The notes under the pieces: generated by a model
The model's database searches: none
What the model was told of the DNA's origin: nothing
Seen by the model: the letters and a program-made list of their open reading frames with translations, nothing else
UHGV virus genome: UHGV-0040082
Source: a virus
DNA: 33,970 bases
Reading direction: 5' to 3' (one strand)
Translations under genes and position numbers: made by a program
In this document: positions 1-33,970 of the stretch, piece after piece
Position numbering within the stretch: the first letter of the stretch is position 1
Layout of the letters: the number at the start of each line of letters is the position of its first letter

Positions 1-2
1 GC

Positions 3-440
3 TCAGAGGAAGAAATAGGCCCGTTATTGGGTGAATGCAGGTTTACTACTTCGGGTAAGTTGAGACTAAAACCCGGATTGATGCCTACCAGTGACGTTAT
101 CACGCTGGCGCAACACTGTATGTATCACGGTTTAATTGGTGACGGTCCAGAGGAAGACACGGGCGAAAACCATGATGGCGAGTACAAGCCCGCATTCGAC
201 ATCCTTGAATACGTTTACTCCGCCGTTGCTCACCTTGGATTGTCTGAGTCTGAAGCGTGGGGCATGACAATGACCGGATACAGGGCCGCAGTACGCGCTA
301 AAACGCCTCCAGACGAAAGAAACGAGAAACGTAAGCCAAACGTTCAGATAAATAAACGTGATTATGATGAGCAAATGGAGGCCGCTAAGAGGGTGCTGGA
401 ATTTATGAAAAAACGCGAGCAAGAAAAAGCCCGGAATTAA
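3..440 (+). CDS. Hypothetical phage protein, possibly tail assembly chaperone (5' end outside window)
   Basis: Frame is open from position 3 to the TAA at 438-440. Acidic middle, Lys/Arg/Glu-rich C-terminus. Assignment is positional only (upstream of tape measure gene). Confidence 0.35.
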   Translation, partial: SEEEIGPLLGECRFTTSGKLRLKPGLMPTSDVITLAQHCMYHGLIGDGPEEDTGENHDGEYKPAFDILEYVYSAVAHLGLSESEAWGMTMTGYRAAVRAKTPPDERNEKRKPNVQINKRDYDEQMEAAKRVLEFMKKREQEKARN

Positions 441-456
441 CCGGGCCTTTATCTTT
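429..456. terminator. Bidirectional rho-independent terminator
   Basis: Hairpin gcccgg-aattaa-ccgggc (429-446) flanked by an A-run upstream and a T-rich tract downstream; sits between convergent ORFs. Confidence 0.6.
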
Positions 457-757
457 ATTTGTATGCCGCAAATCTGCATCTTGCTTCATCCAGGTCATGA
501 ATATCGTACACGTTATCGTAAATGTAAGTTGCGACCTGTGCTTTCTGTACGTCAGTTGCGTTCGGGAACTCCATGCTTACGAAAGTAACTGCATCAACGT
601 AGTGTTTGAACATCTTTTTGTTAACGCACAGTGCGTAAATCAATACAGCAGGCCAGCAAATCAGCGCACCAAAGAATGCCAGGAGCATATTAAGATGTTT
701 TTTCTGAGCTACAACCATAGTTGCGATAAAGCCGATGAAGCAAATTACCAGTTCCAT
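455..757 (-). CDS. Small membrane protein (two predicted TM helices), moron
   Basis: 100-aa ORF with two hydrophobic stretches near the N-terminus; RBS AAGGGG about 7 nt upstream of ATG; opposite strand to tail genes. Confidence 0.5.
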   Translation of the reverse strand: MELVICFIGFIATMVVAQKKHLNMLLAFFGALICWPAVLIYALCVNKKMFKHYVDAVTFVSMEFPNATDVQKAQVATYIYDNVYDIHDLDEARCRFAAYK

Positions 758-875
758 GATACACCCCTTAATTACGTTTGTCTTCGGTTGTCATTGCCAG
801 CGCCAGTACAGCCATCACATTAAATGCTAACCATGCTGTAATATATACATCTATAACCGTTTTGATTGTTTCCAC

Positions 876-1226
876 TTATGCACCAGCCTTGATCCTGTTA
901 TGGATTGCGAACCCCTTAATTTCGCCGTCATGAATAACTTTGAGTACGTCAGGATCTTTTATTCCGTCAATCATATCTTTGTATTTTTCGTGGATCCTGT
1001 GTTTTTCTACAACCTCTTTATGTAGGAACGGTACTACCGCCTTATAATTGCACGCTGCGTTGTATATGACCTCCATGTACCCCATCCCTTCGCCGTATCT
1101 TATGTCGTATAGTTCTGCAGCAAATGCGCATTCACGTTCCGCTTTTTCAATCTTGTTATCTGCGTTCGCGTTGAATGCTAAACCAACCATTAACGCTACC
1201 ATTGCCGCTTTGATTAACCGTTTCAT
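876..1226 (-). CDS. Secreted/periplasmic protein with signal peptide, moron
   Basis: N-terminus MKRLIKAAMVALMVGLAFNANA-D looks like a Sec signal peptide with an AxA cleavage site; no recognisable domain. Confidence 0.5.
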   Translation of the reverse strand: MKRLIKAAMVALMVGLAFNANADNKIEKAERECAFAAELYDIRYGEGMGYMEVIYNAACNYKAVVPFLHKEVVEKHRIHEKYKDMIDGIKDPDVLKVIHDGEIKGFAIHNRIKAGA

Positions 1227-1238
1227 AATCCACCCCGC

Positions 1239-1325
1239 TCATTTCTTGTTTTTAAGTGCTTTCAGCATTTCTTCGATAAAGTCGGTATAGCGTTCATGCT
1301 CGTTGGGTCGGTAGTAGCCTTTCAT
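1239..1325 (-). CDS. Possible 28-aa small ORF
   Basis: ATG preceded by GAGGA at ~8 nt; TGA stop 13 nt upstream of the next gene start. Too short for confidence. Confidence 0.25.
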   Translation of the reverse strand: MKGYYRPNEHERYTDFIEEMLKALKNKK

Positions 1326-1401
1326 TTTCTTATCCTCTTTTGCTTCCTCCGGTTAATCCGGCCTTTTAAGTCCCTTTACTCTATCCCTTTCCTTTAGCCT
1401 C

Positions 1402-1430
1402 TTTATACAAAATGGAGTCGTTATAGTAAA
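1402..1430 (-). promoter_or_regulatory. Candidate sigma70-type promoter for the minus-strand cassette
   Basis: On - strand: TTTACT, 17-nt spacer, TATAAA. Weak -35. Confidence 0.3.
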
Positions 1431-1482
1431 GACAATTTGTATAAAATAGAGATCTAGATCACACTTTTCATGAGGTTAAATC

Positions 1483-3831
1483 ATGGCAACTAGTTTAGGT
1501 ACAATTTACTACGAAGTTGATGCAAAAACTGGTCAACTTCTCGTTGCTCAACGACAGGCAGACCAGGCTTTTGACAGCATCGAGCGTGGCGCAAAACGCG
1601 CTGACCGCCAGGTGAACACGCTTAAGACTTCAATCAAAGCGCTATCCAGGGTTATCCATTTGCTACTTGCTGCGGAGGCTGTACGCCAGTTTATTGACAT
1701 GGCGGAGCAAGCGAAAATGCTTCGCGTAAAAATCAAAATGCTTACTGGTGATACGGAGGCTGCCGGACGTGTTTTCGATGGCCTGAAAGAAATATCAAAA
1801 GAAACCGGGCAAAGCATGAAGGATACTGGCGAACTGTGGCAAGGCCTTGCTATATCGCTAAAAAACACATCCGCTACTGAAGGCCAATTGCTAAACCTGG
1901 TCGGTACGATTCAGAAAATGGGTGCATTAGGCGGAGCGTCAGCGGAACAGATGTCTAACTCTATGCGCCAGTTCCGCCAGTCTATAGACGGCGGCGTGCT
2001 GCGTGCTGAAGAGTTTAACAGTCTGCTTGAAAACACGCCAACCATCGTACAGACAATGGCTCGCCATATGGGGTTGTCAATGGGCCAGTTCCGCGCCGAA
2101 ATGCTGGACGGCAAGATCACGGCTGAAAGGATGGTTAACGCGATTCAGGCGGCTACACAGGAAACAAACGAGAAGTTCGCACAGTTGCCGCGCACATCCG
2201 GCATGGCCTTCAATGAGCTAAAAGTTGAGGTGATGGGACTTGTCGAACAGCTTGACGATCTTTTCGGCATATCTGACGGCGTTGTGTCAGCAATAGACTT
2301 AATCACTGGCGGCGTTGAGGGATTAGGTAAGGGCGCAAAATTCGCCGCAACATGTTTCAATACACTCAAAACCGCTGGTAGCGAGTTCATCGACATGTTT
2401 GACGATGTTGCTGTTAAGGCTGGCGAGGTTGCTGAAGAGATTATCAGGATGGTAACGCCAATCAAGGCGCTAATGGATGGGTACAAATGGATGAAGGAGA
2501 TCATTGACAAACGCAAGGAAGAGCTAAACAGCAACAACGAGAAGAAATTCGGCCCCACCATTGGCAAATTCATGACATTCAAGAATGACATAGAAAAAGC
2601 CACAGCCGCCTATGACGAGTTCATGCAGAAACAGGGTGAGGCTGACGATGGCAAGATCACCGGATTCGATCAGCCAGTTGGTAAGCCCAAAAAAGGCAAA
2701 AAGGGCAAAAATGACAAGAAATCTGAAGCTGATCGGCTTGGTGATGAAGGCATAAAAGTGTCCGACCAGTACAACAAGGACGCCGCCGCCATGCGTAAAG
2801 CGCTGGAGAACGGCAAGGCCATTGATGCTGCGTTCGCTCAGGGCAAAATAACCCTCCTTGAGTACAAGGCCGCGCAGAAAGGGATAGGCAAGGAGCTGAA
2901 GGACGAATTGGCGCAAATCCCTGTTGATGAGCTACGCGACAAATGGGATCACATAGTCAGCCCGATGGATCAGCTTAAGGGAGAAATTGACCCAATCAAG
3001 CAGGCGCAAAATGAATGGGCCGTTCGAAAACAAATGCTGATAGACCTTGGCGCTACAGAGGCGCAACAGAAACAGGCGCTATTGGAATACGAACAACAGA
3101 TCAGAGATCTGAAATGGGAGCAATGGCAGGCGCAAAGCGAAACAAACGGCCTGATTGGTGCTTGCGTTAGTGGCCTGAAAGGTGGAATGGGCAACGCCCT
3201 TACCGGCCTACTAAACGGTACTCAATCGTTAAGCGAGGTTTTCGCCAACCTGGGAAGTAGCATACTTAACACTGTTGGCAACAAACTATCAGAAATTGCC
3301 GCCAACTGGATAGCAGATCAGTTGATGATGGAAACGCAAAGCAAGGCTACCCAGGCAAGTACAACGGCTGGCGCTGTTGCTGCCCAAGGCGAGATTGCGG
3401 CGGCGGCTATCCCGGCGGCGGCGGCAACGGCTGCGTCAACTGGTGGTAGCTGGGCGGCGGCTGGTGCTGCGGCGCTTTCTGCGATCATGTCACTGGCAAC
3501 GTCAATCTTTGGCGGCGGGCGTTATAATGGTGGCTCTGTTAATGGTGGTAGTCTGTATCGCGTAGGGGAACACGGGATTCCTGAGTTATTCCAGACTAGC
3601 AACGGGCGTCAGTATATGATTCCTGGCGAGAATGGTAGGGTAATTCCTGGTCGCGATCTCTTCAGTGGTGGCGGCATCAACATGCCTGTTAACATCACTG
3701 TCCAGACCACAAACGGATTTAGCGACGAAGACAGTCGCAGACTTGAACAGACGATGGAACGCGTCGCAATGAAAATGATGGCAAGGGAATCGCAACGGCC
3801 CGGAGGGATGTTACAACCTCGCAGGAAATAA
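1483..3831 (+). CDS. Tail tape measure protein
   Basis: 782 aa, largely helical/coiled-coil composition, Ala/Gly-rich hydrophobic segment (AAIPAAAATAASTGGSWAAAGAAALSAIMSLA), located upstream of M-L-K-I-J homologs; RBS GAGGT. Confidence 0.85.
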   Translation: MATSLGTIYYEVDAKTGQLLVAQRQADQAFDSIERGAKRADRQVNTLKTSIKALSRVIHLLLAAEAVRQFIDMAEQAKMLRVKIKMLTGDTEAAGRVFDGLKEISKETGQSMKDTGELWQGLAISLKNTSATEGQLLNLVGTIQKMGALGGASAEQMSNSMRQFRQSIDGGVLRAEEFNSLLENTPTIVQTMARHMGLSMGQFRAEMLDGKITAERMVNAIQAATQETNEKFAQLPRTSGMAFNELKVEVMGLVEQLDDLFGISDGVVSAIDLITGGVEGLGKGAKFAATCFNTLKTAGSEFIDMFDDVAVKAGEVAEEIIRMVTPIKALMDGYKWMKEIIDKRKEELNSNNEKKFGPTIGKFMTFKNDIEKATAAYDEFMQKQGEADDGKITGFDQPVGKPKKGKKGKNDKKSEADRLGDEGIKVSDQYNKDAAAMRKALENGKAIDAAFAQGKITLLEYKAAQKGIGKELKDELAQIPVDELRDKWDHIVSPMDQLKGEIDPIKQAQNEWAVRKQMLIDLGATEAQQKQALLEYEQQIRDLKWEQWQAQSETNGLIGACVSGLKGGMGNALTGLLNGTQSLSEVFANLGSSILNTVGNKLSEIAANWIADQLMMETQSKATQASTTAGAVAAQGEIAAAAIPAAAATAASTGGSWAAAGAAALSAIMSLATSIFGGGRYNGGSVNGGSLYRVGEHGIPELFQTSNGRQYMIPGENGRVIPGRDLFSGGGINMPVNITVQTTNGFSDEDSRRLEQTMERVAMKMMARESQRPGGMLQPRRK

Positions 3832-3835
3832 ACAA

Positions 3836-3866
3836 AACCCCGGTACAATGCCGGGGTTATCTTTCG
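3836..3866. terminator. Rho-independent terminator after tape measure gene
   Basis: Hairpin aaccccgg-tacaatg-ccggggtt followed by a T-rich tract. Confidence 0.55.
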
Positions 3867-3975
3867 TATTTATAACCGACCATTCCGCACGATATATCCT
3901 CTTCCGAAAATTACCTGTCAAATATTCCAGTTCCCCCCGCCTGGTGAATTTATCGTCATCCATATTTCACCTCAT

Positions 3976-4500
3976 TTATGTGCCATGATTAACACCATAA
4001 TATTTTTCTTCTAAAAACATCCTGTAAGCTACTGCATCACCGAAATCGTCAAAGTATTTATTGCTTTTTCTTTTTCCGTTCACAGCTATATACACCCTCC
4101 ACTGCTCCCTAGACTTGCACCACGATACACCACGAAAACCGCTAGTATTGTTTGACTTTATTTTCCCACTCCTTACGAAATCAGCACAGTTATCAACCTG
4201 ATAACCTATGTTAAGGTTTTCTATTCTATCATCACCCCTTACGTCGTTAATGTGCCTTATTACATGCTCATCAGGTATCGGGCCGTGATGCATTACCCAT
4301 ATAACTTGATGTCTATAGTAATTTCTCTTTTTATACGTGAATATGTAGTAACCGTTTTTATTCCTGGCGCCCACCGGACCCGGTTTTCTTCTTCCTCCAT
4401 TTTCACATATTAAAGTTTTCCAATATATGTTCCCTTCACTGTATATAAACAAGTCATTCCAGTTTATGCTATTGACCATGTCGTGATTTATTTGTGACAT
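3976..4500 (-). CDS. HNH homing endonuclease with C-terminal AP2-like DNA-binding domain
   Basis: HNH-type motif (HINDVRGDDRIENLN) followed by an AP2-like segment (GFRGVSW...W.V.I..NGK...); AT-rich relative to flanking tail genes; paralog of the ORF at 22125-22631. Confidence 0.8.
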   Translation of the reverse strand: MSQINHDMVNSINWNDLFIYSEGNIYWKTLICENGGRRKPGPVGARNKNGYYIFTYKKRNYYRHQVIWVMHHGPIPDEHVIRHINDVRGDDRIENLNIGYQVDNCADFVRSGKIKSNNTSGFRGVSWCKSREQWRVYIAVNGKRKSNKYFDDFGDAVAYRMFLEEKYYGVNHGT

Positions 4501-4742
4501 CCCTTAACCCCTGATAATTCATTAAATTTATGGTGCTCAACTATTGCCCACACTTTTAGATCCTTGCTGTACACTCGCCAATCAAGGTTGGCACGGAATG
4601 CGTAGCCGTATCCGTCTTTCAGTTTTTTGGGTGCTACGTCTTTCCTCAAGAACGCGTCCAGAAGTTCTTTTGCTTTTTTGACTACATGATCAGGTGCGTT
4701 TTTCTGTGCTTTCAGATTTTTACCAATCGCTACCAATTTCAT
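4488..4742 (-). CDS. Hypothetical protein (84 aa) upstream of and overlapping the HNH gene
   Basis: ORF overlaps the HNH start by 13 nt, suggesting an operon; no domain recognised. Confidence 0.4.
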   Translation of the reverse strand: MKLVAIGKNLKAQKNAPDHVVKKAKELLDAFLRKDVAPKKLKDGYGYAFRANLDWRVYSKDLKVWAIVEHHKFNELSGVKGCHK

Positions 4743-5085
4743 AACCCACCCCGCAATCCATTAGTTGACCACTTTCAGGAAGAAATCACGGTACTCATTT
4801 TCCTTCGCGTTCATCATGAATTGACCGTATTTGAATGCGTCATCAAAGCCTTTGACTATCGCCACCTCCACCTGTTCGAATGCGTTGTTCAGCATTACCA
4901 CTACATAACGCTTCATGTTGGCCTCCTTTGTCGGTACTGCTTTTTCTTCTTGCTTTCTATATACATCTTGTCACGCCATATGTGAAGCCATTTTGTAAAC
5001 TGGTTATAATTCTTGTGATGAATTTCTCATTTTTCGCGTAGGAGCGCGTAAAGATGTATGCAATATGTAACTTATAGGGGGAATC

Positions 5086-5439
5086 ATGCCGGAAGTTTTC
5101 AGATGGACGCCGCAAAGAAGCTACAGCGTGACCAGGGAACCAAACGTATCTGTCATTAAACTTGGTGATGGGTATGAACAACGCCAGGCGAAAGGGATTA
5201 ACACATTACTTGATAGTTACACCCTGGTTTTTAAAGGCAGTAGTGCAGGATGCGGCGATGGTGGGAATGTAGCAATCCAGGCGGAAGCATTCTTGAGGGC
5301 GCGCGGCGCGGTCGAGGCTTTTTACTGGTCGCCGTCGATGGATAACGTGCAGAGGCTTTTTGTTTGTCGTAGCTGGAGTATGACCAAAGACGGGCCTGTG
5401 TATACGCTAAATGCAACATTTGAGCAAGTTATTAATTAG
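5086..5439 (+). CDS. M: Minor tail protein M (lambda gpM-like)
   Basis: 117 aa; recalled lambda gpM pattern matches (FRW.P...., GDGY.QR, C..WS, FEQV.N at the C-terminus); good RBS. Confidence 0.8.
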   Translation: MPEVFRWTPQRSYSVTREPNVSVIKLGDGYEQRQAKGINTLLDSYTLVFKGSSAGCGDGGNVAIQAEAFLRARGAVEAFYWSPSMDNVQRLFVCRSWSMTKDGPVYTLNATFEQVIN

Positions 5440-5449
5440 GGGAGGGGAT

Positions 5450-5632
5450 ATGCCTTATTTTTGTGTAGTGGAGCGCACTGGCGCTTTTACATTATTCGCC
5501 GACTATGAAATTAATGATCTTACTGTCCGGGCTGATAACGGTGAGACGTGGTATCTTCATGATATGGGTGATGGATATATCGGCTGTACGACTTGGGATG
5601 GCAAAGAAGTAGCATTTCTATCCTACGATTAA
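5450..5632 (+). CDS. Hypothetical small protein (about 60 aa) inserted after gene M
   Basis: Strong RBS GGGGAGGGG before ATG at 5450; followed by the hairpin at 5639-5660. Confidence 0.35.
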   Translation: MPYFCVVERTGAFTLFADYEINDLTVRADNGETWYLHDMGDGYIGCTTWDGKEVAFLSYD

Positions 5633-5660
5633 AAAAAACACCCCGCCACGGCGGGGTTTA
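5631..5660 (-). terminator. Rho-independent terminator (strongest on minus strand; bidirectional)
   Basis: Hairpin ccccgcc-acg-gcggggt; on the - strand it is followed by a run of eight T. Ends the minus-strand three-gene cassette. Confidence 0.7.
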
Positions 5661-5733
5661 TAGTGTCGATAGTAGAATGCATAACAATCCAATGATGATA
5701 ATAATCATTTCTAGAACGTAATGTTCGCACATC

Positions 5734-5982
5734 TCATAACGCACCCTTCAAATATGCCAATCCCTTATCGGTGACGAATGAATGGTTAACCTGGTTTTCA
5801 TCCGTCATGATGATGAATAACTTTTCCTGTAGGTATTTCGCTTTCGGGTACAGCGTTAAACAGACCTGGTACAGTATCCCGCGCTCAATCAGCAAATCAA
5901 TAAATTCGTGTTCATGATAACCGACGAGGCGGGCGGCCTGTTTCAACGTGTACACATAATCGCCGTGATTGCGCCGCCCCAT
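5734..5982 (-). CDS. Hypothetical protein, cassette gene 3 (82 aa, possible HTH)
   Basis: Third ORF of the minus-strand cassette; the segment YTLKQAARLVGYHEHEFIDLLIERGIL is HTH-like. No family recognised. Confidence 0.45.
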   Translation of the reverse strand: MGRRNHGDYVYTLKQAARLVGYHEHEFIDLLIERGILYQVCLTLYPKAKYLQEKLFIIMTDENQVNHSFVTDKGLAYLKGAL

Positions 5983-5991
5983 GTTGCCGCC

Positions 5992-6344
5992 TTATTTATC
6001 GAACGCAGACAAATTGTCGATACAGAAATCTTTTGCCGCTTTTTCGTATTCGCGTTTTGCTTGCGGATTGTCTGCCGGGAAACCTTTTGCGTGTATTTCA
6101 CCAGGGCAAGCCTGATCCATAGAGTCGGCAAATTCAACATTGACGTTAAAGTTAATATCTTTCGGGTTCATCTCTTCCACCTTATCCGGCACTTGCACCG
6201 GAATAACATAATAATCACGAGCACCAGACCAACAGCGGAGCAATTCACAACCTTCATTACGCGCTGATTCGAATGTGTCAAATAGTCCTATGCTTTCCCA
6301 CTCACATTTATCAGTCCACACGTCTAATCTGTATTTTTGCATTT
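5992..6344 (-). CDS. Hypothetical protein, cassette gene 2 (117 aa)
   Basis: Start placed at the internal ATG (MQKYRL) that has an AAGG RBS; no domain recognised. Confidence 0.45.
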
Positions 6345-6355
6345 TTGTTAACCTT

Positions 6356-6541
6356 TCATTTGGCAGGTTCGATCCTGTATCCCAAAACGCGGTCATCTTC
6401 AGTAAGTAAAAGCGCGTCAGTCAGTGCCTCGCCTTCGTCTTTATACAGAGCCACAGTCATTTCCCTGCCGCCTGACAGGAATACCGTCAACCTCCACACC
6501 TTATCATCCATATCACACCTCCGCGCCATTTTGTTAACCAT
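6356..6541 (-). CDS. Hypothetical small protein, cassette gene 1 (about 57-61 aa)
   Basis: First ORF downstream of the minus-strand promoter; short leader and no clear SD, so the start (6541 or 6529) is uncertain. Confidence 0.35.
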   Translation of the reverse strand: MVNKMARRCDMDDKVWRLTVFLSGGREMTVALYKDEGEALTDALLLTEDDRVLGYRIEPAK

Positions 6542-6557
6542 GCTTACTTTTGAGTAC

Positions 6558-6586
6558 AATATACATATTGTAAAAATCGCTATCAA
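6558..6586 (-). promoter_or_regulatory. Near-consensus sigma70-type promoter driving the minus-strand cassette
   Basis: On - strand: TTGATA (6586..6581), 17-nt spacer, TATATT (6563..6558); ATG about 16 nt downstream of the -10. Confidence 0.6.
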
Positions 6587-6639
6587 CCGTTTTGGTATGA
6601 TTTAGCGTGACGGCGATCACAAAATGACAAGGTGAAAAA

Positions 6640-7344
6640 ATGCGCAGCATACCTACAGAAATGATTATTGATTCCGTCGATGCCGGAGTCGGCGCGGTAA
6701 TTGATTTGTTTGAATTAGACCTCACGCCCCTGGGTGGCGAGGTTATCCGCTTCCATTCCGGCGCGAATGGTTATTACGGCCCGGTTATCTGGAAGGGAGT
6801 GACTTACAACAGCTACCCAATCGAGGCTACTGGCTTCGAAATGAAAAACGAAGGTGTTTACTCGCGCCCGCAAATGGTAGTAGCCAACATTGGCGGGCTA
6901 ATCACCGGGATGAACAACGATTTTAACGACCTGCGAGGAATGAAGGTTACGCGCCGCCAGGTGGAAGTAAAATACCTGGACGCTGTTAACTTCCCCAACG
7001 GCAATCCAGATGCAGATCCATCTATTGAGGCTGTATCTTTTTACGTCGTTGAGACGATGAGCGAAGAAACAGCCGACCAGGTGCAATATGAACTGTCAAC
7101 GCCAATTGATGCTGACAAGGCGGTTATCCCCGGGCGCACAATTCTCGCTGACGTTTGCCAGTGGCAATATCGCGGCGACGGTTGCAGATACAGTGGCGGC
7201 CCCGTAGCTACTGACAAAGACGAGCTAACCAGTGATCCGAAGCTGGATAAATGCAGCCACCGCCTAAGCGGTTGCCGTTTGCGTTTTCCGCGCCCTAATC
7301 CGTTACCAATTTCCTGTTTCCCTGGATCCAGCAAGGTGGGTTGA
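6640..7344 (+). CDS. L: Minor tail protein L (lambda gpL-like)
   Basis: 234 aa; recalled lambda gpL features present (ELDLT..GGE, VNF.NGN..ADP, cysteine cluster C.W.YRGD.C.YSG...KC...LSGC); RBS AAGGTGA. Confidence 0.85.
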   Translation: MRSIPTEMIIDSVDAGVGAVIDLFELDLTPLGGEVIRFHSGANGYYGPVIWKGVTYNSYPIEATGFEMKNEGVYSRPQMVVANIGGLITGMNNDFNDLRGMKVTRRQVEVKYLDAVNFPNGNPDADPSIEAVSFYVVETMSEETADQVQYELSTPIDADKAVIPGRTILADVCQWQYRGDGCRYSGGPVATDKDELTSDPKLDKCSHRLSGCRLRFPRPNPLPISCFPGSSKVG

Positions 7345-7346
7345 TT

Positions 7347-8078
7347 ATGGCACTTGAAGATAAAATGATTCGCTATGCAGCGGCCCACCCTGACGAGGAA
7401 GTATGCGGGCTGGTGATAGATAACGATTATTTTTACCCGTGTTTAAACGTGTCTGAAACGCCGCACAACAGCTTTAAAATCTCGCCTGACGATTATATCA
7501 AAGCTGACGAATTAGGCGTTATAACAGCCGTTTTCCACTCACATACTAACGATTCATTGGTATTGTCAGCACGGGATCGACAACAGCAGGTTATTTCCGG
7601 CCTACCGTGGTTTTTATGTTCCGGTGGCAGGGTAAGAAAATTCCGCCCGGTAGCGCACCTGTTAGGCCGTAAATTTGAGCACGGGAAAACAGACTGCTAC
7701 TCGCTTTTTCGTGACGCCTATCACCTTTGCGGCGTGGATCTGCCTGACTTTGAGCGCCGCGATGGGTGGTGGCTGCGTGGGGAAAACCTGTACATAAAAA
7801 ACCTGCCATTGAACGGGTTTTTCATGGTTGACGCGCAAAACATTCAGCCCGGTGATGTGATTATCCGCCAGCCGTTTAAAGGCGCTGACCCATGCCACGC
7901 GATGATTTACCTGGGCGATAACACTGTTTTGCATCATGACAATGCCGGACTGTTAAGCCGCCGCGAGCAAATGCGGCCCGCGTATGTTCGACAGACCAAT
8001 TCAATATGGAGATCTGACAAATGCTCAAATTTAGATTTACGGGCAATCTTCGAAGATATTACGGCAAGGTGTGTTTAA
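7347..8078 (+). CDS. K: Tail assembly protein K (JAMM/Mov34 plus NlpC/P60-like)
   Basis: HSHTN (HxH metal motif) in N-terminal half, Cys/His-containing C-terminal half; position between L and I; ATG at 7347 with GGTGG RBS. Overlaps next gene by about 58 nt. Confidence 0.8.
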   Translation: MALEDKMIRYAAAHPDEEVCGLVIDNDYFYPCLNVSETPHNSFKISPDDYIKADELGVITAVFHSHTNDSLVLSARDRQQQVISGLPWFLCSGGRVRKFRPVAHLLGRKFEHGKTDCYSLFRDAYHLCGVDLPDFERRDGWWLRGENLYIKNLPLNGFFMVDAQNIQPGDVIIRQPFKGADPCHAMIYLGDNTVLHHDNAGLLSRREQMRPAYVRQTNSIWRSDKCSNLDLRAIFEDITARCV

Positions 8079-8551
8079 ACGTTGATACGCCAGCACAAGG
8101 ACTTAGCCTATTGACCGCGCAGGATCAGGAGTTCAAGAAGGCTTTTTTAAATACACCTTTGCGCTTACGAATTGCCGGAAAAGATTATGACGAAAAGACC
8201 GCGCCCGCAGCGGTTAACAGTAAATACCCTGACGGAACAACCATCATTATTGCCCCAGTGGTTGAAGGTGGTATTGCGGGGATTGGTGTTGTGGGTTGGA
8301 TCTTGATTGGTGTTTCAGTGGTTAGCGTTGCGTTCTCGATCTTTATGTCACGCAACATGAAGATAAAAACATCAGCAGAAAGCGCACAAGATAACACCAT
8401 AACGAACAACACCTACACCAGCATTGAAAACAAGGTGGGACAGGGCAGGCCAGTGCCAATCCTGTTGGGTGAAATGAAAATAGGTTCAAACGTCGGATCG
8501 TTAGGCATAGACACAAGCAACAACAAAGACGCCTTAGACGTTGTAAGTTAA
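8021..8551 (+). CDS. I: Tail assembly protein I (lambda gpI-like)
   Basis: 176 aa; hydrophobic Gly/Ile/Val-rich centre and LLGEMKIGS motif resembling lambda gpI (YGEMRVGS); position between K and J. Confidence 0.8.
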   Translation: MLKFRFTGNLRRYYGKVCLNVDTPAQGLSLLTAQDQEFKKAFLNTPLRLRIAGKDYDEKTAPAAVNSKYPDGTTIIIAPVVEGGIAGIGVVGWILIGVSVVSVAFSIFMSRNMKIKTSAESAQDNTITNNTYTSIENKVGQGRPVPILLGEMKIGSNVGSLGIDTSNNKDALDVVS

Positions 8552-8565
8552 CAGGAGAAAAAGCC

Positions 8566-11500
8566 ATGAGTAGCGGCGGCGGCAAAGCCAAAACACCAAC
8601 ACTATTGAACGATAACCTGTATCACAAACAGTTTTATCGTGTTTTAGATATTCTCAGCGAAGGGCCGATATACGGTCCGGTAAACCAGAAAGCGCCACTG
8701 AATGACGTGATGCTTAATGACACACCTGTTACTGACGCAAACGGGAATACATCAATCCCCGGGATTAGTGTAGCCTGGCGCAACGGCACGGCTGACCAGT
8801 CGCCGATTAATGGTTTTAATGCCATTGAGTCAACCGTTATTGTCAACGCAAAGGTAACTCACGACACGCCAATAATCAGGACTGTTTCAGATCCAAACGT
8901 TACCCGCGTCAGGTTAAATCTTGGTGTTGACGCTCTCGTCCAGTCAGATGAAAAGGGCAATCAATACAATACATCCGTCATGTTGATGGTTGATGTTAAA
9001 CCGTCATCTTCTTCTACGTGGTCGCTGATTAAAGATATACACATTGGTCCCGGCAAACAAAGCGGTGAGTATCTGGAAGCCCACATCATTAAAGCACCGG
9101 ATGAAAAACCGTTTGATATTCGCGTTCGTCGCGTGACAGCAGACAGCCACGGCGATCTATTGCGGAACGATACGCGGTGGAGCAGTTACAGCGAAATAAT
9201 TGACGATAACCTGTCTTATCCCCATACCGCTGTAGCTGGCGCGGTAATTGACCACGATCAATATACTGATACGCCTACACGTACCTATCACCTTCGCGGC
9301 CTGATTGTTGATGTTCCTGATAACTACAACACAGAAACGCGCGCGTATTCTGGTTTATGGCTTGGCGGATTCAAAAAAGCGTACACCAATAACCCTGCGT
9401 GGATTTTCCGGTATCTGGTTAAAAACGAGCGCTTCGGGCTTGCTAAACATGCTGGTTACATTGATGTTGATGATGGCGCTTTGTACGTGCTCTCCCAATA
9501 CTGCGATCAGTTGGTTGATGATGGCTATGGTGGCCTTGAACCTCGCATGACGCTTAACGCTTACATTACGGAGCAAATGAGCGCCCGCGACCTACTGGAT
9601 AACATTGCAGGTATGTTCCGTGGTATCGCGTTATGGGACGGGCAACGCCTTACCGTGATGATTGATGCACCACAGGATCCAATTGCCACCATCACAAACG
9701 CAAACGTCGTTGATGGCGCGTTTACTCGCTCAAGTCTTCCGCTTGCAGAGTGTTACAACGCCGTGATCGTATCATGGACTGACCCGGAAAACGGCTGGGA
9801 GCAATCAAAAGAATACGTGGCAGATGATGAACTAATCGCCCGCGATGGTTATAACGAAACCACGTTGGAGGCGTTCGGGTGCACGTCACGCGGGCAAGCG
9901 TACCGCGCTGGTAAATGGCTGATAGAAACAGCAAAACGCGAGCCGTCTAAATTCACGTTTAAAATGGCCCGTGACGCAATTCACTTCACCCCTGGTGATA
10001 TTATCGAGATACTCGACAATAACCGCGCTGGCGCTCGTTTAGGCGGTCGCATCGTGGCAAACAACGGCAGGGTTATCACTGTCGATAAGGTTGATTCTGA
10101 ATATATCGCCCCCGGCGACACCATTAGCCTGCTTGATAGTGACGGCAAATTTAAAAAACACCAGATCACCGGAGTTAGCGGAAACAAAATTACCCTTGCA
10201 TCTGCCCCGGCATGGATTCGTAACGGTACTGTGTTTGCCGTGTCAACTAACGCAGCAAAACCCGTATTGTGTCGAATCGTCAGCGTGGCGGAAACTGAAA
10301 ATAACAGCGTGTACACCATAGAGGCTGCACAGCATGATCCGCACAAACAGGCTGTAGTAGATAATGGCGCAATCTTTGAGGTCAACAACGATACGCTTAA
10401 TCACTTCCGCGTGCCAAACATTGAAAACCTGAAGGTGTTAAACATTGGATCTGAAACAGTTCAATGCCGCGCAACATGGGAAACACTGACGACAACTCAT
10501 CGCCTGACCTTTGAAATCCGCGTATACAATTCAGCGGGGGCCGTAGTTAAAAGCTACGAAACTACTAATTACAGTTATGATTTTTATGGCATTGATGCGG
10601 GAACCTACTCATTAGGCATCCGTGGCAGAAATGACACGGGCATGAAGGGTGCTGAAAGCATTGTGGATCTGGTTATTGGTGCACCAGCGGCCCCGGTAGG
10701 AGTTAACTGGGTTCCCGGTGTATTTCAGGCTACAGTTTACCCGATCAGCAGAACAACGCTTACCACTGACACCAGTTATGAGTTTTATTACTCAGGTGAA
10801 AAACAGATCACCGATCCGGCATCAGTAACCACTAAGGCACAATATACCGGGCGTGGTCATCAGTGGACTTTTGGCGGCATGAACACGGGGCACACCTATT
10901 ACGTTTATGTGCGCACACGCAATGCTTTTGGCGTGTCTGACTTTGTGGAGGCATCAGGTAAGCCGACAGAGAATTTTGATGAAATCAGCGATTACGTCAC
11001 CAAAGACGTGATGAACTCAGAACAGTTCAAGGAAATGATTGGTGACATCAAAGATCTTGGTGATCGCACGGATGTTATTGAAAATGCCACAAATGAACTA
11101 AAAGCAGCTACCGACAACCTCAAAACTGCAACTGATAATCTGACCAACATAACTGACGATTTAAGAACTGAAACCGACAACCTGACTAACATAACCGAAG
11201 ATTTAAGAAATGATACTGACAACCTGATTACAGAAACAGGATCAATAAAAGCTGATACAGATACGCTAAAAAAAGAAACAGAAGATCTTTATAAAAAAGT
11301 TAAGGAAAACGCCGATGATATTGGTCAGCATGAGTCAAGAATTGATTCATTAGAAGTGTCCAGCGAAAAAGTTGGCAGCGAACTGGCGCAAGCAAAAGCA
11401 AGCCTGCAAAACGCGTCATTGGCGCTTATCAACAACTCGCTTGCACAGACAAACACGCGCGTTACCCTTACCGCCCAGTACAAAAAAGGCAGAACGGAAA

Positions 11501-14115
11501 CGAAAGCGGAAATTGACCGTATTGACAACGTTATCGCTGAAGAGAAAAAAGCAACGGCTGAATCACTGAAAACCATCACGGCAGAAATGAACACGATGGA
11601 TTCCAACCTTAAAGGTCAGATCTCCAGTGTGGAACGCGCAGTGGCTGACGAGGCTAGTGCCCGCGCTGAAGCTATTAACGGTGTGAACGCCTCAATAAGC
11701 AATCTCGACAAGAAAACGGATGCCAGCGTCAATAGGCTTGATCAGGCTATTGCAGATGAAACGAACGCCCGCACACAGGCGGTCAGTGACGTTAACGCAA
11801 GTATCTCGGTACTTGATAAGAAAACTGACGCCAGCGTTAAACGCCTGGATCAGGCAATCGCTGACGAAACCAGCGCAAGAACCGAAGCTATCAGTGGCGT
11901 GAACGCATCAATTTCAACGCTTGATAGCAAAGTGGAAAGCAATATAACGCGCATAGATAAAGCTATTGCAGATGAAACGCAGGCGCGTACAGACGCAATA
12001 AGCGGCGTCAAAGCGAGCATTAACACACTTGAAGGCAACACCAATTCAGAAGTTAAACGTCTGGATCAGGCAATCGCTGACGAGGCCAGTGCCCGCACAC
12101 AGGCGGTAAGTGATGTAAAAGCATCAGTAAGCAACCTTGAAAGCAAAACTGACGCCAGCGTTAAACGCCTGGATAAAGCTATTGCAGACGAAACAAGCGC
12201 ACGCAGCGAAGCTATTAGTGGGGTAAATGCCTCAGTATCAGCGCTCGACAAGAAAACCGATTCAAGCATAAGCCGCCTTGATAAAGCCATTGCGGATGAA
12301 ACAAGCGCGAGAACCGAAGCCATCAACGGTGTGAATGCGTCAATTTCCACACTCGACGGCAAGGTTACAAGTAACGTTAGCCGCCTTGATAAAGCAATAT
12401 CAGACGAAACGAAGGCAAGAAGCGACGCAATAACAGAGGTTAAAGCAGACTTAACAACGCTTGAGAACAGCACAAACGCCAGCGTTAAGCGTCTTGATCA
12501 GGCAATTGCCGATGAATCAAGCGCCCGCGCACAAGCAATATCAGGACTCAGCGCAAATCTTGGCACTGTTGAAAATAATGTTGGCAAAAACAGCGACGAA
12601 ATAAATCAGGCAAAAGCAAGCCTGCAAAACGCATCTATTGCACTTATCAATAACTCAATCGCTCAAACCAACACGCGTGTTACTCTTTCAGCCCAATACA
12701 AGAAAGGAATCAGAGAAACCAACGCGAAAATTGACCGCATTGACAATGTTGTAGCAGAAGAGAAAAAAGCAACGGCAGAAGCCATTAGCGGGGTAAGCGC
12801 ATCGATCACCGATCTTGATAAGAAAACTGAAGCAAGCGTTAACCGCCTTGACAGGGCGATTGCAGACGAAACAAGCGCCCGCAGCGAGGCTATCAGCGGC
12901 GTGAATGCGTCAATTTCCACGCTTGATAGTAATGTGAAAAGCGACATTACCAGGATGGACAAAGCCATCGCCGATGAAACAAAAGCACGCGCAGACGCAA
13001 TAAGCGGCCTTAGCGCATCGCTTACCAGTACGATCAACTCAAAAGTGTCTGAAGTGTCAACGGCACTTTCTACGCATGAGGAATCAAGTGCAGAAAAATT
13101 TAGCCAGATCTCGGCGTCTTTCGAATCAGTAAACTCAAGCATTACAGAATGGTCGCAGGCAATGGCTACAGCAGATAAGGCGTTGTCAACGAAAATTGAT
13201 CAGCTAACAGTGACTGTTAACGGGAATAAGACGGCAATAGAGACGACATCTAAAGCGTTAACCGACTTTAAGGGTAATGTTGATGCGTCATATTCAATTA
13301 AGCTCGCCACCGACAACAACGGCATGAAATACGCAACAGGTATGTCACTTGGCCTTACTGGTGATGGGACCAACTTTCAGTCGCAGTGTATTTTCCTTGT
13401 TGACCGCTTCGTGTTAATGACTGACGCTAACGGTTCGTATCAAACGCCTTTCTATGTAACTAATGGCGCAATGTATGTAAGAGAAGCGTTTATTAAAGAC
13501 GGCACTATCAACTCCGCCAAAATAGCTGATCTAATACAGTCAGTTAATTATAGCTGGGAAGGCGCGACAGGATGGGCGATAAATAAAAACGGTAACGCAG
13601 TATTTAACCAAGTAACCGTAAGGGGGACGGTATACGCTAATGCTGGTGTGTTTAACGGTACTGTTTACGCAACTGGCGGTAAATTTACTGGAGCAGTTGA
13701 AGCCACAAGTTTTGTTGGTGACGTAGCAAGTATGTCAGTGATAAACGAGAAAGTATTTCCGTCAATGAGGGGGAGCGGCAGCAGGGAAACTTCAAAAACT
13801 TATCTTGATTCAAGTTCATCAAGTTTATCAAAAACCGTTTACGTTATGATTCCGTATGATTTGTCATACTATACACATAGTGAATCTTCTCGTATCAGCG
13901 TAACTATAAACATAAACGGACACGCAAAAACAATTAATATAGAAAGGCCAGCATCAGGTCCATCAATGTCATCTGTCGCGGTGCACTGTGTACATGACCT
14001 AACATACCCAACAATTACAGTCAAGGTTACGGAAAACTTTACCAATACATCCGCTGCATCAATAAGAAAACCAGGCTTGATACTTATAACAAGAAGTTCA
14101 GGAACATGGGTATAA
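8566..14115 (+). CDS. J: Host specificity protein J (central tail fiber / tip attachment), with a large repeat insert
   Basis: 1849 aa. N-terminal ~800 aa and C-terminal ~330 aa follow recalled lambda J (e.g. ILSEGPI.GP, YHLRG.I..VP.NYN, AFGCTSRGQA.RAG.WL, HFTPGD.IEI.D, AAQH.P.K.A.VDNGA). Residues ~830-1510 are a repeat-rich insert not in lambda J. Confidence 0.9.
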   Translation: MSSGGGKAKTPTLLNDNLYHKQFYRVLDILSEGPIYGPVNQKAPLNDVMLNDTPVTDANGNTSIPGISVAWRNGTADQSPINGFNAIESTVIVNAKVTHDTPIIRTVSDPNVTRVRLNLGVDALVQSDEKGNQYNTSVMLMVDVKPSSSSTWSLIKDIHIGPGKQSGEYLEAHIIKAPDEKPFDIRVRRVTADSHGDLLRNDTRWSSYSEIIDDNLSYPHTAVAGAVIDHDQYTDTPTRTYHLRGLIVDVPDNYNTETRAYSGLWLGGFKKAYTNNPAWIFRYLVKNERFGLAKHAGYIDVDDGALYVLSQYCDQLVDDGYGGLEPRMTLNAYITEQMSARDLLDNIAGMFRGIALWDGQRLTVMIDAPQDPIATITNANVVDGAFTRSSLPLAECYNAVIVSWTDPENGWEQSKEYVADDELIARDGYNETTLEAFGCTSRGQAYRAGKWLIETAKREPSKFTFKMARDAIHFTPGDIIEILDNNRAGARLGGRIVANNGRVITVDKVDSEYIAPGDTISLLDSDGKFKKHQITGVSGNKITLASAPAWIRNGTVFAVSTNAAKPVLCRIVSVAETENNSVYTIEAAQHDPHKQAVVDNGAIFEVNNDTLNHFRVPNIENLKVLNIGSETVQCRATWETLTTTHRLTFEIRVYNSAGAVVKSYETTNYSYDFYGIDAGTYSLGIRGRNDTGMKGAESIVDLVIGAPAAPVGVNWVPGVFQATVYPISRTTLTTDTSYEFYYSGEKQITDPASVTTKAQYTGRGHQWTFGGMNTGHTYYVYVRTRNAFGVSDFVEASGKPTENFDEISDYVTKDVMNSEQFKEMIGDIKDLGDRTDVIENATNELKAATDNLKTATDNLTNITDDLRTETDNLTNITEDLRNDTDNLITETGSIKADTDTLKKETEDLYKKVKENADDIGQHESRIDSLEVSSEKVGSELAQAKASLQNASLALINNSLAQTNTRVTLTAQYKKGRTETKAEIDRIDNVIAEEKKATAESLKTITAEMNTMDSNLKGQISSVERAVADEASARAEAINGVNASISNLDKKTDASVNRLDQAIADETNARTQAVSDVNASISVLDKKTDASVKRLDQAIADETSARTEAISGVNASISTLDSKVESNITRIDKAIADETQARTDAISGVKASINTLEGNTNSEVKRLDQAIADEASARTQAVSDVKASVSNLESKTDASVKRLDKAIADETSARSEAISGVNASVSALDKKTDSSISRLDKAIADETSARTEAINGVNASISTLDGKVTSNVSRLDKAISDETKARSDAITEVKADLTTLENSTNASVKRLDQAIADESSARAQAISGLSANLGTVENNVGKNSDEINQAKASLQNASIALINNSIAQTNTRVTLSAQYKKGIRETNAKIDRIDNVVAEEKKATAEAISGVSASITDLDKKTEASVNRLDRAIADETSARSEAISGVNASISTLDSNVKSDITRMDKAIADETKARADAISGLSASLTSTINSKVSEVSTALSTHEESSAEKFSQISASFESVNSSITEWSQAMATADKALSTKIDQLTVTVNGNKTAIETTSKALTDFKGNVDASYSIKLATDNNGMKYATGMSLGLTGDGTNFQSQCIFLVDRFVLMTDANGSYQTPFYVTNGAMYVREAFIKDGTINSAKIADLIQSVNYSWEGATGWAINKNGNAVFNQVTVRGTVYANAGVFNGTVYATGGKFTGAVEATSFVGDVASMSVINEKVFPSMRGSGSRETSKTYLDSSSSSLSKTVYVMIPYDLSYYTHSESSRISVTININGHAKTINIERPASGPSMSSVAVHCVHDLTYPTITVKVTENFTNTSAASIRKPGLILITRSSGTWV
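11629..13080 (+). repeat. Tandem 108-bp (36-aa) coding repeats inside J, about 11 copies in two arrays
   Basis: Repeating unit RLDQAIADETSARTEAISGVNASISTLDSK.....VK visible in protein and DNA; the segment AKASLQNASLALINNSLAQTNTRVTLTAQYKKG...IDRIDNV.AEEKKATAE occurs twice (DNA ~11386 and ~12604). Confidence 0.8.
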
Positions 14116-14121
14116 AAATAA

Positions 14122-14149
14122 CCCCGCTTCGCGCGGGGTTTTCTTTTAG
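14122..14149. terminator. Rho-independent terminator after J (bidirectional)
   Basis: Hairpin ccccgc-ttcgc-gcgggg followed by ttttctttt; A-run on the other side. Confidence 0.7.
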
Positions 14150-14385
14150 TAGTTAGCTACACAGTTAGAAGGGCTACCGATGCGGCGCATGTTGTGATCG
14201 AGTTCATGACACCATTGACCAGTATAAGGCAGTTTTTCAGTGTCATAGACAAGATGACCTTCACCATCATAGACAACATCTTGTGGAATTACTCCGCTAT
14301 TCGGCAGGTTATGCAATGCGGCCTCTTTGTCAACAGCGCAACCAGTAAGAGCTACGGCCGCAGAGAATAAAACCACTTTGAACAT
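14146..14385 (-). CDS. Small lipoprotein (candidate Cor/Llp-type superinfection exclusion protein)
   Basis: 79 aa; N-terminus MFKVVLFSAAVALTGC = signal peptide plus lipobox; small mature part with two Cys; opposite strand between J and the side tail fiber. Confidence 0.55.
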   Translation of the reverse strand: MFKVVLFSAAVALTGCAVDKEAALHNLPNSGVIPQDVVYDGEGHLVYDTEKLPYTGQWCHELDHNMRRIGSPSNCVANY

Positions 14386-14572
14386 GTTTTTTCATTTTTT
14401 AATCCTCGTTCTTGTTAGCTCGTCCGGTTCATCCGGTGTCTTGAATATCCGACAAAACAACATTTCGTATATTGATATAAATCAACAAATACATTTTGTG
14501 TAAGCAGAAAATGCAACACAGATCACAAAATGGTAGAATTATTCCGTTAATTAACAAAATGGAGTCATCGAG

Positions 14573-17500
14573 ATGATTTACACAACTGGAACAGTTGCCA
14601 TTAACGGCAATACTGTTAAAGGCACGGGAACAAACTTTTCCGCGCCGCTTTCTCTTATTCGTGTAGGTTGCACGCTCATTGCTGTTGGCAATCCTGTGCA
14701 GATCTTTACCATCACGGAAATTAAAAGCGGCACTGAACTGTTAGTGACGCCAGCAGCTAACCCCGCAATCCCTGCCGGGACAAAATTTAGCATCCTGCTA
14801 TCTGATTCGATCTCAGTTGATGGGCTTGCTCAGGACGTAGCTGAAACCCTGCGTTACTACCAGAGCAAAGAAACAGAAATCGCCTCCGCCGTAGAGTGGT
14901 GGAATGAGATCGGCGGCGAAGGTCAGTTGGATCAGCTTCTTACCAACATTCGCGCAGAAACAGCCAAATCAACCGCTAACGCTCAAAAAACAGAAACTGA
15001 CAAAAACGCAGCAGAAGCGTCAAAAACAGCGGCTGCAAAATCCGCCACGGCAGCGAAAACATCAGAAACCAACGCTAAGGCAAGCGAGACGGCAGCGAAA
15101 ACAAGCGAAACCAAAGCCAAAACATCAGAGGACAGGGCGCAAGAATATCTGAATCAAATGGGAAGGCTTACCAGCCCAATGGTCCAATGTGCTTGGCCTG
15201 TTGAAACTAGCGGTAATGGCGCTTACGTTAAGATTGCTAAACTTAGCGATCCAAAGTCATCAGACTGCCACTTAACGCTAATGGTTACAAATGGCGGTGG
15301 CTACGGTTTAAGTTACGGGAATATTGACTTTATAGAGATCTCCGCTCGAGGTCTTAACGACACAGGCGAAGTAACCAGTGAAAATATATCTAAATTTTTA
15401 AGTATTCGCCGACTCGGTTCACCAAACCTTCCCAATAATAGTCAAATGTGTTACGGCCTGGTTAAAGGTGACGGCTATATCGAGGTCTGGTGCTACCAGC
15501 GATCTTATATTAAAAACACAAAAGTAGCGGTGCTGGCGCAGACTGGCAACACGGAATTATACATTCCTGAAGGATTTGTTAAGCAAGCCGACGCACCCGC
15601 TGGATATATTGAAAGCCCAGCAGCAAGGATTTACGACCAGGTAAACAAACCCAGCAAGGCAGATCTGGGCCTTTCTAATGCTATGCTTACAGGCGCTTTC
15701 GGTCTTGGCGGTAGCGGGATATCAACAACCGGCAAGATGAGCGATGTAGAGATCTTAAAAGCTCTGCGTGACAAAGGTGGTCATTTCTGGCGCAGTGATA
15801 GGCCGACCGGAAGTACGGCGACCATTTATAGCCGCGGTTCTGGTATATTCTCGCGGTGCGGCGATACGTGGTCGGCGATCAATATCGACTACGGAACAGG
15901 TAAAGTCAAGGTTTACGCTGGTAACGATGGTGGACTTAATAGTGGTAATTTTTCCGTCAATGAGCTATACGGAACCAAAAATAAACCGTCGAAATCGGAC
16001 GTTGGACTTGACAACGTAACCAACGATGCACAGGTTAAAAAATCCGGCGACACCATGACTGGCGACCTGTCGATCACTAAAGCAACACCTTCGATATACA
16101 TTCGTTCAAAAAGTGGAACCGCCCATGTATGGTTCCAGAATGAGGATCAATCGGAACGCGGTGTTATCTGGGCGCCTACCAATTCCGAAGGACTTGGCGA
16201 AGTTCACATCAGGGCCAAAAATACAAAAGGTGAATCAACTGGTGAACTCATTGTTCGTCACGACGGGGAAATTAGGGTTCCCAGTCTCACAGCGAGTAAA
16301 AAAATAAAAGGCGCAACCGCAGATTTTACAAACACATCAGAAACCACGACGGAGAACACGTTAAAAATCAGCGGTAAGCAGCATACACCGTTAGTTTTAA
16401 CGCGTACCGGGTATTCTGAAAACCTGTCCATTGGCTTCAAGGTTGATAACGTTGTTCAAAAATACCTCGGTATTAATAGCGGTGGGGATCTGTGTTTTGG
16501 TGATTATGCCGATCACAAAACAAACAGCAAAGTTATCACGCAAGCAGTGCTTGATAGCGGTGTGACGGTAGGCGGTCAGACAACCTTTTCTAAACTTGCC
16601 ACATTTAGCAAAGGCATGACCGGGCCTATCGTACCGGAAGGGCTTGACTCACGTACCATTGATCTTAATGACCTAATCATCAATGGTTCAGATATAGGAT
16701 CGGTCAAATACTATCAATGTACATCTTCCAGTGGTGGAGCGAACATTACCAACAAGCCTGACGGCGTAGGCGGTAACTTCTTGCTGCGTGTAGAGTCAGT
16801 CCGTAAAGTTAGTGATACTGACTATATAAGTATGCAAACACTGACTAGTGGCGACAAAGAACGCGTATTTGTTCGTTTTAATACTAATAGTAAGTGGACA
16901 GCATGGTGTGAACCTGTTGTATCGGGATGGAAGCAGGATGTGTCTGTTAAGACGCTAACAGCAGCCGAAGACGTCATCCTTAAAAACAGTGATACTGGTC
17001 CGCGCCTTATTTTAAGGAACTCTAACACATCGGCGCAGTCGTGGAGTGTAAGGGTGTGGGGTGAAAGCGGAAGGGAAAGCGTTTTTGAGGTTGGTAACAG
17101 CAATAGTTACATGTTCTATGCTCAGGAAGATGCAGCAGGAAACAAGAAATTTGACTTTAACGGTGATATTTCATGTAAGACGCTATATCAAACTTCTGAC
17201 CAGAGCCTTAAAGACAACATTAAGGTTATAGGTGACGCCACCGAATCCATCCGCAAAATGAATGGGTACACCTACACGTTTAAGGACGATGGCCTGCCTT
17301 ACGCTGGCGTTATTGCACAGGAAGTAATGGACGCGCTGCCTGAAGCGATAGCGTTTACCACTCTTTGCGGCAAGGAGCTACAAGGACCAACAACTGACGG
17401 CAACATCTTACGCGAGGAAATGAAGTGCCTCAGCGTTGACTATGCGGCGGTGACTGGTTTACTTGTCCAGGTGGCACGCGAAACGGATAACCGCGTCACC

Positions 17501-17608
17501 GAACTGGAAGAGGAGAACGCAAGCCTGAAAGCTAACATTGCCGCAATGGATGAGCGGATAGCAAAACTTGAAGCGCTTATCAGTCAGTTGACCGGAAGCG
17601 AAGAATAA
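14573..17608 (+). CDS. Side tail fiber with C-terminal intramolecular chaperone (peptidase S74-like) domain
   Basis: 1011 aa; Ala/Thr/Lys-rich heptad-like N-terminal repeats; C-terminus has SDQSLKDNI...GVIAQEV...P.A motif typical of self-cleaving fiber chaperone domains, then a coiled-coil tail; RBS GGAG. Confidence 0.8.
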   Translation: MIYTTGTVAINGNTVKGTGTNFSAPLSLIRVGCTLIAVGNPVQIFTITEIKSGTELLVTPAANPAIPAGTKFSILLSDSISVDGLAQDVAETLRYYQSKETEIASAVEWWNEIGGEGQLDQLLTNIRAETAKSTANAQKTETDKNAAEASKTAAAKSATAAKTSETNAKASETAAKTSETKAKTSEDRAQEYLNQMGRLTSPMVQCAWPVETSGNGAYVKIAKLSDPKSSDCHLTLMVTNGGGYGLSYGNIDFIEISARGLNDTGEVTSENISKFLSIRRLGSPNLPNNSQMCYGLVKGDGYIEVWCYQRSYIKNTKVAVLAQTGNTELYIPEGFVKQADAPAGYIESPAARIYDQVNKPSKADLGLSNAMLTGAFGLGGSGISTTGKMSDVEILKALRDKGGHFWRSDRPTGSTATIYSRGSGIFSRCGDTWSAINIDYGTGKVKVYAGNDGGLNSGNFSVNELYGTKNKPSKSDVGLDNVTNDAQVKKSGDTMTGDLSITKATPSIYIRSKSGTAHVWFQNEDQSERGVIWAPTNSEGLGEVHIRAKNTKGESTGELIVRHDGEIRVPSLTASKKIKGATADFTNTSETTTENTLKISGKQHTPLVLTRTGYSENLSIGFKVDNVVQKYLGINSGGDLCFGDYADHKTNSKVITQAVLDSGVTVGGQTTFSKLATFSKGMTGPIVPEGLDSRTIDLNDLIINGSDIGSVKYYQCTSSSGGANITNKPDGVGGNFLLRVESVRKVSDTDYISMQTLTSGDKERVFVRFNTNSKWTAWCEPVVSGWKQDVSVKTLTAAEDVILKNSDTGPRLILRNSNTSAQSWSVRVWGESGRESVFEVGNSNSYMFYAQEDAAGNKKFDFNGDISCKTLYQTSDQSLKDNIKVIGDATESIRKMNGYTYTFKDDGLPYAGVIAQEVMDALPEAIAFTTLCGKELQGPTTDGNILREEMKCLSVDYAAVTGLLVQVARETDNRVTELEEENASLKANIAAMDERIAKLEALISQLTGSEE

Positions 17609-17638
17609 GAGGTGATGTGCGAAGAACATCGCCGCGCG

Positions 17639-17666
17639 AAACGAGGCTAACGCCTCGTTTCTTTTT
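17639..17666 (+). terminator. Rho-independent terminator after the side tail fiber gene
   Basis: 9-bp stem aaacgaggc/gcctcgttt, loop taac, followed by cttttt. Confidence 0.75.
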
Positions 17667-17812
17667 ATGTACCAAATAGTGACCAAATACCCAAAACCAA
17701 AAACAAAAGCACTGTAACATACTGTTTTATAAATTATTATTCACAAAGCTAACCATTCCAAGCATACGGCAGATGGCAGGGCGACCAAGAAGAATTGTTG
17801 TCGTTTTATCCA

Positions 17813-18475
17813 TTATCTTTTCCCCGTGTATTCAACGTGTCCGATACATCCATCAATAATAGCTTGCGCCATATTGCGATAATCGCACGAAAAATCATTG
17901 TCACGGCTAAAGTCAATCTCGCTTGCCGCATCTTCACCCATTACCTTAGTGGCAAGTGCGAACGCTATTTCAGCGAGCGCCTTTTCTTTCGGGTCAATGT
18001 GAATGCGGTAAGAGTATTTCTTCCATGCTACAGTTGTTTCCGTTTCTGATACTAATTTACTGTGAGCGATAGCCCAATTATCACCGAGATATAAAAACTT
18101 AACGACATCGATAACCGTTCCGCTCGTAAGTCCTACACAATCAAGCCACACACCAACCGGAGGCTTTTCACATGCCAGCCATTCCGTTTTTTCAGGTTGT
18201 GTTTCGCAATCATGGTGCTCATCTTCGATTAATTCATCAATAATTTCACTTTCTTTATTCATACCGTCATCATCCTTATTCGATAAATTGGCGTATTTAT
18301 CAAATTTCCAGCTTGCAGCCATAACCGAATAAGTGCCGCCAGTGTCAGCGCGAACACCCAATAAATAGTATGATCCAAAATTATATTCCGTGTGGCATGT
18401 TGTTACCTCAAACGATGGGTAACACTCAGGGTTGGCGCGATGGCTAATCACGCCAATTGCTTTAAGTTTATTCAT
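17813..18475 (-). CDS. Hypothetical protein (220 aa), last gene of the minus-strand early operon
   Basis: Good RBS (GAGGA); no domain recognised; acidic central segment. Confidence 0.5.
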   Translation of the reverse strand: MNKLKAIGVISHRANPECYPSFEVTTCHTEYNFGSYYLLGVRADTGGTYSVMAASWKFDKYANLSNKDDDGMNKESEIIDELIEDEHHDCETQPEKTEWLACEKPPVGVWLDCVGLTSGTVIDVVKFLYLGDNWAIAHSKLVSETETTVAWKKYSYRIHIDPKEKALAEIAFALATKVMGEDAASEIDFSRDNDFSCDYRNMAQAIIDGCIGHVEYTGKR

Positions 18476-18489
18476 TTGCTTATCCTCAA

Positions 18490-18666
18490 TTACGCCACAG
18501 TTACATTGTCAACTTTGATAAAATATTCAGGATGGTTTTCTATTTCGTGCTGAAAGTGCGCGTGGCACAATCGCCAATCACGCGCCTGGTTGTGAAAATA
18601 GTAAACATATTCGCCATCAATCTTATATAAAATTCCTGTAGGTTTAGCCATGTAGTAACGAACCAT
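18490..18666 (-). CDS. Hypothetical small protein (about 58 aa)
   Basis: ATG overlaps the NinB stop (TAATG) suggesting translational coupling; start choice uncertain. Confidence 0.4.
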   Translation of the reverse strand: MVRYYMAKPTGILYKIDGEYVYYFHNQARDWRLCHAHFQHEIENHPEYFIKVDNVTVA

Positions 18667-19097
18667 TATCGCCCCCAGCGTTTTATAAATTCCTCGTTTA
18701 ACTTCGTATCGCCAGACCACTGAACACCATGTTCCGCGCCGAACGAGTAGATCAGTTCGATTAATTCGCTAAATTCTGCTTTACTCATCCGGCTGGTTGA
18801 CGTACCCAGCACAACAAAACCTGATTTATCCAGGTTAGGGACAACGCCATATTTCTTAAGCCCGGCAGTAAATACCGCTTTCCAGTCTTCCGACGACAGC
18901 TTTTTGCCGTACCAATTAACCTGATCGCTAACGTCTGTCAGCAGCGCCCAAAGCAACGCGTTTTGACTCAGCGAGCGGGTTTTCTCCTTGATGGTAATTA
19001 CCAGCGGGCTTTTGCTATCAGGCTGGATCTCCTTTATCTGTCTGATAGCGTTTTCTTTTACGGCGTCGTTAACTATTTCAAACCTTATTTGCCGCAT
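18666..19097 (-). CDS. ninB: NinB / Orf-family recombination protein
   Basis: 143 aa; matches recalled lambda NinB along its length (ERNRSLDQN..LWA.L.DVS.QV.W.G; VVPNL...GFVV.G.STSRM...EF.EL.ELI..FG.E.GV.WS). Confidence 0.8.
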   Translation of the reverse strand: MRQIRFEIVNDAVKENAIRQIKEIQPDSKSPLVITIKEKTRSLSQNALLWALLTDVSDQVNWYGKKLSSEDWKAVFTAGLKKYGVVPNLDKSGFVVLGTSTSRMSKAEFSELIELIYSFGAEHGVQWSGDTKLNEEFIKRWGR

Positions 19098-19106
19098 AAT
19101 ATCAAC

Positions 19107-19667
19107 TCAAAACAATTGCAATTGAAAACGTTCGCTGACTTCTTTCATTAACTGCTTAACATGTTTCTTATCACGCTTTCGCTGAGTTAACAGGCGGCTT
19201 CCAACCTTGCCGACCGTTTCGCTATCAGTAGCAAAACTGCTTACTGCATTCATTACCTGTTCACAGCTTGCGCCGCAACAAATAAGACCCTTAACGTGTT
19301 CAGCCATGTCATCATGTGTTTTAGGTTTTTCTCCGTAATAGCCATTATGACGAATAGATGGCAATACTTCCTCAAACACCCAATCCTGGAAGCGTTCGGC
19401 TGATTCAAGTTTTGAATGCATAATCAAGCGGAAAACATCCGGTTCGTAAATCAGGCCAACTCCTTTCGGCTTGAATCCGAATCCTAATTCTCGCGTTTTG
19501 CGAGAATCAAGTTTAATCAATGATTTACAGTGTTTTTTAATAGCATCATGCTCGTTCTTATAACCTAACGCGCGAGCAACATTAACAGCAACAAAAGCTG
19601 GCTTATCTGCATAAATAACCGTTTGCACTTGTTTATCATCAAACGAGAATTTAACAACCTTATTCAT
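19107..19667 (-). CDS. Bro-N domain protein (antirepressor-like)
   Basis: N-terminal Bro-N-like segment (AVARALGY..EHDAIKKHCKSLIKLDS ... SKLESAERFQDWVFEEVLPSIR); paralog of the ORF at 23783-24520. Confidence 0.7.
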   Translation of the reverse strand: MNKVVKFSFDDKQVQTVIYADKPAFVAVNVARALGYKNEHDAIKKHCKSLIKLDSRKTRELGFGFKPKGVGLIYEPDVFRLIMHSKLESAERFQDWVFEEVLPSIRHNGYYGEKPKTHDDMAEHVKGLICCGASCEQVMNAVSSFATDSETVGKVGSRLLTQRKRDKKHVKQLMKEVSERFQLQLF

Positions 19668-19857
19668 GTTTTACCCCTTTATAACTTTCGTTTCGCGCCT
19701 TCATAATCATTTGAAGGCTGATTAATTTAGAAGAAGTCATAAAAGCGCTTTTTAAGTACCTCATATCAACAACAACAGGATTATCAGGATCGCCGCCGCG
19801 CATGTATTCCGCAATTGTGCTTAAGTCTTCAACTGTCAATTCCAATTCACTGTTCAT
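19660..19857 (-). CDS. Hypothetical small protein (65 aa)
   Basis: Start placed at the internal ATG (MNSELEL) preceded by AAGGGGG. Confidence 0.3.
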   Translation of the reverse strand: MNSELELTVEDLSTIAEYMRGGDPDNPVVVDMRYLKSAFMTSSKLISLQMIMKARNESYKGVKHE

Positions 19858-19867
19858 GATCGCCCCC

Positions 19868-20074
19868 TTACACAATCCGCATTGTGTTTCGTAATTCTCC
19901 GCGCAACGCCCGTAATGCATCGCGCATCGGCACGAAAACCCGGTTAAATTTTACGTGTTTATATTTCCGCATTAGTGGCGGCGTATACACCATTGCGTCG
20001 TATACTTCCCACGGATAATAAACACGCGTATCGTCAACAAACGTTTCAACTGAATAAAAAATTACACGCCTCAT
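19868..20074 (-). CDS. Hypothetical small protein (68 aa)
   Basis: ORF with plausible RBS; no domain recognised. Confidence 0.3.
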   Translation of the reverse strand: MRRVIFYSVETFVDDTRVYYPWEVYDAMVYTPPLMRKYKHVKFNRVFVPMRDALRALRGELRNTMRIV

Positions 20075-20088
20075 AGTTCCAACCCCGT

Positions 20089-20598
20089 TTAACCGTTAAG
20101 TTTTTCAATCTCAAATACTGGTTTATCAGGCAGTAGGCCGTTATCTTTACGGTATTCGTTTAATAAGTTACTAAAATTAAATGCGACAACATTTGAATAA
20201 CCATAAAAACGCGCGTTTCTGAAAAAATATTTACCGTCAAACTTATTAACAGTTAGTAGGTTCTCACTTCCTAACATCCGCAATATTCTGCCGACCTTTC
20301 CTTTGTTTATATTAATATTCAATTCATTCTTAACATCTTCCGCTGAAAAATACCCGCTACTATTTGAAAACAAAGGGATTATATCCCTTATCGCCATTTC
20401 CCTTACTGACTTCAAGCAATATGATAATCTTTTACTATTTAGATCTACTTTTATAATAACGCCATCAGAAACCAAAGCATCCAAAGCGCAAATTATTTCA
20501 CCTTCCGGTCCAGGAATAGATTTAACTATCGTTCCCTCACCTGAAATAACAGCGTCATTTAAAAAATCAATTATTTGTTGCTGGTATGAAGTTTTCAT
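20089..20598 (-). CDS. Hypothetical protein in a strongly AT-rich island (about 169 aa)
   Basis: Start at MKTSYQQ with GAGG RBS; a sampled 60-nt stretch is ~25% GC versus ~50% in the neighbouring helicase gene. Confidence 0.5.
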   Translation of the reverse strand: MKTSYQQQIIDFLNDAVISGEGTIVKSIPGPEGEIICALDALVSDGVIIKVDLNSKRLSYCLKSVREMAIRDIIPLFSNSSGYFSAEDVKNELNININKGKVGRILRMLGSENLLTVNKFDGKYFFRNARFYGYSNVVAFNFSNLLNEYRKDNGLLPDKPVFEIEKLNG

Positions 20599-20674
20599 TT
20601 TTAGCCTCGTTTTAAACGCGAAAACAGCCACCAGAAAGCGGTAAACTTTCCGGCAAGCTGTTTGCTAATATTGA

Positions 20675-22090
20675 TTAAAAAGATGCGTTATTCTGATTGT
20701 TTCGTTGGTTAAATCGGCTTGCGCGATGATTCATAGACTGAATACATGCAGACGCTGCGCGGGCCTGGTCACAAGGGAGGATATTGCCGTTGTCATCAAA
20801 CCGCTGGTAAACAGTACCAGTTTTCCCGTGACGGTTTTTAGATACAATTATTTCCATGTATTCGCGTGCTACAGACTGCTCATCGTAATAACCATCGCGG
20901 TAAACCATGATGATCCTGTCAGCGTCTTGCTCAAGGTTCCCTGAATCTCGAAGATCTGAATTATTAGGGCGCTTGTTAGGTCGTTCCTCAACGCGGCGGG
21001 ATAACTGGGCCAGCGCCAACACTGGTACGCGCAATTCTTTCGCCATCATCTTCAACGACCATGACAATTGCCCTACAGCGAGATCGTGACGTTCGGCTTT
21101 AGCCAGCTTCATTAAACCGATGTAGTCAATCATTACCATGCCCAGGTTTGGGTGATCCTGCTTCATGCGTTCCGTTGTTGCGCGTATTTCCTCAACCGTT
21201 AACTGCGACGCGTCAACGATCCACACCTCAAGATTAGCAAGTGCGCTCATACCCTGGCCGACATGCGCCCAACCCTCATCATCAAGTTTTACCGGATTGC
21301 GCAGGCAGTCAGTTGATAAATTACCAGCGCCAGCAATGGCCCGTTCAGTCATCTGATCGAGTGACATTTCAAGCGTAAACAGCAAAACGCCTACCCGCTG
21401 ACCTTCGCCACCAGGGTAAGGGCGCTCGGCAGCCTCGCGAGCAATTGCAAGCGCCAACGCAGATTTACCAGACCCAGGACGTCCGGCGAGAAGTACCAAA
21501 TCAGTAGCGTTAATTCCGCCTAACATTTCGTCGAGTGGTTCTATACCTGTTTTGATGTTGTCAGAATTGACACCGCATTCCATGCGCTTGCTTAAAACGT
21601 CCGTATACTCCTGTACCGCATCACGCAACAGAACCGGAATGATCTTGTCTTTCGTTACCTTTAATTTTGAATACCGGGAATCAAAATCTTTCATCGTCTC
21701 TTTGACGACTTCAAGCGTCCCCGTTTCCAGCTTGTAGCGCATATCGTCGATGAGTTCCAACATCTGCCGCCGCTGGTGCTCTTCACGTAGTAGCTGTGCG
21801 TATCCCTTCAGGTTGGCAGCAGAAGGACACGATCGCGCCGTTTGCATTAGCGGTACAAAGTTTTCATTGCCAATCTCATCGCCAACTAATAACGCGTCGA
21901 TAAGATTCCTGTTTCTGGCTTGCGCCCGGATAACTTCAAACGCACGTTTATAAAGCGGGATCGTGAACACTTCAGGATCAAGTGTGGCGAGAACATCTTG
22001 CGCGTTAGGAGTAAGGCCACCTAACAGTAGCCCGCCGATAACTGACGCTTCACGTTCCTGCCGTAGTGAGTTTATTTGCTCAGTTACCAT
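20675..22090 (-). CDS. DnaB-family replicative DNA helicase
   Basis: 471 aa; N-terminal DnaB-like domain, Walker A GRPGSGKS, C-terminal RecA-like fold motifs. Confidence 0.85.
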   Translation of the reverse strand: MVTEQINSLRQEREASVIGGLLLGGLTPNAQDVLATLDPEVFTIPLYKRAFEVIRAQARNRNLIDALLVGDEIGNENFVPLMQTARSCPSAANLKGYAQLLREEHQRRQMLELIDDMRYKLETGTLEVVKETMKDFDSRYSKLKVTKDKIIPVLLRDAVQEYTDVLSKRMECGVNSDNIKTGIEPLDEMLGGINATDLVLLAGRPGSGKSALALAIAREAAERPYPGGEGQRVGVLLFTLEMSLDQMTERAIAGAGNLSTDCLRNPVKLDDEGWAHVGQGMSALANLEVWIVDASQLTVEEIRATTERMKQDHPNLGMVMIDYIGLMKLAKAERHDLAVGQLSWSLKMMAKELRVPVLALAQLSRRVEERPNKRPNNSDLRDSGNLEQDADRIIMVYRDGYYDEQSVAREYMEIIVSKNRHGKTGTVYQRFDDNGNILPCDQARAASACIQSMNHRASRFNQRNNQNNASF

Positions 22091-22124
22091 TATGTTATTG
22101 CCTCCGGTTTACAAAATGGAAAAT

Positions 22125-22631
22125 TCAGGGTAAAGAAATACCGTGATTGCTATGAAAGTTATACATTCTTTCAGCTTCTTTTCTTGCTTTTACGGCATCA
22201 TCAAATGAGTCACCGTAATAAACGTATATTGTTTTCTTTTTCCCATCAGACCCCCTTATACCTATTTGCGCGCGCCATTTATTAGTTTTCTTGTTCCATG
22301 TAACGCCAACGCATCCGCTGGTGTTACTTGATGGTATTGTTTTATTTCTGTTGTTCTCCCTCCTTGTAACCATCCTTAAGTTTTCGATTCTATCATCGCC
22401 AGGCACATGATTTATGTGATCTATTTCCATTCCATCAGGGATAGGGCCGTTAAACATTTCCCAAATAATGCGGTGACGCCATGTACAACACACACCATTA
22501 ACGCGGATAGTCCAATATCCGCTATGATGCCTACTTCCAGCAACGTCACCGGCTTTTGTTTTGTTATTTGCGCGGTTACAAGACCAATATAGAACACCGT
22601 CCCTATAGGTAAATAAATCATCCCACATCAT
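22125..22631 (-). CDS. HNH homing endonuclease with AP2-like domain (second copy)
   Basis: EIDHINHVPGDDRIENLR motif followed by GCVGVTW...W.A.I motif; start overlaps the stop of the upstream gene; paralog of the ORF at 3976-4500. Confidence 0.75.
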   Translation of the reverse strand: MMWDDLFTYRDGVLYWSCNRANNKTKAGDVAGSRHHSGYWTIRVNGVCCTWRHRIIWEMFNGPIPDGMEIDHINHVPGDDRIENLRMVTRRENNRNKTIPSSNTSGCVGVTWNKKTNKWRAQIGIRGSDGKKKTIYVYYGDSFDDAVKARKEAERMYNFHSNHGISLP

Positions 22632-23748
22632 GACACACCACCATTTCAGGCCTATATACAAAGCGACCAATTTCGCCATAATCAGGACTGTAAATGATAA
22701 CCGCCGCGCAACGTTGCGATCTCCATCCTCCATTAGTTGAATAAGCGTCTTTGCCCGCTAACGTGCCGTGGTGTTCAACTATGCCTATAGATGATTCTGT
22801 TACTGATTTATGGTGCAAATGTCCGACATGGACGTAAACATATTTCGACTTGCCGAAATCCTCGCGCCAGTCAGCTACGCAAGCAGCCAATAAATTTTCC
22901 GGCTTTTTAATAGTGTGCCCGTGGTGGTAAGCAAGAAATGTTTTACCGTACTGCGTGTGGTGGACGATAGCAGGTGACACATCAACCGTCACGCGCGGTT
23001 CATCTTCGTAAAAAGCCGCCAGCGCCGCACGTAGCCAAATCATGCCTGACTGATCGTGATTGCCTGACAACACCTGGATTTCAACATCCTTATGATTTAA
23101 CAACATTTTACCTACCGCCCGCCGGACAGACCGGATCGCCACATAAACAAGTTTTGCGTAGCGACTATCTTGATCAAGAATGTGCCCGCTTATTGGCGTC
23201 ACCGGGACCATACCGTCAGAATGAAGCAGATCGCCACCGAGGAGCAGTACGGCTTTTTCAGACATCGGAGCAGCGCCAACAGCGTAGTCAAAGAAGTCAT
23301 TCAACACGCGCTCAGCGATCCCAGTGTCGTAGCTCTCGCCGCATTCAGCTTTATGAGCAAGCGCCCCGATATGCAGATCAAACACCGGATAAAGGGCCAG
23401 GCTTTTTTGAAAATCAATTTCAGGCACTGGCACAGCCTCCGCGCGTGGTATTTCATCCGTGAAAGCGTCGCGGGCCGCTTCCATTAACTGTTCCATTTCG
23501 TCGCGGTCACGGGCTGTTTTAATCCAGCGCATGATCACATTGCCATCCTTATCGACGAGCAATGACTCAGCATTGACGCCAAAACCCGGTGCGCGACGCG
23601 TGGATATTAAACCGCGTTTCGCCAGTTTTGCGCCTAGCCGCTCGACGTTGCGTTTTGACATGCCATATTTTTCAGCGATCTGCTTGTACGTTAAACCGTT
23701 GTTATATTCAGCGATCAATTGCTCATCGCTGATTTTTCTTTGTGACAT
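22618..23748 (-). CDS. HTH domain fused to calcineurin-like metallophosphoesterase
   Basis: N-terminal HTH (LTYKQIAEKYGMSKRNVERL); then phosphoesterase motifs in order: DLHIG, GGDLLHSDG, GNHD, YHHGH, GHLHH. Confidence 0.7.
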   Translation of the reverse strand: MSQRKISDEQLIAEYNNGLTYKQIAEKYGMSKRNVERLGAKLAKRGLISTRRAPGFGVNAESLLVDKDGNVIMRWIKTARDRDEMEQLMEAARDAFTDEIPRAEAVPVPEIDFQKSLALYPVFDLHIGALAHKAECGESYDTGIAERVLNDFFDYAVGAAPMSEKAVLLLGGDLLHSDGMVPVTPISGHILDQDSRYAKLVYVAIRSVRRAVGKMLLNHKDVEIQVLSGNHDQSGMIWLRAALAAFYEDEPRVTVDVSPAIVHHTQYGKTFLAYHHGHTIKKPENLLAACVADWREDFGKSKYVYVHVGHLHHKSVTESSIGIVEHHGTLAGKDAYSTNGGWRSQRCAAVIIYSPDYGEIGRFVYRPEMVVCHDVG

Positions 23749-23782
23749 AGTGTCATTTCCTCACGAATAACAAATTGTATAC

Positions 23783-24520
23783 TTAGTTGCAAGTTAAAAG
23801 CTCAGTGATCCATACTTGTCCTTTAGCAGTGAATACAGCCTGCTCATATCCATCGTGAGTTACCCTCATTTCACCGTAGCCCTCATCAATAAACCACTGA
23901 CTGAATACACGGCGGCGACAGCGAAGATCATAAACACCAACCGCCGAAAGTTTTCTGTTTAATTTTACGGCTGACATTCCCAGCGGTTTAGCTACCTCTG
24001 AAGCCGTTCGGTGCATATCGTTTTTGACTATCGCGTCACATACAGCCGCTTTCGGAGCCAGCACTTTATTTTCAAGCGCAAGACGTTCATTTTCTTGCTT
24101 AACTAACAATTTTTGCTCGTATTCATTAGCCCACGCCCGCGCCGCTTCCGCAGGGTTAGAGAAGTCAGGCAAAGCAGGTTTGCAACCGTAACACCCATTT
24201 TCACGCAAAGCCGGAAGAACCTCCTCGCACACCCAATCCTGGAAGCGCTCGGCTGATTCTAATTTTGATCTCATAACAAGACGGTATATATCTGCCTCTC
24301 GAATTATAATTATGCCTTTTGGTCTGAACCCAAAACCTAATTCCGTTGTTTTAACGGAATCAAGTTTAATCAATGACTTACAATGTTTTTTAATGGCCTG
24401 ATGCTCGTCGTTGTACCCCAGCGCACGGGCCACATCAACCGCAACAAAAGCAGGTTTACCGTCATAAATTACAGCAGTGATTTTATTGTCATCAAAATTA
24501 AAACACATCAACTCAGACAT
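23783..24520 (-). CDS. Bro-N / KilA-C-type antirepressor-like protein
   Basis: Start at MSELM with GGAGA RBS; N-terminal Bro-N segment near-identical in places to the ORF at 19107-19667; longer C-terminal domain. Confidence 0.7.
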   Translation of the reverse strand: MSELMCFNFDDNKITAVIYDGKPAFVAVDVARALGYNDEHQAIKKHCKSLIKLDSVKTTELGFGFRPKGIIIIREADIYRLVMRSKLESAERFQDWVCEEVLPALRENGCYGCKPALPDFSNPAEAARAWANEYEQKLLVKQENERLALENKVLAPKAAVCDAIVKNDMHRTASEVAKPLGMSAVKLNRKLSAVGVYDLRCRRRVFSQWFIDEGYGEMRVTHDGYEQAVFTAKGQVWITELLTCN

Positions 24521-24652
24521 TGTAATTTCTCCGTAAAACGCTCTACAACGCAAAAATCCCACCGCGTAACCCGTTTGCACAGGTTGCAGTGTCTTATTGC
24601 GCCAGAGGCGCTATCAGGTGGCTAATTTTCGATTTACAGACTGGTATGTAGG

Positions 24653-24754
24653 TTATGGATTGATTAGCAGGTACAAACCGCCGAACAAAGCGACGTTAAC
24701 AGCGATTGCAGCAGCGATGGCAAAGGCCAGGGCGAAAACGTGTTTACCGTCCAT
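24653..24754 (-). CDS. Possible 33-aa hydrophobic peptide
   Basis: MDGKHVFALAFAIAAAIAVNVALFGGLYLLINP; RBS GAGAGGA; shares a 17-nt leader (CGTTTTAGAGAGGATTT) with the upstream AntA-like gene. Confidence 0.3.
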   Translation of the reverse strand: MDGKHVFALAFAIAAAIAVNVALFGGLYLLINP

Positions 24755-24768
24755 TTTTTAAATCCTCT

Positions 24769-25407
24769 CTAAAACGAATTATTAGAAACGAATTTTCTGT
24801 ATGGCTTAGGTAACGAAGGAGTGTTGCCGCCAAATAACAACCTTATCGCATTAACAGAAAACTCAACATACATAAACGGTTCACCATCAGCATGATAGCC
24901 AACCTGTTGGCGAGCAAGCCCGCGAAGCGCCATAGACGGCGTAACAATCCAGCCATTATCAACCTTTTGAACCATGCCCAGCTTTGCAGCAGCCTTATAA
25001 ACTTCACCAGACTTTCCAGGCAAGATTTTCCCTGGAGTAAGGAATACACCCTCAAGCATGTTGATCAGGCAATCATTTTCCTTGCGTAACTGCGCTGCCT
25101 CTTTCTCTCTTTCGATGAAGTAGTCACGAACCGCGCGCCCCTTAGGTGTGTGCTGGATCATCGCAATGTGTTTTGCTGCCTCAACAGTCAGAAAATATTC
25201 AGATGCTGGGCGGCCTCCATCCAGGTTATGAACATTTTTGTTCAAAACCTCAAAATCCAAAGACTTACGCAACCCGCACGCCTTTATCTGACGCTTTATC
25301 CACATGTGATAAGGAGTTTTAACACCCATTGCCTCATGTAACTGGCGACCGTCAACAGCCTCGCGCGTAACGCCGTCCATATCCTTAACAACAATATCGA
25401 ACTTCAT
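24769..25407 (-). CDS. AntA-domain antirepressor-like protein
   Basis: 212 aa; N-terminal region resembles the AntA/AntB family; RBS GAGAGGA. Confidence 0.5.
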   Translation of the reverse strand: MKFDIVVKDMDGVTREAVDGRQLHEAMGVKTPYHMWIKRQIKACGLRKSLDFEVLNKNVHNLDGGRPASEYFLTVEAAKHIAMIQHTPKGRAVRDYFIEREKEAAQLRKENDCLINMLEGVFLTPGKILPGKSGEVYKAAAKLGMVQKVDNGWIVTPSMALRGLARQQVGYHADGEPFMYVEFSVNAIRLLFGGNTPSLPKPYRKFVSNNSF

Positions 25408-25540
25408 TTCAAAATCCTCTCTAAAACGCTCTCTAACGAGCTAAACCGCTAAAGATATGCAATCGTAGCACCATGCGTGTTTTAGCTCGCTGGTGAGCTT
25501 GTTTTGTGGGTAATTTTTGATTTTTGCTGATCGTGGTTGG

Positions 25541-26587
25541 TCAAAGAGCGCCACATCGTGTATCACGTAGCGTTTTTGGTTTAAGTAGAAAATCCAGTGT
25601 CGCAGTAAAGCCATTGCCGAAGTAAAAATCTGAAGCCGTGTTTTTGAACGTTTCAAAGTAGGCGACAAAGCCGTTGATGCTTTTGTCTTTCAGGTAGTCA
25701 GTGAACGCATAAATCTTGCGTTCAAGATCCCTATCCAGTTCGGCAGGTGGCAACAGGCCATCAAACGTGCTGTTAAATGCCTCCACTACGTCGGCAGCGT
25801 TTGCAGTGGCTGACAGTTTGCGCCATTTTTCAGCATCAGCCAGATACCCATCAAATTTAGTTACCCGGCAAATGTTTATAGGCTTAGGTGTTCCACCACG
25901 GCTACGCCATTGCGTTAAAGCCCACTCAATCACTAATGTGATCTCATCCTCCGTATACGCTTTACGTGTTTTTGTTTCTGTCAGTAGTTCGATGAATGGC
26001 TTCGCATCACGACATTTGCATCCTGCCTTGTCGTTGTAGAAGGCCAGGCAACGCAACGCCGCTTCGTTTACGCCATCATGATTGACATGTTTTTCTTCTG
26101 GGGGGATATAAGGGGGTATATTTTTAATGTTCTCTTTACTGGTTATATATGACTGGTTAGGGTGACTCTGTGTCACTACCCCCGGTGACTCTGTGTCACT
26201 ACCCTGGTGACTCTGTGTCACTACCCCCGGTGACTCTGTGTCACTACCCTGGTGACTCTGTGTCACTACCCCCGGTGTCACAGTGACACTACCATGCAAT
26301 GACGGAAGGACTATTACATAGAAATTACTAGTTTGCTCTTTTCCTCCGATTAAGTATCTTGGTTGTTTAATCAACAACCCTTTTTCACAAAGTGAGTCTA
26401 CAGCCCTCATAGCTGTTCTTTTGCTGATCTCACACTCCTTTGCTATGTGATGGTAAGAAGGGTAACACTCGCCGTTATCATTAGCGTTATCAGCTAACTT
26501 CAACAGCACTAGTTTGTGCATTGGGTCGCCGACCTCAGTATGGAAGACCTCTACCATTAGCCGCATACTCATAAGCATTAACCTCAT
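25541..26587 (-). CDS. Replication initiator (lambda O-like) containing the origin iterons
   Basis: N-terminal winged-helix/HTH segment, internal peptide repeats GVVTQSHQGSDTESP x3 encoded by DNA iterons, gene sits upstream of the DnaB helicase. Exact start uncertain. Confidence 0.65.
   Translation of the reverse strand: MRLMLMSMRLMVEVFHTEVGDPMHKLVLLKLADNANDNGECYPSYHHIAKECEISKRTAMRAVDSLCEKGLLIKQPRYLIGGKEQTSNFYVIVLPSLHGSVTVTPGVVTQSHQGSDTESPGVVTQSHQGSDTESPGVVTQSHPNQSYITSKENIKNIPPYIPPEEKHVNHDGVNEAALRCLAFYNDKAGCKCRDAKPFIELLTETKTRKAYTEDEITLVIEWALTQWRSRGGTPKPINICRVTKFDGYLADAEKWRKLSATANAADVVEAFNSTFDGLLPPAELDRDLERKIYAFTDYLKDKSINGFVAYFETFKNTASDFYFGNGFTATLDFLLKPKTLRDTRCGAL
26161..26293. repeat. Origin-like iteron array: five 22/23-bp direct repeats plus one palindromic variant
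   Basis: ggtgactctgtgtcactaccc(cc/t) repeated five times (26161-26273), then ggtgtcacagtgacactacc; each unit has internal dyad symmetry GTGAC..GTCAC; AT-rich tract at 26100-26160 on the downstream side. Confidence 0.7.
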
Positions 26588-26593
26588 GACGAA

Positions 26594-26839
26594 CTAAAAC
26601 ATTAACTGATAAACACAGAAGAAACCTGGTAGCTGGCTGATTAGGCCGCTTCTTTTCAGTTGATGAAGTGCAGAGATAGTATCGCGTAACGGAATTTCGC
26701 ACATTTCAGCGATTTCTTCCGGCGTTACTTCGCTTTTGCCGTTGCATCCGGCCTTTGTTGCCAGTGCAATTAAGATGAGTTTTTGCGCCGGATCATTGTT
26801 ATTCAGGCGAATATCAAAAGCCTTGCGCACGTAATACAT
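26594..26839 (-). CDS. Small HTH protein at the Cro position
   Basis: 81 aa; first gene of the minus operon, divergent from the repressor; RBS GGAGA; its HTH resembles the N-terminal HTH of the adjacent O-like protein rather than a classical Cro. Confidence 0.5.
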   Translation of the reverse strand: MYYVRKAFDIRLNNNDPAQKLILIALATKAGCNGKSEVTPEEIAEMCEIPLRDTISALHQLKRSGLISQLPGFFCVYQLMF

Positions 26840-27143
26840 ATTCTATCTCCTATGATTAGAGTGAACGCGCGGGCGGGCATCCCATTAGCATTAGATAGCA
26901 GTGACTGACCGCTCAACAGATCCCGCCGTTGCGTGATATTTGTTTTTCGCTTCGCAGCGACACCGGATTTTTAAAGAGCTTAAGGCGTCGGCCTTTTTGT
27001 GCTTTCCCTTATCTTTTTCCTTGCATCATTGCAAGTATGGCTTTACCTTGTCAGCAAGTTTACAGAATGGCGCTAACGGGTCAAGACTTAAAAAACACGT
27101 TTTGTGACTTGCATCAAAATTTTTTAGGTTATAGGGTAGCGAC
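26840..27143. promoter_or_regulatory. Divergent control region between Cro-position gene and repressor gene
   Basis: 304-bp intergenic region between divergent starts; repeated element CTTGCATCA at 27019-27027 and 27109-27117, the first within inverted repeat TTGCA-N4-TGCAA; weak TTGCAT/TATAGG promoter-like pair just before the repressor ATG. Confidence 0.45.
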
Positions 27144-27647
27144 ATGAAAACAAAATGGTATGACTTAGCAAAACAACTCATGCGGGCGCAGGGCATGAGC
27201 CAGGATTCATTGGCTGATCTTATGGGGATAACCAAAGGCGGCCTTTCTCACTGGCTGAACGGTCGCCGTGAGCCGAATCTTGAAGATATTGCGCGTATCA
27301 TGCGGGCGCTTGGGCGTCGGCAATTCACTGTTACTCATGACGGAATGGTCATTGATGATTCTGTTTCTAACACGTTGCTGGGAGCGCCACCGCGTGATTT
27401 AGGCAGTTATCCGGTTGTTGACTGGAAGGATGTAGCAAACAATATGGAAGGCACACACCGATCAACATTGCCACACGTTGCTACTAGCGTTATTTGTTCG
27501 GATGATAGTTATTGGCTGGTTGCTAAAGGTGAATCAATGAACGCACCGCAGGGGTTAAGCATCCCGGCGGGGACTATGATACTCGTTGACCCGCACGCGC
27601 CAGCTATTGACGGAAAACTTGTTATAGCACAACTGGAGGAAGGGTAG
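27144..27647 (+). CDS. CI-like repressor (HTH plus S24 peptidase domain), ended prematurely by in-frame TAG
   Basis: N-terminal HTH (MSQDSLADLMGITKGGLSHWLNGRREP), S24 Ser motif GESM; TAG at 27645-27647 comes before the expected catalytic Lys segment. Confidence 0.75.
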   Translation: MKTKWYDLAKQLMRAQGMSQDSLADLMGITKGGLSHWLNGRREPNLEDIARIMRALGRRQFTVTHDGMVIDDSVSNTLLGAPPRDLGSYPVVDWKDVANNMEGTHRSTLPHVATSVICSDDSYWLVAKGESMNAPQGLSIPAGTMILVDPHAPAIDGKLVIAQLEEG

Positions 27648-27791
27648 ATACCTACGTTTAAGCAGTTGATTATTGATGGAGGCCGAAAACTTTTGCGTTC
27701 GCTTAATCCGCTGTATCCGCCAATCCCTATGAATCCAGAATCAAAAATATTGGGCGTGGTGGTTGATGCGAAGATCGTAAACCTGCCATAA
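27648..27791 (+). other. In-frame continuation of the repressor reading frame after the TAG
   Basis: Same frame translates to IPTFKQLIIDGGRKLLRSLNPLYPPIPMNPESKILGVVVDAKIVNLP, resembling the C-terminus of lambda CI (..FTFKKLI..LQPLNPQYP.I.....VVGKV..), ending at TAA 27789-27791. Confidence 0.7.
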
Positions 27792-27797
27792 ACATTA

Positions 27798-27818
27798 GCC
27801 GCCGGATGGCGGCTTTTC
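27798..27818 (+). terminator. Rho-independent terminator after the repressor frame
   Basis: Hairpin gccgcc-ggat-ggcggc followed by ttttctt. Confidence 0.65.
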
Positions 27819-27915
27819 TTCGCCCAAAAAAACACCAAAACGTAAACAGAAAACGCTATTTATTGTTTAGATATCAATAGCATATAAAATATTTTAAAAA
27901 AGTATACAAAATGGA

Positions 27916-27944
27916 TTGACTCGGTGTTTTACGGGGCGTATATT
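27916..27944 (+). promoter_or_regulatory. Near-consensus sigma70-type promoter (pL-like) for the plus-strand early operon
   Basis: TTGACT (27916-27921), 17-nt spacer, TATATT (27939-27944). Confidence 0.6.
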
Positions 27945-28198
27945 GCGAATCAAAGGAAGGGCGTAGGTAACAAAAGCAGCTTCCTGGCACTTTAAAAATC
28001 AGGCTTAACACCTTGTCAACCGTGGAGTAACTCCCCGATGGGGGACCGAAAGCGGCACTGATAACAAGGCGCATGGGGTGTTTAAAGCGTTACATCCCCC
28101 ACGAAACCGCACGCAAGGCGACGAGTCAGCTTGCTTGGAGTGAGCAAGGTCACACCGGAAACGGCGATGATTGCGGGATTAGTTGAAAGATGTTAAGC

Positions 28199-28236
28199 CG
28201 CTCATTAAAAATCTGGTCAGCCGCTGGAAGTGCGGC
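28199..28236 (+). promoter_or_regulatory. Candidate nut-like site (boxA-like plus boxB-like hairpin)
   Basis: CGCTCATTA (28199-28207; compare lambdoid boxA CGCTCTTA), then hairpin GCCGC-tggaagt-GCGGC at 28220-28236, about 55 nt upstream of the N-like gene. Confidence 0.4.
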
Positions 28237-28292
28237 AATTAACGAAGATGATTTTTTATTAAGTTTCATCAAGGATATACGGAGATCAGATT

Positions 28293-28583
28293 ATGAGCGT
28301 TACAATTATGTATGGAAAATGTGATAGCAAAATGAACGCCAGGGAACGCAGAAGGATAAAAAGAGAAAACGAAAGAAAATCATCACCTGCAATTAATAAA
28401 ACAGACAATGTGGATAAAGCTATTCGATTTGCAAACGAGGAAAGGTGCAAACCAAATAGCATTAAAGAACGTCGCAAAGGATCAGTAAAATGGTATACGG
28501 AAAATGAAAGCGGCAGCTACTACCACGCAACGCAACCACGCCATTTAGGGGAGAAACCCCTGGATAAAGTCCGTTACCATTAA
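28293..28583 (+). CDS. N-like antiterminator candidate (arginine-rich motif protein)
   Basis: 96 aa; N-terminal arginine-rich segment NARERRRIKRENERK; first gene downstream of the pL-like promoter and nut-like site; RBS GGAG. Confidence 0.45.
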   Translation: MSVTIMYGKCDSKMNARERRRIKRENERKSSPAINKTDNVDKAIRFANEERCKPNSIKERRKGSVKWYTENESGSYYHATQPRHLGEKPLDKVRYH

Positions 28584-28732
28584 TACAAAATGTAAACATT
28601 CGGAGGTGACATTATGGTTATTCAGGCGCTTCAATTCAAACTGGCAGTAGCGGAAATGCTTCACGATGCCGAAATGTGGAGCGCCGCGAATAAAGCCTTA
28701 TACATAGTGTTAACAGCGAAGGAGATTAAAGA

Positions 28733-29374
28733 GTGAAAACAGAGTTACACAAAAAGCTGTGGACGATTCAGCAAACACTGAACGCTCCAAAGGGGCAATA
28801 CAATAAGTTCGGTGGATATTCATACCGATCAGCGGAGGATATTTTAGAGGCTGTAAAACCACTACTTCAAAATGTCACGTTGATGGTTAGTGATGAAATT
28901 GTCCTGATTGGTGATCGCTATTATGTGAAAGCTACGGCAACACTAAGCGACGGTGAGGATTCAATTTCAGCAACTGCATTTGCAAGGGAAGAAAAAGAGC
29001 AAAAAGGGATGACGGCTGGGCAGCTAACTGGCGCGACATCAAGTTACGCGCGGAAATATGCCCTGAACGGCCTGTTCTGTATAGACGATGCGAAAGATTT
29101 AGATACTGACGCTTACGCTAAGCAGACTGGCCAGCAGCCTCGCCAGCAGAAAAACCCACCAAAACAACAACCACAGCAGCAGAAAGCGCCGCCAAATCCT
29201 GATGAGGTGTTAGCGCGTTTCTGTGATGCGGCAGCGAAAGCGCAGGACGCTAACAAGTTACGCGAGATCTTCGGGAAGTGCTGGAAACTACTTCCTAAAG
29301 ATTCAGAGCAGCAACAGAAAGCCAAAGACGTTTATGATATTCGCTTAAAAGAGATTAACGGGGAGATCGGTTAA
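28733..29374 (+). CDS. erf: ERF-family single-strand annealing protein
   Basis: GTG start with AAGGAG RBS; N-terminal two-thirds resemble recalled P22 Erf (LNAPK.QYN.FG.Y.YRS.EDILE.VKPLL, IVLIGDRYYVKATAT, GATSSYARKY.LNGLF.IDDAKD); Gln/Pro-rich linker. Confidence 0.8.
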   Translation: MKTELHKKLWTIQQTLNAPKGQYNKFGGYSYRSAEDILEAVKPLLQNVTLMVSDEIVLIGDRYYVKATATLSDGEDSISATAFAREEKEQKGMTAGQLTGATSSYARKYALNGLFCIDDAKDLDTDAYAKQTGQQPRQQKNPPKQQPQQQKAPPNPDEVLARFCDAAAKAQDANKLREIFGKCWKLLPKDSEQQQKAKDVYDIRLKEINGEIG

Positions 29375-29778
29375 TGAGCTTAAATTTAATCACACTTGGC
29401 GGTAATATCGGAAATGATATGGAAATTCATTACACGCAAAACGGTAAAGCTATTGGTAGCTTTCCGTTAGCTGTAACGAATGGCTACGGTGATAATAAAC
29501 GGACAATGTGGATCACTTGCCTGGTATTTGGCGAGCGTGCGGAAAAATTAGCGCCACATATCCGTAAGGGTGGAAAAATAGTGGTAAGCGGTCGCCTGGA
29601 TGTTCGGCAATATGACCGGAACGACGGCACGAAGGGAACTGCGGTAGAAGTGGCGGTCAATGAGTTTGAGTTCATGGCTGTTAACCAGCAAGGCCAGCAG
29701 CAGAAAGCGCCGCCGCAGCAGCAGAATAATAACGGGAATAATGTTCCTCCTGACTTCGATGACGACATCCCGTTTTAA
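29374..29778 (+). CDS. ssb: Single-stranded DNA-binding protein
   Basis: OB-fold-like N-terminal region, Gln/Gly/Asn-rich linker, acidic C-terminal tail DFDDDIPF as in E. coli SSB. Confidence 0.85.
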   Translation: MSLNLITLGGNIGNDMEIHYTQNGKAIGSFPLAVTNGYGDNKRTMWITCLVFGERAEKLAPHIRKGGKIVVSGRLDVRQYDRNDGTKGTAVEVAVNEFEFMAVNQQGQQQKAPPQQQNNNGNNVPPDFDDDIPF

Positions 29779-29793
29779 ATCAATAGGTTAGCG

Positions 29794-30072
29794 ATGGTTG
29801 ATTATTTAAAAACGCCACCGCCACCGCGAACAAAAGAGCAAGTATTAAAAGAAGCCCGTGATCAAATCGATCGCGGGCTTTTTTTATGCGGCACGGCAGC
29901 GGAACGGATGGCAAAAAGATTTAGTGACCTGTACGCAAAACAAATATGGTTCGACAACTGGCAGGCAAGTTTTTACCCACTGCAAAGAAAACCGGATATG
30001 CACTGGCCTGAATATGTCGATCCACGTATGCGCAAATATCGCGGGCGTATGGGCCAGGTCATTAACGATTAA
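29794..30072 (+). CDS. Hypothetical protein (92 aa)
   Basis: ORF in early-left operon; no domain recognised. Confidence 0.4.
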   Translation: MVDYLKTPPPPRTKEQVLKEARDQIDRGLFLCGTAAERMAKRFSDLYAKQIWFDNWQASFYPLQRKPDMHWPEYVDPRMRKYRGRMGQVIND

Positions 30073-30311
30073 TGAGGTATCAAATCATGATCGAAGAAAA
30101 AGAAGTTGATAAAGAAGTGCCTGACACGGCTGATGACTTTGTTACTTTTGACGGCGGTCTGTATGAGTCCGATACGTCGGCTGGGTGGACGGATAAGTGG
30201 CCGCAATTAACAAAAGAGGAGCTTCTAAGCAGAAACAGTTTTGGTAGTGACAAAGAACGGCTGGCTAATAACAAATGGCTTGATAAGTTAATTGCGGAGG
30301 GTGGCAAATGA
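30072..30311 (+). CDS. Hypothetical acidic protein (79 aa)
   Basis: ORF overlapping neighbours by start/stop; no domain recognised. Confidence 0.4.
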   Translation: MRYQIMIEEKEVDKEVPDTADDFVTFDGGLYESDTSAGWTDKWPQLTKEELLSRNSFGSDKERLANNKWLDKLIAEGGK

Positions 30312-30421
30312 GCTTTGCAAAAATTGCCGCATTGCTTGCGGCTTTATCTATCGCCGTGCTGTATCTCAGCGTATCTCTTTATATCACGGTAGCGATCATT
30401 AAACTCATTACTAACATGTGA
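30308..30421 (+). CDS. Possible 37-aa hydrophobic membrane peptide
   Basis: MSFAKIAALLAALSIAVLYLSVSLYITVAIIKLITNM; ATG overlaps the upstream stop (ATGA). Confidence 0.3.
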   Translation: MSFAKIAALLAALSIAVLYLSVSLYITVAIIKLITNM

Positions 30422-30429
30422 GGCCAATC

Positions 30430-30549
30430 ATGAAAGTCGGTAAGGATATTGTGACTGTCGCGTTTTGCATTATTTGCTTCCCGTTTGTGGTTGTTTCTTG
30501 TGGCGCATTTGCTGTGCTGGTTAGCTTTATTTTCAGAGGATTGCTGTGA
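30430..30549 (+). CDS. Possible 39-aa hydrophobic membrane peptide
   Basis: MKVGKDIVTVAFCIICFPFVVVSCGAFAVLVSFIFRGLL; RBS GAGG 6 nt upstream; stop overlaps the next start. Confidence 0.3.
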   Translation: MKVGKDIVTVAFCIICFPFVVVSCGAFAVLVSFIFRGLL

Positions 30550-30821
30550 TGAAAATATGGGATGCAAAGGCTGGTGATCTTGTTGTGTTGCCTGAATATC
30601 GTGATGACCCTGGCCTGGTTGTACTGAATAAGATGTATGACGATCTAGAGCGCCCGCTAGTGGTTAAATACCTGGACGGAACAATCATCGAACCGCGCTA
30701 CTTTGATGATATTGAACTGAAGGCCCGCAATGTTCGCGTTAAGCCGTTCCGGGCTTATGCTGAAAACCACTGGCGGAAATTGTTCGCCGGACTGAATGGG
30801 ATGTTCGGTGTATGGCTATAA
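30546..30821 (+). CDS. Hypothetical protein (91 aa)
   Basis: ORF; no domain recognised. Confidence 0.4.
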   Translation: MMKIWDAKAGDLVVLPEYRDDPGLVVLNKMYDDLERPLVVKYLDGTIIEPRYFDDIELKARNVRVKPFRAYAENHWRKLFAGLNGMFGVWL

Positions 30822-31003
30822 AATTAGTGAAAGTTAAAGATTTAAAAGGCGGCGAAAAGATCCGCACGTGGTATGGGTATAAATTTATTATAGCTGCCTT
30901 TTCTTTTGGGCCTGGTGGTCAAGTAACATTATTTGATGAGGAAGATGATGAGGTGGGGCAATGGCATCTTGAACAATATGTTGAGGTGTTAAATGAAAAT
31001 TAA
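30812..31003 (+). CDS. Hypothetical protein (63 aa)
   Basis: ORF overlapping neighbours; no domain recognised. Confidence 0.35.
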   Translation: MAIKLVKVKDLKGGEKIRTWYGYKFIIAAFSFGPGGQVTLFDEEDDEVGQWHLEQYVEVLNEN

Positions 31004-31325
31004 ATTTCATAAAGCGTATGATTCAGTTACTAACAAGTTATCGCTATTTATTGAGTTCGAGCGCAGGATCGTTGTTGTTCCTTATTCGCGTCGCTTCAAT
31101 GATGCGGCAGGGCGGCGACAGTTCGCGTTAGACATGCTGTTGCGCGGTTGCGGCCTTATGCGCCCGCTATCTGATTTAAAACGGATGATGCCTGGATCGT
31201 TCGGTCAGATTGATGAAATTGAAATAAACCAGGAAGAGCTAAAACGGGCGCGTGATTTGTTCCTTTCAAGCGAAGGAAACCCGTTCAATCCAGAAACTGA
31301 AATGAAATGGCATCACCCACTATAA
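30993..31325 (+). CDS. Hypothetical protein (110 aa)
   Basis: ORF; no domain recognised. Confidence 0.4.
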   Translation: MKIKFHKAYDSVTNKLSLFIEFERRIVVVPYSRRFNDAAGRRQFALDMLLRGCGLMRPLSDLKRMMPGSFGQIDEIEINQEELKRARDLFLSSEGNPFNPETEMKWHHPL

Positions 31326-31338
31326 AAGGATAAATATC

Positions 31339-31959
31339 ATGAAAGACATCAAAACGGCTTATTCACTCGGCAGCGAAGGCATGTTAATCACTCGCTACAC
31401 TGAAGATGCAAGTTTTCATGAAGTAGAAATTAAAGATTATCACGAAGTATTAAAAGATATGGAAGCTGGCGCGTATGACGCTGATTTGAATCTGGCGCTA
31501 CAGGTTGTTGATATTGTGATGGGTGCGTCAATCCGCGATTACGTGTCTTTAAGTATGGAAGAAAAAACATCGGTAGCGCGTTATGTATTCTCTCTTACTT
31601 TTGTGAAGCGCATGGAGGAAGAATTCGGACGCGTACCAGTGCTGGAAGAGGTTGATCCGCTCGCGTTCGGAAGTGCTGTTATTTTCCCGTTGAACAAGGA
31701 TCAGTTTGGTAGTGTTTCACTGCATTCTATGCGCGGCCTGATGAAAAACATCTTTGAAGTTAAGATGTTGCAGAAATGCATTGAGGAAGGCCACAAAGAA
31801 GAAGAAGTAAAAGCGTTTATGCCGCTGTTTTACGGTGAAATGGTTGGCAATGATATGCGCGCAAATGATTTCGGTGTACAGGCGGCTATCGCTGTGCTTA
31901 ATGATGCACGGAAAAACGCACAGCCGATGCCTGAACAGGAAAAACGTGTACTGCATTAA
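31339..31959 (+). CDS. Hypothetical protein (206 aa)
   Basis: ORF with plausible RBS; no domain recognised. Confidence 0.45.
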   Translation: MKDIKTAYSLGSEGMLITRYTEDASFHEVEIKDYHEVLKDMEAGAYDADLNLALQVVDIVMGASIRDYVSLSMEEKTSVARYVFSLTFVKRMEEEFGRVPVLEEVDPLAFGSAVIFPLNKDQFGSVSLHSMRGLMKNIFEVKMLQKCIEEGHKEEEVKAFMPLFYGEMVGNDMRANDFGVQAAIAVLNDARKNAQPMPEQEKRVLH

Positions 31960-32057
31960 CCGAGTGATTCCGATTACATAAATATACATTATGTATTGTG
32001 ATCGCATATCCGTTTTGTAAGCCAAAATCAAAAGGTTTACGGTGCGGAGGAAGCAAA

Positions 32058-32276
32058 ATGGAACGCGAATTGATGCTTTATTGTGTTGAGGGTGGAGTAG
32101 GTCACGATGCCTACGTCGCCGGGAAAGGCTATCCAGCCGATGAAGTGCTTTCTAATATGCACTTCCGGGAAAATGAAAGCCGGGTGTCTGTGTGGAAACG
32201 GTGCATTGATGGTATTGAGGTTGTAAGCATCGAACGGTATTTAGGCACGTTTGATTACGGTGTTATTGAGGCTTAA
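32058..32276 (+). CDS. Hypothetical protein (about 72 aa)
   Basis: Start placed at the internal ATG (MEREL) preceded by GGAGG. Confidence 0.35.
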   Translation: MERELMLYCVEGGVGHDAYVAGKGYPADEVLSNMHFRENESRVSVWKRCIDGIEVVSIERYLGTFDYGVIEA

Positions 32277-32374
32277 TTATGGACGACACATTGTTTTATA
32301 TGTGCTGTTGCTGGGGTTTTATTGCCTTATGCCTGTTTATCAGGTGGTTTATTGAATACCATATGAGGTGATAT

Positions 32375-32566
32375 ATGAAAAAGGTTGGCGAATACATGAT
32401 ACCGGATAACGCTAAATTAGCCGGAATCGGTCAATTTGGTTGTTATTACTATAACTGTGTCGGTGATATTTATCAGGTTAGTATTGTTGGTGGTGTACAG
32501 CATTTTCGTCTTATGCACTTTGAATTAAGCGCACTTAAAAAGGCGGTGTTAATGTATGAAGTTTAA
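32375..32566 (+). CDS. Hypothetical protein (63 aa)
   Basis: ORF; no domain recognised. Confidence 0.35.
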   Translation: MKKVGEYMIPDNAKLAGIGQFGCYYYNCVGDIYQVSIVGGVQHFRLMHFELSALKKAVLMYEV

Positions 32567-32759
32567 ACAATATAAAGAATGGAAGATTCCAGAATCAGCA
32601 ACAAAGGCAGCGCCCGGAATATTTTCGGGCGTTTATTTTTATATGGAAGGTAAATGGTATTTCGGCAGCAGGCCGGATCACTATTATCAAGAAGTGTGCA
32701 AATCTCACACATGGGACATTAATGAGCGCGTGCAAGGCGGTGTAATAGACGAGGTTTAA
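32556..32759 (+). CDS. Hypothetical protein (67 aa)
   Basis: ORF; no domain recognised. Confidence 0.35.
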   Translation: MKFKQYKEWKIPESATKAAPGIFSGVYFYMEGKWYFGSRPDHYYQEVCKSHTWDINERVQGGVIDEV

Positions 32760-32760
32760 A

Positions 32761-32997
32761 ATGGTTAAGAGCTTTTTTAACTGGTTGGGGGCGTGGCTTT
32801 TGGCTACGCTTTTTGTTTTCCTGGCGGCCCTGACTGCTATCGGTGTTATCATGCTGGGGGCTATGTTTATTACGTGGTCGCTGCCTGAATTTAACGACAT
32901 TGGGAATATTCTTTTTGCAGCCCGCGCTTTATTGGCTGTTAGCGCATTCATTGGTTTTTGCTGGACTGTAGCGCCTGATTGGGGTGATGAATGGTGA
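32761..32997 (+). CDS. Small membrane protein (two predicted TM helices)
   Basis: 78 aa with two hydrophobic segments. Confidence 0.4.
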   Translation: MVKSFFNWLGAWLLATLFVFLAALTAIGVIMLGAMFITWSLPEFNDIGNILFAARALLAVSAFIGFCWTVAPDWGDEW

Positions 32998-33235
32998 TCC
33001 TATGGCTTTGTTCAATATGTCAGAACTGCAATTTAATGCCGTAAAAGCTGCCGCCCGCGCTGCGCTTTCTGCCTGCAAAGCGGAGGTAGAAAGAAACGGC
33101 TACAGCGATAAAGCTACGCGGCTGATATTAGAAAAGCATTATCGCAAGGTCGCCCCACTAATCAGTATTGAGCGTTTTATCTGGTTGGTGGGATATTTGA
33201 ACAACCGTTGGGGAACGGAACAGGACTATTTCTAG
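32984..33235 (+). CDS. Hypothetical protein (83 aa)
   Basis: ORF; no domain recognised. Confidence 0.35.
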   Translation: MMNGDPMALFNMSELQFNAVKAAARAALSACKAEVERNGYSDKATRLILEKHYRKVAPLISIERFIWLVGYLNNRWGTEQDYF

Positions 33236-33247
33236 TGGGTGGTCATA

Positions 33248-33787
33248 ATGAAAAATGATTTTGGAGGCAGCAGTACGCCGAAGGAAATTAAAGACCTGTG
33301 GCAGACACCTAAACCAGTTTTTAGAGGAATGGATCGTGAGTTTGAATTTGTCGCTGACGTGGCGGCAAACAAGGCAAACGCATTAATCCCGCGATATATA
33401 ACCGAAGAAATGGACACGCTGCATTATCCGTGGGGAGCGGTGGCAATGCCTGGTGAGTATGTCTGGATGAATCCACCATATTCGAACCCGGGGCCATTCG
33501 TTGATAAAGCGGCGCTTGAACACAGCCGAAACCACATCGGTTGCGTAATGTTATTGCCCGCTGACATTTCTGTTAGCTGGTTTATGAACGGCGTTGAGAC
33601 GGCAAACGAATGCAGATTAATAACGCGCGGGCGGCTGGCTTTTATAAATGCTGCGACTGGTAAGCCAGTTAGCGGAAACAATAAAGGGAGCTTGTTTTTG
33701 ATCTGGCATCCACGGTGCAGACATGAATGTATTTTCACGCAGATAACACGTAAAGAGCTATATGCAAGAGGTGCAGATAATGACTAG
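33248..33787 (+). CDS. Phage Dam-type DNA N6-adenine methyltransferase
   Basis: NPPY motif (WMNPPYS) and surrounding sequence typical of the phage orphan N6-adenine methyltransferase family; ATG at 33248 with GGGTGG RBS. Confidence 0.7.
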   Translation: MKNDFGGSSTPKEIKDLWQTPKPVFRGMDREFEFVADVAANKANALIPRYITEEMDTLHYPWGAVAMPGEYVWMNPPYSNPGPFVDKAALEHSRNHIGCVMLLPADISVSWFMNGVETANECRLITRGRLAFINAATGKPVSGNNKGSLFLIWHPRCRHECIFTQITRKELYARGADND

Positions 33788-33970
33788 TGCAGCAGATTTA
33801 TTACGACTTGCAGCGGAAACAATTGAGCAAAGAGGCAAACAAAACGGCTACGACAGAAAAGAGGAAAAATCAGCGCCAAAAATAGCCACTATATACAACG
33901 CTAAGAAGGGGAAAAATTTAACCCCACTTGATGTATGGGATCTGATGATTTGTCTTAAGGAGGCGCGTTT
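33780..33970 (+). CDS. Hypothetical protein (3' end outside window)
   Basis: ATG at 33780 overlapping the upstream stop; frame open to the window end. Confidence 0.3.
   Translation, partial: MTSAADLLRLAAETIEQRGKQNGYDRKEEKSAPKIATIYNAKKGKNLTPLDVWDLMICLKEAR

What the first reader, a model, noticed from the sequence alone, without database searches (positions are those of the whole stretch)
429..1430. Minus-strand cassette (membrane protein, secreted protein, peptide) between the chaperone-like gene and the tape measure gene
About 1 kb between the first ORF and the tape measure gene is occupied by opposite-strand genes: a possible 28-aa peptide, a 116-aa protein with a Sec signal peptide, and a 100-aa protein with two TM helices, ending at a bidirectional hairpin (429-446). 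A weak candidate promoter (TTTACT-17-TATAAA) lies at 1430..1402. Envelope-targeted products in a moron position suggest a lysogenic-conversion or exclusion function.
Basis: partly seen in the sequence, partly recalled or inferred. Interest (0 to 1): 0.55.

Follow-up and report, generated by a model that had tools for sequence, protein, structure and literature searches.

The report
Swappable envelope-protein cassette beside tape-measure gene
Between the tail-chaperone-like gene and the tape measure gene of this mEp021-type E. coli phage lies a real, backwards-facing four-gene insert encoding small envelope proteins, in the same slot as phage HK97's known anti-superinfection gene; its function is untested.

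Summary
It ends at a strong bidirectional terminator (425-450). All four are under purifying selection in their own frame (pN/pS 0.11-0.30).

The window is an mEp021-like (mEpimmI) E. coli siphophage. In 57 related loci the DUF6246|TMP gap always holds minus-strand cargo, in about 15 combinations of about 10 gene families. In distant relatives the two flanking genes abut, so this is a moron by definition. Exchange breakpoints sit just past the terminator and inside or at the end of the signal-peptide coding region.

No protein matches any Pfam, PHROG, NCBIfam or PADLOC family or any informative fold. Both larger families are confined to this phage group.

The slot is the one occupied by the HK97 gp15 moron, an inner-membrane superinfection-exclusion protein, but there is no sequence similarity. 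The best reading is a prophage accessory operon that blocks phage entry at the envelope. The anatomy is shown; the function is inferred. I class it as a new member of a known kind, of moderate interest.

The parts
27..440 (+). 3' part of the DUF6246 gene (tail-assembly-chaperone position, between tail tube and TMP); left flank of the slot
   Evidence: PF19759 8.9e-35, phrog_791 6e-39; annotated 'DUF6246 family protein' in RefSeq relatives
425..450 (.). Bidirectional intrinsic terminator (stem 429-434/441-446, extendable to 425-450); left boundary of every cargo variant
   Evidence: -19.5 kcal/mol with a U-run on the minus strand, z = -3.75. Homology to all cargo variants ends at about 449-460.
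455..757 (-). tm100: 100-aa inner-membrane protein with two TM helices (about 2-19 and 24-45) and a 55-aa helical C-terminal domain. Topology is probably N-in/C-in by the positive-inside rule (inference). RBS is GGGGTG-N4-ATG.
   Evidence: pN/pS 0.19; 9 protein clusters in 5.8 billion
768..875 (-). tm35: 35-aa single-TM small protein with a GTG start directly after the sp116 TAA. It precedes tm100 in 16 of 16 slot loci.
   Evidence: pN/pS 0.30, no stops; relatives are called only as 'hypothetical protein'
876..1226 (-). sp116: 116-aa secreted protein. Signal peptide is residues 1-22 (MKRLIKAAMVALMVGLAFNANA|D). The mature 94 aa is predicted all-helical, with two invariant Cys (C33, C59).
   Evidence: pN/pS 0.29; only 6 representatives among 1.84 billion
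1239..1325 (-). p28: 28-aa hydrophilic small protein, first gene of the operon. It is the most widely conserved ORF of the slot (about 39 of 57 loci). RBS is AGAGGA-N7-ATG.
   Evidence: pN/pS 0.11; unannotated in mEp021
1326..1401 (-). Putative 5' leader of the operon, with a small hairpin CCGGAUUAACCGG (plus-strand 1349-1361). The same hairpin-plus-SD module lies upstream of the 79-aa lipoprotein gene at 14385.
1402..1445 (.). Near-invariant inverted repeat TTTATACAAAATG-N18-CAATTTGTATAAA. The candidate operon promoter (-35 TTTACT 1430..1425, -10 TATAAA 1407..1402, minus strand) lies inside it.
   Evidence: The element travels with the moron when it sits at another junction (L074). A degenerate copy lies at 4961-4999.
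1457..1463 (+). Invariant GATCACA (contains a Dam site) between the palindrome and the TMP ribosome-binding site
   Evidence: also in L074 and upstream of the gene at 14573
1483..3831 (+). Tape measure protein gene; right flank of the slot
   Evidence: PF20155 TMP_3 3e-50

Best explanation
Window 425-1445 is a moron: an independently bounded accessory operon set backwards into the late tail operon of an mEp021-like temperate E. coli siphophage, between the DUF6246 chaperone-position gene and the tape measure gene.

Shown. It encodes four real proteins in a translationally compact array:
- a cytoplasmic 28-aa peptide (p28);
- a Sec-exported helical 94-aa periplasmic protein with a conserved cysteine pair (sp116);
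- a 35-aa single-pass membrane peptide (tm35);
- a 100-aa two-pass inner-membrane protein (tm100).
The operon ends at a strong terminator. The slot is a cargo hot spot. Its conserved ends are the terminator on one side and the promoter region, p28 and signal-peptide codons on the other. Different envelope genes are exchanged between these ends.

Inferred. The operon is transcribed from the weak sigma-70-like promoter inside the conserved palindrome, independently of late transcription, and so in the lysogen. Its products act in the periplasm and inner membrane to stop incoming phages after adsorption, at the step where the tape measure protein and DNA cross the envelope. This is what the HK97 gp15 moron does from the same genomic slot. 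tm35 and tm100 would form the inner-membrane component and sp116 a separate periplasmic component.
For: Gene reality: pN/pS is 0.11-0.30 in the called frames, with no stops. RBSs and gene spacings of 12, 0 and 10 nt are read directly from the sequence.

Moron status: the flanking genes are adjacent in L070, L071 and L074. The insert has its own terminator and low GC.

Hot spot: about 15 architectures occur in 57 loci. Cargo families include a VasI/TagO-like lipoprotein (PF11319, 7.5e-17), a weakly BamE-like lipoprotein and unrelated Sec proteins.

Breakpoints: the left one falls at about 449-460. The right ones fall at 1161 (exactly the signal-peptide cleavage codon), at 1194-1221, or at 1230.

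Envelope targeting.

Modular behaviour: tm35 precedes tm100 in 16 of 16 slot loci. sp116 occurs with or without them.

Precedent: HK97 gp15 lies between the tail assembly chaperone and TMP genes. It inserts in the inner membrane and blocks genome entry in a way that depends on the tail of the incoming phage (PMC3594210; its position is confirmed).

Evolution: sp116 diverges much faster than its neighbours. It drops to 35-38% identity where DUF6246 stays at 70-72%, and it falls together with the N-terminal part of TMP.
Against: There are no expression data. The promoter is only a 9-of-12 match and is not above chance on its own.

None of the four proteins resembles gp15/YebO or any family in Pfam, PHROGs, NCBIfam or PADLOC.

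The structure models are of moderate confidence (pLDDT 70.6 and 74.2), and fold searches returned only generic helical bundles.

mEpimmI phages already carry experimentally shown exclusion lipoproteins elsewhere, gp81 in mEp021 (PMC11893012). A second exclusion system is therefore not required.

Cargo type does not follow receptor type. Among OmpA users, mEp021 carries sp138 and mEp515 an sp116-like gene. Among LamB users, mEp010 appears to carry sp138 (only its signal-peptide region matched) and mEp044 and mEp554 carry tm35+tm100 (with receptor data from PMC11893012). Cargo type also does not follow TMP type within the main group.

The sp116/TMP co-divergence rests on two lineage groups and is confounded by phylogeny.

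Some cargo genes (c106, c60, c74) have no export signal.
Confidence: 0.45

Rival explanations
1. This is lysogenic conversion unrelated to phage exclusion. The envelope proteins would change host fitness, for example by protecting against contact-dependent or T6SS attack, colicins, serum or envelope stress, or by affecting colonisation.
For: Alternative cargo in the same slot includes a VasI/TagO-like T6SS-associated lipoprotein (PF11319, 7.5e-17; named TagO in RefSeq) and a weakly BamE-like lipoprotein. Classic morons such as lambda bor and lom act on host interactions (PMC3594210). The phage already has an Lpp exclusion system (PMC11893012).
Against: No similarity to any known immunity, resistance or virulence family. 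The position next to the TMP gene and the fast divergence of sp116 alongside TMP fit a phage-directed role better. Both families occur only in this phage group and have no chromosomal homologues.
Confidence: 0.25
2. This is a membrane-acting toxin, abortive-infection or addiction module. tm35 and/or tm100 would depolarise or permeabilise the inner membrane when triggered, and p28 or sp116 would act as modulator.
For: Small hydrophobic single-pass peptides of about 35 aa resemble type I toxins in size and shape (own knowledge). The neighbouring reverse-strand moron carries a ParE-like toxin (PF24732, 2.3e-8). Hot spots with diverse cargo are typical of defence loci.
Against: No PADLOC or toxin-family hit. 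No antisense-RNA or antitoxin signature was seen. The genes are co-oriented and translationally coupled like subunits of a complex. Other cargo in the slot is lipoproteins or secreted proteins rather than toxins.
Confidence: 0.1
3. The cassette has a lytic-cycle accessory function, for example modulating lysis timing (holin/antiholin-like two-TM protein) or tail or injection-apparatus assembly, and is expressed only after induction.
For: tm100 has the size and two-TM layout of class II holins (own knowledge). The operon sits inside the late region. The palindrome carrying its putative promoter mirrors a -10-like element facing the late genes.
Against: The genes are absent from most close relatives: tm100 is in 16 of 57 loci and sp116 in 11 of 57. 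They cannot therefore supply a core lysis or assembly function. They are transcribed against the late operon and are insulated by a terminator. No holin family was hit.
Confidence: 0.1
4. The ORFs, especially the 28-aa and 35-aa ones, are chance ORFs, and the region is non-coding spacer or regulatory DNA.
For: The ORFs are short. p28 is unannotated in mEp021, and in mEp554 the region is annotated on the opposite strand.
Against: Purifying selection is specific to the called frames, with variable sites concentrated at third codon positions and no stops across 5-28 distinct sequences per gene. RBSs are correctly placed. The proteins persist down to 35-42% identity at protein level.
Confidence: 0.02

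Closest known systems
HK97 gp15 moron (YebO-related inner-membrane superinfection-exclusion protein)
   Same: Same genomic slot, between the tail assembly chaperone gene and the tape measure gene (PMC3594210). Both are small inner-membrane products with their own terminator, and both are accessory and absent from relatives.
   Different: gp15 is a single 62-aa gene on the same strand as the tail genes. This insert is a four-gene operon on the opposite strand that includes a secreted protein. There is no sequence similarity and no YebO Pfam hit. No phenotype has been tested here.
T4 Imm + Sp (injection-blocking exclusion pair)
   Same: Both pair a small two-TM inner-membrane protein with a second envelope protein acting in the periplasm. 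Both would act after adsorption (PMC11436027 for Imm/Sp function; the layout is from my own knowledge).
   Different: No sequence or family match. imm and sp are unlinked early genes of a virulent phage. Sp targets the tail lysozyme, and no lysozyme domain was seen in this TMP, where only TMP_3 was hit.
P22 SieA
   Same: A prophage-encoded inner-membrane protein that blocks DNA passage through the envelope (PMC11436027, PMC10883804).
   Different: Unrelated sequence and genomic position. SieA is a single protein.
mEpimmI Lpp exclusion lipoproteins (gp81 of mEp021, gp116 of mEp010) and Cor/Llp-type receptor blockers
   Same: They belong to the same phage group, lie within the structural gene cluster, and are envelope-targeted and polymorphic (four sequence types). 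Their exclusion function is shown experimentally (PMC11893012).
   Different: They sit at a different locus. In this window the candidate Lpp counterpart is the 79-aa LTGC lipoprotein at 14385..14146, though homology to the published Lpp types was not checked. They are lipoproteins acting at or near the outer-membrane receptor. The proteins here have no lipobox.
Cargo hot spots of temperate phages and satellites (for example the P2/P4 defence hot spots; own knowledge)
   Same: A fixed slot with conserved flanks and many interchangeable cargo sets in otherwise syntenic genomes.
   Different: The cargo here is tiny envelope proteins without enzymatic domains, with no hit in PADLOC. One exchange boundary lies inside a coding sequence, the signal peptide.

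Membership tests
Phage moron (Hendrix/Juhala sense) | Inserted between two genes that are adjacent in related phages | tested here: met
   DUF6246 and TMP overlap by 18 nt in L070 and L071 and are 58 nt apart in L074. The gap is 644-1276 nt, filled with cargo, in all mEpimmI-type loci.
Phage moron (Hendrix/Juhala sense) | Own transcription terminator | tested here: met
   Hairpin 425-450 folds at -19.5 kcal/mol with a U-run on the minus strand, z = -3.75.
Phage moron (Hendrix/Juhala sense) | Own promoter, active in the repressed prophage | tested here: inconclusive
   The best candidate is TTTACT-17-TATAAA (9 of 12) at 1430..1402. Its -10 is embedded in an invariant palindrome. It is not above chance alone, and there are no expression data.
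Phage moron (Hendrix/Juhala sense) | Base composition different from neighbouring genes | tested here: met
   GC is 0.38-0.44 across 450-1500 against 0.48-0.53 in DUF6246 and TMP.
HK97 gp15 / YebO family | Sequence homology to gp15/YebO | tested here: not met
   BLASTP of gp15 against tm100 and tm35 gives no alignment at E <= 100. There is no YebO hit in Pfam at E <= 1.
HK97 gp15 / YebO family | Located between the tail assembly chaperone and TMP genes | tested here: met
   PMC3594210.
HK97 gp15 / YebO family | Blocks genome entry of superinfecting phage without blocking the receptor | not testable with these tools
   Needs plating, adsorption and DNA-entry assays.
Superinfection-exclusion proteins in general (Imm, Sp, SieA, Cor, Llp, Ltp) | Homology to a described exclusion family | tested here: not met
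   No significant Pfam, PHROG, NCBIfam or PADLOC family for any of the four proteins. Fold searches were uninformative.
Superinfection-exclusion proteins in general (Imm, Sp, SieA, Cor, Llp, Ltp) | Envelope localisation | tested here: met
   By prediction only. sp116 has a Sec signal peptide with A-N-A|D and a conserved Cys pair. tm35 has one hydrophobic segment and tm100 has two, at Kyte-Doolittle >= 1.6.
Holin (class II) | Part of the phage's lysis cassette and conserved as a core function | tested here: not met
   tm100 is present in only 16 of 57 related loci. It is not next to any lysin. No holin family was hit.
Known anti-phage defence systems (PADLOC) | Match to a PADLOC model | tested here: not met
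   0 families at E <= 1 for all four proteins.

The most novel reading that the evidence does not exclude
The DUF6246|TMP slot of mEpimmI phages is a dedicated, exchangeable envelope-defence locus. In this reading a conserved 'leader' drives interchangeable periplasmic, lipoprotein and inner-membrane effectors aimed at the DNA-injection machinery of incoming siphophages. The leader consists of a portable 44-bp palindromic bidirectional control element, the p28 micro-protein and a shared signal peptide. New effectors would be plugged in by recombination at the signal-peptide cleavage codon. The same control element marks the phage's other reverse-strand morons, and a half-site abuts the early promoter. 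That would place all morons under one regulator, possibly the prophage repressor acting as activator.
Probability: 0.15. Interest if true: 0.65.

Novelty: new member of a known kind. Interest (0 to 1): 0.4.

Why it matters
If the operon excludes phages, it adds four uncharacterised protein families, two of them micro-proteins that annotation pipelines miss or call on the wrong strand. These would join the short list of exclusion factors that act after adsorption. It would also show that the chaperone|tape-measure junction is a recurrent home for such factors in unrelated siphophages (HK97 and the mEpimmI group). The natural variants, with sp116 alone, tm35+tm100 alone, or both, amount to a ready-made dissection of the system. 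mEpimmI phages are reported to be as common as lambdoid phages in human faecal isolates. Their variable envelope cargo could therefore shape which phages can infect gut E. coli. If no phenotype is found, the region remains an ordinary moron of unknown role.

Tried and rejected
1. Family searches of all four proteins in Pfam, PHROGs, NCBIfam and PADLOC gave only sub-threshold noise.
2. Large-database homology found only small families. sp116 has 7 clusters by word-indexed search and 6 representatives among 1.84 billion by full HMMER. tm100 has 9 clusters. All are in the same phage group and none has an informative name or domain.
4. HK97 gp15 shows no sequence similarity.
5. tblastn against 50,697 phage records found only mEpimmI phages.
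6. The palindrome as an RNA hairpin is not supported. The arms are conserved as sequence, and the two natural arm changes are uncompensated: the window's right arm, and the T-to-C change in the left arm of L034, L039, L044 and L060. The plus-strand fold is not better than shuffles (z = -0.86).
7. A link between cargo type and receptor type or TMP type was rejected within the main group (PMC11893012). Only the coarse co-divergence of sp116 with the N-terminal part of TMP remains, and it is confounded by lineage.
8. Tai tail-assembly-inhibition systems were considered but lie elsewhere and are cytoplasmic (PMC11364771).
9. The holin reading was rejected because the genes are absent from most relatives.
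10. The 384-aa and 500-aa 'members' of the p28 and tm35 clusters are unrelated clustering artefacts.
Full report
CONTEXT. The first 3 kb of the window match Escherichia phages mEp554, mEp044, mEp010 and mEp021 and about 33 E. coli prophages at 80-91% identity. These are the Nus-dependent, non-lambdoid 'mEpimmI' temperate siphophages described in PMC11893012. The ORF entering from the left end (27..440) is a DUF6246 protein (PF19759, 8.9e-35; phrog_791). In relatives this gene follows the tail terminator and tail tube genes, which is the tail-assembly-chaperone position. The ORF at 1483..3831 is a tape measure protein (PF20155, 3e-50).

CHECK OF THE OBSERVATION.

The hairpin at 429-446, extendable to 425-450, holds the DUF6246 stop codon in its loop. 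As RNA on the minus strand it folds at -19.5 kcal/mol and is followed by UUUUUCUU (z = -3.75; 0 of 200 shuffles fold as well). On the plus strand it folds at -17.3 kcal/mol. 'Bidirectional terminator' is therefore a fair description.

The motif TTTACT-17-TATAAA (1430..1402) is the best sigma-70-like match on the minus strand of the intergenic region, at 9 of 12. It is weak. The stricter scan does not list it, and that scan finds no excess of promoter-like sites over shuffles.

One gene was missed. A 35-aa ORF at 875..768 (tm35) has one hydrophobic helix, and its GTG start follows the TAA of the 116-aa gene without a gap.

The operon is therefore p28 (1325..1239), 12 nt, sp116 (1226..876), 0 nt, tm35 (875..768), 10 nt, tm100 (757..455), then the terminator a few bases later. 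sp116 and tm100 share the same ribosome-binding site, GGGGTG-N4-ATG. p28 has AGAGGA-N7-ATG. These are read directly from the sequence.

ARE THE ORFS GENES? I collected 78 related loci. Sources were annotated records, contigs encoding homologues and 59 IMG/VR contigs found through the DUF6246 protein. I aligned each ORF family codon by codon.
- In its own frame each ORF has no stops and the lowest pN/pS: p28 0.11, tm35 0.30, sp116 0.29, tm100 0.19.
- The other five frames give 0.2-2.5, and all but one of them carry stops.
- Variable columns concentrate at third codon positions.
- Protein-level conservation persists down to 35-38% identity for sp116 and 42% for tm100.
All four are real protein-coding genes, including the two micro-proteins. 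Public annotation handles them poorly. p28 is not annotated in mEp021. In mEp554 the tm100 region carries a plus-strand 'hypothetical protein'. Relatives of p28 and tm35 appear only as 'hypothetical protein'.

THE PRODUCTS.
- sp116 has a textbook Sec signal peptide: n-region MKRLIK, a 12-residue h-region, and c-region NANA with Ala at -3 and -1. It has no lipobox. The 94-aa mature part (pI 6.2) is predicted all-helical (AlphaFold pLDDT 70.6, and only one of five models is good). It has two cysteines that are invariant even in the 35%-identical relatives, as expected for a periplasmic disulfide.
- tm35 has one hydrophobic segment, residues 10-30.
- tm100 has two, about 2-19 and 24-45, followed by a 55-aa helical domain (pLDDT 74.2). 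The flank after TM2 carries more Lys/Arg than the inter-helix loop, both in the window protein and in the 42%-identical P0016. N-in/C-in with a cytoplasmic C-domain is therefore the more likely topology. This is inference from the positive-inside rule.
- p28 is hydrophilic (GRAVY -1.5) and has no export signal.

THE SLOT IS A MORON HOT SPOT. In every mEpimmI-type locus the DUF6246-to-TMP distance is 644-1276 nt and is filled by minus-strand genes. In distant relatives with 35% DUF6246 identity (L070, L071) TMP overlaps DUF6246 by 18 nt. In L074 the two genes are 58 nt apart. This meets the definition of a moron. The cassette also has lower GC, 0.38-0.44 against 0.48-0.53 in the flanks.

Clustering of the minus-strand ORFs gives about 10 recurrent families in about 15 architectures across 57 loci:
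- p28|sp138: 13 loci, including mEp021 gp63
- p28|tm35|tm100: 10 loci, including mEp554
- VasI/TagO-like lipoprotein | 124-aa lipoprotein: 10 loci
- p28|sp116|tm35|tm100: 4 loci (the window, L001, L014 and L035; L014 has a 100%-identical DUF6246 and the same slot length as L001)
- p28|sp116|tm35: 3 loci
- several rarer combinations
The TagO-like protein matches PF11319 VasI (7.5e-17). The 124-aa lipoprotein is weakly BamE-like.

p28 is the commonest element, in about 39 loci. tm35 precedes tm100 in all 16 slot loci that have tm100. sp116 occurs with or without them. The window's four-gene set is thus a rare combination of two modules behind a common leader. In 5,426 complete E. coli genomes the full cassette occurs once, and parts of it in 22.

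EXCHANGE BOUNDARIES. Pairwise BLASTN of the window against representatives of each architecture shows where homology is lost and regained.
- On the left it always ends at 449-460, just past the terminator.
- On the right it resumes at 1161 for the sp138 type. This is exactly the last codon of the 22-residue signal peptide.
- It resumes at 1194 for the TagO type and at 1208-1221 for other Sec proteins.
- mEp554 lacks precisely 879-1229, which is the sp116 gene alone.
Unrelated mature proteins therefore share one promoter, p28 and signal-peptide leader (MKRL.K...). The signal-peptide codons serve as a recombination junction.

A PORTABLE CONTROL ELEMENT. The 80 bp upstream of TMP hold an inverted repeat, TTTATACAAAATG-N18-CA(T/A)TTTGTATAAA (1402-1445), followed by GATCACA (1457-1463). 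Both are invariant or nearly so in all 38 distinct sequences, whatever the cargo. The candidate operon promoter has its -10 in the left arm. The right arm offers the mirror-image TATAAA or TAAAAT facing TMP.

In L074 a distant tm100 homologue sits one junction upstream, between the tube gene and DUF6246. The same palindrome, GATCAC and AGGTTAAA ribosome-binding site accompany it there. The empty DUF6246|TMP junction of L074 keeps only the hairpin and a remnant resembling the right arm.

Related elements lie behind the window's two other reverse-strand morons. One is at 4961-4999, upstream of the gene at 5086. The other is CATTTCGTATA and CATTTTGTGTAA plus CAGATCACA at 14462-14527. The leader hairpin CCGGAT(T/G)AACCGG with its GAGGA is shared with the 79-aa lipoprotein moron at 14385..14146.

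The 13-mer TATACAAAATGGA also abuts the -35 of the early rightward promoter at 27903-27915, and it is conserved there in mEp021. The arms show no compensatory changes, and the plus-strand RNA fold is unremarkable. A DNA-level role as promoter and/or operator is therefore more likely than an RNA structure. Which protein binds it is unknown.

COMPARISON WITH KNOWN SYSTEMS. None of the four proteins matches any Pfam, PHROG, NCBIfam or PADLOC family. Fold searches gave only generic helical matches. Both larger families are tiny and confined to this phage group and this region.

The closest known case is positional and functional rather than homologous. The original 'moron', HK97 gene 15, lies between the tail assembly chaperone and tape measure genes. 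Its product inserts into the inner membrane and blocks genome entry in a manner that depends on the tail of the incoming phage (PMC3594210; its position is confirmed). gp15 is a single 62-aa gene on the late strand and shows no similarity to tm100 or tm35.

T4 Imm plus Sp and P22 SieA are further functional analogues (PMC11436027). The experimentally shown mEpimmI exclusion lipoproteins (gp81 of mEp021) are at another locus (PMC11893012).

MECHANISM AND CONFIDENCE. The following are shown: a four-gene operon, export and membrane signals, a terminator, moron status, modular exchange, narrow distribution and purifying selection.

The following are inferred: transcription from the palindrome-embedded promoter in the lysogen, and a role in blocking superinfecting phages at the periplasm and inner-membrane step. 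In that role tm35+tm100 would form one module and sp116 another. Four things support this: the gp15 precedent in the same slot, the exclusively small envelope cargo, hot-spot behaviour typical of defence loci, and sp116 evolving much faster than its neighbours while tracking the N-terminal part of TMP. That last point is weak and lineage-confounded.

I put this explanation at 0.45. Other lysogenic conversion is at 0.25, a membrane toxin or abortive-infection module at 0.10, a lytic-cycle accessory role at 0.10, and spurious ORFs at 0.02 or less.

VERDICT. This is a new member of a known kind, a moron in the chaperone|TMP slot. Its added points of interest are two overlooked micro-protein genes, cassette swapping at a signal-peptide boundary, and a conserved portable palindrome shared by the phage's morons. 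Interest is 0.4.

Noticed in passing
window 27144-27791 (+), stop at 27645-27647: The cI-like repressor gene carries an in-frame TAG where mEp010 cI has CAG. The product would stop at 167 of 215 residues, losing the end of the C-terminal domain. The rest of the reading frame is intact downstream.
   Followed up: partly
window 1402-1445, 1457-1463; also 4961-4999, 14462-14527, 27903-27915; L074:3230-3290: An invariant 13-bp inverted repeat (TTTATACAAAATG-N18-CATTTTGTATAAA) plus GATCACA is conserved in all 38 distinct mEpimmI intergenic sequences. Related copies lie behind the other two reverse-strand morons. An identical 13-mer half-site abuts the -35 of the early rightward promoter and is conserved in mEp021. 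In L074 the element moves with the moron to another junction. The binding factor and role are unknown.
   Followed up: partly
window 3811-4916 (-): A second reverse-strand moron lies between the TMP gene and the minor-tail gene. It encodes a 51-aa ORF, a ParE-like toxin-domain protein (84 aa, PF24732), an HNH_3+AP2 endonuclease-like protein (174 aa) and a 50-aa ORF. It is bounded by the bidirectional terminator at 3836-3858. No antitoxin partner was identified.
   Followed up: partly
window 14121-14572: A third reverse-strand moron encodes a 79-aa lipoprotein (lipobox LTGC) between the J-like gene and the tail-fibre gene. It is the candidate counterpart of the published mEpimmI Lpp exclusion lipoproteins, though homology to them was not checked. 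Its leader shares the CCGGAT(G/T)AACCGG hairpin and GAGGA with the cassette studied here. A 21-aa upstream ORF (14395..14330) has the better-placed Shine-Dalgarno sequence and overlaps the lipoprotein start out of frame.
   Followed up: no
window 33239-33787 (+): The phage encodes a Dam-type N6-adenine methyltransferase (PF05869, 6e-51). The invariant GATCACA next to the palindrome contains a Dam site, as does the adjacent GATC at 1451-1454.
   Followed up: no
L074:2470-2530: This is an 'empty' DUF6246|TMP junction. The terminator-like hairpin GCCCGGTAAACCGGGC is still present after DUF6246. It is followed directly by a remnant resembling the right arm (TTTGTAT..AATAGAGAT..AGATTACA) and then the TMP start. 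This suggests either loss of cargo or a pre-insertion state of the slot.
   Followed up: no
L010:3235-3461 and L011:407-633: Two tandem copies of the 35-aa tm35 gene precede tm100 in these metagenomic relatives, behind a 60-aa cytoplasmic ORF that replaces sp116.
   Followed up: no
L003 (mEp554) 1986-2537; L002 (mEp021) about 2400-2490: There are annotation problems in the deposited genomes. In mEp554 the tm100/tm35/p28 region is annotated as two plus-strand hypothetical genes. In mEp021 the p28 ORF is not annotated at all.
   Followed up: yes

Follow-up and report, generated by a model that had tools for sequence, protein, structure and literature searches.

Why does a single nine-nucleotide word, ACAAAATGG, recur beside promoters and gene starts throughout a phage genome? 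In the window, the whole 33,970-nt stretch analysed here, eight exact copies are found against ~0.6 expected, seven of them intergenic while coding sequence makes up 88.6% of the window. The preliminary description had the copies, their coordinates and strands right, together with a near-copy (ACAAAATGA, 6619-6627), two longer identities (TATACAAAATGGA, common to 1405 and 27904; TTAACAAAATGG, common to 14551 and 6537 on the minus strand) and the placements upstream of the tape-measure, L and side-fibre genes, at a -35 hexamer, in a cassette leader, in the HNH/helicase gap and in the first rep codons. Among the origins it suggested was a regulator binding site, an option that sequence comparison supports and narrows to the operator core of a cI-type immunity repressor. 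We propose that ACAAAATGG is, in all probability, the centre of a 13-bp operator for the repressor Rep, placed at promoters genome-wide, including those of the tail-gene cluster.

The reported enrichment is borne out against several backgrounds. Dinucleotide shuffles of the window give 0.67 expected copies, with 0/100 attaining eight, and Markov models of orders 1-5 give 0.4-0.9. The top raw count of any 9-mer is indecisive, as low-complexity words attain 6-8 in simulations; all 9-mers were ranked by their own Markov-3 Poisson p-value. By this ranking ACAAAATGG comes first among over-represented short words in the window and likewise in four complete relatives, all mEpimmI coliphages; its only equals in rank are sub-words from a separate array of 21-mer iterons. 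After Bonferroni correction its p-value is 0.009 in the window (0.25 under an order-5 model) and 1.6e-4 in mEp021, and that of TACAAAATG in MagusPhagus is 1e-9. The relatives carry 8-13 copies each against 0.6-0.95 expected, with the excess also present in genome parts that do not overlap the window; the T1-like phage taken as an unrelated control has 2 against ~1.

Described as an asymmetric 9-mer, the word had lost its outer bases: ACA-AAA-TGG lies at the heart of a pseudo-dyad of 13 bp, ATACA-N3-TGTAT, whose centre prefers an A/T tract. The two halves are unequal in the mEpimmI group, (G)TWTACA being strong and TG(G/T)nn weaker. The AAA centre and the use of TGG over TGT in one half are a marked group preference, which counts against the operator reading. 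The dyad co-occurs with a Rep-like repressor family in unrelated phages, and Rep is presumed from this comparison to be the protein that binds these sites. Rep carries HTH_3 and Peptidase_S24 domains (Pfam) and matches lambda cI (3BDN, E=1.6e-18); translation against mEp010 Rep shows the window's gene to be broken by an amber codon (Q168*, TAG 27645-27647). Rep021 was shown to give immunity against the whole group, its operators being undefined in print (PMC11893012).

Repressors of the cI type, 37-50% identical to Rep, occur in five outgroup phages or contig sets: Salmonella phage L, Enterobacter ENT1, Erwinia Midgardsormr38, Klebsiella KPP5665-2 and the IMG/VR contigs L072-L074. All have Rep's N-terminal arm and recognition helix; the helices differ at a few residues, and that they share one specificity is an assumption. 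ENT1, Midgardsormr38 and phage L carry three ATACA-N3-TGTAT dyads between rep and cro, the place of OR, and two on the other side of rep, the place of OL (the OL pair being spaced by 25 bp in ENT1 and Midgardsormr38 and by 30 bp in phage L), with hardly any elsewhere. The boxes of KPP5665-2 flank rep on both sides and include an exact ATACAAAATGG, only one meeting the one-mismatch cut, and L072-L074 have three upstream of rep, the one side read. The OR/OL placement holds for outgroups in which both sides of rep could be read. Outgroup cro genes are of the ordinary XRE type, and these phages have no counterpart of an 81-aa winged-helix protein found in the window.

When a weight matrix trained only on the outgroup operators is run on the window, nine sites reach 10 bits or more, eight of them non-coding; the expectation is 2.0, and none of 100 simulations exceeded 7. 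Dyads with at most one mismatch number 7 in the window against 1.2 expected and 7-11 in the relatives against 1.6-2.1, compared with 2 against 1 in the T1-like control. Four of the eight exact 9-mers receive 7.8-15.2; those at 6526, 14525, 14554 and 27150 score no more than 2.5 because their outer bases deviate, so the outgroup consensus would explain the 9-mer excess only partly. The eight copies comprise four strong operator matches, three core-only copies and one, in rep codons 3-5, that could be a coding coincidence. The sole over-represented centre-to-centre distance is 25 bp (4 against 0.13 expected per distance; simulation maximum 3, n=100), and all four relatives peak there too.

Table 1. 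Candidate operators, promoters and associated genes in the window; scores are those of the outgroup matrix.
Feature	Position	Strand	Sequence	Score	Remarks
Exact 9-mers	1407, 14525, 14554, 22111, 27150, 27906	+	ACAAAATGG
Exact 9-mers	4988, 6526	-	ACAAAATGG
R1 (divergent gp63-like/tape-measure region), left operator	1405-1417	.	ATACAAAATGGAG	12.3	9-mer at 1407; O2 of rightward, O1 of leftward promoter
R1 right operator	1430-1442	.	AGACAATTTGTAT	15.0	O1 of rightward, O2 of leftward promoter; centre 25 bp from left operator's
R1 rightward promoter	1417-1422; 1440-1445		-35 GTCGTT; -10 TATAAA
R1 leftward promoter	1430-1425; 1407-1402	-	-35 TTTACT; -10 TATAAA
R2 antisense cassette	3976-4916	leftward			51-aa gene, ParE-like toxin, HNH-AP2
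R2 leftward promoter O1	4961-4973	-	TGACAAGATGTAT	8.2	final TAT opens -10 TATATA (4963-4958); centre 25 bp from O2's
R2 leftward promoter O2	4986-4998	-	TTACAAAATGGCT	8.0	9-mer at 4988; final T is first T of -35 TTCACA (4986-4981)
R3 antisense cassette	5734-6511	leftward			51-aa, 117-aa, ANT/KilAC antirepressor-like genes
R3 leader, core-only copy	6524-6536	-	TAACAAAATGGCG	-1.0	9-mer at 6526; ~+17 to +25
R3 leftward promoter O1	6561-6573	-	TTACAATATGTAT	15.1	final TAT opens -10 TATATT (6563-6558); -35 TTGATA (6586-6581)
R3 O2-like half-operator	6586-6598	-	ATACCAAAACGGT		ends on first T of TTGATA
Near-copy upstream of L	6617-6629	+	TCACAAAATGACA		13 nt upstream of L start codon
Dyad, divergent lipoprotein/side-tail-fibre region	14489-14501	.	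ATACATTTTGTGT	15.3	strong; one mismatch
Core-only copy	14523-14535	+	TCACAAAATGGTA	-1.8	9-mer at 14525
Core-only copy	14552-14564	+	TAACAAAATGGAG	2.5	9-mer at 14554
HNH/helicase gap copy	22109-22121	+	TTACAAAATGGAA	7.8	9-mer at 22111
Dyad, short exonuclease-like/orf265 gap	23768-23780	.	TAACAAATTGTAT	8.7	two mismatches
Dyad, start of first leftward gene (81-aa winged-helix protein)	26834-26846	.	ATACATATTCTAT	12.5	one mismatch
pL O1	27060-27072	-	CGCCATTCTGTAA		final TAA opens -10
pL (leftward early promoter)	27084-27079; 27062-27057		-35 TTGACC; -10 TAAACT
Middle operator-like site, pL/rep switch region	27095-27107	.	ACACGTTTTGTGA	7.2
rep (cI-type repressor)	27144-27790	+
Copy in rep codons 3-5	27148-27160	+	AAACAAAATGGTA	-0.7	9-mer at 27150
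pR O2	27904-27916	+	ATACAAAATGGAT	15.2	includes 9-mer at 27906; final T is first T of -35 TTGACT (27916-27921)
pR O1	27929-27941	+	TTACGGGGCGTAT		final TAT opens -10 TATATT (27939-27944); centre 25 bp from O2's
Dyad directly 3' of N-like gp17 gene	28583-28595	+	ATACAAAATGTAA	15.1	one mismatch
Perfect palindromic operator, orf206/orf92 intergenic	31984-31996	.	ATACATTATGTAT	19.0	zero mismatches
Partner of 31984-31996	32008-32020		ATCCGTTTTGTAA	10.6	centres 24 bp apart

The outgroup pL/OL layout recurs base for base at pR, R1-left, R1-right, R2-left and R3-left: the final base of the upstream operator doubles as the first T of the -35, the last three bases of the downstream operator open the -10, and the centres lie 25 bp apart. 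Beyond the two early promoters on either side of rep, the full O2/-35/O1/-10 arrangement is present at four promoters of three antisense cassettes within the tail-gene cluster, and most promoter-type intergenic regions hold further operators, single or clustered. Among relatives the promoter hexamers and operators are invariant and the spacers variable.

In mEp021 nomenclature, pR is the early promoter on the 3' side of rep, which had been called pL-like. Its O2 is an invariant block in 37 unique relatives, ranks in conservation within the top 4% of 13-nt windows across its intergenic region and has the register of O_L2 in Midgardsormr38 and ENT1; its O1, in exactly the register of the outgroup O_L1, is weaker, 7/10 dyad positions matching and 3/10 differing. 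On the leftward side, pL O1 has the outgroup O1 register and reads TTACAGAATGGCG on the plus strand, a 9-mer copy with one mismatch, and MagusPhagus has the exact 9-mer in its place. All but motif position 4 of this site (AAGTTTACAnAATGG) is invariant in 30 unique relatives, and the middle site is conserved save one position; copies in the pL region are no more conserved than their surroundings, themselves highly conserved. Rep codons 3-5 read ACA AAA TGG (T K W), and this copy could be a weak OR3-like site or no more than a coincidence of coding; outgroup repressors with the same MKTKW encode Thr by ACT or ACG and hence lack the 9-mer. Nothing but the box and the boxA nut sequences is common to the early control regions on the leftward and rightward sides; cross-immunity calls for such a shared element.

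Within the tail module, the cores at 1407, 6526 and 14525 are kept in 5/5 genomes, and the exact copy at 14554 is confined to the window, all four relatives having ACATAATGG. Three relatives carry a perfect dyad, ATACAAAATGTAT, as counterpart of the left R1 operator, and MagusPhagus and 18 IMG/VR contigs carry a perfect inverted pair, TATACAAAATGG-N16-CCATTTTGTATA. At R2, ATACATCTTGT is invariant in five genomes, the spacer being variable. The R3 leftward promoter is the best minus-strand promoter of the tail region (10/12); its O2 is assigned tentatively, on a register equal to that of other O2 sites with a poor right half. Between the R3 leader copy, possibly a weak third operator, and the strong site at 6561-6573 the distance is 37 bp; the leader copy also shares bases with the -35 of a rightward promoter predicted for gene L (TTGTTA-18-TACAAT, 6531-6560). 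The near-copy upstream of L overlaps a CRP-like site, CGTGACGGCGATCACA (6606-6621). At the side-tail-fibre gene, relatives have a perfect ATACATTTTGTAT in place of the strong dyad, from which the copy at 14525 lies 34 bp away; the 14554 copy, whose TGGAG is also the Shine-Dalgarno of that gene (ATG 14573), is probably weak or incidental. Elsewhere, the copy at 22111, between two minus-strand genes (HNH and helicase), precedes the helicase start by 21 nt, is kept in relatives with and without the HNH gene, and has an mEp010 counterpart, TTACAAAATGTAT, one mismatch from the dyad. The dyad beyond gp17, situated 23 nt ahead of the next start codon, is conserved in four genomes.

Other explanations of the box must be set against a Rep operator. 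An intrinsic promoter element for host RNA polymerase, requiring no phage protein, could act as a UP-like proximal subsite for the alpha C-terminal domain or, inverted, as a spacer or extended -10. The proximal UP subsite has the consensus AAAAAARNR, its A-tract falling where the AAA of the 9-mer falls; the 9-mer occupies -45 to -37 of four or five promoters, with AAA at -43 to -41, and the inverted copy adjoins -10-like hexamers at several. We nonetheless regard this as distinctly improbable: the box is a dyad and a UP subsite is not, its C2 and TG are conserved well above any A/T-rich need, the extended -10 TGn fits in no register, and several copies sit in leaders or co-directional gene gaps with no in-register promoter. 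Moreover, the outgroup rep-cro arrays of three copies spaced 26-34 bp follow the classic operator pattern, and the box tracks the repressor family through otherwise unrelated phages. Binding by a different protein, whether the 81-aa winged-helix protein or a host factor such as Fis or CRP, with sites close to many copies, also seems unlikely. Cro uses the repressor's operators in lambda-type switches, so a second binder would be expected; the 81-aa protein has weak Crp-like/Rrf2 winged-helix matches, and its gene is first in the leftward operon, the Cro position. Outgroups without this protein, however, carry the same dyads at OR/OL, leaving the repressor as the common denominator, and PHROG matches group the 81-aa protein with replication-initiator N-terminal domains. 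Several copies have CRP-like palindromes (TGTGATC...GATCACA) next to them, but such sites show no overall enrichment (20 against 15.3 expected, P ~0.2), and although GTWTACAAAATG agrees with most of the loose Fis pattern, GNNYRNNWNNYR, the 3' C of that pattern is missing in 14/15 families.

The idea of tiny regulatory ORFs beginning at the embedded ATG, or of the motif as a favoured translation-start context, is very hard to sustain. The peptide strings reported earlier are correct, seven of the eight ORFs having at most 6 codons against 27.5% of intergenic ATGs (P=7e-4), and a few near-copies do coincide with genuine starts of genes (AAAATGG at the relatives' gp57 homologue; GCAAAATGG at window position 32053). 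None of the eight ATGs, however, has a Shine-Dalgarno at -16..-5, two early stops are simply the TGA within the neighbouring -35 hexamer (TTGACT / ATGACT), orientation to local genes is mixed (22111 is antisense), and the conserved unit reaches 4-5 bases further upstream, symmetric about AAA rather than anchored on the ATG. The suggestion of junctions left by module exchange fares no better. Sites 22111 and 14491/14525 lie less than 50 nt from homology breakpoints between relatives, but 3/8 sites within 50 nt compares with 2.7 for random intergenic positions (P=0.55), and copy flanks are not paralogous (~12/40 identities against 10.3 in random intergenic pairs). A chance excess would accord with the order-5 value for the window alone, whereas the excess recurs in the relatives' non-overlapping parts, and in complete genomes the Bonferroni p falls to between 1e-4 and 1e-9; we give recombination linkers and chance scarcely any credence.

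Returning to the Rep operator, Rep dimers most likely bind the 13-bp ATACA-N3-TGTAT site, and a lytic-switch protein competing with Rep may bind it as well. At a Rep-controlled promoter the upstream operator would be centred at ~-41 and the downstream one at ~-16, such that two bound dimers, probably cooperating, would cover the entire RNA-polymerase recognition region and shut the promoter; we infer binding, cooperativity and repression from the sequence comparisons above. Core-only copies near strong sites (6526, 14525, 14554) may be auxiliary low-affinity operators or partly incidental. In a lysogen, Rep would directly silence many separate transcription units. The cassettes concerned look moron-like (a toxin-antitoxin pair, an antirepressor-like gene) and are no obvious targets for silencing by a prophage repressor, which counts against the operator reading. 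The suggested cooperation of dimers resembles that at lambda OL1/OL2. The dyads of ENT1, Midgardsormr38 and phage L lie nearly all at OR and OL; those of the window phage are scattered genome-wide, and this scatter of a cI-type operator is the new element.

The window is 85–91% identical to the mEpimmI group of coliphages (mEp021, mEp010, mEp013, mEp044, mEp515, mEp554, and MagusPhagus) and, starting in the tail genes and crossing the genome ends, takes in the early-left operon, immunity region, and early-right operon. These phages, common coliphages of the human gut, are temperate, Nus-dependent, and non-lambdoid; their repressor Rep021 blocks infection by the whole group, and published work defines no DNA targets for it (PMC11893012). 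We propose from the sequence that the recurrent 9-mer ACAAAATGG (the box) is an element of an ordinary kind, a predicted cI-type operator, in an unusual genome-wide arrangement. Among the roles that the preliminary description had offered, a binding site for a phage regulator is thus the one borne out, through outgroup dyads, a weight matrix, and the layout of promoters.

A recount recovered all eight exact copies of the box at the positions and strands first described, as well as the near-copy at 6619 and the 12–13-nt identities between sites. The suspected enrichment holds against dinucleotide shuffles (0.67 copies expected) and Markov models of orders 1–5 (0.4–0.9 expected). The word had been chosen post hoc, and we corrected for this by computing a Markov-3 Poisson p-value for each 9-mer and ranking them all; this replaced the raw maximum count over all 9-mers, an uninformative control because low-complexity words attain 6–8 in simulations. 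ACAAAATGG is the top short word among all 9-mers of the window by this measure, and the sole words ranking beside it are sub-words of a separate 21-mer iteron array. After Bonferroni correction its p-value in the window is 0.009, or 0.25 when the background is of order 5; in mEp021 it is 1.6e-4, and for the overlapping word TACAAAATG in MagusPhagus the corrected value is 1e-9. Seven of the eight copies are intergenic, in a window that is 88.6% coding. Four complete relatives (mEp021, mEp010, mEp554, and MagusPhagus) carry 8–13 copies against 0.6–0.95 expected, and their additional copies, such as a pair in the nin/nutR2 intergenic region, fall outside the parts homologous to the window, which makes them an independent replication of the enrichment. 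The excess is absent from the unrelated T1-like Klebsiella phage Sin4, which served as negative control only. Positions are conserved as well: at six of the eight sites, all four relatives have the box exactly or with a single mismatch. The 14554 copy is exact in the window alone among these genomes, and the 4988 copy reads ACGAAATGG in two relatives. An information profile over 15 non-orthologous families extends the motif, through a GTWT prefix, to GTWTACAAAATGG, with C2, G8, and G9 invariant. A literature search for the motif sequences returned primers and unrelated matches only.

Judged by its domains, Rep is a genuine cI-type repressor: it has HTH_3 (1.1e-12) and Peptidase_S24 (1.3e-7) matches in Pfam and aligns with lambda cI (3BDN; E=1.6e-18, residues 15–208), and this HTH plus S24 (LexA-like) protein is encoded beside the sites. 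Cross-immunity demands an element common to both early control regions, and the box became an operator candidate because it is the sole element that the leftward and rightward regions share, boxA nut sequences aside. Across a footprint set of 44 IMG/VR loci with Rep at 91–100% identity, the block AAAAAGTATACAAAATGGATTGACT and the −10 of the early promoter pR are invariant and the spacer is variable; three further loci, whose Rep homologue is 37–38% identical, carry three A(A/G)GTATACA(T/G) boxes upstream of rep, within the divergent region. The repressors of KPP5665-2 (49.5% identical to Rep), Midgardsormr38 and ENT1 (46%), and phage L (c2, 44%) have in common with Rep the N-terminal arm MK(T)KW and the helix GITKG(G/A)(L/V)(S/G)HW, and the common element of these outgroups is a 13-bp dyad, ATACA-N3-TGTAT. 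We scanned for it at one mismatch in the whole genomes of Midgardsormr38, ENT1, and KPP5665-2 and in the 2.2-kb record of phage L (Table). The operator sequence accompanies this repressor family across phages that are otherwise unrelated (phage L, ENT1, Midgardsormr38, KPP5665-2, and the IMG/VR contigs L072–L074). Because the outgroup dyads at OR and OL have this form, we read ACAAAATGG as ACA-AAA-TGG, the middle of a predicted ATACA-N3-TGTAT operator. A scan for a weak inverted half of ACAAAAT or TACAAAATGG at gaps of 0–45 bp returned none but the N16 pair; it was blind to the true dyad because both half-sites (ACA...TGG) lie inside the 9-mer.

At one mismatch or fewer the dyad occurs 7 times in the window against 1.2 expected, always intergenic or at a gene edge, and one of the seven, at 31984–31996, is a perfect palindrome. 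The symmetry suits a dimer, and many copies have one weak half, like lambda operators. A weight matrix built from outgroup operators alone finds 9 window sites of at least 10 bits (2.0 expected), eight of them non-coding. By their scores on this matrix, four of the eight box copies are good predicted operators; three are core-only, each 29–37 bp from a strong operator or another copy. The 27150 copy, in rep codons 3–5 (T-K-W), may be a coding coincidence, since the Thr of MKTKW is specified by other codons in outgroup genes. Several copies may be weak or incidental, and the outgroup consensus explains the excess of the exact 9-mer only partly; the central AAA and the TGG in one half are a preference specific to the mEpimmI group.

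Promoter layout carries the argument further. In the outgroup pL promoters, the final base of the upstream operator (O2) is also the first T of the −35, and the last TAT of the downstream operator (O1) opens the −10, so that a 17-nt spacer places the operator centres 25 bp apart. Five window promoters are built identically: pR, R1-left and R1-right of the divergent region between the gp63-like and tape-measure genes, and R2-left and R3-left, the leftward promoters of two antisense cassettes. On each side of rep, two or three adjacent copies overlap the −35 and −10 hexamers of the early promoters that diverge there. A spacing of 25 bp is the sole over-represented distance between centres (4 occurrences, where 0.13 are expected per distance and 100 simulations gave at most 3), and the peak recurs in all four relatives. 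The N16 inverted pair is perfect in MagusPhagus and 18 IMG/VR contigs. This predicted O2/O1 arrangement explains the box one nucleotide upstream of the −35, the inverted box abutting the −10, and the N16 pair. By analogy with lambda OL1/OL2, Rep dimers, bound to the O2/O1 pairs near −41 and −16, would most likely occlude the promoter.

Table. Box copies, predicted operators, promoters, and associated features in the window, its relatives, and the outgroup phages.
Feature	Position	Strand	Sequence, score, or content
Box copy	1407	+	outgroup-matrix score 12.3 bits
Box copy	4988	-	8.0 bits
Box copy	6526	-	-1.0 bits
Box copy	14525	+	-1.8 bits
Box copy	14554	+	2.5 bits
Box copy	22111	+	7.8 bits
Box copy	27150	+	-0.7 bits
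Box copy	27906	+	15.2 bits
Adjacent copies, pR side of rep	27904-27916 (O2), 27929-27941 (O1)
Adjacent copies, pL/rep side	27060-27072, 27095-27107, 27148-27160
pR			O2 ATACAAAATGGAT then TGACT (-35 rest); O1 TTACGGGGCGTAT then ATT (-10 rest)
R1-left			O2 ATACAAATTGTCT then TTACT; O1 CTCCATTTTGTAT then AAA
R1-right			O2 ATACAAAATGGAG then TCGTT; O1 AGACAATTTGTAT then AAA
R2-left			O2 TTACAAAATGGCT then TCACA; O1 TGACAAGATGTAT then ATA
R3-left			O2 ATACCAAAACGGT then TGATA; O1 TTACAATATGTAT then ATT
pL			O1 in same register, CGCCATTCTGTAA then ACT
Midgardsormr38 pL			ATACAAAACGTAT then TGCGC; ATACATTTTGTAT then ATT
ENT1 pL			ATACATTTCGTAT then TGCAT; ATACGTTTTGTAT then ATT
Midgardsormr38 dyads	OR (rep-cro gap) 3; OL (beyond rep) 2, 25 bp apart; elsewhere 1 stray		ATACAGATTGTAT, TATACAAAATGT on printed strand; ATACAATCTGTAT on record strand
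ENT1 dyads	OR 2 plus weaker third by eye; OL 2, 25 bp apart; elsewhere 1 stray		ATACAACTTGTAT on printed strand; ATACAAGTTGTAT on record strand
KPP5665-2 dyads	OR boxes below the one-mismatch cut; OL 1; elsewhere none		OR boxes include exact ATACAAAATGG
Phage L dyads (2.2-kb record)	OR 3 at <=2 mismatches; OL 2 at 1 mismatch, 30 bp apart; gene 24, one 2-mismatch match		OL dyad ATACAAAATGTAC
Tail-cluster cassette 1			gp63-like gene
Tail-cluster cassette 2	3976-4916	-	between tape-measure and minor-tail genes
Tail-cluster cassette 3	5734-6511	-	51-aa, 117-aa, and 82-aa ANT/KilAC antirepressor-like proteins
Portal-gene dyad (outside window)	mEp021 29104, mEp010 30382, mEp554 29652, MagusPhagus 21382 (on reverse complement of record)
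CRP-type palindromes	5014-5029, 6606-6621, 28139-28154; mEp021 (L001) ~20095-20111

The other readings of the box were weighed against the same sites. Junction sequence left by module exchange had also been considered and is rejected: three of the eight sites have a homology breakpoint no more than 50 nt away, and random intergenic positions would give 2.7 (P=0.55). Duplicated segments were rejected too, as the flanks of different copies agree at about 12 positions in 40, where random intergenic pairs agree at 10.3, and long paralogous repeats are absent. The mini-ORFs opened at the boxes are indeed unusually short (at most six codons in seven of eight, against 27.5% of intergenic ATGs; P=7e-4), but the translational role suggested for them does not stand: no Shine–Dalgarno sequence precedes any of them, and in two cases the stop codon is simply the TGA within the neighbouring −35 hexamer. 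For an RNA hairpin or terminator, inverted pairs fold well only when both arms are perfect (MagusPhagus z=−4.9); folding in the window is weak (z=−1.4 and −2.95), and there were no Rfam matches.

A single fixed geometry, with the box as the −35, upstream of the −35, or before the −10, fits a subset alone in each case, and the information profile over 15 non-orthologous families contains no −35/−10 signal at one fixed offset; the predicted O2/O1 operator pairs unify these partial geometries. Alternative sigma factors, IHF, Fis, OmpR, PhoP, CpxR, and boxA were compared by eye through their consensus sequences, and none fits well. CRP-like palindromes are not enriched as a co-motif (20 against 15.3 expected). 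Separately, CRP-type palindromes (TGTGA-N6-TCACA, one mismatch) adjoin several operator copies; relative to the promoters R1-left (as present in relatives) and R2-left, they are placed at about −61 and −71.

The predicted operators reach well beyond the immunity region. Each mEpimmI genome has 7–11 near-perfect dyads, against about 2 expected, most of them far from rep; 4–9 per genome lie more than 1.5 kb from it, versus 0–1 in the outgroups. Some 20 operator-like 13-mers occupy about 11 intergenic regions of the window, mostly at promoters with a few inside operons, and complete predicted operator–promoter units drive three antisense cassettes within the tail-gene cluster. We propose only tentatively, and consider it rather unlikely, that Rep, an ordinary lambda-cI-type repressor, has turned into a genome-wide silencer, in which full operator–promoter units inside the tail operon and weak core-only copies in leaders and between genes let Rep oligomers repress, roadblock, and perhaps loop between about ten loci, and the antisense cassettes (toxin–antitoxin pair, antirepressor-like gene, and HNH) are early lytic genes held off by Rep and not lysogenic-conversion morons. 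If true, this would be a stoperator- or P1-like design evolved independently in a Nus/N/Q-dependent coliphage.

Several further features of the tail region deserve mention. Three proteins are encoded in the 3976–4916 cassette: one of 51 aa that may be an antitoxin, a ParE-like toxin (4488–4742), and an HNH_3 plus AP2 endonuclease (3976–4500). The promoter of the 5734–6511 cassette, TTGATA-17-TATATT (6586–6558), is the best sigma-70 match of the tail region, and its −10 lies inside the palindrome ACAATATACATATTGT (6556–6571). A paralogy comparison detected no similarity between the two 51-aa first genes of these cassettes. The portal gene of all four relatives contains a conserved near-perfect dyad, ATACA-AAC/AGC-TGTAT, which may work as an operator within the gene or may have arisen by chance from the coding sequence. 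Ahead of the minor-tail gene M, 40 nt (5023–5062) match, at 87.5% identity, a segment that lies just upstream of the portal gene in all four relatives (e.g., mEp021 28889–28927). Upstream of an antisense lipoprotein gene (14146–14385) lies a perfect FNR-type box, TTGAT-ATAA-ATCAA (14472–14485), a hint that this probable exclusion gene of a gut phage is regulated by anaerobic conditions.

The immunity region has peculiarities of its own. rep (27144–27790) contains an amber codon (Q168*, TAG 27645–27647; LEEG*IPTF versus LEEGQIPTF of mEp010) that truncates the S24 domain. No integrase or excisionase lies between the side-tail-fibre gene and orf220 (17609–17812), where relatives have int (~1.2 kb) and a small HTH gene, and tblastn with the mEp010 integrase gave no match in the window. 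The amber codon and missing integrase together suggest that a clear-plaque or virulent derivative was sequenced, or that the phage had been propagated on a suppressor host. The rep start (27129–27146) has no Shine–Dalgarno sequence and lies 8 nt past a −10-like TATAGG, which suggests a leaderless rep mRNA, like that of lambda cI from PRM; a distant outgroup has TATAAT, 6 nt, and then ATG. The window has no obvious Cro and no cro-like XRE gene facing rep. The Cro position, the first gene of the leftward operon (26594–26839, −), is occupied by an 81-aa winged-helix protein, not an XRE-type cro, that resembles a replication-initiator N-terminal domain (PHROG 4617, 1e-9) and has weak Crp-like HTH matches. 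Just downstream of pL, the palindromes CTTGCATCATTGCAAG and CTTGTCAGCAAG (27020–27035, 27047–27058) overlap a second candidate leftward promoter, CTGACA-18-AATGAT, and may be sites for a second regulator. boxA-like elements GCACTTTAAAAATCAGG and GCTCATTAAAAATCTGG lie downstream of pR (27987–28003, 28200–28245), the second followed by a boxB-like hairpin, GCCGC-TGGAAGT-GCGGC, and an inverted copy lies downstream of pL (− strand, 26963–26979); these agree with the published nutR1 and nutL positions. An operator-bearing promoter, CCATTTTG followed by TATACT, immediately precedes nutR2 in the relatives. Five tandem 21–23-bp iterons, GGTGACTCTGTGTCACTACCC (26162–26275), within the O-like replication gene (25541–26587, −) are almost certainly the replication origin.

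Our analysis provides a testable operator consensus for Rep021, ATACA-N3-TGTAT, which in the mEpimmI group takes the form GTWTACAAAATGG. By its prediction, Rep controls no fewer than five or six promoters, three of them inside the tail-gene cluster, whose antisense "moron-like" cassettes could then be read as repressor-controlled early genes and not as genes expressed from the prophage. It also links the immunity specificity of the non-lambdoid mEpimmI phages to that of the P22-like phage L and of Klebsiella, Enterobacter, and Erwinia prophages, and it would place a cI-type operator in a genome-wide layout so far tied to unrelated repressors (P1 C1, L5 gp71).

Among known elements, the UP-element proximal subsite is an A/T-rich alpha-CTD site at −46 to −38 with no required G/C bases or symmetry. 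The box resembles it in that four or five promoters have an A-tract directly ahead of the −35; unlike the subsite, the box is sequence-specific and dyad-symmetric, co-varies with the repressor family, and also occurs over −10 regions, in leaders, and between genes. Dispersed operators serve P1 C1 (~17-bp asymmetric sites, many operons), phiC31 (conserved inverted repeats), and N15 CB. The logic is the same, with one prophage repressor acting at many scattered promoters and no two-promoter cascade, whereas the repressors and operator sequences are unrelated and P1 operators are asymmetric. To our knowledge, none of P1, phiC31, and N15 is a Nus/N/Q-dependent siphovirus with lambda-like antitermination like the mEpimmI phages.

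Stoperators of cluster A mycobacteriophages (L5 gp71) are asymmetric, bound by a monomeric two-domain repressor, and oriented with transcription (PMC9283540). The mEpimmI phages may parallel that system in giving one immunity repressor many sites genome-wide, mostly in short intergenic gaps; those at 6526, 22111, and 28583 would, like some stoperators, lie inside transcription units, where they could block elongation. The mEpimmI sites differ in being fewer and pseudo-dyad, with an S24 dimerisation domain in Rep, and the best copies are complete promoter–operator units, not roadblocks. Both orientations occur inside unidirectional operons (22111 antisense, 28585 sense, and both in the nin-region pair of the relatives), in contrast to the single orientation of stoperators.

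The lambdoid cI/c2 OL/OR systems (lambda, 434, and P22, with the phage L immunity region closest) have the same HTH plus S24 repressor architecture. In both, short dyads combine one consensus half with a weaker one, neighbouring operators stand 24–26 bp apart over the −35 and −10 of early promoters, and the repressor gene has an array of two or three copies to either side; the same dyads stand at OR and OL of phage L, with its 44% identical c2. Lambda-type phages, like ENT1, Midgardsormr38, and KPP5665-2, confine their operators to the two sites flanking the repressor gene, whereas in the mEpimmI phages dyads and many weaker copies are found in some ten intergenic regions, part of them within the late tail-gene cluster.

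Follow-up and report, generated by a model that had tools for sequence, protein, structure and literature searches.

The tail operon of this phage raises the question of how much of the DNA between its tape measure and M genes is a mobile insert, and whether that insert is of the homing endonuclease kind. The window, by which we mean the whole stretch of 33,970 nucleotides that was analysed, belongs to a temperate coliphage of the mEp021 group (mEpimmI). The paper describing the mEpimmI group mentions neither an HNH gene nor antisense cassettes. The original prediction was that an HNH/AP2 homing endonuclease gene, together with an overlapping 84-aa ORF, interrupts the tail operon as a mobile insertion. 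We argue that the HNH gene is real, of a selfish type and fairly ordinary. It is an optional insert of one gene at the end of a ParE-like gene that was already there. The features this argument relies on are collected in Table 1.

Table 1. Position, strand and basis of the features at the tape measure/M site
Feature	Position	Strand	Basis
Tape measure gene (flank)	1483..3831	+	ORF, relatives' annotations
Small ORF after the HNH gene, running through the terminator	3811..3963	-	Relatives keep a 30-aa ORF of which this is a frameshifted version
Bidirectional intrinsic terminator common to the tape measure gene and the antisense cassette	3836..3858	.	Scan, RNA fold
Relic of the former ParE-like 3' end, GGCACATAAATGA, of which the first 9 nt now serve as the last HNH codons and stop	3972..3984	-	L037 identity
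HNH_3/AP2-like endonuclease-family ORF, 174 aa	3976..4500	-	Pfam HNH_3, PHROG 99, I-HmuI profile match
Insert missing from HNH-free alleles, about 526 nt replacing about 10 nt	3981..4506	.	blastn vs E. coli LSU61 (L006)
C-terminal AP2-like putative DNA-binding region, residues 118-170	3991..4149	-	Sub-threshold Pfam AP2, WRI1 profile match, AlphaFold2 model
HNH (His-Me finger) core, residues 61-104: H64, R82 (codon 4255-4257), general-base H83, N95, N104	4189..4320	-	I-HmuI alignment
13-nt junction ATGTCACAAATAA: HNH start codon and three codons, which are ParE-like C H K * in the other frame	4488..4500	-	12 HNH-bearing loci
Resident 84-aa ParE-like gene (PF24732)	4488..4742	-	Pfam, PHROG 1525
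51-aa first gene of the antisense cassette	4761..4916	-	PHROG 29810 at 1.8e-36
Putative sigma-70 promoter of the cassette: TTCACA, 17-nt spacer, TATATA	4958..4986	-	Conservation among 18 diverse loci
Minor tail protein M gene (flank)	5086..5439	+	Pfam Phage_min_tail 1.5e-28

The interruption of the tail operon is not due to the HNH gene, since an antisense cassette splits the tape measure and M genes in relatives with and without it. The order in this cassette is the 51-aa gene and then the ParE-like gene. The former is present in 55 of 58 related loci examined and the latter in all 58. Since every one of these loci carries the cassette, the 84-aa ORF must be a resident that lies outside the insert, and the insert replaces only its last four codons. 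PF24732 (ParE_like) matches the 84-aa protein with 34.4 bits over a threshold of 24.4, PHROG 1525 matches it at 9e-16, and NCBI PGAP labels its homologues "ParE family toxin-like protein". This identity was absent from the earlier reading, as were the 51-aa gene and the small ORF, both part of the one antisense unit, and the terminator. The 51-aa gene sits upstream of the ParE-like gene, where an antitoxin would be expected. It has no match in Pfam, NCBIfam or PADLOC, and its sole match is PHROG 29810, a family of unknown function. An AlphaFold2 model of the ParE-like protein (pLDDT 60 from 18 sequences) has a strand, two helices, four strands and a helix, an order compatible with the RelE/ParE fold in a model of low confidence. 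RelE ranks only 18th when this model is searched with Foldseek, at a non-significant E of 3.3. Neither PADLOC nor NCBIfam matches any protein of the cassette, so a known defence system is unsupported. A scan of genome contigs for relatives of the ParE-like protein gave one marginal match, in a Faecalibacterium metagenome-assembled genome.

Lambdoid morons are autonomous accessory transcription units inserted between late genes, and the cassette resembles them in several ways. It faces the opposite direction, has a lower GC content than the tail genes, carries its own terminator and a conserved promoter-like sequence, and has variable cargo downstream of a conserved head. It is unlike them in that the head, made of the 51-aa and ParE-like genes, is universal in the mEp021 group and not sporadic. 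The terminator is present and the composition deviates, but the promoter is only a conserved promoter-like sequence. It lies about 40 nt 5' of the GGAGG ribosome-binding site of the 51-aa gene and is kept in an alignment of 18 loci barring 1-2 substitutions (a -35 of TTCATG in L034, a -10 of TATACA in 7 loci). We treat it as putative because a consensus scan did not call TTCACA-17-TATATA. The RNA fold of the terminator has an energy of -15.4 kcal/mol (z = -3.3), and the mEp phage records carry ARNold-predicted terminators at this position.

The boundaries of the insert are best seen by comparison with relatives that lack it. When the window is aligned by blastn to LSU61, positions 5200..4507 correspond to 1298..1990 of the reference and positions 3980..3301 to 2001..2679, a clean indel. 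An equivalent clean indel separates L013 from L023. Most relatives have no HNH gene here, rather than an insert with identical boundaries in all of them, so the idea of a mobile insert survives. It is optional, compositionally foreign, missing from most relatives and located at a recombination joint. Transposon-like terminal repeats flanking the HNH gene were looked for and none were seen, and Rfam has zero matches across the whole window.

All 12 HNH-bearing loci have the junction GG(A/G)TG(T/C)CACAA(A/G)TAA. Of 48 HNH-free loci, not one ends in exactly this way; their 3' ends read (TGC/GCN/ACT/GTG/TGT) CA(T/C) AA(G/A) T(G/A)A, and the nearest of them (L038, L040, L043 and L023) are two positions off the junction. 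The insert thus supplies the last four ParE-like codons itself, and these overlap the HNH start codon. At the other end, from GGCACATAAATGAGGTGAAATATGGATGACGATAAATTCACC onwards, the window shows no difference from the ParE-like end and downstream DNA of the HNH-free locus L037, and L051 is one base off in this stretch. Only about 13 nt can safely be taken as relic on this comparison. A longer relic reaching into the HNH C-terminus (GV(N/K)HG against GVKGAHK) was considered and rejected, for the "...YG.H.NHG" C-terminus is intrinsic to the family and occurs in L036 and in phages DTL, a Webervirus, PcCB7V and JKT5. Synonymous differences between HNH-bearing and HNH-free alleles in the last eight ParE-like codons were first read as a signature of immunity to cleavage. 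That reading is weakened because HNH-free alleles such as L038 have nearly the same codons.

An HNH gene occupies the slot in about 3% of relatives sampled without bias. It was found in 1 of 45 IMG/VR loci, 1 of 7 phage records and at least 1 of 35 complete E. coli genomes carrying the region, in samples gathered with the ParE-like gene or the whole region as the query. Phages mEp010, mEp013, mEp021, mEp044 and mEp554 do not have it at the tape measure/M site, and the allele of the window has no DNA match among 5426 complete E. coli genomes. Three HNH lineages with 35-39% mutual identity share the junction, and the ParE-like genes in front of them are 88-93% identical. Related copies occur in two other slots of the tail module: an intact one lies directly upstream of M in L036, and the one in the M-L cassette of L014 is inactivated by a nonsense mutation. 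The window itself carries an HNH paralogue in its replication module.

We now consider what the 174-aa protein is. The HNH ORF had been described as AT-rich, on the opposite strand and overlapping the 84-aa ORF, and its coordinates, the 13-nt overlap and the low GC content all hold. GC is 0.375 in this gene (GC3 0.389), compared to 0.509 in the tape measure gene, 0.489 in M and 0.521 in L. Pfam HNH_3 (PF13392) matches residues 61-96 with 51.8 bits, where the gathering threshold is 24.8 (E = 6e-14), and PHROG 99, "HNH endonuclease", matches at 1e-41. The family is huge and typical of phages: tblastn reaches 1327 phage records, the cluster representatives number 37,310, and more than 4,600 representatives have E <= 1e-10. 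The dN/dS of the gene within the clade of the window is 0.05-0.12, which indicates that strong purifying selection keeps the protein.

The C-terminal half is AP2-like. Pfam AP2 scores 21.2 bits, under its gathering threshold of 33.3, and the family profile matches the AP2 protein WRI1 (7wq5) at E = 0.02. The AlphaFold2 model of this region is a beta-sheet and a helix with a pLDDT of 69-80. The HNH model is poor overall (pLDDT 50 from a 7-sequence alignment), and its highest-probability Foldseek match, the AP2 domain of TEM1, is non-significant (E > 1). Foldseek against the PDB gave no significant match for either the HNH or the ParE-like model. Since the models are too poor, fold arguments must rest on profiles.

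Phage genes that combine HNH_3 with a C-terminal AP2 have been described as the class "IPA-HNH" (Barth et al. 2023, PMC10448857). Earlier work cited there deals with AP2-HNH endonucleases of protists, cyanobacteria and phages, and HNH+AP2 homing endonuclease genes are reported to cluster near structural genes at the boundaries of genetic exchange (PMC10448857). The 174-aa protein is a new member of this known class. It has the N-terminal HNH_3 core followed by an AP2-like half, is free-standing, and falls in the range of about 160-180 aa. Its gene adjoins structural genes at an exchange boundary and is sporadic among close relatives. It is unlike the described members in several respects. It is found in a temperate mEp021-group phage, antisense to the tail genes and within a moron-like cassette. 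It starts inside the last ParE-like codons, an Asp ligand has become Arg, and the AP2 match is below threshold.

The Asp to Arg change matters for activity. The family profile matches I-HmuI (1u3e) at E = 1.8e-4; a PDB search with the HNH protein as a single sequence gave no match, so the profile is the only route to it. Shen and colleagues reportedly dealt with the roles of the I-HmuI active-site residues in 2004. In the core the alignment is gapless, and D74, H75, N87 and N96 of I-HmuI correspond to R82, H83, N95 and N104 of the window protein. H83, N95 and N104 do not vary across alignments A6 and A7. The general-base His, the Asn that positions it and the Asn metal ligand are therefore all kept, but the acidic Asp just before the general-base His is missing and Arg82 is there instead. 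R82 is invariant in the clade of the window, whereas other clades have Asp. These include the copies in mEp515, E21845 and L036 and those of phages DTL, a Webervirus, PcCB7V and JKT5, and the second HNH paralogue of the window keeps Asp too. "RH" occurs in 6 of 102 close representatives, each time with ENLxIG. I-HmuI is an intron-encoded HNH nicking homing endonuclease of phage SPO1, and the residue roles given here follow PMC2816704. The residue preceding the general-base His is a metal ligand, which is Asp in I-HmuI, Hpy99I and KpnI and His in ColE9 (PMC2816704). The His-Me finger core and three of the active-site positions are thus alike in the two proteins. The window gene is unlike I-HmuI in that it is not intron-encoded and has Arg82 for Asp74, and the alignment ends near residue 131, leaving the AP2-like part unaligned. 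The chemistry of the Arg82 protein may differ from that of I-HmuI, and Asp86 or Asp90/91 are candidates for taking the place of the missing ligand. Nuclease activity is only putative because one metal-ligand Asp is replaced by Arg. The call of an HNH/AP2 homing endonuclease is thus right as to class, with HNH_3 and an AP2-like half, but activity cannot be assumed.

One can ask whether the protein has a role in packaging instead, like gp74 of HK97, which the terminase needs for cos cleavage. An HNH protein is indeed encoded by many cos siphophages (PMC3592412). This gene, however, sits in the tail module away from the terminase and portal genes, its HNH_3 domain with an AP2-like tail is unlike the short zinc-binding gp74, and most otherwise similar viable phages do without an HNH gene at the site. 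We find a packaging role scarcely credible.

The flanks record how the gene has moved, or failed to move. L013 and L065, which have the HNH gene, are 98.8% identical to the HNH-free L023 across 600 nt upstream. In the ParE-like gene 166-169 of the first 170 nt match L023, but only 56-57 of the last 85 do. L013 and L065 match each other at 84 of these 85 positions. The divergence that begins 85 nt upstream of the HNH gene looks like a tract of co-conversion, and as sequence it could be read as either gain or loss. In a tree of the upstream flank that covers 10 HNH-bearing loci, 7 of the 10 fall in one clade, and the minimum is 4 state changes. This clustering means that much of the distribution also fits one old gain, vertical descent and occasional loss.

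On that scenario the HNH gene would be an old part of the cassette, since lost from most lineages, for instance through recombination of the short direct repeats on its two sides, and it would now be a decaying or neutral passenger that is not actively mobile. The tree is not its only evidence. All HNH-bearing loci have one junction in common, which speaks for the junction having arisen only once. On either side of the gene lie imperfect direct repeats of the ParE-like end, through which it could be lost precisely. The 3' ends of the ORFs are eroded differently between members, and a relative in another slot has a nonsense mutation. Decay does not sit well with a dN/dS this low, and the downstream relic of an HNH-free type of ParE-like end gives the event the polarity of an insertion. 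The lineages of HNH genes are also out of step with the relatedness of their flanks. The upstream flank of the window is nearest to that of mEp515, which carries a different HNH lineage. Flank pS between L012 and L013 is 0.14-0.23 and HNH pS is 0.59. It must be noted that between the window and L008 the HNH pS of 0.57 is only somewhat over the 0.30-0.45 of the flanks. Related copies in three different slots and in a different type of phage likewise do not suit simple descent. We consider the vertical scenario unlikely, though it deserves to be taken seriously.

Homing would place the gene in familiar company. Free-standing homing endonuclease genes of virulent phages adjoin their target gene, as in the seg and mob genes of T4 and F-CphI at psbA in a cyanophage. 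The window gene is like these T-even-type genes in that it adjoins a conserved candidate target with a tract like that of co-conversion in the neighbour, and the pairing of the endonuclease lineage with such a neighbour recurs in unrelated genomes. It differs in that the neighbour is a small accessory ParE-like gene and not an essential one, the host is temperate, and the cleavage site is only a candidate. The recurrence is seen in the closest cluster outside the group, P0028 (55% identity), which lies 12 nt after another PF24732 ParE-like gene on an unrelated contig that resembles a virulent myovirus. The ParE-like subfamily adjoining P0028 is matched by only 9 of 50,697 phage records.

Functional coupling, rather than the tracking of a target, could account for the conserved overlap and for the ParE-like pairing seen in an unrelated phage. 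The ParE-like gene and the HNH gene would then form a functional module of two genes, instead of one being the selfish guest of the other. In such a module the "RH" HNH protein would have been domesticated to serve the ParE-like moron, whether as its regulator or effector or as a partner that binds or nicks DNA, and the module might serve superinfection exclusion, addiction or defence. The two genes are neighbours both in the mEp group and in the unrelated phage background of L066, with 55% identity between the HNH proteins of the two. The translational overlap is found in all 12 of the mEp-group loci and across three HNH lineages. Strong purifying selection and the conservation of the non-canonical Arg82 active site inside the subfamily also point this way. 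In a co-adapted module of this kind, mobile between temperate and virulent coliphages, the HNH protein would have an altered active site, perhaps nuclease-dead or able only to nick, and could be the regulator, the effector or a sequence-specific DNA-binding partner of a toxin-like moron. Its position would then reflect function and not the specificity of a homing site. However, about 97% of the ParE-like genes in the slot are not followed by an HNH gene, nor are those of phages Kc237 and SaltyDalty. The slot is also used by HNH lineages that keep the canonical Asp, and the other "RH" members do not adjoin ParE-like genes. The cassette proteins match nothing in PADLOC or NCBIfam, and the ParE/RelE fold of the ParE-like protein is not confirmed by its model or by Foldseek. 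We think a two-gene function improbable, and a mobile co-adapted module that explains the position by function just as much so.

We argue that the gene is probably a free-standing gene of the homing endonuclease type, of the HNH_3 and AP2-like class, and that its home site is the 3' end of the ParE-like gene. It would be transcribed with the cassette from the promoter upstream of the 51-aa gene, and its translation would be coupled to that of the ParE-like gene; AGGGG sits 7 nt 5' of the HNH ATG. The AP2-like C-terminal half would bind DNA. The protein would then nick or cut HNH-free ParE-like alleles in related phages that co-infect the cell or are resident in it. The candidate target is the last 25 nt or so of the ParE-like gene. 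Repair off the HNH-bearing genome would copy the HNH gene along with neighbouring markers.

The corrected map of the locus is one where the mEp021-group tail operon is always split by an antisense accessory cassette, and the HNH gene rides along as an optional insert of one gene whose boundaries are known to within a few nucleotides. This makes the locus a clean natural system in which to study homing by temperate phages. It offers near-isogenic alleles that differ in whether they have the HNH gene, three HNH lineages that compete for one site, and a natural Asp-to-Arg variant of the active site under strong purifying selection. If the protein is active, mosaic joints within the structural modules of gut prophages would also be shaped by homing endonuclease genes. 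An inactive protein would be an example of domestication.

The region that holds the HNH gene matches temperate coliphages of the mEp021 group (mEpimmI), namely mEp010, mEp013, mEp021, mEp044, mEp515 and mEp554, as well as the phage MagusPhagus and, in a set of 5426 complete E. coli genomes, 35 prophages. Identity is 80-94%. Outside this region, the window's matches are to early and replication parts of these phages. In the paper that describes the group (PMC11893012), neither an HNH gene nor antisense cassettes are mentioned for the tail module. We compared 58 related loci: 7 annotated records, 6 contigs found through close HNH homologues and 45 IMG/VR contigs found through the ParE-like protein.

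Features of the window
Feature	Position	Strand	Remarks
Antisense cassette upstream of tape measure gene	455-1226	-	two ORFs without family: 100 aa (looks hydrophobic), 116 aa (signal-peptide-like start)
Tape measure gene	1483-3831	+	flank of antisense cassette
Small ORF behind HNH gene	3811-3963	-	same strand as HNH gene
Bidirectional terminator	3836-3858		common to tape measure gene and antisense cassette; fold -15.4 kcal/mol, z = -3.3
HNH-family ORF, 174 aa	3976-4500	-	Pfam HNH_3 51.8 bits (threshold 24.8); PHROG 99 'HNH endonuclease' 1e-41
ParE-like gene, 84 aa	4488-4742	-	PF24732 'ParE-like toxin domain', 34.4 bits (threshold 24.4)
51-aa ORF	4761-4916	-	PHROG 29810
Minor tail gene M	5086-5439	+	Pfam Phage_min_tail 1.5e-28; other flank
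73-aa ORF	5411-5632	+	PHROG 3249 (function unknown); overlaps M end
Antisense cassette between M (and trailing small ORF) and L	5734-6586	-	82-aa KilAC/antirepressor-like ORF; 134-aa ORF, PHROG 38567; 76-aa ORF, PHROG 29559
Protein J, central tail fibre, 1849 aa	8566-14115	+	~33-aa repeats
DnaB-like helicase gene	20675-22090
Second HNH paralogue	22125-22733	-	HNH_3 1.4e-21; AP2-like 5e-5

The original prediction is supported in part. Both ORFs are as it gave them, including their 13-nt overlap, and the HNH gene is AT-rich as claimed (GC 0.375, versus 0.509 in the tape measure gene, 0.489 in M and 0.521 in L). However, it took the HNH gene to interrupt the tail operon and the 84-aa ORF to be part of the inserted unit. 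All 58 loci have the ParE-like gene between tape measure and M, opposite to the tail genes, and 55 of them have the 51-aa gene ahead of it. The interrupter is therefore the cassette and not the HNH gene, which few loci carry. The ParE-like gene is a resident, and the insert swaps only its last four codons. What follows it varies: a small ORF alone (NRZ96606, LSU61), several small ORFs (mEp010, MagusPhagus), a zinc-ribbon protein (mEp021) or an HNH gene.

Other parts of the tail module deserve a remark. It has two further antisense cassettes, of which the one between M and L is kept in relatives. The 73-aa ORF at the end of M exists in relatives as a 61-aa gene with a terminator behind it. Protein J has a long repeat run at roughly residues 930-1330 (…VNASIS.LDKKTDASVKRLDQAIADETSAR…) that looks like an inserted coiled-coil-like array.

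Comparison with insert-free relatives, the check proposed originally, does define the boundaries. With E. coli LSU61 as the HNH-free reference, window 5200..4507 pairs with reference 1298..1990 and window 3980..3301 with reference 2001..2679. Thus 526 nt in the window (3981-4506) replace 10 nt. The loci L013 (with the HNH gene) and L023 (without it) give an equivalent picture. In 12 of 12 HNH-bearing loci the ParE-like gene ends in GG(A/G)TG(T/C)CACAA(A/G)TAA, where (A/G)TG is the HNH start codon. HNH-free genes end in (TGC/GCN/ACT/GTG/TGT) CA(T/C) AA(G/A) T(G/A)A. The exact HNH-bearing end is in 0 of 48 such loci, and the nearest (L038/L040/L043 and L023) differ at two positions. In three bearers (L012, L013, L065) insertion has turned the ParE-like C-terminus, usually ...GAHK in their subtype, into ...GCHK.

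Downstream of the window HNH gene, GGCACATAAATGAGGTGAAATATGGATGACGATAAATTCACC is identical to the ParE-like end and downstream sequence of the HNH-free locus L037, and L051 is one base off. A 13-nt relic of the former ParE-like end therefore survives at 3972-3984, its first 9 nt serving as the last HNH codons and stop. The insert supplies the ParE-like gene with four new final codons, and the original ones lie behind it. Beyond '...EEKYYG' the HNH ORF varies among members because each reads into whatever comes next. We argue the simplest history would be homologous exchange within the ParE-like gene at one boundary and, at the other, illegitimate joining to the end of the recipient's gene.

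Two observations concern this neighborhood. The conserved 30-aa ORF of relatives (M(E/D)DDKFTWREIWNIWQV...) is frameshifted in the window's small ORF by one extra G, so the window ORF runs through the terminator. NRZ96606-type alleles have still another frame in this element. Decay of the small ORF is one possible reading; another is that the conserved element does not encode a protein. There is also a 13-nt inverted match, 92% complementary, between the tape measure 3' end (3804-3816, AGGGATGTTACAA) and the ParE-like-HNH junction (4492-4504, AGGGATGTCACAA on the other strand), which is probably chance.

Most relatives lack the HNH gene. It lies directly behind the ParE-like gene in L015 alone of 45 IMG/VR loci, in mEp515 alone of 7 phage records and, of the 35 complete E. 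coli genomes with the region, in E21845 at least. No DNA match to the window's HNH allele was found in the 5426 complete E. coli genomes. At protein level, the allele's best match among the collected phages reaches 42% identity. A larger protein collection has relatives at 74-91% identity, and all six looked up occupy exactly the same slot.

Several findings speak for mobility of the HNH gene. Three HNH lineages use this junction, behind ParE-like genes that are 88-93% identical. The mEp515 and E21845 types are 35-39% identical to the window type and ~51% to each other. One old gain followed by vertical descent is also compatible with much of the HNH distribution: in the upstream-flank tree 7 of the 10 HNH-bearing loci included fall into a single clade and at least 4 state changes are needed, and between the window and L008 the HNH gene has a synonymous divergence (pS) of 0.57, just a moderate excess over the 0.30-0.45 of the flanks. 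In the same tree the window is sister to mEp515, the bearer of another HNH lineage. The window type also sits behind both major ParE-like subtypes (EHHKFNELSGV... and DHL.YNR.CGV...). L013 and L065, both with the gene, are 98.8% identical to HNH-free L023 across 600 nt upstream. In the ParE-like gene 166-169 of the first 170 nt match L023, then 56-57 of the last 85, where L013 and L065 match each other at 84. The pattern resembles a co-conversion tract, with either gain or loss as its possible direction.

HNH copies also occur elsewhere. L036 has an intact 157-aa relative (2182-2655, tail-gene strand) immediately upstream of M and co-oriented with it. L014 has a copy in the M-L antisense cassette (1300-1785) whose reading frame is broken by a stop codon at the IENL motif's Glu. 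The window's second paralogue lies between the helicase gene and a replication gene and has a canonical 'IDHINH...IENLRMVT' motif. It shares 40% identity with the tail-slot HNH protein and 46-48% with the mEp515 and E21845 tail-slot copies. Its counterpart in mEp021 and mEp515 is the 'homing endonuclease' annotated at ~6.1 kb.

HNH genes of this kind are linked to ParE-like genes outside the mEp group too. An exhaustive HMMER search gave 37,310 cluster representatives at E <= 0.001, and P0028 (55% identity) is the only one closer than ~45%. It lies 12 nt behind another PF24732 ParE-like gene (88 aa, 42-48% identity to the mEp ones); the pair is at 2722-3495 of contig L066 (Logan SRR31518592). 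This contig is virulent-myovirus-like. It is packed with small co-oriented genes and has DNA similarity only to Phapecoctavirus/Justusliebigvirus-like virulent coliphages of ~145 kb. Its HNH gene has its own strong AGAGGAGG ribosome-binding site and is followed by a terminator and then a strong promoter. Since the ParE-like subfamily is rare in phages (9 of 50,697 records match), repeated adjacency is very unlikely by chance. We read it as an endonuclease lineage that would be tracking its target gene. The alternative, which we keep, is that the two genes form a functional pair. The link has its limits: no HNH gene follows the ParE-like genes of the phages Kc237 and SaltyDalty, and no ParE-like neighbour was found for other members of the 'RH' subfamily described next.

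The family profile matches I-HmuI (1u3e) at E = 1.8e-4 with a gap-free core. H75, the general base, corresponds to window H83; N87, which positions it, to N95; and the metal ligand N96 to N104. The other metal ligand, D74, is replaced by R82. HNH enzymes bind metal through the residue just ahead of this His; it is Asp in I-HmuI, Hpy99I and KpnI but His in ColE9, and its replacement in HpyAV led to loss of activity (PMC2816704). Arg82 is invariant across the window clade. Asp stands at this position in the mEp515, E21845 and L036 copies, in four homologues from virulent phages and in the window's second paralogue. 'RH' is the signature of a minority subfamily: 6 of 102 close representatives have it, always with ENLxIG(T/Y/S) instead of ENLRLVT. 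Within the window clade dN/dS is 0.05-0.12, with synonymous sites near saturation; the protein, a putative nuclease, is therefore maintained by selection. Weak but concordant signals suggest an AP2-like C-terminal half. Pfam AP2 scores 21.2 bits (below the threshold of 33.3), the family profile matches the AP2 protein WRI1 at E = 0.02, and the modelled half is a sheet plus helix (pLDDT 69-80) whose highest-probability Foldseek match, not significant, is the TEM1 AP2 domain.

Between the 51-aa gene and M, the intergenic sequence shows high conservation across 18 diverse loci. It includes TTCACA and TATA(T/C)A, separated by 17 nt and lying ~40 nt ahead of the 51-aa gene's GGAGG ribosome-binding site. 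This is a putative cassette promoter, which a strict promoter consensus scan did not call. A 16-nt inverted repeat in the same region (4961-4976 / 5044-5059, 81% complementary) keeps both arms in 18 relatives. One arm overlaps the putative -10 element, and the repeat may be an operator. Since the HNH gene begins within the stop region of the ParE-like gene, 7 nt after an AGGGG, its translation is probably coupled to that of the ParE-like gene.

Phage homing-endonuclease genes that combine HNH and AP2 have been named 'IPA-HNH', and they are reported to sit close to structural genes and at boundaries of genetic exchange (PMC10448857). Judged by its sequence, the window HNH gene fits this class. 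Several things are new relative to it: the home site is the 3' end of a ParE-like gene, within a cassette that runs antisense to the tail genes of a temperate phage; the neighbouring gene's end is replaced and a relic left behind; one junction is common to three lineages; and the protein is an Asp-to-Arg variant. All the observed features are within known homing-endonuclease biology.

Follow-up and report, generated by a model that had tools for sequence, protein, structure and literature searches.

Genomic setting of the cassette

Why should a block of genes lie antisense between two tail genes of a phage late operon, and what would such a block do? The question is raised by a 33,970-nt viral genome (UHGV-0040082; the whole stretch that was analysed, hereafter the window), which we identified as that of an E. 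coli siphophage of the mEp021-like (mEpimmI) group. Seated between tail genes M and L, the cassette (6586..5631, minus strand) is an antisense three-gene operon made up of a predicted promoter, three closely spaced ORFs and a hairpin with a T8 run behind it, all of which are present where the original prediction had placed them. Its position is identical in 53/53 related loci compared, and the conserved unit was found in 7 phage records, 34/5426 complete E. coli genomes and 44 viral contigs; a 35th matching E. coli genome retains only the promoter side of the cassette. It had been put forward as a candidate undescribed system. As a sequence it is not new, being present in mEp021 and published relatives.

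Comparison with relatives points to an insertion. In the nearest outgroup, Erwinia phage vB_EhrS_49, the L gene of which is 69 % identical to that of the window, M and L overlap by 4 nt with no cassette between them. Within the same group, a prophage of E. coli MS 21-1 has undergone a precise loss of the segment from ORF1 through gp70, leaving an M-L gap of 124 nt; since a prophage without the unit exists, the cassette is not essential for lysogeny. The G+C content of the insert shows a modest drop (0.41–0.47, versus 0.48–0.53 in M and L-K). The inserted segment also carries a 60-aa gp70-like ORF on the late strand (5450..5632, plus strand), between M and the terminator, which was missing from the original prediction. 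This ORF corresponds to phrog_3249 (function unknown) and accompanies the cassette in every locus that has the latter; it was lost along with the cassette in MS 21-1 and is absent from Erwinia phage 49.

All three antisense ORFs are under purifying selection (dN/dS 0.09–0.27 at dS 0.3–1.2) and are conserved as a unit, and family searches returned no likeness to a tail chaperone or other structural protein for any of them; the two corresponding refuting conditions set out with the original prediction thus do not hold. No enzyme, toxin, defence or membrane signature was detected in the window's three ORFs using NCBIfam and Pfam, and neither these ORFs nor the gp70-like ORF returned a PADLOC-DB 2.0 match at E values up to 1. 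The operons of relatives carry optional cargo genes, including one for a 45-aa membrane peptide, and these optional ORFs give no match in Pfam. Elsewhere in the window, a neighbouring antisense cassette carries a ParE-like toxin gene.

Same-place conservation, absence from the outgroup, the single deletion, purifying selection and a constrained promoter and dyads (see below) fit the cassette to the definition of a moron. The proposal that it is an autonomous moron between M and L is borne out by its conserved promoter and terminator, the M/L overlap in the outgroup and the precise deletion, with the modest drop in G+C content pointing the same way. Lambdoid morons such as HK97 gp15 and lambda lom and bor likewise have their own promoter and terminator, lie between genes that are adjacent in relatives and can be lost, and their lower G+C content has a modest counterpart in the insert; however, they are single genes of sporadic occurrence with membrane or surface products, whereas the cassette has three genes plus optional cargo, is antisense and nearly fixed, and appears to encode cytoplasmic binding-type products. 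We favour an autonomous accessory operon fixed in the mEp021-like lineage over a part of the tail, as one component of the joint explanation weighed below.

Predicted promoter, upstream sites and terminator

The predicted sigma-70 promoter (6558..6586, minus strand) comprises a -35 hexamer TTGATA (6586..6581), a 17-nt spacer and a -10 hexamer TATATT (6563..6558), with a predicted start near 6551. It matches the consensus at 10/12 positions and is the best promoter-like site in the interval 3500..7500. The match alone proves nothing, as the number of promoter-like sites in that interval is not above that in shuffled sequences (7 found, 8.0 expected); rather, support comes from conservation. Across 40 unique upstream sequences, no variation was seen in the -10 hexamer (pi 0.000), the -35 hexamer has a pi of 0.049 and the spacer is constant in length. 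The intergenic DNA has a pi of 0.124, against a pS of 0.33–0.50 in L, M and ORF1. Conservation of both hexamers and of two dyad sites greatly exceeds that of synonymous sites in the flanking genes.

One of these sites is an 18-bp palindrome, TACAATAT-GT-ATATTGTA (6555..6572), which overlaps the -10 hexamer and is a candidate operator. Its 8-nt arms are 100 % complementary and its pi is 0.036, while about half of the relatives have an imperfect version on account of a G-to-T change in one arm. No other copy was found in the window, immunity region included, with 3 mismatches allowed. The LexA box has the consensus CTGT-N8-ACAG; with no CTG/CAG triplets and a length 2 bp below that of the box, the palindrome is not a LexA site.

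The other site is a CRP-like dyad, TGTGA-TCGCCG-TCAC(G) (6607..6621, minus strand), centred approximately 62 nt upstream of the predicted start. It agrees with 9/10 core positions of TGTGA-N6-TCACA (a consensus core, not a weight matrix), a type of pattern with two occurrences in the window where 0.25 would be expected. In the 40 unique upstream regions, its arms are strongly conserved (pi 0.010 and 0.030) and its 6-nt spacer is not (pi 0.304). The centre lies at about -62.5 or -63.5 from the predicted start, compared with near -61.5 for a class I site, and the distance from the dyad to the -35 hexamer differs by a 1-nt indel between allele groups, so that helical phasing is not strictly kept. 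We infer CRP as the binder of this candidate dyad, though another protein could bind it. A less stringent motif, TTGTGA-N6-TCA, is also found at 14192 and upstream of the repressor gene, but we did not take it as evidence of operators shared with the immunity region. Nothing reached the gathering score of an Rfam family within 3500–7500.

At its far end, the operon runs into a predicted intrinsic terminator (5631..5657, minus strand), a hairpin (5657..5640) with the stem ACCCCGCC/GGCGGGGT followed by T8. The arrangement CCCCGC-loop-GCGGGG is present in 45/45 unique cassettes, with loops that vary. Read on the plus strand, the same hairpin is trailed by a short T run only and should thus stop the late transcript less strongly. 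A second hairpin lies inside the late operon after the tape-measure gene.

ORF3 is a stand-alone KilAC-type protein

ORF3 (5734..5982, minus strand; 82 aa, the length originally predicted) consists of a stand-alone ANT/KilAC domain with a putative MerR/excisionase-like helix-turn-helix (HTH). Against the Pfam ANT/KilAC profile (PF03374), it scores 27.5 bits, above the gathering threshold of 25.3, covering positions 23–102 of 108. The original prediction, which recognised no family for any of the three proteins, is therefore wrong for ORF3, which by this profile match is a member of the ANT/KilAC family. Its homologues have a precomputed PF03374 assignment, and existing annotations describe it as a putative antirepressor (GenBank) or a KilAC domain protein (RefSeq). 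The HTH-like fold, already suggested for the last ORF in the original prediction, is weakly supported. ORF3 has a dN/dS of 0.11.

Over 70 residues, ORF3 aligns with the C-terminal domain of ANT/KilAC antirepressors (P1 Ant1/KilA and the Rha/Ant proteins of Stx and Vibrio phages) and of Listeria AriS. Canonical antirepressors pair this domain with an N-terminal AntA/B, BRO-N, Rha or KilA-N partner, whereas ORF3 is a KilAC domain only; ORF1 and ORF2 match none of these four partner families in Pfam. Moreover, ORF3 is encoded in the tail region and canonical antirepressors in the immunity or early region. An isolated ANT/KilAC domain of AriS is sufficient for SOS inhibition, probably through RecA (PMC9043618). 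BLAST returned no connection between ORF3 and AriS, and the link between them is solely their common Pfam family across phyla.

ORF1 and ORF2 probably share a paralogous domain

ORF1 (6356..6511, minus strand) encodes 51 aa from a conserved ATG at 6511, with GGAGG 6 nt upstream. An alternative start at ATG 6529, giving 57 aa, is possible; the original estimate of about 57–61 aa thus overlaps the present range of 51–57 aa at its lower end, and neither a 61-aa nor a 76-aa form is conserved among relatives. ORF1 corresponds to phrog_29559 (function unknown) and has no match in Pfam, PADLOC or NCBIfam; its RefSeq name, 'transporter', is unsupported. Four sequence types were distinguished (43–96 % identity), the dN/dS is 0.25, and in two loci an unrelated 52-aa ORF stands in place of ORF1. 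The product is probably a small soluble protein with a beta-beta-alpha-beta domain.

ORF2 (6342..5992, minus strand) is a two-part protein of 116 aa, one residue shorter than first given. Residues 1–57 (6172..6342) form a variable beta-beta-alpha-beta N-terminal domain and residues 58–116 a C-terminal module (5992..6171, including the stop codon at 5994..5992). Aligned using hhalign, ORF1 and the ORF2 N-domain returned a probability of 85 % (P 6e-6, score 28.8), compared with a maximum score of 16.4 from 30 column shuffles, suggesting that they are probably paralogous small beta-beta-alpha-beta domains. An 11-mer, GGTTAACAAAA, occurs exactly twice in the window against 0.03 expected, both times in the cassette on the minus strand: one copy (6529..6539) runs into the upstream ATG of ORF1 and the other (6343..6353) abuts the ORF2 ATG. 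This repeat is consistent with an origin of the two domains by tandem duplication. The 51-aa protein of the neighbouring cassette was considered as a third paralogue and rejected, having no similarity to ORF1 or the ORF2 N-domain. Both domains are highly diverse among alleles and bear marks of mosaic recombination (dS 0.8–1.2), and their types assort in many combinations.

The predicted structure of the ORF2 N-domain superposes on DUF7336-like phage proteins of 50–60 aa, which have the same beta-beta-alpha-beta topology (Foldseek: best E value 1.2e-3, target-normalised TM 0.73), with no Pfam HMM hit at E values up to 1. Profile and structure searches, the route suggested in the original prediction, yielded a family for ORF3 and a model-level match for this domain. 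DUF7336 itself is a family without known function, and no mention of it was found in the literature searched.

The C-module differs in character. An alignment revealed a nearly invariant motif, DSMDQxCPGEIHxKGFPADDPxAKREYEKAAKDFCIDNL, and the dN/dS of 0.24 for ORF2 as a whole falls to 0.09 (dS 0.60) for residues 72–116 alone, while the structure model is of low confidence except for a helix at 93–109. Stand-alone homologues of 56 aa start at the equivalent Met, and one of them lies in a cluster of small same-strand genes on a contig that is unrelated and encodes a Mu-type portal; no stand-alone C-module locus was found when viral contigs were searched. Judged from these homologues, the C-module is an independent unit. 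A Shine-Dalgarno-like GGTGGAA (6175..6181, minus strand) ends 3 nt before the ATG at 6171, which encodes the nearly invariant Met58, and its GGTGG core ends 5 nt before it. Although synonymous sites elsewhere have diverged, GGTGGAA is unchanged in 24/25 distinct sequence contexts, and GAGGA takes its place in the remaining one. An internal translation start at Met58 is possible.

When 1.84 billion representatives were searched exhaustively with an ORF2 profile in HMMER, four strong relatives plus fragments emerged. Two long repeat proteins (P0110 and P0112) were dismissed as low-complexity artefacts. We also treated as chance a phmmer hit of the C-module to PDB 3cmu (E value 9e-5), which would have suggested RecA mimicry: the 3cmu chain is a head-to-tail RecA concatemer in which no single stretch is above threshold, and the common piece is a short DNP..AK..EK helix cap. 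Finally, a 119-aa plus-strand ORF that overlaps ORF2 (5908..6267) varies in length and is broken in relatives; it is a shadow ORF.

Proposed role and alternative explanations

Most likely, the cassette would be a module under regulation, directed at the host or at repressors and silenced once the late genes are transcribed. To this explanation as a whole, including its status as a fixed moron, we assign a probability of about 0.5. The conserved sigma-70 promoter would drive ORF1-ORF2-ORF3, against the direction of the late operon, as far as a strong intrinsic terminator; this layout could allow expression in the prophage state or soon after infection. Transcription of the late genes would be expected to shut the operon off, as in the staphylococcal 'noncontiguous operon', and antisense genes nested in operons have been found to result in mutually exclusive expression (PMC11087260). 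The tha/ith genes of staphylococcal phage 80alpha are likewise a promoter-bearing unit nested antisense in a long operon; there, however, a single gene is nested in the cI operon and the proteins are unrelated, whereas the cassette is nested in the late operon.

The promoter is probably regulated, with the palindrome over the -10 hexamer as the likely operator, ORF3 as a candidate for its binder and the CRP-like dyad near -62 tying expression to cAMP. All three products may be small cytoplasmic binding proteins rather than enzymes: ORF1 and the ORF2 N-domain would be the fast-diverging components, and the C-module a conserved peptide or helix that probably folds on a conserved partner and might be translated separately from Met58. 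The module would act on a host or prophage regulatory circuit, either through repressor binding of the antirepressor type or through AriS-like damping of RecA/SOS. We infer the timing of expression, the identity of the regulators and the target. The optional cargo of relatives is explained equally well by a generic cargo slot and by a dedicated regulatory module.

Several other functions have to be weighed against this reading. The original prediction pointed to defence or exclusion, for which the searches revealed nothing specific (no PADLOC, NCBIfam or toxin match). A prophage-expressed anti-phage defence or superinfection exclusion system, with the variable ORF1 and ORF2 N-domain sensing phage proteins and ORF3 or the C-module as effector, would suit a moron layout with its own promoter in a late operon, a slot that takes other small cargo genes too, and the allelic diversity and mosaic recombination of ORF1 and the ORF2 N-domain, as would be expected of arms-race genes; antisense placement would also avert self-targeting during lytic growth (PMC11087260). 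Nevertheless, we consider this role unlikely, if far from negligible: besides the lack of matches to PADLOC models, domains for enzymatic activity, pore formation or nucleotide signalling are absent, as is any membrane segment in the window's version, the average dN/dS of 0.25–0.27 gives no sign of positive selection, and exclusion in this phage group has been experimentally assigned to lipoproteins encoded elsewhere (PMC11893012). An early counter-defence or host-takeover module, neutralising defence systems, RecA or the division machinery, seems improbable to us. Takeover genes would rarely be expected in the late region, distant from the early operons, and the candidate operator and CRP-like site suggest control by host state over unconditional early expression; no likeness to known anti-defence proteins was found in databases that are not anti-defence-specific. 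Such a module would, however, account for a strong predicted sigma-70 promoter that needs no phage factor, for small, soluble, fast-evolving proteins without a family and for the stand-alone C-module homologue in a run of small same-strand genes of an unrelated phage, an arrangement characteristic of early accessory regions.

A toxin-antitoxin or addiction module, with ORF2 as toxin, ORF1 as antitoxin and ORF3 as autoregulator, is highly improbable. The compact operon, the DNA-binding-type protein, the palindrome over the promoter and the presence of a ParE-like toxin gene in the neighbouring antisense cassette are all reminiscent of such systems, but neither ORF1 nor ORF2 matches a toxin or antitoxin family, and the apparent paralogy of ORF1 and the ORF2 N-domain is unlike a toxin-antitoxin pair. 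Because the types of these two domains combine in many ways and ORF1 is replaced in two loci, a cognate neutralising pair is argued against. Least probable of all is that the cassette serves the tail operon as a cis-acting or structural accessory, tuning L-J by transcriptional interference or termination or supplying assembly chaperones. Hairpins do sit within the late operon at 5640–5657 and after the tape-measure gene, and the unit is fixed in the lineage along with the late-strand gp70-like ORF; yet the nearest outgroup builds a homologous tail without the unit, purifying selection acts on all three ORFs at the protein level, the ORFs are unlike tail chaperones, and these genes go unmentioned in the published account of mEp021, in which 16 virion proteins were mapped.

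Implications for mEpimmI phages

The regulated module that we favour would belong to a widespread group: mEpimmI phages were reported to be as prevalent as lambdoid phages in a human-faecal coliphage collection, and their lysogens are mostly not UV-inducible, with a repressor, Rep021, that has no Ala-Gly cleavage site (PMC11893012). A bolder version, which we regard as quite improbable, would make the cassette the missing induction or maintenance switch of this non-UV-responsive prophage group, the CI-like repressor of which has no RecA-dependent cleavage site. It would be gated by cAMP-CRP and autoregulated, with the KilAC protein and the peptide module acting on RecA/SOS or the repressor, so that the choice between lysogeny and lysis would depend on nutrients and not on damage to DNA. 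Which co-resident prophages are affected would be determined by the variable paralogous domains.

Should the cassette prove to be a plain set of lysogenic-conversion genes, the gain would be modest. In any case, it offers a defined slot for small phage cargo genes, the ORF2 C-module is a conserved peptide without known relatives, and ORF3 is a minimal natural KilAC domain on which SOS inhibition of the Listeria type may be tested. An operon that is nearly universal in the mEpimmI group and carries an antirepressor-type domain is an obvious and cheap target for genetics.

Anatomy of the cassette and its conservation as a unit

The stretch between tail genes M (5086..5439, plus strand; Pfam Phage_min_tail) and L (6640..7344, plus) has the layout originally predicted, with three closely packed minus-strand ORFs that we regard as one operon because the gaps between them are just 13 and 9 nt. 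The predicted promoter (TTGATA-17-TATATT, 6586..6558, minus) is present and is the best in the region (10/12), and a 7–8-bp G+C-rich hairpin (5657..5640) followed by T8 bears out the terminator. The proposed ORF lengths needed adjustment: ORF3 (5982..5734) indeed encodes 82 aa, ORF2 (6342..5992) encodes 116 rather than 117 aa, and ORF1, which ends at 6356 and had been given 57–61 aa, most likely encodes 51 aa from ATG 6511, with 57 aa from ATG 6529 possible. The shorter version is suggested by a GGAGG 6 nt upstream of its ATG and agrees with the annotation of mEp021_74; ATG 6529 is kept in most relatives, but some alleles have it in another reading frame.

Related loci were compared across phage records, E. 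coli chromosomes and viral contigs, 53 in total, and every one has the same gene order: L, ORF1-ORF2-ORF3 on the opposite strand, a gp70-like ORF and M. Identity to the window was 84–100 % for L, 85–99 % for M, 87–98 % for ORF3, 60–100 % for ORF2 and 43–96 % for ORF1. Nei–Gojobori estimates over all unique sequences gave dN/dS values of 0.25 for ORF1 (dS 0.82), 0.27 for ORF2 residues 1–57 (dS 1.2), 0.09 for ORF2 residues 72–116 (dS 0.60) and 0.11 for ORF3 (dS 0.32), indicating that all three are genuine protein-coding genes. A long opposite-strand ORF across ORF2 was rejected as a shadow ORF, being broken in relatives.

The window comes from a temperate E. coli siphophage of the mEp021-like (mEpimmI) group and has a tape-measure gene at 1483..3831 (plus) and further tail genes K, I and J also on the plus strand. 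Region 5400–6700 is matched over its full length by MagusPhagus, over ~70 % of its length by mEp554, mEp044, mEp013, mEp010, mEp515 and mEp021 (86–92 % identity), and in 35/5426 complete E. coli genomes.

Insertion, loss and cargo

Nothing separates M from L in Erwinia phage vB_EhrS_49, the nearest outgroup found (L 69 % identical), where the two genes overlap by 4 nt. An E. coli MS 21-1 prophage of the same group has an M–L distance of just 124 nt (4990..5113 of locus L059); its promoter side is kept up to GTTAACAAAAT and then runs straight into the end of M, indicating precise loss of ORF1 through the gp70-like ORF. The promoter survives in this deletion derivative, as do the palindrome and CRP-like dyad described below; the orphan promoter is now aimed directly at the 3′ end of M. 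The G+C content of the insert is somewhat below that of the flanking tail genes. Together, promoter, terminator, insertion and loss fit the definition of a moron, although the cassette differs from typical morons in being nearly fixed in its lineage and in carrying several genes.

The insert also holds the gp70-like 60-aa ORF (5450..5632, plus; phrog_3249, function unknown), absent from the original prediction, which follows M, ends at the cassette's hairpin and is all-beta-looking. It always accompanies the cassette, was deleted with it in MS 21-1 and has no counterpart in the outgroup; it may be a partner of the cassette that is expressed late.

The window carries the minimal version of the cassette. 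In relatives, a 79-aa ORF or an HNH-AP2 endonuclease may lie between ORF2 and ORF3, and ORFs of 67 and 58 aa and a 45-aa hydrophobic peptide (MKIEVLALIAMGLIVFGVHA...) after ORF3 (examples, in cassette coordinates of related loci: L050 999..1136, L033 915..1118, L022 675..914 and L020 659..1144). These optional ORFs returned no Pfam match.

Protein families

The earlier view that none of the three proteins belongs to a recognisable family fails for ORF3, which passes the Pfam ANT/KilAC threshold (27.5 bits against 25.3) with most of the domain covered. Its residues 12–82 can be aligned to the C-terminal region of Rha/Ant antirepressors from Vibrio, Cronobacter, Hafnia and Stx phages (30–39 % identity), so ORF3 is a KilAC domain alone. 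The mEp021 copy is a 'putative antirepressor' in GenBank and a KilAC domain protein in RefSeq.

ORF2 had no Pfam, NCBIfam or PADLOC match, and even when 1.84 billion representatives were searched exhaustively by profile, its family proved essentially confined to these E. coli phages. Residues 1–50 are predicted to form a beta-beta-alpha-beta domain (pLDDT ~95), and the N-domain (residues 1–57) is highly variable, with at least six allele types. Residues 58–116 are near-invariant, have little predicted structure beyond one helix and begin at a near-invariant Met58 whose codon is preceded by GGTGGAA in 24/25 sequence contexts and by GAGGA in the other. Stand-alone 56-aa homologues of this C-module start at the equivalent Met; one, at 5001..5171 of L054, lies within a run of small same-strand genes. 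That contig (58 kb) is unrelated and carries a Mu-type portal gene, and the C-module therefore circulates independently of the N-domain. These features suggest that residues 58–116 are an independent module, which we infer has a conserved binding partner and may in addition be translated separately. Fold searches with the ORF2 model returned generic matches only from the PDB and small uncharacterised phage proteins among viral models, the best being a DUF7336 protein (E value 1.2e-3).

ORF1 falls in phrog_29559 (function unknown) and occurs in four types, with an unrelated 52-aa ORF in its place at two loci. All-allele profiles of ORF1 and the ORF2 N-domain align end to end (hhalign probability 85 %, P 6e-6; score 28.8 against a maximum of 16.4 among 30 column-shuffled controls), and the 11-mer GGTTAACAAAA has just two copies in the window, each leading into an ATG at the beginning of ORF1 or ORF2, so that ORF1 and the N-domain are probably tandem paralogues. 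Their types are linked, yet many combinations occur. Some ORF1 homologues are named 'transporter' in RefSeq/NCBI records (e.g. WP_458677821.1, 3096..3251 of locus L003); we saw no evidence for this name for a 51-aa charged soluble protein.

Regulatory DNA

The 130-nt L–ORF1 intergenic region is far more conserved than nearby neutral sites, with a mean pairwise difference of 0.124 against synonymous differences of 0.33 in L, 0.47 in M and 0.50 in ORF1. The −10 hexamer does not vary, the −35 hexamer has a pi of 0.049 and the spacer is constantly 17 nt. An 18-bp palindrome, TACAATAT-GT-ATATTGTA (6555..6572; pi 0.036), overlaps the −10 hexamer and has no other copy within the window; its identification as a LexA box was rejected. 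Every one of the 45 unique cassettes has the terminator hairpin CCCCGC-loop-GCGGGG, with varying loops.

Upstream of the promoter, the dyad TGTGA-TCGCCG-TCAC (6621..6607) has near-invariant arms (pi 0.010 and 0.030) around six central bases that change almost as freely as neutral sites (pi 0.304), a pattern typical of protein-binding sites with dyad symmetry. It matches the CRP consensus at 9/10 core positions, its pattern has two matches in the window where 0.25 would be expected, and its centre lies ~62 nt upstream of the predicted start, near the class I position. As that start is predicted only and a 1-nt indel distinguishes two allele groups, CRP control of the cassette promoter is a lead rather than a finding. 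The motif TTGTGA-N6-TCA, common to this dyad, occurs three times in the window against 0.32 expected, the other copies being at 27102..27116, just upstream of the repressor gene, and at 14192..14206, inside a small ORF after J.

Other features of the window

A second antisense cassette (3976..4916, minus) lies between the tape-measure gene and M, encoding a 51-aa ORF (4916..4761), an 84-aa ParE-like toxin-domain protein (4742..4488; PF24732, 34 bits) and a 174-aa HNH-AP2 endonuclease (4500..3976). The first two, which may be a toxin–antitoxin pair, are kept together in relatives, while the endonuclease comes and goes. Accompanying this cassette, directly after the tape-measure gene, is a G+C-rich perfect hairpin (3836..3858) with a terminator score on both strands, where mEp021 has an annotated terminator; late transcription must therefore pass at least two terminator-like hairpins to reach L–J.

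The CI-like repressor gene (27144..27791, plus; HTH_3 and Peptidase_S24) has an in-frame TAG at codon 168 (27645..27647), past which the S24 profile alignment runs on; the stop reflects either a nonsense mutation or an error in sequencing or assembly.

Proposed function

The sequence and annotation of the cassette are already public. The mEpimmI group was described in 2025 with a 'KilAC-like antirepressor' among its manually defined core genes, and that paper is silent on the cassette, its promoter and the remaining two genes (PMC11893012). Elements of this kind are well known; this one is somewhat unusual in having several genes, running antisense and being fixed in its lineage, and in combining a KilAC domain that stands alone, two paralogous domains and a conserved orphan module.

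The promoter, of host type and opposed to the late operon, could fire in the lysogen or early after infection, and would be expected to be overrun once late transcription arrives from the opposite side; such mutual-exclusion logic has been demonstrated for antisense-nested genes of staphylococcal phages (PMC11087260). The cassette products would be small soluble binding modules, not enzymes. Listeria AriS aside, other proteins carrying an ANT/KilAC domain are antirepressors. For the isolated domain, the sole experimentally defined activity is SOS inhibition, probably via RecA, by Listeria AriS (PMC9043618). UV does not induce most mEpimmI lysogens, and the Ala-Gly cleavage site is missing from their CI-like repressor (PMC11893012). 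On the promoter logic, the binding-module products, the AriS precedent and this biology, we favour a regulated module acting on the host or on repressors, with a probability of about 0.5 for this statement as a whole.

Foremost among the alternatives, a defence or exclusion system is possible but doubtful, and an early counter-defence module is unlikely. The many ORF1/ORF2 N-domain combinations argue against a strictly cognate pair, leaving a toxin–antitoxin module improbable; a cis-acting or structural role is the least probable of all. Unlike the anatomy, conservation and family assignments, which are observed, the working of the cassette is our proposal, and we are far more confident that it is an autonomous accessory operon than we are of its target. 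An accessory operon of antirepressor type, or one modulating SOS, would suit phages whose lysogens mostly resist UV induction and whose repressor lacks that cleavage site.

Follow-up and report, generated by a model that had tools for sequence, protein, structure and literature searches.

The window, that is, the whole stretch of 33,970 nucleotides of virus genome UHGV-0040082, carries a gene for a J-like central tail fibre, or tip attachment protein (hereafter J, with residues cited as J numbers). Open reading frames upstream of it contain the Pfam families TMP_3, Phage_tail_L, and NLPC_P60 with Prok-JAB, and the gene order is tape measure, L, K (NlpC/P60-JAB), I, then J, as in the coliphages mEp021 and mEp554. 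Directly downstream of J lies a side-fibre gene encoding a 1011-aa protein (14573-17608). Five Pfam families score above their gathering scores in J (FNIII-A_GpJ, Phage-tail_3, Ig_J, Ig_J_second, and Phage_Tail_Tip), and the lambda J structure 8iyk_J matches it with E=2.5e-184. Against the NCBIfam model NF049904 (lambda_TipJ), J scores 720.7 bits where the cut-off is 1950, with only residues 1-887 matched. Judged by its sequence, the protein is a member of the J family and not the equivalent of lambda J.

The open reading frame encodes 1849 aa, compared with 1132 aa in lambda J. In the alignment, J 1-851 pairs with lambda J 1-858, the N-terminal part being 39% identical over 867 aa, and J 1553-1736 pairs with lambda 840-1010. 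Because the two ends align to lambda J with a gap between them, about 700 extra residues lie mid-protein, in agreement with the large central excess described in an earlier note on this DNA. The last FNIII/Ig domain found by Pfam stops at J 811. Beyond the extra residues, AF2 predicts the beta-prism as a beta meander with strands of 11-13 residues, and its best Foldseek matches are lambda-type gpJ713 central-fibre structures (A8 gpJ 713, 9wca_F, E=3.2e-11; lambda, 8xck_F, E=2.8e-10). By alignment, the C-terminal receptor-binding domain is of a type common to the E. coli prophages MIN12, 2-331, and N921 and unlike those of mEp554 and mEp021. Pfam and AF2 thus agree with the proposal of the earlier note that an extended fibrous spacer separates the tip-complex domains from the receptor-binding domain. 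The features of the gene are collected in Table 1.

Table 1. The J gene of UHGV-0040082 and the segments of its product, with nucleotide positions in the window
Feature	Residues of J	Position	Strand	Remarks
J-like central tail fibre / tip attachment protein gene		8566..14115	+	ORF, 1849 aa
Hub and FNIII/Ig domains	1-801	8566..10968	+	colinear with lambda J 1-808
Proximal shaft	802-941	10969..11388	+	short helices, then ten heptads; aligns to lambda 809-858
Ten heptads xTDxLxx	844-913	11095-11304	+	TRF period 42 nt (14 aa)
Block A copy 1	942-999	11389..11562	+	direct repeat, 58 aa, non-helical core AQTNTRVTLTAQYKKG
Array 1, nine contiguous 36-aa units	1021-1344	11626..12597	+	consensus RLDKAIADETSARTEAISGVNASISTLDKKTDSSVK
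Block A copy 2	1348-1405	12607..12780	+	direct repeat; recombination partner of copy 1
Partial unit (21 aa) and array 2 (two 36-aa units)	1406-1426; 1427-1498	12781..13059	+	
Distal non-repeat shaft	1499-1556	13060..13233	+	end aligns to C-terminal half of lambda AHS
Beta-prism central straight fibre (Phage_Tail_Tip)	1557-1694	13234..13647	+	Pfam PF09327, E=9e-39
C-terminal receptor-binding domain	~1718-1849	13717..14112	+	AF2 beta-sandwich, pLDDT 80-95

The shaft does lie at 11040-13100, where it had first been placed, but the helical segment is wider and covers about 755 residues (~J 802-1556, nt 10969-13233). It is composed of ten heptads, a 58-aa block (block A) that occurs twice, 406 aa apart, and eleven 36-aa units split 9 + 2, which account for most of its length. 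The heptads, with a period of 7 aa, are what had been taken for short 11-aa repeats. The two copies of block A, previously noticed as a duplication of ~180 bp, are 174 nt long, lie at a spacing of 1218 nt, and share 81% of their nucleotides and 86% of their amino acids. The 108-nt units, estimated beforehand at about 11 copies, amount to eleven full units (starting at J 1021, 1057, 1093, 1129, 1165, 1201, 1237, 1273, 1309, 1427, and 1463, the last two at nt 12844-13059) plus the partial one. Their register was found independently by TRF, with a score of 289, and by a direct-repeat search; seven columns are invariant over the 11 units, most units have Gly at position 19, and the pattern is far beyond chance. 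A profile of the 36-aa unit found only 52 matches at E<=0.001 among 1.84 billion representative proteins, which indicates a narrow distribution; of six of the strongest, examined with Pfam, two were J-like, three had no match, and one matched crescentin weakly. Searches of Pfam, NCBIfam, and PHROGs with the shaft alone gave generic coiled-coil noise only (SMC, SF-assemblin, tape measure), and a sequence search of the PDB with the arrays found the 36-aa units in no solved structure, with weak matches at the distal end only. In homologues, the annotated family PF28217 seems to extend over the distal shaft.

Since the region is repetitive, its repeat number or the 406-aa duplication could in principle come from mis-assembled reads, and the earlier note had warned of long, near-identical DNA repeats prone to collapse. 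The repeats turn out to be diverged: any two units are 50-78% identical at the nucleotide level (mean 60%), and no exact direct repeat within 10800-13400 is longer than 30 nt, which makes assembly collapse unlikely. Moreover, the frame is open through all units, the shafts of mEp021 and mEp554 are also 775 aa long, complete chromosomes are concordant, and the exact 1849-aa protein is on record for 3 contigs. We therefore regard an assembly artefact as extremely improbable.

By sequence, UHGV-0040082 belongs to the mEpimmI coliphages, a group that includes mEp021, mEp554, mEp044, mEp010, mEp013, and mEp515 (PMC11893012). Its first 25 kb are 85.5-90% identical to mEp021-group phages over 33-64% of their length, and its J gene is 83-90% identical to theirs at the nucleotide level over 57-86% of the gene; the nearest J genes of E. 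coli prophages reach 93-94% identity over 95-97% of the gene. The description of the group in 2025 reported J proteins that differ in size, with 'repeats of different length (positions 950-1,475)' (PMC11893012), and our alignment fits this pattern of a repeat-bearing variable region at ~950-1475, a conserved stretch, and a variable terminus. The likeness covers gene order, domain order, heptads, block A, and 36-aa units. The shaft of mEp021 and mEp554 is identical in length to that of UHGV-0040082, with the units around the second block A distributed 7 + 4 instead of 9 + 2, and the receptor-binding domain of UHGV-0040082 is unlike those of the LamB- and OmpA-using members. The published account reads the J repeats neither structurally nor mechanistically (PMC11893012). 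The shaft is thus standard for a described J subfamily, an outcome that the earlier note had itself named as counting against its reading, and a length-variable shaft is the normal design of the mEpimmI group. Against a long shaft, the tails of these phages are reported as ~130 nm long, with no long distal fibre mentioned (PMC11893012); negative stain might, however, not readily show a thin trimeric coiled-coil shaft.

Length varies widely and in regular steps. Homologues number more than 700, and the shafts of 121 range from 369 to 775 aa, with UHGV-0040082 at the maximum, and its J is the longest of 126 family members measured. Among relatives of 1777, 1813, and 1849 aa, the alignment gaps are in register and measure 36 or 72 aa, as expected if, as previously suggested, copy number is variable. 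The same architecture, differing only by whole units, occurs in two sequenced phages and on three complete E. coli chromosomes, the latter having one or two fewer units in an unchanged layout. A further relative, P0049, has a shaft of the UHGV-0040082 type minus exactly 406 aa, and its block A is a hybrid. These whole-unit differences, the 406-aa segment, and the hybrid block bear out the idea of growth by repeat expansion and duplication, and they support the view that the shaft was built, and is still being remodelled, by duplication and deletion of units and by one 406-aa segmental duplication. Unequal recombination, between units and between the copies of block A, would generate the alleles with shafts of 369-775 residues.

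Comparison with lambda indicates from what the shaft was derived. In lambda gpJ, the alpha-helical segment (AHS) is a helix bundle of 53 residues, 809-861, and only these rearrange (PMC11101478; PDB 8xck, 8xcj). Like the shaft of UHGV-0040082, the lambda AHS lies right after FNIII-2 and right before the beta-prism central straight fibre, and our alignment finds it split by the extra sequence: J 802-851 corresponds to lambda 809-858, with the short proximal helices falling on the N-terminal half of the AHS, and J from 1553 onwards corresponds to lambda from 840 onwards. Because the shaft aligns at either end to the AHS of lambda itself, we read the region as an expansion and not as an insertion, so that the term 'insert' used at first is better replaced by expansion of a lambda AHS or pyocin-type shaft. 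Foreign inserted DNA was considered and rejected, GC content being flat across the gene (0.42-0.50) and both shaft ends aligning to the lambda AHS. The scale of the two shafts differs, with 53 residues in lambda compared with ~755 here, and lambda is without 36-aa units, block A, or matches to the fold-switch motif discussed below.

The distal shaft has homologues beyond lambda. J 1404-1615 matches residues 917-1123 of the F2-pyocin fibre (E=1.5e-16), a match that covers only the distal quarter of the shaft, and this part is also homologous to T1 gp33 (9l9p_S, E=4.4e-13) and to 23gd_D. The shaft of the F-type pyocin central fibre (PyoF10 / PA0641, PDB 25vf) is a trimeric coiled coil in cryo-EM (PMC13455828; 10.64898/2026.02.24.707460), and three cryo-EM studies agree on the coiled coil (PMC12874032, PMC13455828, 10.64898/2026.02.24.707460). 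As we infer for J, a trimeric coiled-coil shaft is followed in the pyocin by a beta-prism. The pyocin shaft has ~163-180 residues, mostly in heptads, whereas the J shaft is ~4x longer with a 36-residue (3.60) period; the pyocin also differs from J in being without a terminal receptor-binding domain and in having docked side fibres. T1 gp33 has the repeat IADETQAR, as does the J shaft, and T1 gp33 and J of Klebsiella Drexlerviridae have, like UHGV-0040082 J, AIA(D/T)ETxAR repeats within a long helical segment between FNIII and the tail-tip domain. The J of Klebsiella phage vB_Kpn_K62PH164C2, at 2229 aa, is longer than that of UHGV-0040082 and also has a 36-residue spacing, while the T1 repeat has a period of ~33, and T1 gp33 has a C-terminus predicted to project by ~37 nm. 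These proteins come from different phage families, are ~27% identical to UHGV-0040082 J over the shaft, and have shafts without experimental structure.

Structure prediction, as a check on the repeat region, gave mostly helix, with breaks at block A. AF2 places helices at J 804-816, 819-832, 835-921, 939-959, 979-1364, and 1376-1545, about 690 shaft residues in total, and array 1 sits inside the single 386-residue helix at J 979-1364. The breaks fall at J 960-978 in copy 1 (pLDDT 27-44) and J 1365-1375 in copy 2. Both runs modelled monomers, from alignments of 57 and 91 sequences; shaft pLDDT was only 55-75 in the first model, and in the second, with the more diverse alignment, the helix at J 1401-1518 exceeded 90. 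The second model has strands at J 1541-1611, and the two models disagree on J 1541-1566, a stretch given as helix or coil by one and as strand by the other. The hydrophobic period is 3.60 in the arrays (36/10) and 3.54 in the heptad region J 836-940 (z=10), the only place that fits the canonical heptad period of 3.5 (7/2); a hydrophobic helical period was found neither in the N-terminal and C-terminal controls nor in block A copy 1. The array period of 3.60 implies a nearly straight bundle.

It could be argued that the native state is no coiled coil at all, the units being already beta-structured or a helix-loop fold and the AF2 helices an artefact of modelling monomers. In this direction point the Gly at position 19 of most units, the GPxGP present in each 36-aa unit of the distant homologue P0121, and a report that, in 30% of related central fibre proteins, AF3 predicts a beta-prism (PMC12874032). 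However, the dominant hydrophobic harmonic of 3.60, the absence of both Pro and Cys from the 759 shaft residues, the coiled-coil pyocin shafts seen by cryo-EM, and the confident helix at J 1401-1518 all argue for helices, and we consider such a native state very unlikely. The Gly at position 19 and the GPxGP of P0121 may instead mean that the helix has kinks or interruptions and is not continuous. A fold-back arrangement, with the two arrays packed antiparallel, was also rejected as unlikely, given 9 units against 2 and their independent variation among relatives.

Collectively, these observations lead us to conclude, with a probability of roughly 0.7, that the region is a greatly lengthened alpha-helical central-fibre shaft, the counterpart of the lambda AHS and of the pyocin and T1 coiled-coil shafts. 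Its most likely role is that of a trimeric helical reach-extender ~100 nm long, where the trimeric state, the physical length, and the reach are inferred. Three J chains would form a parallel helical bundle that begins at the FNIII domains closing the tail tip and extends as far as the beta-prism and receptor-binding domain, interrupted by the two short non-helical cores of block A, and the helical residues would span ~100 nm at full extension. The 36-residue unit would correspond to ten turns of undistorted helix at 3.60 residues per turn; since these are whole turns, gain or loss of a unit would change the length by ~5.4 nm and would not rotate the hydrophobic seam. On such a thin shaft, the small receptor-binding domain could be positioned well beyond the tail tip, so that outer-membrane proteins might be reached through O-antigen or capsule, with the number of units setting the reach. 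Repeat-built trimeric shafts of adjustable length with a small distal binding domain are also found in the adenovirus fibre, in the stalks of trimeric autotransporters, and in Bdellovibrio MAT fibres. With these the J shaft shares a design principle and no shaft homology; Foldseek matches to 8ond, 8ok3, and 8okh involve the C-terminal beta domains of J only.

Whether this lengthened shaft does more than extend reach depends on how its repeats are read. [quoted passage not shown] Searching J for this motif, already known from that work, we found 22 forward and 21 reverse matches in J 802-1560, compared with 5.4 +/- 2.3 in shuffled sequences, none of 1000 of which reached the observed number. 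Because the units share descent, these shuffle statistics are inflated; under column permutations that keep the repeat structure, 0.75% reach the observed level, and the fair value is p ~0.01 and not 0. The orientation alternates, as it does in the pyocin shaft: each 36-aa unit matches forward at position 12 and in reverse at position 33, and block A copy 1 has the order reverse-forward-reverse-forward. The S positions of the motif fall on A5, A7, A12, T14, and A22 of the units. Matches are at chance or zero in the tape measure protein, the side fibre, the heptad region, and the lambda AHS, and the proximal shaft has 0 forward and 1 reverse. This motif-free proximal segment, of ~100-140 residues, resembles the pyocin 'spine', and J 802-941 is a candidate counterpart, by analogy, of the non-switching spine of the F7 pyocin. 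A beta-prism 'seed' lies directly C-terminal to the shaft according to AF2, Pfam, and Foldseek.

[quoted passage not shown] Refolding would reduce the length of the fibre by a factor of about four to five, draw the tip down onto the membrane, and undo the FNIII closure. AF2 found no strands in the arrays with either the 57- or the 91-sequence alignment, a weak test given that trimers or subsampled alignments underlie the published predictions; with AF2 offering no beta-prism alternative, the fold-switch step relies on homology and the motif. That the whole of J 942-1556 (~615 residues, ~92 nm) acts as one giant fold-switch spring is, on the sequence evidence, the more doubtful proposition. Such a spring would zip from the distal beta-prism seed into a prism of ~17-23 nm and reel the tail tip ~70 nm to the outer membrane, with the number of 36-residue units setting both reach and stored energy and unequal recombination tuning them. 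The switch is demonstrated in the pyocin and only proposed for J, and going from 163 residues to ~615 with block A interruptions extrapolates from the F7 case; no extensive switch occurs in lambda, which among solved structures is nearest to the N-terminal 800 residues of J.

Nearly as plausible as refolding of the motif-bearing part is a shaft that serves as a static, semi-flexible coiled coil, extending reach, whose repeats have no fold-switch function. The fibre would then bend both distally and in the non-helical block A cores, like lambda and T5 fibres, bringing the tip to the membrane, and the last ~20-50 residues alone would refold, as in lambda. A confidently helical AF2 model, the two or three predicted breaks that could serve as hinges, the restriction of the lambda rearrangement to residues 809-861, and the ease with which a spacer tolerates two-fold variation in shaft length among viable relatives are consistent with this explanation. 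On the other hand, the F7 pyocin segment to which the distal shaft is homologous switches fold, the motif is kept alternating in every unit and in block A while being absent from the equally helical heptads, and a ~100 nm rod leaves unexplained how the FNIII closure is released 700 residues away.

A third use of the lengthened shaft would be as a rail for side fibres, for which the downstream gene product is the candidate, with block A or the Gly-containing units as attachment sites. Side fibres of F-type pyocins bind the AHS at a Gly kink (PMC13455828; 10.64898/2026.02.24.707460), the kink region aligns with the AISGVNAS stretch of a 36-aa unit, and the neighbouring position of the side-fibre gene would fit. 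Yet the N-terminus of that side fibre matches a Klebsiella phage depolymerase anchor (7vyv, E=4.5e-37) and not pyocin side fibres, and docking needs neither eleven units nor variable unit numbers. As the main function of the shaft we find docking improbable, though it is compatible with the other readings.

How non-contractile tails reach the outer membrane and find the energy for opening is a question that has only just been addressed, for F-type pyocins. If the whole motif-bearing shaft did switch, it would be the largest fold switch known, ~4x that of the F7 pyocin, in phages that plate on E. coli K-12. The J proteins of the mEpimmI group provide a natural length series of one shaft, rising by 36 residues at a time from 369 to 775 residues; the phages that carry them are temperate, can be grown on E. 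coli K-12, and have the known receptors LamB and OmpA. This series makes it possible to test how shaft length relates to receptor access through O-antigen or capsule, and whether a switch can extend over hundreds of residues. Variation in the shaft also explains why E. coli genes annotated as 'phage tail tip fiber protein' range from ~1370 to 1850 aa: these differences in length are real alleles and not assembly errors.

The window encodes a J-like central tail fibre protein of 1849 aa, whereas lambda J has 1132 aa. Residues 1-851 align to lambda 1-858 with 39% identity, and residues 1553-1736 pair with lambda 840-1010, so the ~700 extra residues lie centrally, as the earlier note had claimed, inside the counterpart of the lambda alpha-helical segment (AHS), a three-helix bundle (residues 809-861) between FNIII-2 and the β-prism of the central straight fibre (PMC11101478). 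The extra length is thus an expansion of a pre-existing element. Insertion of foreign sequence was rejected as an explanation, since GC content is flat along the gene and the extra residues fall within the AHS counterpart. Pfam domains were found on both sides of the shaft, with no significant Pfam match across J 815-1555.

Features of the J gene and anatomy of its predicted helical repeat shaft
Feature	J residues	Window position	Strand	Description
J gene		8566-14115	+	ORF, 1849 aa
FNIII-A_GpJ	88-214			Pfam
Phage-tail_3	335-492			Pfam
Ig_J	609-707			Pfam
Ig_J_second	709-811			Pfam
Proximal helices	802-835	10969-11070		short helices, align to lambda 809 onward
Heptads	844-913	11095-11304		ten xTDxLxx; TRF period 42 nt
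Block A, copy 1	942-999	11389-11562		58 aa
Array 1	1021-1344	11626-12597		nine 36-aa units
Block A, copy 2	1348-1405	12607-12780		copy 1 repeated 406 aa further on, with 81% nt and 86% aa identity
Partial unit	1406-1426	12781-12843		21 aa
Array 2	1427-1498	12844-13059		two 36-aa units
Distal shaft	1499-1556	13060-13233		helix without repeats
Phage_Tail_Tip	1557-1694			Pfam

The shaft contains the roughly eleven 36-aa units and the duplicated ~180-bp segment (block A) described in the earlier note, and its view of a fibrous spacer made by repeat expansion is supported. The short repeats it had read as 11-mers are heptads, and its near-identical DNA repeats are in fact divergent: the units, with consensus RLDKAIADETSARTEAISGVNASISTLDKKTDSSVK and seven invariant positions, share 33-86% pairwise identity as protein and 50-78% as DNA, and no exact DNA repeat in the shaft region exceeds 30 nt. 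The AT skew at 11200-13199 (0.26-0.41) stands out, and ORFs of 93-159 aa on the opposite (-) strand (11325-11606, 12066-12473 and 12663-13142) probably follow incidentally from the A-rich repeats of the coding strand.

The structure prediction proposed earlier returned a largely helical shaft. A 759-residue shaft segment has no Pro or Cys, and in hydrophobic moment analysis the arrays are dominated by a period of 3.60 (their peaks are harmonics of 36, the tenth, alpha-helical one being strongest) and the heptads by one of 3.54; neither block A nor the flanking domains had a helical period. An AF2 monomer run of J 796-1849 (alignment of 57 sequences) predicted helices at 804-816, 819-832, 835-921, 939-959, 979-1364 and 1376-1545 at a shaft pLDDT of 55-75, with breaks at 922-938 and both block A cores, AQTNTRVTL(T/S)AQ. 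A second run (J 1400-1849, 91 diverse sequences) gave helix at 1401-1518 with pLDDT >90, then a β meander (strands of 11-13 residues) and a confident C-terminal β domain; Foldseek matched the C-terminal part best to A8 gpJ 713 (9wca_F, E=3.2e-11) and then to lambda (8xck_F, E=2.8e-10), both closed-state central-fibre structures of the lambda-type gpJ713. At 0.15 nm per residue, the ~690 predicted helical residues would make a shaft of roughly 100 nm. Because a 36-residue unit equals ten whole turns at 3.6 residues/turn, adding or removing units should leave the hydrophobic seam in phase. At the shaft/β-prism junction (13186-13263, J 1541-1566), AF2 model 1 has helix or coil and model 2 two β strands; the stretch aligns to lambda 841-861, which changes from helix to strand upon LamB binding (PMC11101478).

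The window falls in the mEpimmI group of coliphages, for which LamB (four phages) and OmpA (two) have been reported as receptors (PMC11893012). Its first 25 kb share 85.5-90% nt identity with phages of the group, and its J gene 83-90% with mEp554, mEp044, mEp010, mEp013, mEp021, mEp515 and MagusPhagus. The J of mEp021 is annotated with 1727 aa and that of mEp554 with 1828 aa. A related J gene is present in 35 of 5426 complete E. coli genomes; when the closest E. coli proteins, from MIN12 (1777 aa), 2-331 and N921 (1813 aa each), are aligned with the window's, the gaps in the shaft keep the register and are exactly 36 or 72 aa long. Across 121 parsable homologues, shafts span 369-775 aa (mode 485), short ones carrying one block A and long ones two. 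The window, mEp021 and mEp554 all have exactly 775 aa from the FNIII end to the tail-tip domain, although block A copy 2 is placed differently (9 + 2 units in the window, 7 + 4 in the other two); this equality could be due to chance, to a ceiling on shaft length or to gene conversion.

One homologue, P0049 (1443 aa), lacks exactly the 406 aa that separate the block A copies in a window-type shaft (ungapped identity 93%), and the one block A that it retains is a mixture of both, a sequence signature of recombination between the copies. Three contigs, up to 54,515 bp long, carry the exact 1849-aa protein, and relatives vary by whole units, so mis-assembly is very unlikely; the assembly collapse feared earlier is not supported, while the suspected copy-number variation is real. 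The insert is standard for a described J subfamily, an outcome that the earlier note had named as a refutation: mEpimmI J proteins have been described as unequal in size and as carrying repeats of varying length (PMC11893012), and the insert is their normal, variable shaft, the window's being at the long end of the family. Precomputed Pfam assignments give family PF28217.1 for most homologues (among P0001-P0120, P0188, P0190 and P0124); it probably models the distal shaft, as homologue fragments beginning inside array 2 also carry it.

Upstream of J lie ORFs for the tape measure protein, L, a K-like NlpC/P60-JAB protein and an I-like protein. In mEp021, I and J are separated by an inserted putative HNH endonuclease gene (L002 3437-4003), which neither the window nor mEp554 carries. 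Downstream, a 79-aa ORF (14146-14385, -) beginning MFKVVLFSAAVALTGCAV has a lipoprotein signal with lipobox LTGC and no match in an NCBIfam search; Lpp superinfection-exclusion lipoproteins are placed at this position in mEpimmI phages (PMC11893012). The side tail fibre that follows (14573-17608, +; 1011 aa) matches over its N-terminal 237 aa the anchor domain found in depolymerases of Klebsiella phages (7vyv, E=4.5e-37). It has Ala/Lys/Thr/Glu-rich AKTSE-type repeats at residues ~130-190 and ends in a Peptidase_S74 intramolecular chaperone; the closest E. coli prophages have other fibres here.

J 1404-1615 matches three J-like proteins of solved structure: the F2-pyocin tail fibre (25vf_A, residues 917-1123; E=1.5e-16), T1 gp33 (9l9p_S; E=4.4e-13) and, more weakly, the J-like protein 23gd_D. 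The shaft is homologous to the coiled-coil shaft of pyocins and T1. According to three 2026 studies, the pyocin segment forms a trimeric coiled coil to which side fibres dock (PMC13455828; 10.64898/2026.02.24.707460; PMC12874032). On target binding, 163 residues of the pyocin shaft become a triangular β-prism, the tip opens and the tape measure protein is ejected; the strands share a conserved motif of alternating orientation, SxSxxMxxLxS, and similar switches are predicted for 21 of 24 siphophage central fibres (PMC12874032).

In J 802-1560 this motif occurs 22 times forward and 21 times in reverse, against 5.4 +/- 2.3 in shuffles. All units carry one forward match at position 12 (ARTEAISGVNA) and one reverse match at position 33 (ASVKRLDQAIA), and each block A a reverse-forward-reverse-forward series. 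The motif is at chance or zero in the heptads, N-terminal 800 residues, β-prism and receptor-binding domain of J, as in the tape measure protein, side fibre and lambda AHS. As units share ancestry, permuting unit columns is the fair control; a forward and a reverse match were retained in all nine units in 0.75% of permutations. The order of elements also resembles the F7 pyocin: a motif-free segment (~140 residues after FNIII here, a 'spine' of ~100 residues in F7), a motif-bearing coiled coil and a β-prism seed. A fold switch may likewise act on J; one that took in all of J 942-1556 would turn ~92 nm of coiled coil into a prism of roughly 17-23 nm. It would have to propagate over 615 residues, against 163 in the pyocin, and AF2 monomers gave no β alternative for the arrays.

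A profile of the 36-aa unit found only 52 cluster representatives at E<=0.001 among 1.84 billion proteins, and Pfam identified two J-like proteins among the six strongest matches; one J-like match (1922 aa) has 14 matched stretches. The unannotated P0121 (1219 aa), without a match in a Pfam search, has seven 36-aa units of type VTQLTQAIADETSARTEALSQLQASIIGPSGALTAA, each combining the shared ADETSAR core with a GPxGP turn, and from its sequence we suspect a J-like host-specificity protein. Whether or not it is J-like, the 36-aa unit has a long history and does not form an unbroken helix everywhere. Long repeat-built shafts are not unique to the mEpimmI group, since the 2229-aa J of the Klebsiella Drexlerviridae phage vB_Kpn_K62PH164C2 has AIATETEAR units every 36 residues.

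The 36-residue quantum, block A recombination and fold-switch motif in J are absent from the cited literature on these fibres, and together they make the mEpimmI J family a good experimental system.

Follow-up and report, generated by a model that had tools for sequence, protein, structure and literature searches.

A small gene lies on the opposite strand between the tail-tip gene J and the side tail fiber gene of the virus genome UHGV-0040082, and the questions that it raises are what its product does and which host receptor it concerns. An initial annotation, made from the letters of the sequence, had read it as a candidate receptor-blocking lipoprotein, likened to Cor and Llp of FhuA-dependent phages. 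The window analyzed here, by which we mean the whole stretch of DNA (33,970 nucleotides), matches the mEpimmI phages as a whole, and by this sequence resemblance it is an mEpimmI-group (mEp021-like) temperate coliphage. We consider it probable that the open reading frame (ORF) encodes the mEpimmI type-C Lpp (PHROG 12984), a superinfection-exclusion lipoprotein acting on LamB-using phages, likely from the periplasm. The lipoprotein is essentially known and represents no new kind of system; an orthologue was shown in 2025 to protect E. coli against phages entering via the maltoporin LamB.

Organization of the locus

The gene is flanked by the following features.

8566 to 14115, plus strand: tail-tip protein J (1849 aa; Pfam domains FNIII-A_GpJ, Phage-tail_3, Ig_J, Ig_J_second, and Phage_Tail_Tip), convergent with the lipoprotein gene
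13723 to 14112, plus strand: receptor-binding tip of J, "type 2" (last 130 aa of J)
14120 to 14140, unstranded: bidirectional intrinsic terminator hairpin (8-bp stem with 6 G-C pairs, 5-nt loop, T-runs on both strands)
14396 to 14572, unstranded: strongly conserved control region separating the divergent lipoprotein and side fiber genes
14573 to 17608, plus strand: side tail fiber (1011 aa) with a C-terminal Peptidase_S74 (chaperone-peptidase) domain, the divergent neighbor; the RefSeq annotation of relatives agrees

An opposite-strand gene directly after J, sharing a bidirectional terminator with it, had been described initially, and this arrangement holds, with the hairpin at 14120 to 14140. 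With T-runs following on both strands, this single G+C-rich hairpin can act as terminator for J as well as for the lipoprotein gene, and it is annotated as a Rho-independent terminator in mEp010, mEp013, mEp044, and mEp554. The same order of J, convergent lipoprotein gene, and fiber gene is found in these four phages and in MagusPhagus, KurtStettler, and 10 E. coli prophages, and in the family the gene is always convergent with J and directly behind it.

Variable columns make up 12 to 15% of the control region (14396 to 14572), compared with 33% at third codon positions. No convincing sigma-70 promoter for the lipoprotein gene was found in 14396 to 14572; a weak minus-strand candidate (TTGTTA-16-TACCAT) lies at 14557 to 14530, and an extended -10-like sequence (TGgTAGAAT) lies on the plus strand at 14531 to 14539. 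A CRP-like half-site (TGCAA-N6-TCACA) was also seen, and its placement relative to the candidate -10 is unfit for an activator site. We found no structured RNA in the conserved intergenic region (fold z-scores of -0.3 and -1.55), and all matches from an Rfam scan of this region were below the gathering score and lay on the terminator. A small ORF at 14429 to 14557, annotated in several mEp phages, was considered as the cause of the intergenic conservation and rejected as noncoding: mEp013 has a frameshift in it, the position of the stop is not constant, and its variable columns are spread evenly over the three codon positions (5, 6, and 4). The prophage small RNA svsR, a down-regulator of lamB (PMC12803456), is unrelated to the window locus. 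In the organization that we propose, the lipoprotein gene would be a self-contained cassette, comprising the conserved control region, the ORF, and the shared terminator, and lying antisense to the late tail genes.

A conserved family of phage lipoproteins

The coding part of the cassette comprises the following features.

14146 to 14385, minus strand: lipoprotein ORF (79 aa plus stop, starting MFKVVLFSAAVALTGC), three codons shorter at its 5' end than the 82-aa form
14341 to 14385, minus strand: signal peptide MFKVVLFSAAVALTG (15 aa as readable in the window)
14338 to 14349, minus strand: lipobox L-T-G-C, in agreement with the PROSITE-type rule
14149 to 14340, minus strand: mature lipoprotein (64 aa), with a predicted lipidated Cys1 followed by a variable linker

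The 79-aa ORF with an LTGC lipobox that had been noted from the sequence is indeed present at 14146 to 14385 on the minus strand. Its signal peptide and lipobox pass the PROSITE-type pattern rule: the matched segment is LFSAAVALTGC, Cys16 is the lipobox cysteine, and one of the first 7 residues is Lys. Ala occupies the +2 position, so that the protein is without an inner-membrane retention signal. Both statements come from the pattern test alone, which asked for [LVI][ASTVI][GAS]C and for a +2 residue other than Asp. In the relatives, the signal peptide has 18 aa and begins MKN(M/V)FKVV. Two family alignments give the signatures of the mature part, an invariant PNSGV.P motif and a conserved C-terminal block, DTEKLP.TGQWC..H..RR.GSPSNCV..Y, whose columns are invariant or nearly so and are all present in the window protein. 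The alignments also show two conserved cysteines in the window protein, at mature residues 44 and 60, which probably form a disulfide.

The protein matches the PHROG 12984 profile over residues 5 to 79 (E = 1.3e-26; 1e-26 for Lpp010 itself). It is 96% identical over 79 aa to the Lpp proteins of mEp010, mEp013, and mEp044, its mature part is identical to that of Lpp010 (gp116 of mEp010) at 63 of 64 positions, and it is 100% identical to residues 4 to 82 of the E. coli prophage protein WP_086611538.1. Homologs are present in 44 phage records, and dN/dS among lipoprotein alleles ranges from 0.03 to 0.19, a sequence signature of purifying selection. Because of the profile match, the homologs, and this dN/dS range, the ORF is not a chance one. 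The family is tiny: a deeper homolog search against 1.84 billion representatives gave 13 clusters when grouped at 90% identity, of which about 3 genuine ones are left at 50%. The alignment gained no depth from this search, and no bridge to other families emerged.

Lpp010 of mEp010 (Negrete-Mendez et al. 2025, PMC11893012) is the orthologue and, like the window gene, is convergent after J with a shared terminator and a conserved upstream region. The two loci differ at a single residue of the mature protein (Ser to Glu in DG-S/E-GHL), in the adjacent J tip, which is of a different sequence type in mEp010, and in a +1 A insertion that separates the window gene from its Shine-Dalgarno (SD) sequence. 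The same family extends, at 50 to 77% identity, to the Seuratvirus phages Bas21 to Bas24 and to homologs in CAjan, Seurat, 9g, and EP23, which share PNSGV.P, the Cys-containing C-terminal block, and the synteny (J, convergent lipoprotein, lateral fiber); for Bas21 to Bas24, the associated receptor is LamB, as in the window family. In contrast to the window phage, the Seuratvirus carriers are lytic and have an unrelated genome type; their lipoproteins have another linker behind the lipidated Cys, and the exclusion role is predicted. The lipoprotein after gpJ of Bas23 was noted as a predicted superinfection-exclusion lipoprotein by van den Berg et al. in 2022 (PMC9586334). Within the phage group of the window, the type-A Lpp021 (gp81 of mEp021) has the same role, with exclusion matched to the receptor of its phage (PMC11893012), but it is of a different sequence type and excludes the OmpA-dependent mEp021 and mEp515. 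The records of mEp021 and mEp515 match the window only from 14489 onward, leaving out the lipoprotein ORF.

Association with LamB-dependent phages

Lpp010 expressed from a plasmid (Ptac) excluded mEp010, mEp044, mEp554, and lambda, all of which are LamB dependent, and a lamB knockout abolished plating of mEp010, mEp013, mEp044, and mEp554 (PMC11893012). Exclusion was read from spot tests (PMC11893012), and it is the host-range pattern in these tests that points to a receptor block. Although mEp013 needs LamB, it escaped exclusion by Lpp010 (PMC11893012), which implies something other than simple removal or complete occlusion of LamB. By its near identity to Lpp010, for which exclusion has been shown, the window protein would make the cell refractory to phages with LamB as their terminal receptor. 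The reading of the gene as a receptor-exclusion lipoprotein was thus right in kind, since the 63/64-identical Lpp010 excluded phages (PMC11893012), and wrong in its link to FhuA, since the excluded phages use LamB.

The distribution of the family follows the same receptor. Among the BASEL small siphoviruses Bas01 to Bas25, the LamB users are Bas21 to Bas24 only, and exactly those four carry a homolog; none of the other 21, which use FhuA, BtuB, LptD, YncD, or TolC, carries one (0/21). All receptor-typed carriers (mEp010, mEp013, mEp044, mEp554, and Bas21 to Bas24) use LamB. The type 2 J tip of the window shares 38 to 42% identity with those of Bas21, Bas23, and Bas24, which depend on LamB, whereas only ~25% of it is alignable to the type 1 tip of the LamB-verified mEp010, mEp013, and mEp044; Bas22 also has a type 1 tip. 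From the distribution of the family and the ~40% identity to the BASEL tips, the receptor of the window phage is likely LamB and not FhuA. As a separate observation, E. coli 190 (type 1 tip) and 2-331 (type 2 tip) encode an identical lipoprotein, so tip and lipoprotein are not tightly coadapted. The cassette would travel between phages together with LamB-type J tips.

These data also bear on whether the lipoprotein might act after adsorption, blocking channel formation or DNA passage in the manner of Ltp or Sie rather than the binding of J to LamB. The published exclusion data are spot assays only (PMC11893012), and the escape of mEp013 means that at least one phage can still use LamB when Lpp010 is expressed, both of which would fit a later block. 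Against it, the excluded mEp010, mEp044, and mEp554 and the unrelated lambda have LamB use in common, the OmpA-dependent mEp021 and mEp515 are reported to be excluded by type-A Lpp021 and not by Lpp010 (PMC11893012), and in phage groups that are unrelated to each other the family is strictly associated with J tips of the LamB type. Both solved analogues, moreover, act on the receptor itself (PMC9586334, PMC12685063). We therefore regard a postadsorption block as distinctly improbable and retain exclusion at LamB as the preferred reading.

Relationship to Cor/Llp and Rtp45

Membership in the Cor/Llp family, with FhuA blocked on behalf of an FhuA-dependent phage, was the reading that the initial comparison suggested. 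Size, lipobox, and a place beside the receptor-binding gene do recall T1 cor (convergent after the J-RBP genes) and T5 llp, and FhuA dependence has been reported for many lambdoid mEp phages (cited in PMC11893012). However, when the protein was compared with Cor and Llp by PHROG scan, BLASTP, and hhalign, the similarity proved to be limited to the signal peptide. The window protein leaves PHROG 1119 unmatched at E ≤ 1, whereas Cor of T1 (3e-30), Cor of HK022 (2e-37), and Llp of T5 (1e-19) match it; BLASTP with permissive settings aligns the signal peptide only, and hhalign aligns 24 columns, all of them signal peptide or lipobox. The cysteines are also placed differently, at mature residues 1, 44, and 60 in the window protein and at mature residues 9 to 12 and near the C terminus in Cor/Llp, where the Cys11-Cys58 disulfide of Llp links the N-proximal region to the C terminus (PMC9586334). 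Finally, 0 of the 8 FhuA-dependent BASEL siphoviruses among Bas01 to Bas25 carry a homolog, against a set of receptor-typed carriers that is entirely LamB dependent. The link to FhuA is not borne out, and we give the Cor/Llp reading hardly any probability; judged by sequence, the type-C Lpp of the window is an analogue of Cor/Llp and Rtp45 and not a member of either family.

As analogues, Llp (T5) and Cor (T1, phi80, HK022, and N15) of PHROG 1119 resemble the window protein in being small outer membrane lipoproteins whose mature part has ~60 residues and a single internal disulfide. As in the window, they are encoded beside a receptor-binding function, with receptor-specific exclusion and probable periplasmic action. 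They differ in Cys spacing, in the absence of sequence or profile similarity beyond the signal peptide, and in their target, which is a TonB-dependent transporter whose plug mediates the action of Llp, as opposed to the plug-less trimeric porin LamB. Rtp45 of phage Rtp is likewise a small lipoprotein encoded after a J or RBP gene, and its receptor, like LamB, is not TonB dependent, but both the sequence family and the receptor differ (LptD versus LamB). Kinship with Rtp45 was considered and rejected, as the window protein has no Pfam match at E ≤ 1 and no match to PF24052 (Phage_lipoprotein) or PHROG 4281, both of which Rtp45 itself matches (1.3e-37 and 9.8e-33, respectively).

AlphaFold2 models of the full-length protein and of the mature part only were of low confidence (pLDDT of 54.5 and 61.6, respectively). 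A Foldseek search of the PDB with the low-confidence predicted model gave no match at E ≤ 0.001, a result that neither supports nor excludes structural kinship with Llp or Rtp45, and the family profile gave only chance or signal peptide matches to PDB sequences.

Possible mode of action

In the mechanism that we propose, Sec would export the precursor, which would then be lipidated and cut at its LTGC lipobox, and Lol would sort the lipoprotein to the outer membrane, as the Ala at the +2 position suggests. There it would bind to the periplasmic side of LamB and, either by extending into the channel or by moving loops out of place, would make the LamB surface unrecognizable to the J tip. By analogy, periplasmic action on LamB is the most likely mechanism. 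Llp binds the periplasmic face of FhuA, as seen in the FhuA-Llp crystal structure (PMC9586334), and Rtp45 binds the periplasmic face of LptDE, sending a hairpin up the lumen and displacing extracellular loops, as seen in the LptDEM-Rtp45 cryo-electron microscopy structure 9RPS (PMC12685063). Of these, Rtp45 may be the best mechanistic model for the window protein. LamB has no plug and no known allostery (PMC9586334), so the periplasmic model stands by analogy only.

Alternatively, the lipoprotein might be turned out onto the cell surface and cover the extracellular LamB loops directly from outside. Van den Berg et al. named surface exposure as a general option for exclusion lipoproteins whose receptors are not TonB dependent, with LptD as the example, on the grounds that no allostery is known for either LamB or LptD (PMC9586334), and the escape of mEp013 would fit masking at the level of individual epitopes. 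Yet LptD, which is also no TonB-dependent transporter, turned out to have a periplasmic lipoprotein (PMC12685063), and we see no recognizable surface-export signal in the sequence. Masking from the surface thus seems unlikely to us, and action from the periplasm remains the mechanism that we favor.

A frameshift allele at the start site

The start region of the window copy has the following features, which bear on its activity in this phage.

14403 to 14407, minus strand: Shine-Dalgarno sequence GAGGA, separated by 7 nt from the ancestral ATG and by 17 nt from the ATG in frame (14385)
14393 to 14395, minus strand: ancestral, SD-served ATG, out of the lipoprotein frame in the window
14387 to 14392, minus strand: A6 run (+1 A compared with relatives), followed by C and then by the in-frame ATG (14385 to 14383)
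14330 to 14395, minus strand: upstream out-of-frame ORF MKKHVQSGFILCGRSSYWLRC* of 21 codons, created by the insertion and overlapping the first 56 nt of the lipoprotein ORF

The initial annotation had pointed to a better-served ATG 10 nt upstream, out of frame across the A6 run, and had called the true start uncertain. Both points were well taken: GAGGA stands at a 7-nt spacing from that ATG, and the +1 A insertion shifts out of frame a start that opens an 82-aa precursor in 15/15 relatives checked. The span that it had assigned, 14146 to 14400, takes in the upstream ATG but stops short of the SD sequence. In the relatives, the SD sequence is conserved as GAGGA or GAGGC, and A5 (or GGAAA) takes the place of A6 in all 15 examined; an N-terminal Met-Lys is nearly invariant across the family alignment. 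The window copy is without an intact SD-served start, and its first three codons (MKN) are out of the reading frame.

A sequencing error behind A6 was rejected. The same A6 is found in metagenome contig L017, an independent assembly with flanks only 84 to 90% identical, and A6 is therefore a real allele. Besides the insertion, it differs from the closest A5 allele by one synonymous change. Programmed frameshifting or transcriptional slippage at A6 is unlikely, since the shift needed is +1 and not -1 and the run is short.

With the extra A, the lipoprotein would be made only from the ATG three codons further in, overlapped by the 21-codon upstream ORF. An in-frame ATG without an SD sequence, together with this overlap, suggests that the window allele is probably expressed weakly or not at all. 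A stronger version would make the window copy a disabled or strongly attenuated allele, in which ribosomes that load at the SD sequence translate a junk peptide of 21 codons, and hardly any lipoprotein, if any, is produced. This would agree with the retention of an in-frame SD-served ATG in all 15 relatives, with the nearly invariant Met-Lys start, and with the distance of 17 nt between GAGGA and the in-frame ATG, upstream of which there is no further SD-like sequence; with a single synonymous change from the closest A5 allele, the insertion would be too young for visible decay. Against it, the in-frame ATG follows after just 10 nt, in unstructured, A/U-rich surroundings where initiation without an SD sequence can take place, the shortened 15-aa signal peptide still agrees with the lipobox rule, the remainder of the ORF is intact, and the identical A6 cassette in a second phage background points to an allele that has been maintained or transferred. 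On balance, we see a disabled or strongly attenuated copy as possible but doubtful. Such a reading is compatible with the family assignment, as it concerns activity in this phage only.

We also speculate that the family may block LamB by a third structural route, different from those of Llp on FhuA and Rtp45 on LptD, for example, with the conserved domain from PNSGV.P to the C terminus threaded into the channel from the periplasm, and that the naturally circulating +1 A allele may be a selected "dimmer"; we regard these ideas as unlikely. If threading into the channel were true, maltodextrin uptake would also be shut, at a nutritional cost. If the "dimmer" were true, the overlapping upstream ORF would lower lipoprotein output and cut this cost, and the gene would not be dead.

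Implications for superinfection exclusion

Receptor-disabling phage lipoproteins decide which phages superinfect a lysogen, and they also keep progeny from being wasted on cell debris. Structures are available for two receptor classes, FhuA-Llp and LptDE-Rtp45. LamB is the lambda receptor and among the best-studied phage receptors, and the exclusion lipoprotein for it, first predicted in 2022, was demonstrated to be functional in 2025. The window corrects the receptor assignment from FhuA to LamB, with the type-C Lpp family as a third, sequence-unrelated lineage of exclusion lipoproteins whose cassette moves between phages independently of J-tip type. The natural start-site frameshift allele that it carries could serve as a ready-made expression variant.

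Lipoprotein gene and its neighbors

The initial annotation described a 79-aa lipobox ORF on the strand opposite J, sharing J's terminator, and this arrangement is present in the window:

8566..14115, + strand: J (tail-tip protein), 1849 aa, GpJ Pfam domains, upstream neighbor of the lipoprotein gene
14120-14140, both strands: terminator, one G+C-rich hairpin followed by T-runs in either direction
14146..14385, - strand: lipoprotein ORF, 79 aa, MFKVVLFSAAVALTGCAVDKEAALHNLPNSGVIPQDVVYDGEGHLVYDTEKLPYTGQWCHELDHNMRRIGSPSNCVANY
14573..17608, + strand: side fiber, Peptidase_S74 domain, downstream neighbor of the lipoprotein gene

Because T-runs flank the hairpin on both strands, the terminator can serve both J and the lipoprotein gene. 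The signal peptide and lipobox passed a pattern test (PROSITE-type rule), with Lys among the first seven residues, a hydrophobic, uncharged segment ahead of L-T-G-C, and the Cys at residue 16; with Ala at the +2 position, a signal for inner-membrane retention is absent. Elsewhere in the window, a plausible lipobox (…FPFVVVSCG…) occurs in just one ORF of 40 aa or longer (30418-30549, + strand; 43 aa, GTG start); this ORF, possibly within the lysis region, might encode an o-spanin-like lipoprotein or match by chance.

Sequence matches place the window phage in the mEp021-like "mEpimmI" group, temperate coliphages that are not lambdoid: its first 25 kb is 85 to 90% identical to MagusPhagus, mEp554, mEp044, mEp010, mEp021, mEp013, and mEp515, with matches covering one third to two thirds of the relatives' length. 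The lipoprotein is 96% identical to its counterpart in mEp010, mEp013, and mEp044 and, from residue 4 onward, identical to WP_086611538.1 of E. coli prophages in RefSeq. It matches PHROG 12984 ("lipoprotein"; E = 1.3e-26) and no Pfam family, even at E ≤ 1. This is a very small family: clustering at 90% identity gives 13 groups in a collection of 5.8 billion proteins, and at 50% identity 1.84 billion representatives include about three genuine ones. Alleles differ chiefly at synonymous sites (dN/dS, 0.03 to 0.19), indicating purifying selection. The E. coli 2-331 prophage terminates directly past the side fiber, adjoining ydaN/zntB; in the window, phage genes on the - strand (17813-26587) come after the fiber, so that the gene order of the window is not the one in this prophage but that of a phage, or of a differently permuted or integrated form.

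Function of a near-identical orthologue and association with LamB

The gene is already characterized by published work on a near-identical orthologue, which Negrete-Mendez et al. 2025 (PMC11893012) named type-C Lpp of mEpimmI phages. Lpp010 (gp116 of mEp010, locus tag mEp010_116), cloned under Ptac, excluded mEp010, mEp044, mEp554, and, unexpectedly, lambda, while mEp013 escaped (PMC11893012). In their mature forms, Lpp010 and the window protein differ at 1 of 64 positions. Plating of mEp010, mEp013, mEp044, and mEp554 was lost in a lamB knockout; mEp021 and mEp515 require OmpA instead, and their exclusion is due to another lipoprotein, type A (PMC11893012). The proposed receptor-blocking exclusion factor was right in kind, and the receptor concerned is most probably LamB, not FhuA.

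Distant homologues (50 to 77% identity) occupy the same position in lytic phages of unrelated genome types, among them Seuratvirus, Nonagvirus, EP23, and HH3; in every case the gene faces J convergently, directly after it and ahead of the lateral fiber. Terminal receptors of the BASEL collection were determined by experiment (PMC8594841, S5 Table), and among its small siphoviruses Bas01 to Bas25 only Bas21, Bas22, Bas23, and Bas24 use LamB (PMC8594841). All four are among the 44 phage records carrying a homologue, which include none of the 21 users of FhuA, BtuB, LptD, YncD, or TolC in that set. The genomic linkage of this family to LamB-type J tips is strict. Van den Berg et al. 2022 (PMC9586334) had noted that LamB-targeting phages such as Bas23 seemingly encode a superinfection exclusion lipoprotein after gpJ and had called its mode of action unclear, given the lack of known allostery in LamB.

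J tip types and cassette mobility

The last ~130 residues of J, the receptor-binding tip, are of two sequence types among the relatives, with a breakpoint near FVGDVA(S/N)M:

Type 1: ...SPTVIVSRGSGSFSG; mEp010, mEp013, mEp044, E. coli 190, and Bas22
Type 2: ...RKPGLILITRSSGTWV; window (13723-14112), E. coli 2-331, PRO_A, and MIN12

Over its full length, the window tip shares 38 to 42% identity with the J tips of three LamB users, Bas21, Bas23, and Bas24, and likewise with those of CAjan, Seurat, and EP23. LamB-dependent phages thus carry tips of either type, and by the homology of its tip the window phage would itself use LamB. A member of the same lipoprotein family comes next after either type, and one identical lipoprotein is encoded with a type 1 tip in E. 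coli 190 and with a type 2 tip in 2-331, so that the cassette is not tightly coadapted to one type and tip and exclusion cassette recombine independently.

Upstream of the tip, J residues ~980 to 1480 (window ~11500-13000) form a long array of ~36-residue repeats (...AIADETSAR.EAISGVNASIS.LD...) that match one another at 36-residue offsets. Repeats at J positions 950 to 1475 were noted previously (PMC11893012), and repeat number differs between relatives (1,813 to 1,849 aa for the complete J proteins compared).

A start-site allele with one extra A

The out-of-frame, better-served ATG reported upstream of the gene was found:

14407-14403, - strand: Shine-Dalgarno-like GAGGA, seven nucleotides before the ATG at 14395-14393
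14395-14393, - strand: Shine-Dalgarno-served ATG, out of the lipoprotein frame, opening a 21-codon ORF to 14330
14392-14387, - strand: AAAAAA, followed by C and the in-frame ATG (14385-14383)

In 15 of 15 relatives (five phages and ten complete E. coli genomes), the served ATG is in frame and opens an 82-aa precursor, MKN(M/V)FKVV...; that of mEp013 begins MGN instead of MKN, and N-terminal Met-Lys is nearly invariant over the whole family. The run is A5 (or GGAAA) in the relatives and A6 in the window, and through this extra A the ancestral start opens the 21-codon ORF and the lipoprotein frame starts at the relatives' codon 4, an ATG in alleles from E. coli prophages but GTG or GTA in most of the mEp phages. 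Start-site annotation is inconsistent between records: in E. coli NRZ96606 (NZ_OZ501612.1; positions 248-487 of the locus), RefSeq gives 79 aa despite A5 and an in-frame, Shine-Dalgarno-served ATG (82 aa).

Gene calls on four contigs give precisely the window's 79-aa product. One of these contigs, ERZ27287485 k141_128687, shares 6,240 nt with the window at 100% identity and represents the same phage. On another, metagenome contig ERZ28614608 scaffold_15933, positions 2550-3050 form a 501-nt cassette (terminator, ORF, and control region) identical to window 14100-14600, A6 included, although the J and fiber flanks are merely 84 to 90% identical and the fiber has 736 rather than 1,011 aa. A sequencing artifact in the window is thereby excluded; the allele is real and has either moved between or persisted in two phages. 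The identity suggests recent horizontal exchange, for which the conserved terminator and intergenic region are possible junctions.

No separate Shine-Dalgarno sequence serves the in-frame ATG, which is 17 nt from GAGGA and overlapped by the upstream ORF; the context of this ATG is A/U-rich and mostly unpaired, and the 15-residue signal peptide starting there still passes the lipobox rule. Judging from these features, we consider weak expression likelier than full or zero expression. The A6 allele differs from the nearest in-frame allele by one synonymous change, too little to show decay.

Conserved intergenic region

The 177 bp between lipoprotein and fiber genes (14396-14572) are nearly invariant in eight phages and prophages and more conserved than synonymous sites (12 to 15% of columns vary, against 33% at third codon positions in the neighboring ORF). 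They contain:

14492-14500 and 14524-14532: 9-bp inverted repeat
14531-14539, + strand: extended -10-like TGgTAGAAT, ahead of the fiber gene
within 14396-14572: CRP-like half-site, TGCAA-N6-TCACA
14429-14557, - strand: small ORF, 42 codons

No Rfam match or unusual RNA folding was detected in this region, and the lipoprotein gene showed no sigma-70 promoter that was convincing. The small ORF corresponds to "hypothetical protein" coding sequences annotated in mEp010, mEp013, mEp044, mEp554, and MagusPhagus; a frameshift in mEp013, a variable stop, and substitutions spread evenly over codon positions (5, 6, 4) argue against coding, and it is probably an annotation artifact.

Relation to other exclusion lipoproteins and proposed mechanism

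Kinship with Cor and Llp did not hold. We compared the protein with Cor of T1 and HK022, Llp of T5, and Rtp45 of Rtp. Cor and Llp match PHROG 1119 (1e-19 to 1e-37), and Rtp45 matches PF24052 (1e-37) and PHROG 4281 (1e-32); the window protein matches none of these profiles, even at E ≤ 1. Permissive BLASTP aligned only signal peptides, and all 24 columns aligned in profile-profile comparison are signal peptide or lipobox. In Llp, a Cys11-Cys58 bond joins the termini and Cor has equivalent cysteines, whereas the two internal Cys of the window family are at mature positions 44 and 60. By sequence, the window lipoprotein belongs to neither the Cor/Llp nor the Rtp45 family, and it is an analogue, not a homologue, of Cor and Llp. 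There are therefore at least three sequence-unrelated lineages of ~60-residue exclusion lipoproteins beside receptor-binding genes: Cor/Llp for FhuA, Rtp45-type for LptD, and the window family for LamB.

Structure predictions reached pLDDT values of 54.5 and 61.6, and Foldseek with such a low-confidence model gave no PDB match at E ≤ 0.001. PDB 9RPS, a cryo-EM complex (LptDEM-Rtp45) whose chain D is labeled only "Phage lipoprotein," contains Rtp45 of phage Rtp (E = 1.4e-48); a solved structure thus exists for the LptD-directed analogue but none for the LamB-directed family.

Expressed alone, near-identical Lpp010 gives receptor-class-specific exclusion (PMC11893012). The precursor would be exported, lipidated, and Lol-sorted to the outer membrane, where the lipoprotein probably binds LamB directly and acts from the periplasmic side, a model chosen because both solved analogues act that way. 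Llp attaches to FhuA from its periplasmic face (PMC9586334), and Rtp45 binds at the periplasmic rim of LptDE, sends a hairpin up the lumen, and displaces EL4 and EL5 (PMC12685063). The escape of mEp013 speaks for a LamB that is altered or partly masked but still in place, and against its removal. A surface-exposed lipoprotein and a block after adsorption are less likely alternatives. The mode of action of a periplasmic-type lipoprotein on a plug-less porin is a question already recognized in the field; the new details here are a real +1 A start-site allele and identical cassettes alongside two different J-tip types.
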